From: an uncultured Clostridia bacterium
Lineage (GTDB): Bacteria; Bacillota; Clostridia; Christensenellales; UBA3700
Assembly: GCA_944383935.1 (NCBI GenBank)
Contig: CALWRK010000004.1
Span: 1-34,311, forward strand
Direction of reading: 5' to 3'
Length of the DNA: 34,311 nt
In this document: positions 1-34,311 of the stretch, one piece after another
Layout of the letters: each line of letters opens with the position of its first letter
Numbering within the stretch: the stretch's first letter is position 1
The notes under the pieces: generated by a model
Seen by the model: only the letters and a program-made list of their open reading frames with translations
The model's database searches: none
Told to the model about the DNA's origin: nothing
Position numbers and translations under genes: made by a program

Positions 1-183
1 TGGCAACGTGACGTTGCATCCCTTTTTGCCTTGAAGTGATAGTGCGTTAAGTTGAAGTCATTGTCTTCGCAAAAGCTATAATGAAATAACTTGTCTTTGC
101 GAAGAAGCAAAGTATGATATATACATATGTTACTTCAACGCGCATAAGGGGTGGAGCGCCCCGCGCTCCCGCGCCGGCTCGCA

Positions 184-315
184 CAAAACTGAACGAAATC
201 CACCTCGCTAAAAGCGAGCATTTTACAAGTGATATTTAGCACGAGAAAATAAACACATATCCGCTATAAATAATTATATATGTAAAATGTGTTCTAACAG
301 GGTTGGGTAAAGGTA
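184..315 (+). repeat. Structured dispersed repeat, copy A (inverted copy at 34173-34303)
   Basis: 184-227 is identical (44/44) to the reverse complement of 34260-34303. 272-315 matches the reverse complement of 34173-34216 at 38/44. Internal stems: ctcgc/gcgag, cattttaca/tgtaaaatg, gaac/gttc. Confidence 0.93.
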
Positions 316-330
316 GAATATAAAGAAATT

Positions 331-1023
331 TTACAGCTCGGCGACGGGAATGAGTTTGTTTCCCGTCAAATCGCACGAGGTCAAATAATAAGGTATGCCG
401 TCCTTGCACACTACCATGTCCGCTCTCACCCCTTTACCGTGCAGATGCCCGTACACCACCGCGTCCGCCCTCGCCTGTGAGATAAGACGGGTAAAATCGC
501 TGTCTTCATAGCGCGCGTTAAAAGGCGGATAATGACACATCGCCACGACAAAATCTCCCTCTCTGCGCTCTGCCGCCATTGCGCTAAGCGAAAGTTCCAA
601 CCTTATCTTTTCGCGATCGAGCAGTTTTAAGTCCTCTTCCGTCTGTCCGAACTGCCAAAGTCGGCTGCCGCACACCAATAACCTGCCTAATCTGACGCAG
701 TCGTTTTGCACAGCATACATCCCCTCTCCCAAGACGGCGCGAACCTTGCCCGGAGTGCTCCACCAATAATCGTGATTGCCGCGAATGATTACTTTTTGAC
801 CGGGAAGGGCGGACACCCTCTCTATATCGGGCAAAGCCTGAGGTATGTTCATACCCCAAGAGAGGTCTCCGGCAAGCAGAACCACGTCCTCTTTGCTCAC
901 CTTCTCCCTCCAATCGCCCTCTATGGCTTCCATATGTCCCTGCCAACTCTCTCCGAAGATGTCCATGGGCTTGTCCTTCACTCCCCCGGAAAGATGCAAA
1001 TCGCTTATAGCAAACACTTTCAT
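331..1023 (-). CDS. Calcineurin-like metallophosphoesterase (230 aa)
   Basis: Motifs SDLH, AGD, GNHD, CHYPP, YGHLH. Start placed at MKVFAISD (ATG at 1023), just below a consensus promoter. The ORF-track extension to 1548 overlaps the next gene. Confidence 0.9.
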   Translation of the reverse strand: MKVFAISDLHLSGGVKDKPMDIFGESWQGHMEAIEGDWREKVSKEDVVLLAGDLSWGMNIPQALPDIERVSALPGQKVIIRGNHDYWWSTPGKVRAVLGEGMYAVQNDCVRLGRLLVCGSRLWQFGQTEEDLKLLDREKIRLELSLSAMAAERREGDFVVAMCHYPPFNARYEDSDFTRLISQARADAVVYGHLHGKGVRADMVVCKDGIPYYLTSCDLTGNKLIPVAEL

Positions 1024-1030
1024 ATATGAT

Positions 1031-1059
1031 ATTATACCGAATTTTACGCTCTCTGACAA
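1031..1059 (-). promoter_or_regulatory. SigA-type promoter of the metallophosphoesterase gene
   Basis: TTGTCA-17 nt-TATAAT on the minus strand, then 7 nt to the ATG. Confidence 0.75.
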
Positions 1060-1148
1060 GCATATCAAGGGCGTAAAAGACGCACTCGGTCTAATACCCG
1101 CGCTTGCGTTCAAACCGGCTATGACACCCGCCCTAGTAATATAAAACA

Positions 1149-1176
1149 TTTTGCACGGCATCTCTGCCGTGCAAAA
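1149..1176 (-). terminator. Intrinsic terminator after the Cys-rich gene
   Basis: Perfect 12-bp inverted repeat ttttgcacggca-tctc-tgccgtgcaaaa, followed by tgtttt on the minus strand. Confidence 0.7.
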
Positions 1177-1199
1177 CGAGAGCCGCCCTAATAATATAA

Positions 1200-1835
1200 T
1201 TATTGCGGATATAGAGGCAACTCGAACACCCCGGCGCACTCTTGAGTATTGTACTCCTGGCAAGGGGGTATGTAGCAGTAACCATATGAGGGAACCAACA
1301 GCTGTACGGGCATTATGACTTTGAGTATTACGGTTATACACGCTGTCACCGTGAAGGTATCGTTCACGTCGTCGTATGTGCCCACCGTGGATACCACATT
1401 GCCTACCGCCTGCACCGTGTATGGAATGAGCGAGGGCTGAGGGGTGCGCAGCACCACATCTTTGGCAACTACCACGCTTGAAAGCGCGCTCCCCTGCCTT
1501 CCCGCCGCATCCGTAAAGGTGACCTGCACGGGGATAACTATATTGCACTGCACGCGAGAACGCCCGGGCAGATCGGGAAGATCGGTTATCACCAAATCCG
1601 TTACGGACGCCTCCGCCGCCTGTGAGCGTGCGGACACAAAGGTATACGGCTCGCTGAGTCCTGAGGGAGTTATGCCCGTGAGCGCCAGCTCCACATTGTC
1701 CGTCTGCTGACGGCTCATGCAGGCGTCAAACACCTTATCCACCTGTATACACGCTTTTTCGCACAAGCCGCTCATACCATTGCCCCTTATAACGCCCGGA
1801 ATCTTATCCGATTTGCAGTTATTGCAGAATGACAT
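1200..1835 (-). CDS. Cys-rich hypothetical protein, probable spore coat/exosporium protein (211 aa)
   Basis: GGAGG Shine-Dalgarno. Motif CEKACIQVDKVFDAC and C-terminal LLVPSYGYCYIPPC resemble clostridial spore morphogenetic proteins. SigK-like promoter upstream. Function is inferred. Confidence 0.7.
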   Translation of the reverse strand: MSFCNNCKSDKIPGVIRGNGMSGLCEKACIQVDKVFDACMSRQQTDNVELALTGITPSGLSEPYTFVSARSQAAEASVTDLVITDLPDLPGRSRVQCNIVIPVQVTFTDAAGRQGSALSSVVVAKDVVLRTPQPSLIPYTVQAVGNVVSTVGTYDDVNDTFTVTACITVILKVIMPVQLLVPSYGYCYIPPCQEYNTQECAGVFELPLYPQ

Positions 1836-1892
1836 ACTATATTCCTCCTATATTCCGGCCGACGCATAAAGCAAAGCGGCCTTTTCATAAAC

Positions 1893-1921
1893 AATCTATG
1901 AATAAGGAGAATATTTTGTGC
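1893..1921 (-). promoter_or_regulatory. SigK-like sporulation promoter
   Basis: Minus strand gcACa-16 nt-CATAGATT fits the AC..CATAnnnT consensus. Confidence 0.5.
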
Positions 1922-1969
1922 ATATCGCACTTGAAAGGATAAGTTTGAAAATAAAAATATACGGGCGGA

Positions 1970-2560
1970 TTACTCCGCCAAATATCTTTCGATGAGCGCC
2001 GATACCTCTTCCTTGCCCTGTTTGTTGAGAGAGGAAGTGATTATCAGGTTGTCTACACCCAATTTCAGCGCACTTGCGCAAGCGCTCTTTTGTCTGCCCG
2101 CCGCGGCGCGCGAGAGTTTATCCGCTTTTGTTAAAATCACCGCAAACGGCACTATGCTATCGCTCAAAAATTTTATCATCTGCTTGTCCAGCTCCGAAGG
2201 CTCTCTCCTGATATCCATGAGCACAAGGACAAGTTTTAGGCGGGGCGAAGACGTGAGATATGTACCCATCAAGACGTCCCACCTCCTCCTTTCCTCGTCG
2301 GAGAGTTTTACGGCGTACCCGTACCCGGGCAGATCCACCAGCATAAATTCTCCATCGTTTACGGAAAAATAGTTGATCAGACGGGTCTTTCCCGGCGTGG
2401 AGGAGGTTTTGGCAAGCCCTTTACGGCCTGTCAAATAGTTGATGAAGGAGGATTTTCCCACATTCGACCTCCCCGCCACGGCTATCTCTCCCATACCGAA
2501 ATCTCTTATGTTCTCGGGAGAGGCGACGGAGGTTATAAACTTTGCCGTCTTAATCTCCAT
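1970..2560 (-). CDS. engB: Ribosome biogenesis GTPase YsxC/YihA
   Basis: GRSNVGKSS, STPGKT, DLPGYG, TKAD. Follows clpX with a 1-nt overlap. Confidence 0.97.
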   Translation of the reverse strand: MEIKTAKFITSVASPENIRDFGMGEIAVAGRSNVGKSSFINYLTGRKGLAKTSSTPGKTRLINYFSVNDGEFMLVDLPGYGYAVKLSDEERRRWDVLMGTYLTSSPRLKLVLVLMDIRREPSELDKQMIKFLSDSIVPFAVILTKADKLSRAAAGRQKSACASALKLGVDNLIITSSLNKQGKEEVSALIERYLAE

Positions 2561-3774
2561 TATGCGCTCTTGTATTCCACCTCGGGCGGCTTACTGCCTT
2601 CTATGCAGTCTTTGGTTATGCGCACGCGCGCGATCGTATGCGAGGGAGCTTCGTACATGAGATCGGTCATCACGTTTTCCACTATCGACTTCAAGCCCCT
2701 CGCCCCCGTGTGCAGCTTTATCGCCTTGTCAGCCACCGCATACAGCGCTTCCCTGTCGAATTCCAGCTCTACGCCGTCGTATCCGAGCAGTTTGCGATAT
2801 TGCTTGACGAGCGCATTCTTAGGCTCCGTCATGATGCGCACGAGCGCATCCTCGTCCAGGGCGTTCAAGCCAACTATAATGGGAACTCTGCCCACAAATT
2901 CGGGAATAAGCCCGTACTTTATCAAATCGTCCGGCTGAATATCCTTGATTATGTCGCCGAAATTGTGATCGCCCGGACGGCGTACGTTCGCGCCGAAGCC
3001 CAAGCCCGAGCTATCCTTACGCTTGTCCACTATCTTGTCCAAGCCCACGAACGCTCCTCCGCAAATAAACAGAATATTTGTGGTGTCTATGTTTATGCAC
3101 TCCTGCTGGGGGTGTTTTCTGCCGCCCTGAGGCGGTACGCTCGCCACGGTACTCTCTATGATTTTAAGTAGCGCCTGCTGCACGCCCTCGCCGGAGACAT
3201 CGCGCGTTATGGACATATTCTCGCTTTTTCTGGCTATTTTATCTATTTCGTCGATATAGACTATGCCCAGCTGCGCCTTTTCCACGTCATAGTCTGCCGC
3301 CTGTATGAGTTTGAGCAGGATATTCTCCACGTCGTCCCCCACATAGCCCGCTTCCGTAAGCGTCGTGGCGTCCGCCACGGCAAAAGGTACATTCAAAATC
3401 TTTGCCAACGTTTTGGCAAGCAAGGTCTTGCCGCTGCCGGTAGGTCCCATCATCAGCACGTTGGATTTTTCCAGCTCCACGTCGTCGTCGCCTATGGAGT
3501 TTATGCGTTTATAATGGTTATATACGGCAACGGAGAGTATCTTCTTGGCAGATTCCTGCCCTACGATATACTCATCCAGTTTGGATTTTATCTCCTGCGG
3601 GGTCAAGAGCTTGAATTTGGGAGATTTGTTTTCCTCCCGCTCCCTGTCTTTGAGCAATTCGTTGCACACTTCTATGCACGCCTTGCAGATGTAGGTGCCG
3701 TTTGCGCCCAGCAAGGCGCCCACCTCTTCTTCCGACCTGCCGCAAAAAGAGCATCTCAATTTTTTATCGTCCAC
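2560..3774 (-). CDS. clpX: Clp protease ATP-binding subunit ClpX
   Basis: N-terminal C4 zinc finger (CSFC..ICKAC), [34 protein letters not shown] loop. GTG start. Confidence 0.98.
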
Positions 3775-3776
3775 TA

Positions 3777-4373
3777 TTAACCTCTGGTATAATATATTTT
3801 ATCTATCAAGCCGTATTTCAGGGCGTCTTCCGCGGTCATGAAATTATCTCTGTCCGTGTCCTGATATACCTGCTCGTAACTCTGCCCCGTATTCTTCGCC
3901 AATATCTTGGTGAGGCGCTCTTTCACATCCTGCAAAAGTTTTGCCCTGATCATCACATCGGTAGCCTGACCCTGAGCTCCGCCCAAGGGCTGGTGGATCA
4001 TTATCTCGCTGTTGGGCAACGCGAAACGCTTACCCTTGGCTCCGCTGGAAAGCAGGAATGCGCCCATGGAGGCAGCCATACCTATACAGATGGTGCTAAC
4101 GTCGCACTTGATATAGTTCATCGTGTCATAGATAGCCATACCCGCCGTAACGGAGCCGCCAGGGCTGTTTATATACAGGCTTATATCCTTGGTCGCGTCC
4201 TTTGCTTCCAAAAAGATAAGCTGGGCAACTATGCTGTTCGCGCTCTCGTCCGTGACTTCTCCGGAGAGAAATATAATTCTGTCTTCCAGCAGTCTGGAAT
4301 ATATGTCGTACGCGCGCTCGCCGCGATCCGTCTTATCTATGACGGTAGGTATCAAAAAATTCTTGGGTTCCAT
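3777..4373 (-). CDS. clpP: Clp protease proteolytic subunit
   Basis: [42 protein letters not shown]. Confidence 0.98.
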
Positions 4374-4472
4374 ATTTCCTCCTTATAATTGTATCGTATC
4401 CCGCACGAGGATATACCTGCACGCGGGATATGACAATTTTCGAGTATTATTTTATTCTAAGCCTATTTATTT

Positions 4473-5759
4473 TTACTTGATGGTATTGTTCTCTTTGAGA
4501 TATGCCATAAGTTTCTTGTTGAGCGCTTCGTTCTTGATATATGATTCGTAGTGCTCGTTGAAATCTTTCTTTATCTCCTCAACCGGCTTGTTCTGCTTTG
4601 CGGCAAGATCTGCGTATACCGCTTCCTCGTCCTCGGGCGTAACTTCGATGCCGGCAGCTTTGATCACCTGCTCCATGACCAGCCTTGTTCTGACCGTCTT
4701 TTCGGCGGGTTCTTTGTACGTTTCTTTCAGCTGCTCGGGCGTCTGTCCGGTATACTTGAAGTAGTCTTGGATATTCATGCCCTGATACATGAGCCTGTAA
4801 GCGAACTCGTTCATCATCTCTTCCGCCTCGTCGTCTATCATGCACTGAGGGACTGTAACGGTGGCGTTAGCAACCACGGTATCCATTATCTTGCGCGTCA
4901 AAGCGGCGTCGGCAGCGTCGCTCTTGCGTTCGGTAATCTTCTTCTTTATGTCCGCTTCGTATTCTTTGAACGTGTCGAAATCGGATACGTCCTTTGCAAA
5001 CTCATCGTCCGGCTCGGGCAGCTTCTTTATCGTGATGTCCTTCACCGTGACTACGAATATCGCGTCCTTGCCCGCCAGCTTTTCCGCATGATACTGCTCG
5101 GGGAATTTGACGTTGACGCTCTTGCTCTCGCCCACGTTCATGCCAACCACGCCCTCTTCGAATCCGGGAATAAAGGTGCCGGAACCCAAGACGAGTTCGT
5201 AGTCGGACGCGGTGCCGCCTTCGAACACCTCTCCGTCCACACTGCCCGTGTAGTCTATCTTGACCCTGTCGCCCATCTGAGCGGGACGATCGGTAACCTG
5301 ATCCCACCAACCGGCGTTCTCGCGCGCCCTGTTTATCTCCTCGGCAACTTCGTCTTTTGTCACCTTAACTTTGTCCTTGGTAAATTCTATGCCCGTGTAT
5401 GCACCCAGCGTGACCGTGGGTTTGAGCTGCACTTCGGCGGTGTATTGCAAAGTGCTGTCTGTGATTGCAGTTATGCTTACCTCGGGTCTGTCTACGGGGA
5501 AAAGATCGGGCTCCGCGTCGATAACGGCGTCGTAGCTCTTGGGCAGCACGATGTCCAAAGCCTCGTCGAAAAATACCTGAGGTCCGTACAGCCTTTCTAT
5601 AAACGCGCGAGGGGCATGACCTTTACGGAAGCCGTCCACGGCATACTTGCCCCTGGTTTTGAGGTAGGCTTCGTTCAAAGCGTCCTTCCATTGCTGACTA
5701 TCCACGTCTATGGTGAATTTCACGCGATCGTTTTCCAACATTTCCTTGGTATAACTCAT
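4473..5759 (-). CDS. tig: Trigger factor (428 aa)
   Basis: GFRKGHAP ribosome-binding motif and FKBP domain (FEGG, FIPGFEE). Start set at MSYTKE, which has an AGGAG RBS. Confidence 0.97.
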   Translation of the reverse strand: MSYTKEMLENDRVKFTIDVDSQQWKDALNEAYLKTRGKYAVDGFRKGHAPRAFIERLYGPQVFFDEALDIVLPKSYDAVIDAEPDLFPVDRPEVSITAITDSTLQYTAEVQLKPTVTLGAYTGIEFTKDKVKVTKDEVAEEINRARENAGWWDQVTDRPAQMGDRVKIDYTGSVDGEVFEGGTASDYELVLGSGTFIPGFEEGVVGMNVGESKSVNVKFPEQYHAEKLAGKDAIFVVTVKDITIKKLPEPDDEFAKDVSDFDTFKEYEADIKKKITERKSDAADAALTRKIMDTVVANATVTVPQCMIDDEAEEMMNEFAYRLMYQGMNIQDYFKYTGQTPEQLKETYKEPAEKTVRTRLVMEQVIKAAGIEVTPEDEEAVYADLAAKQNKPVEEIKKDFNEHYESYIKNEALNKKLMAYLKENNTIK

Positions 5760-5797
5760 AAATGTGTTCTCCTTGCTTGCTTTATTACAGTAGGATA

Positions 5798-5826
5798 ATT
5801 CTATCATATGAAGCGAAATATTGCAA
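5798..5826 (-). promoter_or_regulatory. SigA-type promoter of tig-clpP-clpX-engB
   Basis: TTGCAA-17 nt-TAGAAT with an extended TG. Confidence 0.7.
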
Positions 5827-5835
5827 TTATTTTTA

Positions 5836-5864
5836 TTGCAAAAACCATGTAATTATTTTATAAT
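5836..5864 (+). promoter_or_regulatory. SigA-type promoter of rqcH
   Basis: TTGCAA-17 nt-TATAAT, then 6 nt to the ATG at 5871. Confidence 0.75.
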
Positions 5865-5870
5865 ATACAT

Positions 5871-7592
5871 ATGCCTAACGACTATGTGACGATAAAAGCG
5901 CTGGCTGGAGAGCTTTCCGATATGCTCACCGGCGGCAAGATCAATAAAATTTATATGCCGGAAAAGGATGAAGTTACCCTCGCAATACGCGCCAAAGGGA
6001 AAAATCACCTGCTGGCAATATCCACCAATCCTCAAAATCCGAGAATACATCTGACTTCCGTGCGCAAGGAAAATCCCCCCGTGGCGCCAGGATTTTGTAT
6101 GTATCTGCGCAAGTACCTTACCGGCGCGACCATTACGAGCGTGGAGATAGCGGGAGAGGACAGGATAATAGCGATAAAAGCCTCTTCCCGCAATGAAATG
6201 CACGATGAAATATCCGTAACCCTTATAGCGGAAATGATGGGCAGATACAGCAACTTAATTGCCGTAGACGATGGCGGAAGCATTGGAGCGGCGATAAAAC
6301 AAGTCCCCTTCGATACCGCCACCAAAAGGTGCATTCTGCCCGGGATAAAATACTCCTCCCCCGCTCAAAGCAAGATTCCGCCCTCAGATATTGCTCGATT
6401 GACAGCCGCCCTAGAAAGCTATAACGGTGCCAACCTCGCCGGATTTATCGCGGAAAAATTCGCAGGCTATTCAAAAGCCAGCGCTATGCAGGCGGTGAGG
6501 ATGTCCGGACTGGACAATGCCGTTTCCTCTTTGAAAGAGGCAGAAATACGCGCCGTATTGAACGCCCTTACCTTGCTGGACAACATATATCCTTCTCCCG
6601 GATATGCGCCCTGCTGTCTGAAAAAAGGCGATGAGTACGCCGATTATTTCGTGTGCCCTTACGGCGAGGGGGATTATCTATTCTTCCCCACCCTGAGCGA
6701 ATGTATAGAACGTGCCACTTCCGCCAAGGAAAGGAATGAACGCCATCGCGAGCATACGAAAGAGCTGAACAGATATTACAAGAATTTCATCGCAAAAGAG
6801 GAAAAGAAGCTGGAAAAAAGCCGAGCACGGCTGAAAGAATGTGAGGATCTGGACTATTATAAAAAGTGCGGGGATTTGGTCACAATCAACTTATATGCCA
6901 TAAAACGCGGAGATACGACATTGCGCGCCCAAGACGTGTACGACCCGGAGTGTAAGGATATGGAGATAGCTTTGGACCCTTCCCTCTCCCCTCAGCAAAA
7001 CGCGCAGGCGTATTATAAAAAATACGCGAAACTCAAACGCACTTTGGTGGCGGTCAGCGAGCAGATAGCCGAAACAGAGCAGACGCTGGACTACGCCCGA
7101 GATATAGGAAGGGCGATAGCCATGTGTTCCTCCAGCGCGGAGTATGCGGAGATAGAGAGCGAACTGGCGCAAATAGGCGCAATCAAAAAGAAGAGGGCGC
7201 ACGACAAGCGGATAAAGCCCGCCAAGCCGCTGGAATATACGGTGGACGGCTTTAAGGTGATGGTGGGAAAGAACAATCTGCAAAACGAACGCCTTACTTT
7301 CAAACTGGCTCAGGGCGGAGATATATGGATGCACTCCAAAGACGCGCACGGCAGTCATCTGATCATATTCTGCTCGGGAGCGGAAGTGCCCGATTCCGTG
7401 CTCACCGCGTGCGCGGAGATAGCCGCATATTATTCACAAGCGGCACAGGCGGATAAGGCGGTGGTGGACTATACCCGCCGCAAGAGAGTAAAGCGCCATC
7501 CCTCCGGTAAGCCGGCATTGGTGACGTATACAGACTATAAAAGCCTCATCGTCAAGCCGAACGCCCACGAAGAACTGCTCTGTTCCAAATAG
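5871..7592 (+). CDS. rqcH: Ribosome quality-control factor RqcH (FbpA/NFACT family)
   Basis: FCMYLRKYL, DRII, EMMGRYSN, NAQAYYKKYAKLKR, VGKNNLQNE, WMHSKDAHGSH, VDYT. Confidence 0.95.
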   Translation: MPNDYVTIKALAGELSDMLTGGKINKIYMPEKDEVTLAIRAKGKNHLLAISTNPQNPRIHLTSVRKENPPVAPGFCMYLRKYLTGATITSVEIAGEDRIIAIKASSRNEMHDEISVTLIAEMMGRYSNLIAVDDGGSIGAAIKQVPFDTATKRCILPGIKYSSPAQSKIPPSDIARLTAALESYNGANLAGFIAEKFAGYSKASAMQAVRMSGLDNAVSSLKEAEIRAVLNALTLLDNIYPSPGYAPCCLKKGDEYADYFVCPYGEGDYLFFPTLSECIERATSAKERNERHREHTKELNRYYKNFIAKEEKKLEKSRARLKECEDLDYYKKCGDLVTINLYAIKRGDTTLRAQDVYDPECKDMEIALDPSLSPQQNAQAYYKKYAKLKRTLVAVSEQIAETEQTLDYARDIGRAIAMCSSSAEYAEIESELAQIGAIKKKRAHDKRIKPAKPLEYTVDGFKVMVGKNNLQNERLTFKLAQGGDIWMHSKDAHGSHLIIFCSGAEVPDSVLTACAEIAAYYSQAAQADKAVVDYTRRKRVKRHPSGKPALVTYTDYKSLIVKPNAHEELLCSK

Positions 7593-7593
7593 A

Positions 7594-8514
7594 TTAAGGC
7601 GCGATAGGCTTCAAGCTGTCCAAAACGTTTTGAAAATAATCGGGCAAAGGCGCCGTAAACTGCATCCTCTCCCCCGTCGTCGGATGTGTGAGAATTAAGC
7701 GATATGCGTGCAAAAGCTGACCTTTCAGTCCGAATTTTTTGTCCGGATGACCGTATGTGCAATCCCCCACGACGGGATGTCCCAAAAATCTTGCGTGCAC
7801 GCGTATTTGATGTGTGCGCCCCGTTTCCAACTCAAAACGCATAAGTGTGTAGCCGTGATAGCGCGTAATCACTTTATAATGCGTCACCGCCCGCCTTCCC
7901 GTGCGCGAAACGGCGTACTTTTTCCTATCGGAAGAGGATCTGTCCAAAAAGGTGTCTATCGTACCTTCTTCCTTTTCCACACTCCCCTCCAAGAGCGCCA
8001 AATATATCCGGCGCGCGGTCTTTTCCGCTATCTGCTTTTGAAGATTGACGTGGGCGGCGTCATTTTTTGCCACCACCAGTAATCCCGACGTGTCCTTATC
8101 CAGCCTGTGCACGATGCCCGGGCGCATCACCCCGTTTATTCCGCTCAAACTGTCCAGCTTGTTCAAAAGAGCGTTCACGAGAGTGTCTTCATACGCCCCG
8201 GGCGCCGGGTGTACGACCATGCCCTGCGGCTTGTTTATCACTGCGATGTCACAGTCCTGATATATGATTTCTATCGGAGCGTCGGAAGGTTCTAGGGACA
8301 GCTGTCTGACGGGAGGTATTTTCACGCTTATCCTGCTGCCCGCCTTGACCTTTTCTCCCGCCTTGCCTTGGCGGATACCGTTGCACTTAACGTTGCCGTC
8401 TTCTATCAACTTTTTTACGGCAGAACGCGTAAGATCGGAAAAATGTTCGAGAATACAGACATCCAAGCGGGAAAAATCCCTGTCTGCGATAAACTCTCCG
8501 CCTTCAACGTCCAT
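7594..8514 (-). CDS. rluD: RluA-family pseudouridine synthase with S4 domain (RluD-like)
   Basis: INKPQGMVVHP, HRLDKDTSG, GRTHQIRVH, LLHA. Lies after lspA. Start is either ATG 8514 or GTG 8523. Confidence 0.92.
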   Translation of the reverse strand: MDVEGGEFIADRDFSRLDVCILEHFSDLTRSAVKKLIEDGNVKCNGIRQGKAGEKVKAGSRISVKIPPVRQLSLEPSDAPIEIIYQDCDIAVINKPQGMVVHPAPGAYEDTLVNALLNKLDSLSGINGVMRPGIVHRLDKDTSGLLVVAKNDAAHVNLQKQIAEKTARRIYLALLEGSVEKEEGTIDTFLDRSSSDRKKYAVSRTGRRAVTHYKVITRYHGYTLMRFELETGRTHQIRVHARFLGHPVVGDCTYGHPDKKFGLKGQLLHAYRLILTHPTTGERMQFTAPLPDYFQNVLDSLKPIAP

Positions 8515-9040
8515 CTGCGCCACCGCTGAGAAGAGTGCCCTTTTTCTTGGAAAAATCTCCCTCTTTATATCCGAAAAAGATGTATATGATAAGTACGAAT
8601 ACGCCCAGCACCAGATAGATGTCCGCTACGTTTCCTATGGCAAAGTCTATGTTGAACATACTTTTGAGAAAATCATAGCTTATAAAGTCGCGCACATAGC
8701 CGAATACCAGCCTGTCAAACAGATTGCCTATCGCCCCTCCGAGTATCAGCAGGAAGGAAAACCGGAAGAGATGCGGTGTGTTGGGACGGAATAGCAAGAC
8801 GAACGCGAACAGCGCGCACTCCACAAAAGTGAGCGCGATGAGCAGCGTCTTGTTCCCTTCGAAAATTCCGAAAGACGCGCCGTAATTATGTGCGCACTTA
8901 ATGGAGAATACTCCGTCGATAACGGTGGCTCCACCCTCTTCAAATAGGTAGAACACCAGATATTTCGTGGCTATATCCGTGAGAATCACCGCCAGCAATA
9001 CGGCGACTTCAATAAGTATCTTTTTAACGGTTTTAGTCAT
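8504..9040 (-). CDS. lspA: Lipoprotein signal peptidase II
   Basis: DIATK, NYGASFG, GGAIGNLFDRL, VRDF, NVADI; four hydrophobic segments. Confidence 0.95.
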   Translation of the reverse strand: MTKTVKKILIEVAVLLAVILTDIATKYLVFYLFEEGGATVIDGVFSIKCAHNYGASFGIFEGNKTLLIALTFVECALFAFVLLFRPNTPHLFRFSFLLILGGAIGNLFDRLVFGYVRDFISYDFLKSMFNIDFAIGNVADIYLVLGVFVLIIYIFFGYKEGDFSKKKGTLLSGGADGR

Positions 9041-9686
9041 ATTTCTTCTTTATATCCATCGGAACCTGTATCGCCATGCCCCCGGGTGTGAGCAGGAACA
9101 TATTGGGACCTATTCTCTGCTGAGAGCCGCATAGGGCGTATATCGCGCCGCTCAAAAAATCCAAAATGCGCTGCGCGTGCTTGTCCGGCATACGGGACAA
9201 ATCGACGATTATCGCCTGTCTGCGGCGCAGATTGTCTATTATAACGCGTATATCATGATGGGAACGGGGATATGTAATGATGATATTCGAACCGTCGGAA
9301 CCGGTGATGCTCTCCTCCTTTTTCCTGAACATCCCCAAAATACCGCGGCGCTTTTTCTCCTCTATGCTTCCGTCATACGCCTCGTCGCCGCCGAGCGGTG
9401 TTACCCCCTCCCCGCGATAATATCCGTCCTGAGGGGGATATTGCGGAGGCGGATACTGCCCGGGATAGGGCGCGTTTTGCGGGGGATACTGCCCGGGATA
9501 GGGCTGGGGCGGATAGGGATTTTGCGGAGGATACGGCTGATTTTGCGGCGGATAATTCTGCGGAGGATATTGCCCCGGCTGTCCGTTTCTGCCGCCGTCA
9601 TAACGTCCGTCGCCGTAGCTCCCGCCGCGGCGCCTTCTGTCGTCGTTGTAATTTTCACGGTCGTAATCGTCGTAACGTCTATCCAT
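9033..9686 (-). CDS. sepF: Cell division protein SepF with a low-complexity N-terminus
   Basis: C-terminal PRSHHD..IIVDL..AQRILDFLSGAIYALCG..FLLTP domain. Directly downstream of yggS (ylmE-ylmF synteny). Confidence 0.9.
   Translation of the reverse strand: MDRRYDDYDRENYNDDRRRRGGSYGDGRYDGGRNGQPGQYPPQNYPPQNQPYPPQNPYPPQPYPGQYPPQNAPYPGQYPPPQYPPQDGYYRGEGVTPLGGDEAYDGSIEEKKRRGILGMFRKKEESITGSDGSNIIITYPRSHHDIRVIIDNLRRRQAIIVDLSRMPDKHAQRILDFLSGAIYALCGSQQRIGPNMFLLTPGGMAIQVPMDIKKKYD
9428..9583 (-). repeat. Coding tandem repeat of YPPQ/YPGQ units in sepF
   Basis: Protein GQPGQYPPQNYPPQNQPYPPQNPYPPQPYPGQYPPQNAPYPGQYPPPQYPPQ. Exact 21-bp repeat at 9451-9471 and 9484-9504. Confidence 0.9.
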
Positions 9687-10395
9687 TGATCTGCTCCGTA
9701 TTGTATACCCTTTCGCCGAACAATACTCTGCCCAGCCTTATCATATTCGAACCGCCGTAGGTTATGGCAAGCTCGTAGTCGTTTGTCATGCCGCAAGAGA
9801 GGGTGTCTATCCCGTCGAACTTGCCCTGCATTTGCAGATAAATTGAATGCAAATCCCCATACATTCCGATAAGCCTATCCTTGTCATCGGTGTTCGGAAG
9901 CACGCTCATTAAACCTTTAACGCACACATTGGGATATTTTTTTACGCTTTGTGCAAAGTTTAGCACCTCTTCCGGCTCCACGCCGCCCTTGCTTATCTCG
10001 CTGCCCATATTCACTTCTATAAGACAATTCGCAATAAGAGAATGCTTACGAGCCTGCTTGTCCACCTCTGCGGCAAGCTCCTCCCTGTCGAGCGAGTGGA
10101 TAAGGCATACTTTGTCTATTATATACTTGACCTTATTCGTTTGAAGCCTCCCTATAAAATGACGGCGCACGTTGAGAGAGGGATCGTAATTTGCCATAAA
10201 TTCCTGAACTCTGTTATCTCCGATATCGCTCACAAGTCCGGCTCTGACCACCTGCTCGATAAGTTCTTTGGGTTGAGTCTTGACCGCCGCCACCAAGGTG
10301 ACGCCGTCCGTTCTGCCCGCAGCTTTTAACGCCGCAATGATTTTTGCTCGGCACATTGCCGCATTGTGTTTAATTTCTTCAAACGACAAACTCAT
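9679..10395 (-). CDS. yggS: Pyridoxal phosphate homeostasis protein (YggS/YlmE family, 238 aa)
   Basis: LVAAVKT, GDNRVQE, HFIGRLQTNK, IHSLD, EISKGG, LSCGMTNDY, IRLGRVLFG. Start at MSLSFEE. Confidence 0.95.
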   Translation of the reverse strand: MSLSFEEIKHNAAMCRAKIIAALKAAGRTDGVTLVAAVKTQPKELIEQVVRAGLVSDIGDNRVQEFMANYDPSLNVRRHFIGRLQTNKVKYIIDKVCLIHSLDREELAAEVDKQARKHSLIANCLIEVNMGSEISKGGVEPEEVLNFAQSVKKYPNVCVKGLMSVLPNTDDKDRLIGMYGDLHSIYLQMQGKFDGIDTLSCGMTNDYELAITYGGSNMIRLGRVLFGERVYNTEQING

Positions 10396-10403
10396 ATATA
10401 TAA

Positions 10404-10432
10404 ATAATAACACAATTTGCGCGTAAAGTAAA
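10404..10432 (-). promoter_or_regulatory. SigA-type promoter of the yggS operon
   Basis: TTTACT-17 nt-TATTAT with an extended TG, 8 nt before the ATG. Confidence 0.6.
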
Positions 10433-10794
10433 CGGTTATCAAAAAATTTATGCTTATGCAGAAAAATTTTTGCCGCACGGTGCAAAAGCAATCTTTTCAA
10501 TATATGGACAAAAACGGCATTAAATTCTCTCCCCCTGCTTTTTGCTGATATGGGGAAATTATGCTTCCCAAATATTAACGACGGCGGGCAATTACCTCCA
10601 CGAGCTCAATTAATCGCGAGAAATCAATGAACACGCAAAAGTCAATTATTAAATCTGTATAAAACTTTTGACTGATATGACAAAAATGCGAAGAAGATGT
10701 ACTTGGTCGCATTTTTATATCGTATTGTTATTTTATGGCATTTATTTTTCTATATTATTTTGAAAATTAAAATAATGTAGAATAATTTTACCCC

Positions 10795-11448
10795 TCAGTT
10801 ACCTATACTAAACTCCTCTTGAATCTTATTTCCCACAAGTATTTTACTTACCGATACCTCGTAAGCCACTCTCTCTTCCGTCTGAGTTTCACTTATCACT
10901 TTGGTGTATACCCTGCTCTGCACTCTACCCGTAACCCATAGCTTTTCACCTATAGGCATACCCTTTATAAAGCGTGCGTTTCTGCCCCACATTATGCACG
11001 GAATGTAATCGGATTTATTATAAGCCCTGTTCACAGCTAAGAGGACATCGCATATCTCGCGCTTAAACGGAGTGGTCCTGTATACGGGCGGCTTACAGAT
11101 ATACCCCATTATCTCTATACTGTTGGGATTTTCTTCCTCTTCTTCATCTGCCGGCAACACCTCCCTGGCAAACGCCGTGAGAAGGAGGCGCGAGTGCGTG
11201 CCTTCCATCTTGTTATAGCTACGAAACTGCCCCGATATGCTTATCTTTTTGCCGGGCTGGATCTCCCATCTGGTCAAAAGCCGTTCCGATATGGTTACGG
11301 GGATCACATCTTCCTGACCGGAAAGGCGCGGCACGCTGAGTTTTGTTTCGTAAAACTCCTCACCACACACTTCGTGTGAGTAGACGGGCTGATCGACAAT
11401 GGTGCCCGTCAGTCGTAACTTGTTGTTGCTCATCTGTTCGTAGTTCAT
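10795..11448 (-). CDS. Single-stranded DNA-binding protein with two tandem OB folds
   Basis: Two SSB-like repeats (NNKLRLTG..VPRLSG..GQFRSYN and NSIEIMG..AVNRAYNKSDYIPCIMWG..GRVQSR); no acidic DDDIPF tail. GAGGAGG RBS. Confidence 0.88.
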   Translation of the reverse strand: MNYEQMSNNKLRLTGTIVDQPVYSHEVCGEEFYETKLSVPRLSGQEDVIPVTISERLLTRWEIQPGKKISISGQFRSYNKMEGTHSRLLLTAFAREVLPADEEEEENPNSIEIMGYICKPPVYRTTPFKREICDVLLAVNRAYNKSDYIPCIMWGRNARFIKGMPIGEKLWVTGRVQSRVYTKVISETQTEERVAYEVSVSKILVGNKIQEEFSIGN

Positions 11449-12224
11449 ATTACCTCCTCGGCATTCATGTGCTGAACGCCGTTATTATCGATATAGTAGT
11501 TATCCTTATACACCAGTTCACTCATTGTAACCGTCTTATAGCCCTCGCTTTGCAGATATGCCAATACGAGCGGCAACGCGTCCAATATATGATCGCTGTT
11601 GTTGTGGAAGAGGATGATGCTTCCGTTTTTCACGCCCTTTGTTACGCGTGAGAGTATCTCCTGCGCATTCAACCCCTTCCAGTCGAGAGAATCTACGCTC
11701 CATTGTATTGCCTGCATCCCGACACTCTCGACGCCTTCTATGAGTTTATTGTCATATTCCCCGTACGGAGGACGGAAATATGAAGGACGCTTTCCCGTGA
11801 GCGTTTCCACCTTATCACTCACATAGTCCAATTCCATACTTATCTCTTCAACGGACAATTTAGACATATGTAAGTGATTTTTACTGTGATTGCCTATCTC
11901 GCAGCCGCTTTGATCTATCGTCTTGACCATGTCGGGATAGTCGTCCACCCAAAAGCCCACCAAAAAGAATGTCGCCGTTGCGCCGTACTCTTCCAAGGCG
12001 TCGAGTATGCCCTGCGTCTTATCCGCACCCCATGCGGCGTCAAACGTGAGCGCCACCTTCTTTTCTTCGCCGCAGTCCACGCCGTATACGGGCAATTTGC
12101 GGGAGGACGCATTGTTATACACGTCCGCAACCGCCTCGAAGTTCAGCCCTATGCAGCAGATCACCGCCAGCGCAATCACCAGCACCACGGCGAGTATACT
12201 TTTCGCCCTAACCGTCACAAACAC
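11445..12224 (-). CDS. Polysaccharide deacetylase, PdaB-like sporulation type (CE4, ~259 aa)
   Basis: LTFDAAWG, ATFF, GNHSKNH, FRPPYG, WSVDSLDW, ILFH, plus an N-terminal membrane anchor. Start placed at GTG 12224 behind GGAGGAG, not at the ORF-track TTG 12347. Confidence 0.88.
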   Translation of the reverse strand: MFVTVRAKSILAVVLVIALAVICCIGLNFEAVADVYNNASSRKLPVYGVDCGEEKKVALTFDAAWGADKTQGILDALEEYGATATFFLVGFWVDDYPDMVKTIDQSGCEIGNHSKNHLHMSKLSVEEISMELDYVSDKVETLTGKRPSYFRPPYGEYDNKLIEGVESVGMQAIQWSVDSLDWKGLNAQEILSRVTKGVKNGSIILFHNNSDHILDALPLVLAYLQSEGYKTVTMSELVYKDNYYIDNNGVQHMNAEEVI

Positions 12225-12350
12225 TTTTTTCTCCTCCAATATATCATCGGCTTTTTGCCGCTTTTCGGCATATAATGGCGAATTAGCGCGAAAATTCTCC
12301 GTATTTGCCGTCCGAACAAGAGGCTCCCTCGCATATTCCGCCTTCAATAA

Positions 12351-12378
12351 CCTATATGAGCCGAACTTCTTAAATATG
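12351..12378 (-). promoter_or_regulatory. SigE-like sporulation promoter of the deacetylase-ssb operon
   Basis: Minus strand CATATT-14 nt-CATATAGG. Confidence 0.5.
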
Positions 12379-12411
12379 TATGTAATATTTTGACAGTATT
12401 TGCATTGTCCC

Positions 12412-12440
12412 TTGACTTTTGCGTCTATAAAGGATATAAT
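12412..12440 (+). promoter_or_regulatory. SigA promoter of the SRP RNA
   Basis: TTGACT-17 nt-TATAAT, 6 nt before the RNA 5' end. Confidence 0.85.
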
Positions 12441-12446
12441 AATATC

Positions 12447-12713
12447 GCTGTGCTAGGTGGGGAGCTAGCGGTGCCCTGTACCTGCAATCCGCTATAGCAG
12501 GACTGAACGCTGTTCTAGGCTTTATTTATGGAAGGTCTGCCTTCGATAAGCGATGTCGATACCAAGGTCTTGTGCAATCGTGCACTGCGAACCATGTCAG
12601 AGCTTGACCGCAGCAGCATTAAACAGACCGCATGATGTGCCACGAGGTAGCTTTGGAGGAGTTGGCTGTCGTTGTTACGCTTCGGTAAATACTGTCGAAA
12701 ACAGATGCACAGC
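12447..12713 (+). ncRNA. ffs: Large bacterial SRP RNA (scRNA with Alu domain)
   Basis: Alu-domain sequence GGGGAGcTAGCGGTGCCCTGTACCTGCAATCCGCTaTAGCAGG as in Bacillus scRNA. S-domain GAACCATGTCAG..AGCAGCATTAA. Terminal helix gctgtgc (12447-12453) with gcacagc (12707-12713). ~267 nt. Confidence 0.95.
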
Positions 12714-12744
12714 ATTTTATTTTTATTGATTATAGGTGTATTAA

Positions 12745-13638
12745 ATGATTCAAGATAAAAAAATCGCCCTGCTTATAGACGCGGAGAATATCACTTCCAA
12801 GTATGGCGCAATCATCTTCCGAGAAGTCGCAAAATACGGCACTGCCACCTATCGCAGGATATACGGAGATTTCGTGAACTCGCGCAATATAAACTGGACT
12901 CAGACGGATTTTTCCAAGTTTTCCCTCACTCCCGTACAGCAATACAGCTATACCGTAGGCAAGAACAGCTCGGATATAACCATGGTCATCGACGCCATGG
13001 ATATACTCTATTCGGGAAACGTAGATATGTTCTGCATAGTCACTTCGGACAGCGATTATACCAAACTCGTAACTCGTCTGAGAGAGGCGGGACTGTCCAT
13101 AATAGGAATGGGAGAAACCAAAACCCCTCGCGCACTGAAAGCCGCTTGCGAAAAATTCATTCCCTTGGACAGCATATTTAAGACGGAAAATAAGGGAAAT
13201 GATAAGTCTAAGACGGCTAAAACAGACGTCAAGGCGGTAAAAGTAGACAAAATGGAAAAGGCGGACGATCCCGCGGAGAAGAAGGTCAAGCGGGAAAAGA
13301 AAGTGAAAGAAGAAAAGGCGGAGGAACCCAAGACGGATACGGAGAACAAGTCGGACGCGGAGAGCGAAGCGGATTCCGCAACCCCGATCGAGGACATCAT
13401 CTCCACAATCTGCAACACCATACTGCCCGATTTGGAAACGGACAGCGGATGGGCAAACTTGGCGGATGTGGGCAATCGCCTTACGAAACTCTACTCCGAC
13501 TTCGATCCCCGTACTTACGGCTACGAAAAGCTGAGCAAGCTGGTAAAGGACCGCAAGGAATTCGAAGTGGATAAAAAACCCGGCGAAAATCATACCAGCA
13601 TTTATTACATACGTTTGAGCGAAAAGCCTAAGAAATAA
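12745..13638 (+). CDS. NYN (LabA/DUF88, PIN-like) domain protein with a C-terminal OST-HTH/LOTUS domain
   Basis: LLIDAEN, RRIYGD, GKNSSDITMVIDAM, VTSDSDY; Lys/Glu-rich linker; GWANLADVG..FDPRTYGYEKLSKL. Confidence 0.92.
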   Translation: MIQDKKIALLIDAENITSKYGAIIFREVAKYGTATYRRIYGDFVNSRNINWTQTDFSKFSLTPVQQYSYTVGKNSSDITMVIDAMDILYSGNVDMFCIVTSDSDYTKLVTRLREAGLSIIGMGETKTPRALKAACEKFIPLDSIFKTENKGNDKSKTAKTDVKAVKVDKMEKADDPAEKKVKREKKVKEEKAEEPKTDTENKSDAESEADSATPIEDIISTICNTILPDLETDSGWANLADVGNRLTKLYSDFDPRTYGYEKLSKLVKDRKEFEVDKKPGENHTSIYYIRLSEKPKK

Positions 13639-13661
13639 TATGTAATCGACTTATATCAAAT

Positions 13662-13689
13662 AAAATGGCGGCTTTTGTCGCCATTTTTT
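13662..13689 (+). terminator. Intrinsic terminator after the NYN gene
   Basis: aaaatggcggc-tttt-gtcgccatttttt. Confidence 0.8.
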
Positions 13690-13726
13690 ACGGAATAAAA
13701 ACAGGCGCGCGGATTATAATAAGAAT

Positions 13727-13831
13727 ATGGCAAAGAAAAAGATCAAAGCAGATCCGTTTGACCCCTCCGGCAGTTATACCGGCATAAATAAGGACGGAGG
13801 CGTTCCCGTGCAGGACGCAGACGACTTATAA
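13727..13831 (+). CDS. Small protein, 34 aa (MAKKKIKADPFDPSGSYTGINKDGGVPVQDADDL)
   Basis: Open ATG-TAA frame below the ORF-track cutoff. I recall the DPxGSYTG...PVQDADDL motif from small clostridial hypothetical proteins (not searched). A -10-like element sits just upstream. Confidence 0.75.
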   Translation: MAKKKIKADPFDPSGSYTGINKDGGVPVQDADDL

Positions 13832-13863
13832 TTCATTTTCCGCCCTTGCTCGATGAATAAAGT

Positions 13864-14829
13864 TCATACGGACGCATTTCTATTAAATACGGCGAGCAGA
13901 GAGTAATAACGCAAGTCCGCCTCCATCTCTTGCGGCGAAGCATAGGTTCCGCGAGCCAACGCAGCCAGGAAGGCGGATTCCGCGCGCATATCGCTCACCA
14001 ATTTAAGCACATTGCCGAAATAACCCTCGGCAGAGGAAAGAAAACCGTCTATATACAACTCAAACTCCTCTTCACAGCGCCTGCATTCGGCCGCGGCGGC
14101 GGAAATATCGTACTCTCCCGATTGGAGTTTTTGCAAAATATCAAACATATATCCAAGAAAAATTTCCGTATAGTCGGAATATTCCTCCACAAGCGAGCGC
14201 AACCTTTCCGGATACTCCTCCAAGACGGGTGCGTCACATTCAAGGCGCGTACTTTCAAGGTCCGCTCCGTTATATGTACCGAACAGCAGGTTTTCCGACG
14301 AAGATATGTCCGCATAAACTAAATATTCCCCGTCTTTTACGGCGATATATCCGCCAAGCCCCAGCTTCCTCATCTCCTCGCTTTGGAGTTTAGCACTCTC
14401 ATAGTCGGCACAGCCTGCAAGATAACTGACATATATACCGCTTTTATTCGCCGTATAGGCGGATTTCATGCCGGCAATCACCGCCCCGTCCGTCAATATA
14501 TCCGTGGCTAAAATCGTGGAAGCGCAGGTGAGCGCGATAAGACAAAAGCACAGTGCGACGAGCCACGCCTTCCTTTTGAAAGAACTTTTTCCTCTCGCCC
14601 TATTTACAACTCTCTCTTCCGGCGCGGCGGCGGATGGGTCGTACTCTATGTCCGCCCGCCTTTCTTCCTCGTCGACGTCCGTTTTAGGCTGGTAATATTC
14701 TATGGCAGGCTCTCCGCTCAACTGCTTTTCCGTGCGATAATATCTATAATAGACATTATTGTAATTCATCCCCTCAATGCTGTCTTTCAGCTCCTTATAG
14801 TTTTTGAGATAATAGCGCGAATAGTCCAT
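13864..14829 (-). CDS. Membrane-anchored hypothetical protein with a possible SPOR-like domain (~321 aa)
   Basis: One TM helix (AWLVALCFCLIALTCASTILA) after a basic patch. YVSYLAG..YESAK..LGLGGYI..GEYLVY resembles a SPOR fold. Start set at MDYSRYY below a CATATTCT box. Confidence 0.65.
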   Translation of the reverse strand: MDYSRYYLKNYKELKDSIEGMNYNNVYYRYYRTEKQLSGEPAIEYYQPKTDVDEEERRADIEYDPSAAAPEERVVNRARGKSSFKRKAWLVALCFCLIALTCASTILATDILTDGAVIAGMKSAYTANKSGIYVSYLAGCADYESAKLQSEEMRKLGLGGYIAVKDGEYLVYADISSSENLLFGTYNGADLESTRLECDAPVLEEYPERLRSLVEEYSDYTEIFLGYMFDILQKLQSGEYDISAAAAECRRCEEEFELYIDGFLSSAEGYFGNVLKLVSDMRAESAFLAALARGTYASPQEMEADLRYYSLLAVFNRNASV

Positions 14830-14835
14830 ACGCAA

Positions 14836-14864
14836 AGAATATGCCAAGTTTAAGCTGATTTTGC
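14836..14864 (-). promoter_or_regulatory. SigE-like promoter
   Basis: Minus strand GCAAAAT-14 nt-CATATTCT, then 6 nt to ATG 14829. Confidence 0.45.
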
Positions 14865-15156
14865 ATTTTACCCTTTTATTGGCTAGATTATTATGAATTT
14901 TACAGTATTTTGTAATAATATGGCAATTTATTTTCTAAACTTATAACTTATTGTTATTATGAATTTTGCGACGATCCCTTATTTTATTCCTTTTACGCCC
15001 ATCTTTCCCGCCCCTGTTTTTACCGAGAGCGTATTGAAACTTTTCGACAAAACAAGACCTCTCCCAAATCCCCGAAATGGAAAATTCGAGATACCTCGGC
15101 TGATCGCTTAAACCTTTTTCTGTCTTGTGCGACATTGACTAATTCCCAAATATCAA

Positions 15157-15250
15157 ATGAATCGACTCTAGGCGCTTAACTTCCGCAGCAGGCTTTTGCC
15201 CTGCCCTTCTCTTTTGCAATTTTTGGTTTGCCCTGATTGAATCGACTCAA
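15157..15250. repeat. Two copies of the near-palindrome TGAATCGACTC, 80 bp apart
   Basis: Exact 11-mers at 15158-15168 and 15238-15248. Inner repeat tttgccctg at 15195-15203 and 15227-15235. Confidence 0.7.
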
Positions 15251-15288
15251 AAACCTTTCACTTCAAAAGGAATTGCGGCGAATGGTTT

Positions 15289-15744
15289 TTATTTCAAGTC
15301 ATCGTACTTTTCGACCCTAACCCCCGCCTCTTTGAAGAGTTCCAGGCTGAACTCATCGGGATAACCATACTTAAACACTACCCTCTCTATGCCGGCATTG
15401 ATTATCATCTTTGCGCATATCGTACACGGCTGATGTGTACAATACAGCGTCGCTCCCTGCACAGACACGCCCAGTTTGGCAGCCTGAATTATGGCGTTCT
15501 GTTCCGCGTGCACGGCGTAGCATATCTCATGGCGCGTTCCGGAAGGTATCCCCAACTTGACGCGCAGGCATTCCCCTTTCTCCACGCAGCTTAAAATACC
15601 GCTGCTGGCGCCGTTGTAGCCCGTTGTGAGTATCCTCTTATCCTTGGTTATGACGGCGCCAACGTGCCTGTCCGGCTTAAAACAGCTGGACCAGGTGGCA
15701 ACTTCTTCCGCCATGCGCATAAATCTTTCGTCCCACTTGTTCAT
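15289..15744 (-). CDS. dCMP deaminase (ComEB family)
   Basis: VGAVI, TGYNG, HAEQNAI, PCTIC. GAGGTG RBS; extended TG-TATAAT promoter upstream. Confidence 0.93.
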   Translation of the reverse strand: MNKWDERFMRMAEEVATWSSCFKPDRHVGAVITKDKRILTTGYNGASSGILSCVEKGECLRVKLGIPSGTRHEICYAVHAEQNAIIQAAKLGVSVQGATLYCTHQPCTICAKMIINAGIERVVFKYGYPDEFSLELFKEAGVRVEKYDDLK

Positions 15745-15861
15745 TTATCCACCTCTTTGTAAGATTATAACACAAACAAGCGCGGTAAACAAGATATTGC
15801 GTGTGTTTTGCGTGAAATACAGGTAAAACCTCTTGCATAATTAAATATTTATCTATCCATA

Positions 15862-15890
15862 TTGACTTCGCGCGCGTACGCGTATATAAT
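15862..15890 (+). promoter_or_regulatory. SigA promoter of the M20 peptidase gene
   Basis: TTGACT-17 nt-TATAAT. Confidence 0.8.
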
Positions 15891-15916
15891 ATAAATGGAA
15901 ATTTTAGGAGGAAACT

Positions 15917-17395
15917 ATGTCTGTCGGAGCCATTACCGCCGCGGTAATATGCGGAATCTTATTGCTGTTTATTCTGATTTTGGTGTTGCGCGCACTGTTT
16001 TGCAAGAACAAAAACAGCGGATCTGAGTTCGAAAAGACGGAACACAGGTCTCCCGAAGCGGAAGAACGCATATCCGCCGCAATATCTTTCCCCACCATTT
16101 CCCAGGTAAGGGAAGAGGATGTGGATTGGGCTCAGTTTGAAAAATTCGAGCAATTTTTACAGGACGCTTATCCCAATATCCACTCCAAAATGGTCAAGAA
16201 GGTCATCTCCGGGCACGCCCTCACCTTTTTCCTGCCGGGCAGCGACCCCTCCTTGGAGCCGATCGCCATGCTGGCGCATCAAGACGTAGTGCCCGTAACT
16301 CCCGGTACCGAGAAAGATTGGACGCATCCGCCCTTTTCCGGCGAAAACGACGGGGAGTTCATCTGGGGACGCGGCGCGCTGGATATGAAAAATCATCTTA
16401 TAGCTGTCATGGAAGCTGCCGAAAGCCTGCTTGCCGTGGGCTTTGCTCCCAAGCGCGGACTCTATATACTGCTGGGCTGCAACGAAGAGATAGTGGCGAG
16501 CGAACACTCCTCCGCCAAGGCGATCGCGCAATATTTGCAGGACGCGGGCGTGCGCCTCAAATGCGTCGTGGACGAAGGCGGCGGCGTTATCCCGCTGAAA
16601 GTAAAGAAAATTATCGACAAAACGCTTGTGGGGATAGGCGTGGCGGAAAAGGGATATCTGGACGTGGAACTTTCGGTGGAAGCCAAGGGCGGACATTCCT
16701 CCGCGCCGCCCGCGCACACGGCGCTGGGCGTGCTCTCCAAAGCCATCTGCCGCATAGAAAAACATCCTTATAAGGCGAAAATGCCCTCATTTATCTACGA
16801 TATGCTCAATATTGTAGGAAAGGATGTGAAGAGTTTCCCCCTCCGCCTAATCACCTGCAATATGTGGCTCTTCCGCCCTCTTATCTCCTATGTGATGGGT
16901 AAAATCCCCGCCGCGGCCTCCGTGGTCAGGACGTGCACGGCGGTTACCATGTGCTCTGCTTCCACCGCGCCCAACGTGCTGCCCCAGCGCGCAAGGGCGG
17001 TGCTGAATATGCGCCTTATGCCGGGAGTGAGCGTGCAAGACGCGATGATGAGATTGAAGAAGATAATACGCGACGACAGGGTGAATTTGAAGGTGTTAAA
17101 GGCGAACGAGGCGCCTCCCGTGTCCTCTGCGGAAACGGATACCTATAAGTTGGCGGCAAAATTGCTGGGCGAAGGTTGCTCGGACAGAACCGTAGCGCCA
17201 TATATCGTAATGGGCGCCACCGATTCGCGCTATTACAGCCGGGTGTGCGACGAGATATATCGAATCTCTCCTTTTGAAACAGAGGTATCTCTCCTCTTGA
17301 CAACTCATGGTACGAATGAGCGCCTGCCCGTCAAATCTATAAGCACGGCGATAAAGTTCTTCCGCGATTTTATACAGATGCGCACCGCATATTGA
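15917..17395 (+). CDS. M20-family metallopeptidase (carboxypeptidase S/PM20D1-like) with an N-terminal membrane anchor
   Basis: LAHQDVVP, GRGALDMK, NEE, VDEGG, AEKG, GGHSS, ATDSR, HGTNE. AGGAGG RBS. Confidence 0.92.
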   Translation: MSVGAITAAVICGILLLFILILVLRALFCKNKNSGSEFEKTEHRSPEAEERISAAISFPTISQVREEDVDWAQFEKFEQFLQDAYPNIHSKMVKKVISGHALTFFLPGSDPSLEPIAMLAHQDVVPVTPGTEKDWTHPPFSGENDGEFIWGRGALDMKNHLIAVMEAAESLLAVGFAPKRGLYILLGCNEEIVASEHSSAKAIAQYLQDAGVRLKCVVDEGGGVIPLKVKKIIDKTLVGIGVAEKGYLDVELSVEAKGGHSSAPPAHTALGVLSKAICRIEKHPYKAKMPSFIYDMLNIVGKDVKSFPLRLITCNMWLFRPLISYVMGKIPAAASVVRTCTAVTMCSASTAPNVLPQRARAVLNMRLMPGVSVQDAMMRLKKIIRDDRVNLKVLKANEAPPVSSAETDTYKLAAKLLGEGCSDRTVAPYIVMGATDSRYYSRVCDEIYRISPFETEVSLLLTTHGTNERLPVKSISTAIKFFRDFIQMRTAY

Positions 17396-17415
17396 ACCTT
17401 TTTTCTCGTTTTTAG

Positions 17416-17436
17416 AAGGCGCATATTGCGCCTTTT
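17416..17436 (+). terminator. Intrinsic terminator after the peptidase gene
   Basis: aaggcgca-tat-tgcgcctttt. Confidence 0.7.
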
Positions 17437-17450
17437 GTCATTTTAAGCGC

Positions 17451-17530
17451 ACCTCTTAGCAAAATTTTACCGCCCGTTGACAAAATTTATACCCTCGCTA
17501 GTCGAAATTTTATGCCCGTTAGTCAAAATA
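17451..17530. repeat. Degenerate 21-22 bp tandem repeat (4 units) upstream of the groES promoter
   Basis: c(a/g)aaat anchors at 17460, 17481, 17503 and 17524; gcccgtt at 17472 and 17514. Confidence 0.6.
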
Positions 17531-17585
17531 AGAGTGGTAATGTGAATTTTTTCGGAAAAAATTATATAATTTTTACATAAACCTG

Positions 17586-17614
17586 TTTACATTGGCTTAT
17601 CGGCGTGCTATAAT
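17586..17614 (+). promoter_or_regulatory. SigA promoter of groES-groEL
   Basis: TTTACA-17 nt-TATAAT with an extended TG. Confidence 0.85.
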
Positions 17615-17617
17615 GAA

Positions 17618-17644
17618 TTAGCAGTCAGAAGGGTTGACTGCTAA
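17618..17644 (+). promoter_or_regulatory. CIRCE (HrcA operator), variant
   Basis: TTAGCAGTC-N9-GACTGCTAA versus consensus TTAGCACTC-N9-GAGTGCTAA. Perfect inverted repeat between the promoter and the groES RBS. Confidence 0.92.
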
Positions 17645-17677
17645 TTTGAGAAGAAAATACTTATTGGAGGTCTGAAT

Positions 17678-19608
<1,931 letters not shown>

Positions 19609-19627
19609 GATAAGTAATACAAAATAC

Positions 19628-19662
19628 AGCGGTTCGGAGGGTTCCCTTCGGACCGCTTTTTT
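19628..19662 (+). terminator. Intrinsic terminator after groEL
   Basis: agcggttcggaggg..cccttcggaccgct followed by a T tract. Confidence 0.85.
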
Positions 19663-19702
19663 ATGACGTCTAATTTTATTATACGTCCTTTTGAGCGCTA
19701 TA

Positions 19703-20197
19703 TCAGACGGATTTTTTTATCGCGGCGAGTCTGCCCTGCTCCGTTTCGTAGATTTCCGCGGCTTCGCCGAGGTAAGCGCCCAAATTGAGGTCGGCGGAAA
19801 GTCCCTCTTCTATCTTGCGCCTTGCGGTGGTTACGAAATCCTTGGCATTTTGCAACAGCGTCTTATCCACGGCGTTAGTCATGCTCTCGCAATAGCGCAC
19901 CCACTTTGAGCTGAAAATGGCGAGGCGCTCCCCTTCAAGGGCATAGCGCACCTTGGCGGTATATTCTATCTGCTTAGCCTTTTCCACCGCCTGCGTGATG
20001 GAGTTAGTTATACTCTCCTTTCTGGAAATATACTCTTGCAGCAGCTTTTCCTTGGCGGCAATTTCCGCCTTTAAGCTCTCTATCCTGTCCCTCTGCACCG
20101 CAAGCGAACGCTCGTAGTTCTTGGTGAGATTGAGTATGTACTCATCCACCTGTTTCCTGTCGTAGCCTTTGAATTTGGTTTCGAACTTATCCTGCAT
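19703..20197 (-). CDS. DivIVA-domain coiled-coil protein
   Basis: N-terminal KFETKFKGYDRKQVDEYI motif followed by a coiled coil. GGGAGG RBS. Confidence 0.8.
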   Translation of the reverse strand: MQDKFETKFKGYDRKQVDEYILNLTKNYERSLAVQRDRIESLKAEIAAKEKLLQEYISRKESITNSITQAVEKAKQIEYTAKVRYALEGERLAIFSSKWVRYCESMTNAVDKTLLQNAKDFVTTARRKIEEGLSADLNLGAYLGEAAEIYETEQGRLAAIKKSV

Positions 20198-20334
20198 ATT
20201 CTCTTATCCTCCCGCATATCTGTTCCGTCGACTTATATTATAATGTGCGGCAACCTTCCGCGAAAGCTCAAAAGCAGGTAGTTAAATGGAGTTTTGGGCG
20301 TTTTTTGTAGATATACGTCGATTTTTTAGCAAAC

Positions 20335-20363
20335 AAAAATGCGCCCCGCTAGGCAAGGCGCAT
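20335..20363 (-). terminator. Intrinsic terminator after pncB
   Basis: Minus strand atgcgccttg-cctag-cggggcgcat followed by a T tract. Confidence 0.75.
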
Positions 20364-20381
20364 ATTTTGCATGAATGTCTT

Positions 20382-21800
20382 TCAGTTGTTGATGAGTTCT
20401 TGTTTGAGGTCGTATAGCTTTTTAGACAAATCCACCTTATAAATGTGCGGATTGAGAATGCGCTTATAACTGTCATTGAACGCCGCAAAGGTTTGGGCAT
20501 GATATGCCGCGATCTCCTTGACCGTGGGGGAGGTATAGACCTGTTTACCCTCTTCGAACACGGGGACCATCAGCTCTTTGGCGGTAAAATCGGTGAGCGT
20601 CTTTTTCTTCCATGTGTATATGGGGTGGAATATCTCCACCTTGTCCGCTCCGATGTAATTTTCCTCTTTCAACGCGATGAGGTCGGCTATCGCCTCTCCC
20701 GTCTTGTTATCAAAAAAGCGCACTATCTTCTTTTCGCCGGGGTTGGTTATCTTCCCGGGAGTATCCGACTTTTTCAACTTGGGGACCATATTTCCGTCCT
20801 TATCTTCAATGGCTGCGAGTTTATATACCCCACCCAGGCTGGGGCAGTCCTCACTTGTGATGAGCTTCGTGCCTATCCCCCAAGTATCTATGCAGGCGCC
20901 CTGTGCGGCGAGCGATTGCACTACTTTTTCGTCCAGGTCACCGCTGGCGCATATCTTTACGTCCTTCAAGCCTGCGTCATCGAGCATACGGCGCGCTTCC
21001 CGGCTGAGGTAGGCAAGGTCGCCCGAATCCAGGCGGATACCTATGGGCTTATGCCCTTGCGCTATAAGCTCCTTAAATACCTTGATGGCATTGGGAACGC
21101 CGCTGCGCAGAGTGTCGTATGTGTCCACAAGCAGCATACACGCGTCGGGATAGATGTGCGCATATGCCTTAAAGGCTTCGTACTCGCTCGGGAAGCTCAT
21201 TACCCAGCTGTGGGAGTGTGTGCCGGAGATGGGCACGTTGAACATCTTGCCCGCAAGCACGTTGGAGGTAGAGGCGCATCCTGCTACGATAGCCGCCCTA
21301 GCGCCGTAAATTGCCGCGTCGGGACCCTGCGCACGGCGCAGGCCGAACTCCGCTACGCTGCCCTTTTTGGTTTCGTGAACTATCTTGCTCGCCTTGGTGG
21401 CGATGAGCGTTTGATGGTTGAGAATGCACAAAATAGCCGTTTCTATGAGTTGCGCTTCGAACAATCTCGCCTTTACGGTGAGGATGGGCTCCTGAGGGAA
21501 GATGACGTCGCCTTCACGCACGGCATAGATACTGCCGGTGAACTTGAAATCTTTGAGCAAGGACAAGAATTGCTCGTCGAAGATGCCCAAAGAACGCAGG
21601 TATGCGATGTCTTCATCGGTAAATTTGAGGTTGTTGATGTAGTCGATGACCTGTTCCAAACCGCAGGCGATAGCGTAGTTATTGTTCACGCCGCGATAGA
21701 ACACGTCGAATACCGACATCTTATCCATCTGCCCCGTCTTGCTGTAACCGTTGAGCATGGTCAGCTGATAGAGGTCGGTCAATAATGTTAAGTTTCTCAC
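20382..21800 (-). CDS. pncB: Nicotinate phosphoribosyltransferase
   Basis: LLTDLYQLTM, EFGLRRAQG, GTHSHS, LVDTYD, IRLDSGD, GGVYKL. GTG start overlaps the lgt stop. Confidence 0.97.
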   Translation of the reverse strand: MRNLTLLTDLYQLTMLNGYSKTGQMDKMSVFDVFYRGVNNNYAIACGLEQVIDYINNLKFTDEDIAYLRSLGIFDEQFLSLLKDFKFTGSIYAVREGDVIFPQEPILTVKARLFEAQLIETAILCILNHQTLIATKASKIVHETKKGSVAEFGLRRAQGPDAAIYGARAAIVAGCASTSNVLAGKMFNVPISGTHSHSWVMSFPSEYEAFKAYAHIYPDACMLLVDTYDTLRSGVPNAIKVFKELIAQGHKPIGIRLDSGDLAYLSREARRMLDDAGLKDVKICASGDLDEKVVQSLAAQGACIDTWGIGTKLITSEDCPSLGGVYKLAAIEDKDGNMVPKLKKSDTPGKITNPGEKKIVRFFDNKTGEAIADLIALKEENYIGADKVEIFHPIYTWKKKTLTDFTAKELMVPVFEEGKQVYTSPTVKEIAAYHAQTFAAFNDSYKRILNPHIYKVDLSKKLYDLKQELINN

Positions 21801-22705
21801 TCTTTCTCCTCCGCCTCGATTACTTCACAATTGCCGTCTACGTTGTAAAAGGCGGTGCAATCGGGATTCGGGGCCTTGTTGTATTTATCCAAAAATTTGA
21901 AGTTTATTATCCCCTTGGCATATAGAGCGATGATTATCGCGCATATCGCAGCCACGCAATAGCAGATGACTTGCACTATTCCCACGTCCGTGCCGGGAAA
22001 TGTGGCGTGCTCCATCTTCAAAAATTCGAGCGAACCGCGCACCACTCCGTACCAAAGCAGGTAGAAGATGCCTATCATGAGCGGCTTGCGCTTGTCTATC
22101 TTATAATGGAACATGGTGAGCCCTATGCACAGACCGATAAAGTTGAGCACCCCTTCATAGAAGAAGAGTGCGCAATGCCAGCTTTGAGTTGCGTCTATGA
22201 ATACGGCAAAGGGGAAAAATTGCAGACTTTCATCGGTGATTTCCAGCCCGTACAACTCTTGGTTAAAGTAGTTCCCCCACCTGCCCATGATCTGTCCTAC
22301 GAATACCGCCAGCACGACCAAATCTGCCGTGCGCGCGAAACTGTACATCTTGTTCCTAAGGCAGCAGCAGATTATGCCGAGCACGCCGCCGAAGATGCCG
22401 CCGATTATCGTAAGTCCGCCCTGGCGCAGGTTGAATATCTCCGCCCACCCTTCCGCCGTGGTCAAATCGTAGGTGGTGCCTATCCTGGGCACTACATAGA
22501 ACACCCTGCAAAAGATGACCGCCAATATCACCACCCATAAAAACAGCTCCAAGGCAAAATCCATGCCTATACCGCGCTTGCTCAGCAGGACGGAGACCAA
22601 GGCAAAAGCCAGCAACAGCCCCATGGTTATCATGATGGCATACCAGTATATGTCCAAGCCGCCTATGGTGAATGCCACCCTACCGGGTGCAGAAAGCAAA
22701 TTCAT
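21797..22705 (-). CDS. lgt: Prolipoprotein diacylglyceryl transferase (302 aa)
   Basis: IYWYAIM, RVFYV, GGLTIIGG, GQIMGRWGNYFNQELYG, YEG. ATG 22705 overlaps the galK stop (TGATG). Confidence 0.94.
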   Translation of the reverse strand: MNLLSAPGRVAFTIGGLDIYWYAIMITMGLLLAFALVSVLLSKRGIGMDFALELFLWVVILAVIFCRVFYVVPRIGTTYDLTTAEGWAEIFNLRQGGLTIIGGIFGGVLGIICCCLRNKMYSFARTADLVVLAVFVGQIMGRWGNYFNQELYGLEITDESLQFFPFAVFIDATQSWHCALFFYEGVLNFIGLCIGLTMFHYKIDKRKPLMIGIFYLLWYGVVRGSLEFLKMEHATFPGTDVGIVQVICYCVAAICAIIIALYAKGIINFKFLDKYNKAPNPDCTAFYNVDGNCEVIEAEEKE

Positions 22706-23964
22706 CAGATATTCACCTTGCACGCACCCACGTTGCGCACGTTCACCTCAAATACATTCTCTTTTCCGAAGATGCCCGCCATATACTCGATATATTTATC
22801 CGTTCTCTTCTTGTCCACAAAGGCGAGGATGGTCCCGGCAAAACCGCCGCCGTGCACCCTGACCGCCTTTACGCCCTTAAAGCGCTTGCTGAGATTTATA
22901 CCCAGCGGTACGCGCTGAGCCACGTCGCCCTCGGGATAGCAGTTTTGCAGAAGCATATAAGATGAAAGCCCGCTCTCGTTTATGACTTTCGCAAAAGCCG
23001 CCTCATCACCCTTCTTCACCGCGTCCGCGCCGGCATCTACGCGCTTGTTTTCGTCGTAGAAGTGCATTGCGCGCAAGATAGCCCTGCCGCTGACTTCTTC
23101 TTGCAAGGCGGGAATTTGCTCATAGAAGTGCTCCTCGTCCACTTCGCGCAGCGTTTTTCCGCCCAATTTGCCGGCAACAAGTTCCATCTCGCGGCGAATA
23201 GCGGCATAGTTGTCCGTCAAATTACAGTGGTCGCCGCCCGTATTGGTGATGACTATGTCCATATCCTCGAACTTCCAGCTTATGCTCTCCACCTCAGGGT
23301 CGACGGTGGATTTGAAGTCTATGTAGCTTACGCCGCCCAAGGCGATCGCGCTCTGATCGAGCAAGCCGCTGGGCTTACCGAAGTAGACGTTTTCCGCATA
23401 GTAGGAAGCCTTTGCCTTGTCCATGGCGCCCAGAATGCCGCCGTTGTAAAGGCAGTTGAGAATTTCGCATATGAGCAGTTCAAAACTGGCGGAAGAAGAT
23501 ACGCCCGCGCCCTTGAATACGTTGCTCTGGGTGGTGGCTTTGAAGCCGCCCACCTTCCAGCCGTGATCGAGATAATAGCGGCATATGCCCTTTATTATGG
23601 CGGTGGAATCGCCCTCTTCTTCCTTTATCTTGGTCAGATCCGCCACGTTTACGCATACGGGGGGATAGCCCACGGAATCCACTACTATCACTCCGTCGTC
23701 CGTCTTGGTAACGCAAGCGAGAGTGTCCACGCTGATGGACGCGCACAAAACCTTGCCGTTGTTGTGGTCGGTATGGTTGCCGCATACCTCTATCCTGCCG
23801 GGAGAGGAGAAGAACACCCCATCACCGTACTTGGCAGCGTGCAAATTTGCAAGCGTGGCGTAACGTTCCGCCGCCTGAGTTGCGTCCGCACCAGGGTTAA
23901 GGCGAGCAACTTCGCCCTTGAATGCATCTATTGCCAGAAAGGTCTTTGCGCTTTTTTCGCTCAT
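22705..23964 (-). CDS. galK: Galactokinase (GHMP family)
   Basis: SPGRIEVCGNHTDH, GAGVSSSAS, GKPSGLLDQ, RVHGGGFAG. Divergent from galT. Confidence 0.9.
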   Translation of the reverse strand: MSEKSAKTFLAIDAFKGEVARLNPGADATQAAERYATLANLHAAKYGDGVFFSSPGRIEVCGNHTDHNNGKVLCASISVDTLACVTKTDDGVIVVDSVGYPPVCVNVADLTKIKEEEGDSTAIIKGICRYYLDHGWKVGGFKATTQSNVFKGAGVSSSASFELLICEILNCLYNGGILGAMDKAKASYYAENVYFGKPSGLLDQSAIALGGVSYIDFKSTVDPEVESISWKFEDMDIVITNTGGDHCNLTDNYAAIRREMELVAGKLGGKTLREVDEEHFYEQIPALQEEVSGRAILRAMHFYDENKRVDAGADAVKKGDEAAFAKVINESGLSSYMLLQNCYPEGDVAQRVPLGINLSKRFKGVKAVRVHGGGFAGTILAFVDKKRTDKYIEYMAGIFGKENVFEVNVRNVGACKVNI

Positions 23965-23992
23965 AATGTCACCTCTTTGTTTTGTTAGTAAG

Positions 23993-24022
23993 ATTATACC
24001 ACATCAAACGCGAATTTGTAAA
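23993..24022 (-). promoter_or_regulatory. SigA-type promoter of galK-lgt-pncB
   Basis: TTTACA-18 nt-TATAAT with an extended TG. Confidence 0.7.
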
Positions 24023-24074
24023 TATATAATAGGTATTATAAATAATATTTGCGCGCGCGATATAAGTAAAACTC

Positions 24075-24103
24075 TTGCAAATTATCGGCGGAAGACTTAT
24101 AAT
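24075..24103 (+). promoter_or_regulatory. SigA-type promoter of galT
   Basis: TTGCAA-17 nt-TATAAT. Confidence 0.75.
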
Positions 24104-24150
24104 ATATATGGTCAAGCTATACACGCTTAAATACATTTACGAGGATTTTT

Positions 24151-25683
24151 ATGTTGACGGAAGACGAACTCAGAGTAAAAGTGAGCGAGCTCATCGCATA
24201 CGCACGCGATCACATCTCCATGAACGAAGCCAATAGGATATATCTTACCAACGTCCTGCTGGACTTCTTCAAACTGACGCATCCCGCGCCTATTCCGCAG
24301 ACTTACGGCGATTTTCAGACGGAAATAGTCGACCCTCTGGTCAAGCACGCCATAGATACGGGAATGGCAAAGCCCGAAGAATGGCTCTTGTTCGAAACCA
24401 AGCTGCTGGGCATTGTCACCCCCGTCCCTTCGGAAGTGATAGCGCAATTTGACGCGATAGCGGGAAATAAAAGCGTAAAGGACGCCACCACATGGCTGTT
24501 TGAGCTGAGCAAAGCGAATAACTACATTCGTATGCCCGACATCAAGAAGAATATCAAATGGTCGCACGACGGCAGTTTCGGAAATATTGACATAACGATA
24601 AACCTCTCCAAACCGGAGAAAGATCCCAAGGCGATTGCGGCGGCGAAACTGCTACCCAAGACGGGGTATCCCGCCTGTATGCTCTGCCCCGAGAACGTGG
24701 GCTTTGCGGGAAACCTCAATCATCCCGCCCGTCAGACGCTGCGCACCATTCCCATAGAATTGGACGGCGAACCGTGGGAACTGCAATATTCCCCCTATCA
24801 GTACTACACAGAACACGTCATAGCATTTTCTTGCGAACATCGTCCCATGGCGGTGACCGACGCGGCTTTCAGAAGGCTTTTGGATTTCGTGGACCTGTTC
24901 CCCCACTACTTCATCGGCTCCAATGCCGCACTTCCCATAGTGGGCGGCTCCATCCTCACGCACGACCATTACCAGGGCGGCGCAAAGGTACTGCCCATGA
25001 TGACGCGCGGATATCGCAAGACGTATAAGTGCGTACAATACCCCGACGTGGAGATAGGCATTCTCGACTGGTATAACTCAGTGGTAAGAATTAAGGGCGA
25101 GGACCGCGAGGGAGTGTATAATATGGCAAAGAGAGTGTTGGATACCTGGTTTAATTGGACGGACGAAGAGTCTGACGTCATATGCGCGACCACCGAACAG
25201 CACAACGCCATTACCCCCATCTGCCGCAACAACGACGGGGAATATGTGTTCGACTTGATTCTGCGCAACAACCGTACGGACGAAAAGCACCCTTACGGTA
25301 TCTTCCACCCCGATGAGAGTATGCACAACATAAAGAAAGAAGGTATAGGCATAATAGAGGTCATGGGTCTGTTCATCCTGCCCGGTAGATTGAAAAAGGA
25401 ACTTGCCGAGGTGGAAAAATACCTCACTGGAGAGAATATGCTTGACCTAAAGAGTCTTTCCGATCAGGAAAATCCCATGAGCAAGCACGCACAGATGATC
25501 TTGCAGCTGGTAAACGACAACGGCAACGCAAACGCCCCTGCCCGCGCGCAGAAGCTGGTTACGGACTATGTGAACTTGACCTGCGAGAAGATCTTGGAGT
25601 GCACGGGCGTATTCAAGAACACCGAGGTAGGTCAGAAGTGCTTTGACAGGTTTATGAAAGAGGGCTTGAACCTGGCGGAATAA
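24151..25683 (+). CDS. galT: Galactose-1-phosphate uridylyltransferase, type II (Firmicutes type)
   Basis: ITINLSKPEKDPK, YPACMLC, HPARQ, YSPY, GGSILTHDHYQGG, HNIKKEGIGIIEVMGL. Confidence 0.96.
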   Translation: MLTEDELRVKVSELIAYARDHISMNEANRIYLTNVLLDFFKLTHPAPIPQTYGDFQTEIVDPLVKHAIDTGMAKPEEWLLFETKLLGIVTPVPSEVIAQFDAIAGNKSVKDATTWLFELSKANNYIRMPDIKKNIKWSHDGSFGNIDITINLSKPEKDPKAIAAAKLLPKTGYPACMLCPENVGFAGNLNHPARQTLRTIPIELDGEPWELQYSPYQYYTEHVIAFSCEHRPMAVTDAAFRRLLDFVDLFPHYFIGSNAALPIVGGSILTHDHYQGGAKVLPMMTRGYRKTYKCVQYPDVEIGILDWYNSVVRIKGEDREGVYNMAKRVLDTWFNWTDEESDVICATTEQHNAITPICRNNDGEYVFDLILRNNRTDEKHPYGIFHPDESMHNIKKEGIGIIEVMGLFILPGRLKKELAEVEKYLTGENMLDLKSLSDQENPMSKHAQMILQLVNDNGNANAPARAQKLVTDYVNLTCEKILECTGVFKNTEVGQKCFDRFMKEGLNLAE

Positions 25684-25716
25684 TATTTCCCCTTGAACAT
25701 CCGCTCCTATGAGCAC

Positions 25717-25745
25717 GGGCACGGCAAAAAGCCGTGCCCTCTTTT
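25717..25745 (+). terminator. Intrinsic terminator after galT
   Basis: gggcacggc-aaaaa-gccgtgccc-tctttt. Confidence 0.8.
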
Positions 25746-25765
25746 ATTACACTTATACGATATGT

Positions 25766-25791
25766 AAAAAAGGGACCGCAAACGCGGCCCC
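25766..25791 (-). terminator. Intrinsic terminator of the decarboxylase operon
   Basis: Minus strand gggccgc-gttt-gcggtccc-tttttt. Confidence 0.75.
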
Positions 25792-25811
25792 GTATTTTAC
25801 GCAAGTTCTTG

Positions 25812-27203
25812 TTACACGGGCATTATCTTCTGCTCTATGCTGCCCACTTCCGTATCCACATGATGCTTGTTGGCTTGACGATACTTGAAGTAGTTGGTGG
25901 CAACCTGAGGGAAGAGTGCATAGGAGAGTACGTCTTCGTCCTGCTCCACATACTCCGCACACTCCGCGCGATACTTGTCCAACTCGGGTTCAAGCAGGTC
26001 GGCGGGACGGCAGGTTATGCGCTTTTCGTTGCCGATAGCCTTCTTGACCACTTCGGGGTTGGGTTCTGCCGGCAGCTTGCCGTACTCGCCGCGGAGCACG
26101 CCCTTGGTTTCCGAAGATACCACCTTGTACCTCTCCTTGTAGAACACGTTGAATACCGCCTGTGTGCCGACGATCTGGCTGGTGGGGGTGACGAGAGGCG
26201 GATAGCCGAGGTCTGCCCTCACGCGGGGCACTTCTTTGAGCACTTCGTCGTAGAGATCGGAAGCGTTGAGCTGTTTGAGCTGGTTGACCAGGTTAGAAAG
26301 CATTCCGCCGGGCACCTGATAGATGAGCGCGTTGACGTCCGTCTGCAAGGACTTATCCGTGAGGAAACCGTCCGCTTTAAGCCTTGCCGCCACCTTCTTG
26401 AAGTGTTCGGTCAGCTCGTTGAGTTTGAGCAGATCCAACTTGGTGTCGTAAGGAGTGCCGGCGAGCGCTGCCACCATGGGCTCAGTTGCGGGCTGAGATG
26501 TGCCGTTGCCCAGAGGCGAAAGCGCGCAGTCGATGATGTCCACTCCCGCTTCTATGGCTTTGAGGTAGGTCAAATTGCCCGTGCCCGCCGTCTGGTGAGT
26601 GTGCAGGTGAATGGGCACCTTTACCGAAGCTTTGAGCGCCTTGACCAACTCGTATGCGTTGTAAGGGAGCAATATGCCCGCCATATCCTTGATACAGATG
26701 ACGTCCGCGCCCATCTTTTCCAACTTCTTTGCAAGTTCCACGAAGTATTCGTTGGTGTGCACGGGAGAAGTGGTGTAGCTGAACGCCGCTTCGCATACGC
26801 CGCCGTACTTTTTGCACGCCTTCATCGCCCTTTCCATATTGCGGGGATCGTTGAGTGCGTCGAAAATACGCATTACGGTGATACCGTTTTGGATGGACTT
26901 CTTGACAAATTCGTCCACCACGTCGTCGGCATAGTGCTTATAGCCGAGCAGATTCTGTCCGCGCAGGAGCATCTGCAACGGAGTCTTGGGCATAGCCTCT
27001 TTCAGCTTGCGCAACCTCGTCCAAGGATCTTCGTTGAGGAAGCGCAGGCAGCTGTCGAAGGTGGCGCCGCCCCAGCACTCTATAGAATAGTAACCTATCT
27101 TGTCGAGCTTATCTGCAACGGGGAGCATTTCGTCCAATCTCATGCGGGTAGCCGCCTGCGACTGGTGCGCGTCTCTTAAAATAGTTTCTGTTATCTTTAC
27201 CAT
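25812..27203 (-). CDS. oadA: Oxaloacetate decarboxylase alpha / transcarboxylase 5S-like carboxyltransferase (no biotinyl domain)
   Basis: LRDAHQS, WGGATFD, LLRGQN, CIKDMAG, HLHTH, QVPGGM, YPPLVTPTSQIVG; no AMKM motif. Confidence 0.92.
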   Translation of the reverse strand: MVKITETILRDAHQSQAATRMRLDEMLPVADKLDKIGYYSIECWGGATFDSCLRFLNEDPWTRLRKLKEAMPKTPLQMLLRGQNLLGYKHYADDVVDEFVKKSIQNGITVMRIFDALNDPRNMERAMKACKKYGGVCEAAFSYTTSPVHTNEYFVELAKKLEKMGADVICIKDMAGILLPYNAYELVKALKASVKVPIHLHTHQTAGTGNLTYLKAIEAGVDIIDCALSPLGNGTSQPATEPMVAALAGTPYDTKLDLLKLNELTEHFKKVAARLKADGFLTDKSLQTDVNALIYQVPGGMLSNLVNQLKQLNASDLYDEVLKEVPRVRADLGYPPLVTPTSQIVGTQAVFNVFYKERYKVVSSETKGVLRGEYGKLPAEPNPEVVKKAIGNEKRITCRPADLLEPELDKYRAECAEYVEQDEDVLSYALFPQVATNYFKYRQANKHHVDTEVGSIEQKIMPV

Positions 27204-27222
27204 AATTTACCTCTTTTACCTT

Positions 27223-28719
27223 TTAGAATACGCCGAAGCAGGCAAGCAAGACGCCCGCAGCGACTGCAGAGCCGATAACGCCGGAGACGTTAGGACCCAT
27301 TGCGTGCATGAGCAGATAGTTGTTGGGATTTTCTTCCTGCCCCACGTTATGTGCTATACGCGCAGCCATAGGCACGGCGGATACGCCCGCGGCGCCGATG
27401 ATGGGGTTTATCTTGCCCTTTGTGACAGCACACATCAGCTTTCCTATAAGTACGCCGCCCGCGGTGCCCAAAGCGAATGCCACGACGCCGATGACGAGTA
27501 TGAGCAGGGTCTGAGTGGTAAGGAAGTTGTCTGCCGTAGCCTTGGAGCCGACCATTACACCCAAGAGAATGGTGACGATATTGATGAGCTCGTTGCTCGC
27601 CGTCTTTGCAAGACGAGGCACGACTCCCGATTCCCTGAACAGGTTACCCAGCATGAGCATACCTATAAGCGGTATTGCCGAAGGCAGGAGCACGCCCACG
27701 ACGCCCGTAACCACCAGCGGGAAGATGACCTTCTCCGTCTTGGATACGGGACGGAGCTGTTCCATGACGATTCCCCTCTCCTTCTTCGTGGTGAGCAGCT
27801 TGATGATAGGCGGCTGAATTATCTTTATCAGAGCCATATACGAGTAAGCCGCAACCGCTATGGACGCCAGCAAGTGAGGCGCCAGCTTTGTGGTGACGTA
27901 TATAGCCGTAGGACCGTCCGCGCCTCCGATGATACCGATGGAAGCAGCTTCTTCGCCCGTGAAACCGATAAGGATCGCCACGGTGAAAGTGACGAATATA
28001 CCCAGCTGAGCCGCCGCGCCCATGAGCATACTGCTCGGGTTGGCTATCATGGGACCGAAGTCCGTCATCGCGCCGATGCCCATAAAGATGAGCGGCGGGA
28101 AGATGACCCATTCAACGCCTTTATACAGGTAATAGAAAATACCTTCGTTTGCCACCACGCCGGATGCCACGGAGATGGTATTACCCGCATATATGCTGGA
28201 AGTATTTATGTAATCGAGGATAACGCCCTGTATGGACAGCCCCGATTCCGCCGTCCACGGCACGCTTTCAATAAGCAGTTGCTGCGCTTGTGCACTCAGT
28301 GCGCCCCATGTTTCGGGGATACTCTCCAAGTTGAGGCTTGCAAGCGCACTCGCGAATGCGTTGTGATCGATATTGTACGCCCACGCCAGATTGTACGCCC
28401 ACGCCAGCAGTGACTGCTCAGTGCCCTTTGCTATCACGGTATCCGTTACCGTATCCGTGATTATCCAGCCCGTGGTGCCGTACAATATATTGTACGCGCC
28501 CGGTATATTTATAATAAACATACCAAAGCCGATTGCCACCAGCAAGTTGGGCTCGAATTCTTTATATACTGCCAAATAGATGAGAATACACGCTATCGCC
28601 AGCATTATAAAGTTTTTCCAGATGCCCGCGCCCGTAGTCATGAAGCCCGTGCTCTCCCACAGGGTCTTCATCGCCTCTACGAACTCGAACGAGGAAAGTG
28701 AAGAGAATATATCTACCAT
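27223..28719 (-). CDS. oadB: Na+-translocating decarboxylase beta subunit
   Basis: FEPNLL, IFMGIGAMTDFGP, GIIGGADGPT, AAYSYM, GVSAVPMAAR, HAMGPNVSGVIGSA. Carries a ~115-aa insertion. Confidence 0.95.
   Translation of the reverse strand: MVDIFSSLSSFEFVEAMKTLWESTGFMTTGAGIWKNFIMLAIACILIYLAVYKEFEPNLLVAIGFGMFIINIPGAYNILYGTTGWIITDTVTDTVIAKGTEQSLLAWAYNLAWAYNIDHNAFASALASLNLESIPETWGALSAQAQQLLIESVPWTAESGLSIQGVILDYINTSSIYAGNTISVASGVVANEGIFYYLYKGVEWVIFPPLIFMGIGAMTDFGPMIANPSSMLMGAAAQLGIFVTFTVAILIGFTGEEAASIGIIGGADGPTAIYVTTKLAPHLLASIAVAAYSYMALIKIIQPPIIKLLTTKKERGIVMEQLRPVSKTEKVIFPLVVTGVVGVLLPSAIPLIGMLMLGNLFRESGVVPRLAKTASNELINIVTILLGVMVGSKATADNFLTTQTLLILVIGVVAFALGTAGGVLIGKLMCAVTKGKINPIIGAAGVSAVPMAARIAHNVGQEENPNNYLLMHAMGPNVSGVIGSAVAAGVLLACFGVF
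28372..28407 (-). repeat. Exact 18-bp in-frame tandem duplication (LAWAYN x2) in oadB
   Basis: attgtacgcccacgccag at 28372-28389 and 28390-28407. Confidence 0.95.
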
Positions 28720-28735
28720 ACTTACCTCCGCGGCA

Positions 28736-29131
28736 TTAAGCTATGGTGCAAAGCAATGCGCCGGTGTCTACGTTGGCGCCTTCGTTTACGCAATAAGTGA
28801 TCACGCCGGACTTGGGCGCAACAACGGGAGTATCCATCTTCATGGCTTCCAAAGTGATTATCTCTTTGCCCTCTTCAACGGTGGCTCCGTTGGAATAGCA
28901 CAGCTTCTTGACCAGACCGGGCATGGGGGAATTCACCGGATCGCCCTTGCCTGCCGCTGCGGGAGCGGGAGCTGCTGCGGGAGCGGGGGCTGCTGCGGGT
29001 GCTGCGGGAGCTGCCGCCACGGGTGCCGCGGCTACGGGAGCCGCAGGTGCGGGTGCGGCTGCAATACCGCCCACTTCCTCTACTTCTACGGCGTAAGATT
29101 TACCATTGACGTTTACATTGAACTTGCGCAT
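28736..29131 (-). CDS. Biotin carboxyl carrier subunit (MmdC/GcdC/1.3S type)
   Basis: MRKFNVNVNGKSYAVEVEE N-terminus, Ala/Pro linker, SPMPG, EAMKM biotinylation site. Confidence 0.95.
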   Translation of the reverse strand: MRKFNVNVNGKSYAVEVEEVGGIAAAPAPAAPVAAAPVAAAPAAPAAAPAPAAAPAPAAAGKGDPVNSPMPGLVKKLCYSNGATVEEGKEIITLEAMKMDTPVVAPKSGVITYCVNEGANVDTGALLCTIA

Positions 29132-29161
29132 TTTTTATTTCTCCTTGAATAATTTTCTTTA

Positions 29162-29701
29162 TTATTTGATCTCTTTTATAGAGCGTACGCGGAATTTCAG
29201 GTTGGAACGCTCGTATGCGGGCATTGCGACTTCGTAGTAGGCGTATATCGCTGCCATAACCGCCGCAATCTCCTCTTCCTCATCGGAATTCGCGCTTGCC
29301 GCCTCGGCTGCGGGCGCATTGCTCTTCTTGCTTGCTTCAAGCCTGGCGCGCGCGGCTTCCAGCTTGGCTTGCTTTTCTGCAGCCCTCCTCGCCTTTGCCT
29401 CCGCCTTGCGTTGGGCTCTGTCCTTACCCTTTCCTTCCGACGCTTTCTCCGCAGCATCTACCATGGCTTTGAATGCCTTGATGAGGAAGATAAGCACGAT
29501 AAGCACCACGAATACGACGATAAGACCGATTGCAGCCACCTGAAGTCCGGTGAGCAGCCTCTCTCCGCCATTCATATCCGCAATGCCCATATCGTCCGGT
29601 TCCGCCGGGTCGCTTATCATCTCACAGGCGCCGAAAGCCAGCGTCATACACACGATGAGCGCCATAAGGGCAAGGGTGATGAAAAGTTTTTTCTTGTTCA
29701 T
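29162..29701 (-). CDS. oadG: OadG/MmdD-family membrane subunit with a lipoprotein-like signal peptide
   Basis: GLIVVFVVLIVLIFLI TM helix, EEEIAAVMAAI, C-terminal FRVRSIK; N-terminus MNKKK..LAFGAC. Confidence 0.85.
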   Translation of the reverse strand: MNKKKLFITLALMALIVCMTLAFGACEMISDPAEPDDMGIADMNGGERLLTGLQVAAIGLIVVFVVLIVLIFLIKAFKAMVDAAEKASEGKGKDRAQRKAEAKARRAAEKQAKLEAARARLEASKKSNAPAAEAASANSDEEEEIAAVMAAIYAYYEVAMPAYERSNLKFRVRSIKEIK

Positions 29702-29714
29702 ATGTTGCCCTGCC

Positions 29715-31106
29715 TTATATACCTAATAACATCAAGAGCGCGGAGCTCACGCAAGGGCGAATGTTGCCCGCTTCTATCACGTTGTCTATATAACCTTCTC
29801 CCGCCGCAGTGAGGGGATTTGCCATATCGTCGTTAAACTTTTTCTCCAACGCCTTCATACTCTTCGCCGTCTTGCCCTGTTTGAGCTCTTCGGTGTAGAA
29901 CACATGGACGCCGGTGTCCGCAGTCACGGGAGCCACTTTCGCGTCTGTGGTGGCGAGCGTATAGTCGAAGCCTATACCCTTGCTCATGAGTGCGGAGTAT
30001 GCCGCGCCCACCGCGTTGCCGCAAGCCACGGCTATCATGGGATGTTCGTAAGACGCAACCGCCTTGAAAAGGCAAGCCGTCTTGCACGCAAATCCGGACA
30101 GCTCCTGTTTGAGATCGGGATTAAAGCCCTTGCTGTCCACCAAAGAGATGAGGGGCAGACCGAACGCGTTGGCTTTATTGATAAAGCCCGCAGCTTTCTT
30201 CACCCCGTCTTCGCTCATATATCCGTCATTTTCGCCACTGTCTTGCGCAACTATCGCCACGCTGATGCCGTTCACCTTTGCGTAAGCGCAAACCACATCT
30301 TTGGCGTAATCGGCGTTTATTTCTATATATTTGCCGCCGTCCGTAAGAGCTTCCAGCGCGCCTTTCACGCTGTACTTTTTGGTGAGAGCGGACATCACGC
30401 GGTTGGGATCGTCATCCACGCCCTCCTTCTCCACTATGCCTACGGTGGCAAGGAGGTCTACGAGTTTGCCCTTCAAATCCTTTAATGAAGAGTAGGTATC
30501 GGACGCCAAGGCGCTTGTTTCTTTATATGCGTCATAGCCTACCATCTTGTTAAGTTTGGGAACGGCAGTTAACTTGGAAGCCAAATACATGGGGGAATTC
30601 ACGGACATCACCGCATCCTTGCTCATATATACATAGTCCGCCATTGCCGCAAACGTGGCGGTCATGCCCACGGCTACGCCCTTGACTATACAGATATGAG
30701 GCACCGTTTCCGCCACTTCCGCCGCCAAAGCCAAAAGCGAAGCATACGCTTCCATAACCGCGGCGCCCTCATCCAGCCTCGCACCCGAACAGTCGAGTAC
30801 GGAGATGAGCGGTGTGCCCGTTGCGCACGCCCTCTTCATGCACTTGGCAATCTTCTTTGCGGAAGCCGCGCCTATGCTGCCCAGCATCACATCCGCGTTT
30901 TGTGCAAAGATGTGTACCGGAGTGCCCTCTATCGTGGCATATCCGGTTACGACGCCTTCACCCAAAGCGCCCTCTCGCGCGCCGACCACGAACGCGTCCG
31001 TTTCGACAAACGAAGCCTCGTCCACGATGCCGTCGATAAAACTCTGCGCTTTTTCGCTGACTTTATCCACGGCAGCCTGCGCCGACACCAGTTCCTTTTT
31101 GTCCAT
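29715..31106 (-). CDS. Divergent acyl-CoA carboxyltransferase-family protein (PccB/MmdA/12S fold)
   Basis: GEGVVTGYATIEG, FAQN, LDCSGARLDEG, LISLVDSKGF, AAGEGYIDNVI; the Gly-rich oxyanion motifs are altered. Confidence 0.88.
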   Translation of the reverse strand: MDKKELVSAQAAVDKVSEKAQSFIDGIVDEASFVETDAFVVGAREGALGEGVVTGYATIEGTPVHIFAQNADVMLGSIGAASAKKIAKCMKRACATGTPLISVLDCSGARLDEGAAVMEAYASLLALAAEVAETVPHICIVKGVAVGMTATFAAMADYVYMSKDAVMSVNSPMYLASKLTAVPKLNKMVGYDAYKETSALASDTYSSLKDLKGKLVDLLATVGIVEKEGVDDDPNRVMSALTKKYSVKGALEALTDGGKYIEINADYAKDVVCAYAKVNGISVAIVAQDSGENDGYMSEDGVKKAAGFINKANAFGLPLISLVDSKGFNPDLKQELSGFACKTACLFKAVASYEHPMIAVACGNAVGAAYSALMSKGIGFDYTLATTDAKVAPVTADTGVHVFYTEELKQGKTAKSMKALEKKFNDDMANPLTAAGEGYIDNVIEAGNIRPCVSSALLMLLGI

Positions 31107-31172
31107 TATAAAAACCTCCGAAATTTTCGAGTTGATTTACTTGGTATGCAAAAACAATTTGCACTATTACTA

Positions 31173-31201
31173 ATTGTATAATTAAAGTAAAAAATTTGCA
31201 A
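31173..31201 (-). promoter_or_regulatory. SigA-type promoter of the decarboxylase operon
   Basis: TTGCAA-17 nt-TACAAT. Confidence 0.65.
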
Positions 31202-31278
31202 GCGATTGACCGCGATTTTCTCACTTTTTGCGACAAAATTTTAACTCAGAAACCACTTTACTTACCCGACCGCAAAGG

Positions 31279-31301
31279 AAAAGCGCCGATAAAGCGGCGC
31301 T
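31279..31301 (-). terminator. Intrinsic terminator after rluB
   Basis: Minus strand agcgccg-ctttat-cggcgct-ttt. Confidence 0.6.
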
Positions 31302-31331
31302 GCCTGTACTTATGGAAATTATGCGGCTGTT

Positions 31332-32045
31332 TTACAGATTTTTGAGGTATGCCACCTCGTCTTCATGAAGATAGCGCCACGCTCCGCGCGCCAAACCGCC
31401 CAGCCTCAAATCGCCTATGGCTATCCTCTTCAAAAATACGACTCTCCTCTCCACCGCTTCGAACATACGCCTAACCTGTCTGTTTCTGCCCTCCGTGATG
31501 GTGACGGTCAGCTTTGCGCCGTCCTCGCCCTGCTCCAACAGCTTGACCTTGCTGCGCTTGGTCATCACCCCGTCTATCTCTACGCCCTTGCGCAATTTTG
31601 CGAGTATATGTTCGGGAAACTGCCCTTCCGCCCTTACAAGATAGGTCTTGGGCACTTCCCCCGAAGGGTGAGCCAAGCGGTTTACGAGATCTCCGTCGTT
31701 GGTCAAGAGCAGCAGTCCCTCCGTGTCGTAGTCCAGCCTGCCCACAGGCACCAAATGCGGGACATTGACGTCTATGTAGTCATACACAGTCTTTCTCCCC
31801 TTGTCGTCGCGCACGGAAGTGATGCACCCCTTGGGCTTATACAACATTATATATGTAAATTTAGACACGGGGACGACCTTTTTGCCGTCCACCATGACCG
31901 TGTCATTATCCGTTTCTATCTTTGTCCCCGGCTGAGTCACCACCGCGGAGTTCACCTTTACTCTGCCCGAAAGTATGAGCTCATCCGCGCCCCTGCGCGA
32001 CGCCGCTCCGCAACTTGCAAGATATTTGTTCAGCCTCACTTCCAT
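31332..32045 (-). CDS. rluB: RsuA/RluB-family pseudouridine synthase
   Basis: RLNKYLA..SRR S4 domain, YKPKG, VGRLDYDTEGLLLLTNDG, EGRNRQVRRM. Confidence 0.93.
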   Translation of the reverse strand: MEVRLNKYLASCGAASRRGADELILSGRVKVNSAVVTQPGTKIETDNDTVMVDGKKVVPVSKFTYIMLYKPKGCITSVRDDKGRKTVYDYIDVNVPHLVPVGRLDYDTEGLLLLTNDGDLVNRLAHPSGEVPKTYLVRAEGQFPEHILAKLRKGVEIDGVMTKRSKVKLLEQGEDGAKLTVTITEGRNRQVRRMFEAVERRVVFLKRIAIGDLRLGGLARGAWRYLHEDEVAYLKNL

Positions 32046-33144
32046 ACTCCGCCACCATCTCCGAATCGTAATTTGTCACGGCATAAAGCTGCCTGACGTC
32101 GGTTATATCATTTATAGTATATAATGCGGAGGAAAAAAGCAAGCGATTATCCGCAAAAACCTCTATTCTGCCTATGTCGCTGCCCGCTTTCACGGGTAAA
32201 TCCAACCTGTCGAGTGCAGTTATTTCATAGCGTAACTTACCTATATCCGACTTTTTTGCGGCAAAATCCAAGCCGCCCCTCACGCTCACGGCCACCCCCT
32301 CTCCGCCGTAGAGCTCCTCTCCCTCGCCCGCTCCGCGCACGGCGCAGTAATCGGAAAACGCCTTATCCATATATGCCATGCTGTCCTGCCACATATTGTA
32401 ATGATTGAGAACTACGCACACCAGCTGCATTCCATCTCTTTCGGCGGCGCTCACAAGACATCTGCCCGCTTTCGTGGTGTACCCCGTCTTTACGCCGTTG
32501 GCGCCGTCATACATATTCAGCATCTTATTTTTATTGTACCAAGTGCGCGCTGCGGTATACTCGCTTGCGGGTATGTCGAACTTTTTTGCGGAAACTATCT
32601 CTTTGAATGTTGCGTTATTCATAGCGTCGCTCGTTATCAGCGCAAGGTCGCGAGCAGAGGTATAATGCTCGTCATCGTGCAGCCCGTGCGGATTGCAGAA
32701 ATGTGTGTTTTCAAGATGGAGGCTATGAGCATAATCGTTCATCATTTTAACAAAATTGTCCATATTTCCTCCGGCATGAAGAGCGAGCGCAACCGCCGCG
32801 TCGTTGCCCGATTGAAGCATGAGAGCGTACAACAGCTGCAAAACGGTAAACCGCTCCCCCTGTTTGAGATAGACGGAGGAGCCCTCTATGCCGACTGCTT
32901 GCTCGGGAATGATAACTTCTTGTGAAAGCTCGCACGAATTCAGCACCGTAACAGCCGTTGCAATCTTAGTGGTGCTTGCCATGGGGAGAGGTAAATCCAT
33001 GTTATTCCCCGCCAAAATCTGCCCGCTTTTTTGATACATGACCACATAAGACGAGCCCGATTCGGCTGCGCATTTTCTACAACTTATTGTTATAATTGTA
33101 GAGATTATTATGAAAATAAGAATAATTGATAATAGTTTTAGCAA
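31981..33144 (-). CDS. dacB: D-alanyl-D-alanine carboxypeptidase (S11, DacB-like)
   Basis: ASTTK (SxxK), SGN (SxN), NPHGL, VKTGYT; N-terminal signal/anchor. The TTG 33144 start is tentative. Confidence 0.88.
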   Translation of the reverse strand: MLKLLSIILIFIIISTIITISCRKCAAESGSSYVVMYQKSGQILAGNNMDLPLPMASTTKIATAVTVLNSCELSQEVIIPEQAVGIEGSSVYLKQGERFTVLQLLYALMLQSGNDAAVALALHAGGNMDNFVKMMNDYAHSLHLENTHFCNPHGLHDDEHYTSARDLALITSDAMNNATFKEIVSAKKFDIPASEYTAARTWYNKNKMLNMYDGANGVKTGYTTKAGRCLVSAAERDGMQLVCVVLNHYNMWQDSMAYMDKAFSDYCAVRGAGEGEELYGGEGVAVSVRGGLDFAAKKSDIGKLRYEITALDRLDLPVKAGSDIGRIEVFADNRLLFSSALYTINDITDVRQLYAVTNYDSEMVAEYGSEAEQISCKLRSGVAQGRG

Positions 33145-33149
33145 TATTT

Positions 33150-33506
33150 TTACTTCTTTATCACATTTAACGCCGCTTTTGCCAAGTTCAACCATTTATT
33201 CTCCTCCTTATCTTCCTTTTCCTCAACTACCCTGTATTCTCCGTTTTCTTTAATTAAGAAACCGCACGGCGTCAAAGTCACGCCACCGCCGCCCGCCGTT
33301 GCGAACGGGAATCGCAACATACTCTTAGGCGAGCTTTCACTATACTCTCCCCCGCCGTACACAAATCCGACAGACACCTTACAATAGGGAATCACCACGG
33401 TGTTTTCATCCAGCTTCACCGGTTCCCCCACTACATTGCCTCCCCCCGCCATCTGCTTCAAGTTTTCCATGGTCAATCCCATTATATCCATAATTGTTTT
33501 ATCCAT
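33150..33506 (-). CDS. ytfJ: Sporulation protein YtfJ/GerW family (118 aa)
   Basis: VVGEPV..VIPYCKVSVGFVYGGGE..GGGGVTLTPCGFL. GGGAGGAG RBS before MDKT. Confidence 0.9.
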   Translation of the reverse strand: MDKTIMDIMGLTMENLKQMAGGGNVVGEPVKLDENTVVIPYCKVSVGFVYGGGEYSESSPKSMLRFPFATAGGGGVTLTPCGFLIKENGEYRVVEEKEDKEENKWLNLAKAALNVIKK

Positions 33507-33523
33507 ATCTCCTCCCTTTTCTC

Positions 33524-34084
33524 TTATCGTGCAAGTCTTTTCACCTTTCTTCCACTTATTGCCGATCGGAGGGAAAACAGGCTTCCCCACCCCGCCACGG
33601 CAAAGACATTTATCTTCATCCCCTTTACGTCATATGCGGGATTTACGCATACTCCTCCTCTCTTGACTGATACAAACCTATTTATCAGATATATGATCAA
33701 CTCTGTAAGGCATGAATTTACAACGGCAGTATCGGACGCATTCTCCAATCCCGCAGAGGCATTTACCGTGAGCGCCCGTAATTTCAACTTTCCGCGCCGC
33801 CTCTGCTGCCCGTCATGAACTGCACTCTTTTTTTTCCCGCTCTTTCCGTCCCTTTTACCAGTAATATGATGCAGCCTCCCTCCGTTCAACTGGCAATACA
33901 GCCTCCCGTCGCTTTCAAACGCCCTGAAACGCAACACAAGCAGGCTTAAAACGCTTATGCTCGCCGCCGCATACCCTTGCGATAAATCCGCACTCAGCTG
34001 CACTTCTATCCCCGCGCTTACCGCTATCACAAACAGCAGCAAGAAAAACGTAAGCGCGCCCAATATCCACCACGCAAAAATCAT
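33524..34084 (-). CDS. YtfI-like (DUF2953-like) membrane-anchored protein (186 aa)
   Basis: N-terminal TM helix, GLENASDTA motif (cf. GxxDAAxTA), VNPAY. Position directly upstream of ytfJ. Confidence 0.7.
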   Translation of the reverse strand: MIFAWWILGALTFFLLLFVIAVSAGIEVQLSADLSQGYAAASISVLSLLVLRFRAFESDGRLYCQLNGGRLHHITGKRDGKSGKKKSAVHDGQQRRRGKLKLRALTVNASAGLENASDTAVVNSCLTELIIYLINRFVSVKRGGVCVNPAYDVKGMKINVFAVAGWGSLFSLRSAISGRKVKRLAR

Positions 34085-34172
34085 ACGATAATTTTGTGCA
34101 ATGCGAATACTTTTATTAAAACCCGCAAAACCCACGTCGGAACACTTCGATCAAGCATTTTACAAATAATGT

Positions 34173-34303
34173 TACCTTTACCCAACCGCGCCCGAACACA
34201 TTTTACAAATATAATTGATTTTATCTGATATATGTTTTTTGTCTGTATTACTAGTTACCTGTAAAATGCTCGCTTTTAGCGAGGTGGATTTCGTTCAGTT
34301 TTG
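34173..34303 (-). repeat. Structured dispersed repeat, copy B (inverted relative to 184-315)
   Basis: See copy A. An extra gcattttaca arm lies at 34155-34164. Confidence 0.93.
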
Positions 34304-34311
34304 AGGCAGAT

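What the first reader, a model, noticed from the sequence alone, without database searches (positions are those of the whole stretch)
184..34303. A ~130-bp structured repeat brackets the whole window in inverted orientation
Seen: 184-315 and the reverse complement of 34173-34303 share a 44/44 block, a diverged AT-rich middle of 43-44 nt, and a 38/44 block. The conserved parts include exactly those that pair: gaac/gttc and cac/gtg close a junction holding a ctcgc-taaaa-gcgag hairpin and a cattttaca/tgtaaaatg stem. The variable middle is the loop of that stem. A ggttgggtaaaggta tail follows. Inference: conserved stems around a variable loop of constant length suggest a multi-copy structured element (REP/MITE-like non-autonomous element or repeated ncRNA) whose mobiliser is encoded elsewhere. 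It may also be why the sequence ends here. I do not recognise the family.
Basis: partly seen in the sequence, partly recalled or inferred. Interest (0 to 1): 0.75.

Follow-up and report, generated by a model that had tools for sequence, protein, structure and literature searches.

The report
Small non-autonomous transposon at contig ends
The repeat at both ends of this window is the right half of a small, many-copy, transposase-less mobile element (a MITE) of an uncultured chicken-gut Clostridia genus; it explains why the assembly breaks there but is otherwise an ordinary kind of genome parasite.

Summary
In detail: 184-315 and the reverse complement of 34173-34303 match 44/44, 27/44 and 38/44. 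It is not a 130-bp unit that brackets cargo. It is the right half of a MITE family. Complete copies are 215-263 bp (short) or 307-426 bp (long). They have 27-bp terminal inverted repeats (TACC...GAACAC / GTGTTC...GGTA) and are bounded by TA, with a G-TA-C-like target preference. The window's genome holds 40 termini, and 32 of its 260 contig ends lie inside copies. That is why the window starts and stops in one. The 34 kb between the copies is collinear chromosome in four congeners. The family occurs in 4 of 8 species of the genus and was found nowhere else searched. Every paired copy is MITE-sized, and no parent transposase was found. The nested stems covary strongly (26 of 60 pairs). No Rfam family matches, and the termini show no strand-specific wobble bias. 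Verdict: a new member of a known kind, of modest interest. One odd trait remains: the terminus middles are hypervariable but stay matched, while an internal core is better conserved.

The parts
1..315 (+). Long-form MITE copy (type-1 termini), cut at its left side by the contig start. About 37 nt are missing: the 27-nt left terminus plus TTTAAGCGGG.
   Evidence: Aligns at 88-90% over query 2-315 to complete 351-352-bp copies inside contigs of congener G004. G000 C24 1-75 (reverse complement) overlaps window 1-38 and carries the missing terminus. Contigs of four public runs run on leftward from position 2 as ...GAACACTTTAAGCGGGC (table 7).
1..175 (+). About 170-nt palindromic module that replaces the 57-nt left-body module of the short form. 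It contains a GC-rich hairpin (about 150-171) that is also repeated on its own in congeners.
   Evidence: Comparison of short and long forms. Query positions ~95-184 match many separate sites in G002, G005 and G007.
184..227 (+). In short-form copies it pairs with the left sub-terminal region. Its last 10 nt (218-227) form the 5' half of the right-arm stem.
   Evidence: Alignment A1 and consensus fold, helices 3 and 6. The left body differs by only 3 of 113 between subfamilies t1 and t2.
228..280 (+). Diverged A+T-rich loop of the right arm.
   Evidence: 27/44 identity between the two window copies. 21 of 71 differences between t1 and t2 in this region.
281..290 (+). 3' half of the right-arm stem (tgtaaaatgt).
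Evidence: Helix 6 is 99% paired, with 3 pairs showing double changes.
289..315 (+). Right terminal inverted repeat GTGTTCTAACAGGGTTGGGTAAAGGTA. The last TA (314-315) is the presumed duplicated target.
   Evidence: The same 27-mer appears with different flanks at many sites and in both orientations of complete copies. TA follows in 88-89 of 91 ends.
34173..34311 (-). Second copy (type-2 termini, GTGTTCGGGCGCGGTTGGGTAAAGGTA at 34173-34199), in inverted orientation and cut by the contig end inside its body.
   Evidence: G000 C122 holds a longer related copy with the same body and the long-form module.
331..1548 (-). Flanking host gene (calcineurin-like metallophosphoesterase). Its stop codon lies 15 nt from the left copy's terminus. 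Context only, not part of the element.
   Evidence: Pfam PF00149, E = 3e-14. Orthologues found in 8 of 8 genomes of the genus.

Best explanation
[quoted passage not shown] A complete element is 215-263 bp (short form) or 307-426 bp (long forms, which carry an extra or duplicated internal palindromic module). It has no gene. It ends in 27-bp terminal inverted repeats (5'-TACC + ~15 variable nt + (T/C)(A/C)GAACAC ... GTGTTC... + GGTA-3') and sits between two TA dinucleotides. The most likely mechanism is inferred, not shown. A transposase supplied in trans binds the two ends, cuts the element out or copies it, and inserts it at a TA in A+T-rich, mostly intergenic DNA, duplicating the TA. This is what IS630/Tc1-mariner enzymes do. 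The window is a whole contig whose two ends fall inside two different copies, because the short-read assembler could not resolve this ~20-copy repeat. The 34 kb in between is ordinary chromosome. Shown: copy number, termini, TA bounds, symmetric target preference, size classes, modular variants, restriction to one genus, association with contig ends, synteny of the interior, and nested covarying inverted repeats. Inferred: the transposition chemistry, the transposase family, and that TA is duplicated rather than being part of the element.
For: (1) Multi-copy with unrelated flanks. There are 42 matches to 184-315 in the 1.37-Mb genome and 34-40 termini. Termini by pattern in the genus: G000 37, G004 48, G007 12, G005 7, and 0 reversed-pattern controls.
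(2) Complete copies. 13 copies in G004 have both termini and different flanks. There are 35 distinct complete copies in four genomes and 54 with metagenome contigs added.
(3) Matched termini. Within a copy the two termini differ by 2.33 of 27 on average, and 13 of 54 copies are perfect. Between copies the figure is 5.63.
(4) Target. Outward of ...GG comes T in 89 and A in 88 of 91 ends, then C in 50 of 91 (background 0.26), then A+T-rich sequence. The preference is the same at both ends, as expected for a palindromic G-TA-C-like target.
(5) Empty-site-like evidence. Two G004 copies lie inside another repeat family. Their flanks, joined with one TA kept, align without a gap to an uninterrupted paralogue in G000 C122.
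(6) No gene. No ORF of 80 aa or more lies within 1-315, and every partner terminus lies 190-430 bp away.
(7) Assembly breaks. 32 of 260 contig ends of G000 lie inside copies. In four public runs from four studies the summed contig depth over the element is about 50-150 times that of the flank.
(8) Interior is not cargo. The two flanks lie on one contig about 33-34 kb apart in G005, G002, G004 and G001. G001 and G002 have no copy of the element.
(9) Class definition. Bacterial MITEs are described as small, with TIRs, 5'-TA-3' at the termini and stem-loop transcripts, and usually without a known parent IS (passages of PMC2229807; PMC10969869).
Against: No autonomous element with these termini was found. 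All paired termini are MITE-sized in four genomes and in 19 of 23 metagenome loci; 3 of the other 4 are cut by contig ends and 1 has a partner with an indel.
No IS630-type DDE_3 domain was found in any of 8 genomes of the genus. No DDE_Tnp_1, DDE_Tnp_1_2 or IS110 type was found either. The rve-type IS30-like element that is present has unrelated ends. These are incomplete MAGs (76-98%), in which multi-copy IS often fail to assemble, so absence is weak evidence.
No true orthologous empty site was seen. Strains in four public runs all carry the left insertion. The paralogues used have AA or AG, not TA, at the aligned dinucleotide. So TA could belong to the element rather than be a duplication.
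The conservation pattern is atypical for a transposase-bound TIR. The middle 17 nt of the termini differ at 9 of 17 between subfamilies whose left bodies differ at 9 of 113.
Confidence: 0.85

Rival explanations
1. A dispersed family of structured non-coding RNA genes. On this view the conserved stems exist because the transcript folds and acts as an RNA.
For: Internal stems covary. Helix 3 (left sub-terminal region with the conserved core) has 7 pairs with double changes, and helix 6 (cattttaca/tgtaaaatg) has 3. Overall 26 of 60 pairs show double changes against 14.8 +/- 1.8 in shuffles (0 of 500 reach it) and 3-6 in slid controls. The internal left body is better conserved than the terminus middles.
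Against: No Rfam family matches at gathering score in the window other than SRP RNA, and none at E <= 1 on four complete copies. Mismatches between the termini show no wobble excess on the strand modelled (G.T 23, A.C 52, other 44 in 52 copies). The 132-nt piece folds with z = -1.8 only. Promoter- and terminator-like matches are near shuffle level and not conserved between species. TIRs, TA bounds and unrelated flanks are transposon traits. Inverted repeats in DNA can stay matched through template-switch correction of quasi-palindromes (established knowledge, recalled), so covariation here does not prove selection on RNA. Only contigs, no raw RNA reads, were available.
Confidence: 0.07
2. A structure-dependent mobile element. 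The single strand folds, the paired termini form a stem, and an enzyme that reads shape rather than sequence (as in IS200/IS605, REP/RAYT or integron attC sites) cuts at its base.
For: The terminus middles vary freely (26 distinct left termini in 54 copies) yet stay complementary within a copy, while the outer TACC and inner GAACAC are fixed (0 of 20 differences). The whole 239-nt strand folds as DNA into one long hairpin (-58.1 kcal/mol, z = -10.6). No DDE transposase with matching ends was found.
Against: Y1 (HUH) transposase genes were found only in G002, which lacks the element, and those genes are not flanked by related repeats. 27-bp TIRs and TA bounds with a symmetric target are the signature of DDE cut-and-paste elements (PMC2229807 passages). 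Matched arms can arise by mutation bias alone.
Confidence: 0.06
3. The two inverted copies delimit a 34-kb composite transposon or an invertible segment.
For: Two related copies in inverted orientation lie at the two ends of the contig.
Against: The interior is collinear, with both flanks on one contig, in four congeners, two of which have no copy of the element. It holds housekeeping content such as SRP RNA. The two copies belong to different subfamilies: 5 of 27 terminus positions differ and the loops are 61% identical. With 32 of 260 contig ends inside copies, about two contigs with both ends in copies are expected by chance (own arithmetic). Inversion by recombination between the copies cannot be excluded, but nothing suggests it.
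Confidence: 0.02

Closest known systems
RUP (repeat unit of pneumococcus), the MITE of Streptococcus pneumoniae thought to be moved by IS630-Spn1
   Same: A Bacillota host, a small gene-less element, TIRs, insertion at TA, and about 100 intergenic copies (passages of PMC2229807).
   Different: RUP is 107 bp with short TIRs (9 contiguous bp in that review's table) that resemble a resident IS630 member. Here the element is 215-426 bp with 27-bp TIRs, and no IS630-type gene or matching IS was found. Sequence similarity to RUP was not tested, because no RUP sequence was at hand.
Correia / NEMIS elements of Neisseria
   Same: About 24-27-bp TIRs, TA at the termini, two size classes that differ by an internal segment, transcripts that fold into long stem-loops, and an unknown mobiliser (PMC2229807 passages and table).
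   Different: A different phylum and an unrelated sequence family, as far as can be told (not aligned here). This element is longer and has three nested arms and several terminus subfamilies in one genome.
IS630/Tc1-mariner insertion sequences (for example ISY100)
   Same: TA target duplication and TIRs bound by the transposase (abstract of PMC2170065 in the listing). A symmetric target around TA is seen here.
   Different: No transposase gene lies in the element, and no DDE_3 domain occurs in 8 genomes of the genus. Membership as a derivative is therefore not shown.
REP/BIME elements with RAYT transposases, and IS200/IS605 ends
   Same: Short palindromic repeats recognised as folded DNA. The matched-but-variable arms here recall recognition by structure.
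   Different: REPs are 20-40-nt single hairpins without long TIRs or TA bounds (recalled). No Y1 gene occurs in the genomes that carry this element.

Membership tests
MITE (bacterial miniature inverted-repeat transposable element) | Small (tens to a few hundred bp) and without a transposase gene | tested here: met
   54 complete copies of 215-426 bp. No ORF of 80 aa or more in window 1-315.
MITE (bacterial miniature inverted-repeat transposable element) | Terminal inverted repeats | tested here: met
   27-nt termini. 13 of 54 copies are perfectly complementary, with a mean of 2.33 mismatches.
MITE (bacterial miniature inverted-repeat transposable element) | Many copies at unrelated sites | tested here: met
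   91 distinct outward flanks. 37, 48, 12 and 7 termini in four genomes.
MITE (bacterial miniature inverted-repeat transposable element) | Target-site duplication | tested here: inconclusive
   TA bounds 88-89 of 91 ends and the target preference is symmetric. Flanks plus one TA align without a gap to a paralogue. But no true orthologous empty site was seen.
MITE (bacterial miniature inverted-repeat transposable element) | Termini shared with an autonomous IS that can act in trans | tested here: not met
   No such IS in the genus, in 401 genomes of the order, or in the viral, metagenome, plasmid or phage collections as searched. Reviews say this is the usual state for bacterial MITEs.
IS630/Tc1-mariner-derived MITE | TA duplication | tested here: inconclusive
   
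IS630/Tc1-mariner-derived MITE | A DDE_3 / mariner-type transposase in the host or a donor, with like termini | tested here: not met
   PF13358: 0 of 8 genomes, and the controls rang. PF01359: 0 of 5, but no control rang, so that result is uninformative.
REP/RAYT system | A Y1 (RAYT) gene flanked by the repeats | tested here: not met
   PF01797 was found only in G002, which lacks the element. Those genes are not flanked by the GC-hairpin module.
Any Rfam RNA family | Covariance-model match | tested here: not met
   Only SRP RNA in the window at gathering score. Nothing at E <= 1 on four complete copies with their flanks, 6409 bases.
IS30-family derivative | Termini like those of the resident IS30-like element | tested here: not met
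   That element's ends, defined from two G002 copies, are unrelated to the MITE termini. Calling it 'IS30-like' rests on an rve domain plus recall of the family's sequence look.

The most novel reading that the evidence does not exclude
The element may not be a passive IS630-type MITE. It could be a shape-recognised mobile hairpin, in which only the outer TACC/GGTA and the inner GAACAC/GTGTTC are read as sequence, the ~15 nt between must merely pair, and a strongly conserved internal core (window 184-227 and its left partner) carries the cis-acting function. It would be moved by an enzyme outside the known transposase families searched here. That would account for four observations: 26 distinct yet self-matched termini, a left body that is 97% identical between subfamilies whose termini and loops differ by 26-30%, the three-arm covarying fold, and the lack of any matching transposase in eight genomes.
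Probability: 0.08. Interest if true: 0.7.

Novelty: new member of a known kind. Interest (0 to 1): 0.25.

Why it matters
Practically, this one family explains about an eighth of the contig breaks in this MAG (32 of 260 ends). It is abundant in chicken-gut metagenomes, so knowing its ends helps scaffolding, and its insertions could serve as strain markers for an uncultured Clostridia genus. Biologically, it adds a well-defined family to the poorly catalogued MITEs of Bacillota: TA-bounded, with 27-bp TIRs and a modular body. It also offers a clean natural data set of several subfamilies in one genome and four species. That data set bears on how the two ends of a MITE stay matched, and on whether internal conserved cores, rather than the termini, carry function. 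It is not a new kind of system on present evidence.

Tried and rejected
(1) Known RNA family: Rfam at gathering score on the window and at E <= 1 on four copies gave nothing for the element. No tRNA or tmRNA was found.
(2) CRISPR-like array. The 37-nt spacing of matches at four contig ends suggested one. Reading the sequence showed a tandem duplication of the right end with no spacers. Rejected.
(3) Parent IS. Unpaired termini in G007 and G005 all turned out to have degenerate partners 190-430 bp away, or to be half copies next to ordinary genes such as leuCDB in L085.
(4) Transposase hunts: DDE_3, DDE_Tnp_1, TnpB zinc ribbon (G000 only), DDE_Tnp_1_2, IS110 and mariner (control silent) found nothing. 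Y1 was found only in G002. rve hits were IS30-like, IS3-like and one rve fragment at a contig start (G004 C9, family not determined), and none has MITE-like ends.
(5) A self-comparison of G000 found no IS-sized repeat; the longest was 518 nt at 78%.
(6) Collections. The core pattern hit genome contigs only in the genus-mates, plus one extra MAG contig that is the same insertion as in G005. The terminus pattern gave 0 hits in viral contigs and 23 loci in metagenome contigs, none IS-sized (19 with a MITE-sized partner, 1 with an indel partner, 3 cut by contig ends). The terminus in 401 genomes of the order gave only two single one-mismatch hits without partners, so chance. There was no blastn match in plasmids or phages.
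(7) Empty site for the window's own insertions. The orthologous sites in congeners are too diverged (about 73% in the gene), and upstream there are non-coding repeat arrays; G007 has a MITE end at the same site. Contigs of four public runs all carry the insertion. Parts of those runs without cover are not evidence.
(8) Expression: only assembled contigs were available, so none were laid for RNA and nothing can be said.
(9) Promoter and terminator scans were near shuffle level.
(10) A RAYT link for the GC-hairpin module in G002 was not supported.
(11) Earlier notes of this scan returned nothing.
Full report
**1. The observation**

Window 184-315 and the reverse complement of 34173-34303 are a true inverted repeat. 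The repeat finder reports two arm pairs: 184-230/34257-34303 (47 nt, 98%) and 244-315/34173-34244 (72 nt, 81%). Within the window's own 1.37-Mb, 130-contig genome (G000, 88% complete; the window is the whole of contig C4) the second copy scores E = 3e-32. Chance is excluded.

**2. What the repeat belongs to**

The same query has 42 matches in G000, most of them at contig ends. It also occurs reverse-complemented at the far side of longer copies (G000 C81, C70). So it is a terminal inverted repeat.

- A scan for this 27-mer (up to 5 mismatches) found 34 termini in G000.
- They form two subfamilies: type 1 as above, and type 2 GTGTTCGGGCGCGGTTGGGTAAAGGTA.
- Each subfamily has 'right-end' (…TGTAAAAT + terminus) and 'left-end' (terminus + TTTAAGCGGG…) contexts.

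G000 breaks at nearly every copy, so I used a congener, G004, in which copies lie inside contigs.

- Thirteen G004 copies have both termini and different flanks. They are 238-239 bp (short form) or 351-352 bp (long form), with one of 307 bp.
- Across G000, G004, G005 and G007 there are 35 distinct complete copies.
- With metagenome contigs added there are 54, of 215-426 bp. The metagenome copies were picked with a terminus pattern, so they do not widen the terminus variety fairly.

The window's left copy (1-315) is a long form that lacks about 37 nt at the contig start.

- G000 C24 overlaps window 1-38 and carries the missing terminus.
- Contigs from four public runs continue leftward from position 2 as …GAACACTTTAAGCGGGC.
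- The right copy (34173-34311, inverted) is a type-2 copy cut inside its body.

**3. Ends and target**

- Outward of …GG, 89 of 91 distinct ends have T and 88 have A.
- The next base is C in 50 of 91, against a background of 0.26. The following ten positions are A+T-rich.
- The preference is the same at both ends, as expected if the target is a G-TA-C-like palindrome whose central TA is duplicated.
- No longer duplication is visible in the 13 G004 copies.

I found no orthologous empty site.

- Two G004 copies (L063, L064) sit inside another short repeat family. Their flanks, joined with one TA kept, align without a gap to an uninterrupted paralogue in G000 C122.
- The paralogues, however, carry AA or AG at the aligned dinucleotide.
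- So a 2-bp TA duplication is well supported but not proven.

**4. Why the window ends in it, and what lies between**

- With a relaxed terminus pattern G000 has 40 termini, and 32 of its 260 contig ends lie inside a copy.
- In contigs of four public runs from four studies, the summed depth over the element is some 50-150 times that of the unique flank. The figure sums all contigs, other organisms included, so it is not a copy number.
- The two flanks of the window lie on one contig about 33-34 kb apart in G005, G002, G004 and G001.
- G001 and G002 have no copy of the element.
- The interior carries SRP RNA and no other repeat of note.

The 'bracketing' is therefore an assembly coincidence. 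With 32 of 260 ends in copies, about two such contigs are expected by chance (own arithmetic). It is not a composite transposon.

**5. Distribution**

- A blastn search with window 1-315 over 41 genomes (G000 and 40 relatives) hit only the genus: 4 of 7 congeners, and 0 of 33 genomes of other genera.
- In G002 the matches were to the internal module only.
- The terminus pattern is present in 4 of 8 genomes of the genus, G000 among them, with no reversed-pattern control hits.
- A scan of 185,579 species-representative genomes with the conserved core gave 49 loci. All lie in three genus-mates, plus one extra MAG contig holding the same insertion as G005.
- One genus-mate's record title is Candidatus Alloclostridium intestinigallinarum (Bacillota, Clostridia incertae sedis).
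- A sample of 401 genomes of the order (G000 included) gave only two single one-mismatch hits without partners, which is chance level.
- Runs that hold the window's left end are mostly chicken or bird gut metagenomes.

**6. The mobiliser**

None was found.

- All paired termini are 190-430 bp apart.
- Unpaired termini proved to be degenerate or half copies next to ordinary genes.
- In 23 metagenome loci with 2.5-kb flanks, 19 had a MITE-sized partner, 3 were cut by contig ends, and 1 had a partner with an indel.
- The viral collection gave 0 hits. Plasmids and phages gave no blastn match.
- G000 has no IS-sized repeat.

Pfam searches on whole genomes gave:

| Domain | Result |
|---|---|
| DDE_3 (IS630 type) | 0 of 8 genomes |
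| DDE_Tnp_1 | 0 in G000; 0 of 5 others |
| DDE_Tnp_1_2 | 0 of 5 |
| TnpB zinc ribbon | 0 in G000 |
| IS110 type | 0 of 5 |
| Mariner type | 0 of 5, but no control genome rang |
| Y1 (HUH) | only in G002, which lacks the element |
| rve | 4 of 5 genomes |

- The rve genes are an IS30-like element (G000 C125, G002, G007), an IS3-like element (G007), and an rve fragment at a contig start in G004 (C9), whose family was not determined.
- The IS30-like element's ends, defined from two G002 copies, are unrelated to the MITE termini.
- These are MAGs of 76-98% completeness, so absence is weak evidence.
- Reviews state that a known parent IS is the exception for bacterial MITEs (passages of PMC2229807).

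**7. Structure**

- The 132-nt piece alone folds at z = -1.81.
- The whole 239-nt short form folds as DNA at -58.1 kcal/mol, z = -10.6.
- On this structure 97.6% of cells pair.
- 26 of 60 pairs show double changes, against 14.8 +/- 1.8 in shuffles (0 of 500 reach it) and 3-6 when the partners are slid.

| Stem | Cells paired | Pairs with double changes | Copies broken |
|---|---|---|---|
| gaac/gttc | 82.5% | 0 | 6-7 of 20 |
| ctcgc/gcgag | 91% | 1 | 4-5 of 20 |
| cattttaca/tgtaaaatg | 98.9% | 3 | up to 2 of 20 (one pair only) |

In the window it is replaced by the long-form module and cut by the contig end.

Covariation in a DNA palindrome is not proof of RNA function. Matched arms are also expected from transposase constraints and from template-switch correction of quasi-palindromes (recalled knowledge). 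Two results speak against a strand-specific RNA:

- No Rfam match.
- The mismatch spectrum between the termini: G.T 23, A.C 52, other 44 among 1,404 positions in 52 copies, counted without correcting for shared descent.

Promoter- and terminator-like matches are near shuffle level.

**8. An oddity worth recording**

- Between subfamilies t1 and t3b, the middle 17 nt of each terminus differ at 9 of 17 on both sides.
- The outer TACC and the inner GAACAC do not differ (0 of 20), and the left body differs at 9 of 113.
- Between t1 and t2, the left body differs at 3 of 113, while the terminus middles differ at 5 and 4 of 17 and the right loop at 21 of 71.
- There are 26 distinct left termini among 54 copies. 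The two ends of a copy differ by 2.33 on average, against 5.63 between copies.

The best-conserved part is thus internal, and the terminus middles behave like a spacer that must stay matched. Possible causes are gene conversion of the body between subfamilies, several transposase specificities, or recognition of a folded strand. I could not tell these apart.

**9. Comparison with known elements**

The element meets the working definition of a bacterial MITE in size, TIRs, copy number and TA termini (PMC2229807 passages; PMC10969869 passages). The closest described relatives in kind are:

- RUP of pneumococcus: a Bacillota host, a TA target, and a link to IS630-Spn1.
- Correia/NEMIS: about 24-bp TIRs, TA, and two size classes that differ by an internal segment.

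Membership in an IS630-derived group is not shown, because no such transposase or matching IS was found.

I found no description of this family. 'Alloclostridium' occurs in two papers, neither about repeats by title or abstract start. Two MITE searches listed nothing on Clostridia gut MAGs among the 12 rows shown each. For PMC11602168 and PMC2170065 I saw only listings and abstract starts. The supplements of the large MITE survey (PMC11602168) were not opened and might list this family.

**10. Verdict**

This is a new MITE family of a known kind. It explains the contig ends. The mechanism (trans-acting transposase, TA duplication) is inferred. Interest is modest. The matched-but-hypervariable termini and the conserved internal core are the only features that might repay further work.

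Noticed in passing
window 12448-12712 (+): Bacterial large SRP RNA (RF01854, 166.9 bits, full length). It shows that the interior is core chromosome.
   Followed up: no
L068 (G005), L069 (G002), L070 (G004), L071 (G001): the ~1.4 kb upstream of the orthologue of window gene 331-1548: In four congeners this region shows degenerate ~60-70-nt tandem-like units in the 500 nt that were read. A tblastx of the ~1.4 kb against G000 gave no hit. In G007 (L072) the same site carries a MITE end at a contig start. The nature of these arrays is unknown.
   Followed up: partly
window ~95-184 (core ~129-171); G002, G005 and G007 sites: The GC-rich hairpin module inside the long form (…GGGTGGAGCGCCCCGCGCTCCC…) is repeated on its own at many sites in G002 (which lacks the MITE), G005 and G007. 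Some sites are clustered 115-276 nt apart. It looks like a separate REP-like repeat captured by the MITE. The IS200-type Y1 genes of G002 are not flanked by it.
   Followed up: partly
G000 C14 19030-19105, C55 7653-7728, C58 1-76, C82 5556-5631: Four contig ends carry a head-to-tail duplication of the last 37 nt of the element (two right termini in tandem, no spacer). Contigs of runs X2 and X7 show a related form with 18 other letters between two right ends (table 5c). This could be aberrant transposition or replication slippage. It was not seen in G004.
   Followed up: partly
G000 contigs C33/C51/C76 (~410 nt), C29/C35/C96/C121/C124/C130 (~170-300 nt), C47/C85 (365 nt): Several other short interspersed repeat families are present, at 86-93% identity. 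No IS-sized repeat exists. MITE copies in G004 are inserted into one of these families. The genome is unusually rich in small repeats for its size.
   Followed up: no
G000 C125 5507-6232 (-); G002 L111 and L117; G007 L118: An IS30-like insertion sequence (rve domain). It is cut by the contig end in G000 and has two 99%-identical copies in G002. Its ends are GGTGAATTATACTATTAAGTGCAACA… and …TGTTGCACTTAGTTTGACAATTCATC. One G002 copy lacks about 275 nt of the 5' part of the gene region.
   Followed up: partly
window 28956-29066: Runs of a 9-nt period (GCTGCGGGA and variants; family D1). This is probably a low-complexity Ala/Gly-rich coding stretch.
   Followed up: no
L157 301-566 and G005 L096: One copy sits directly after what reads as the 3' end of an acetyltransferase-like ORF, with identical flanks in two separately assembled MAGs. 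So some insertions are shared between closely related lineages.
   Followed up: no
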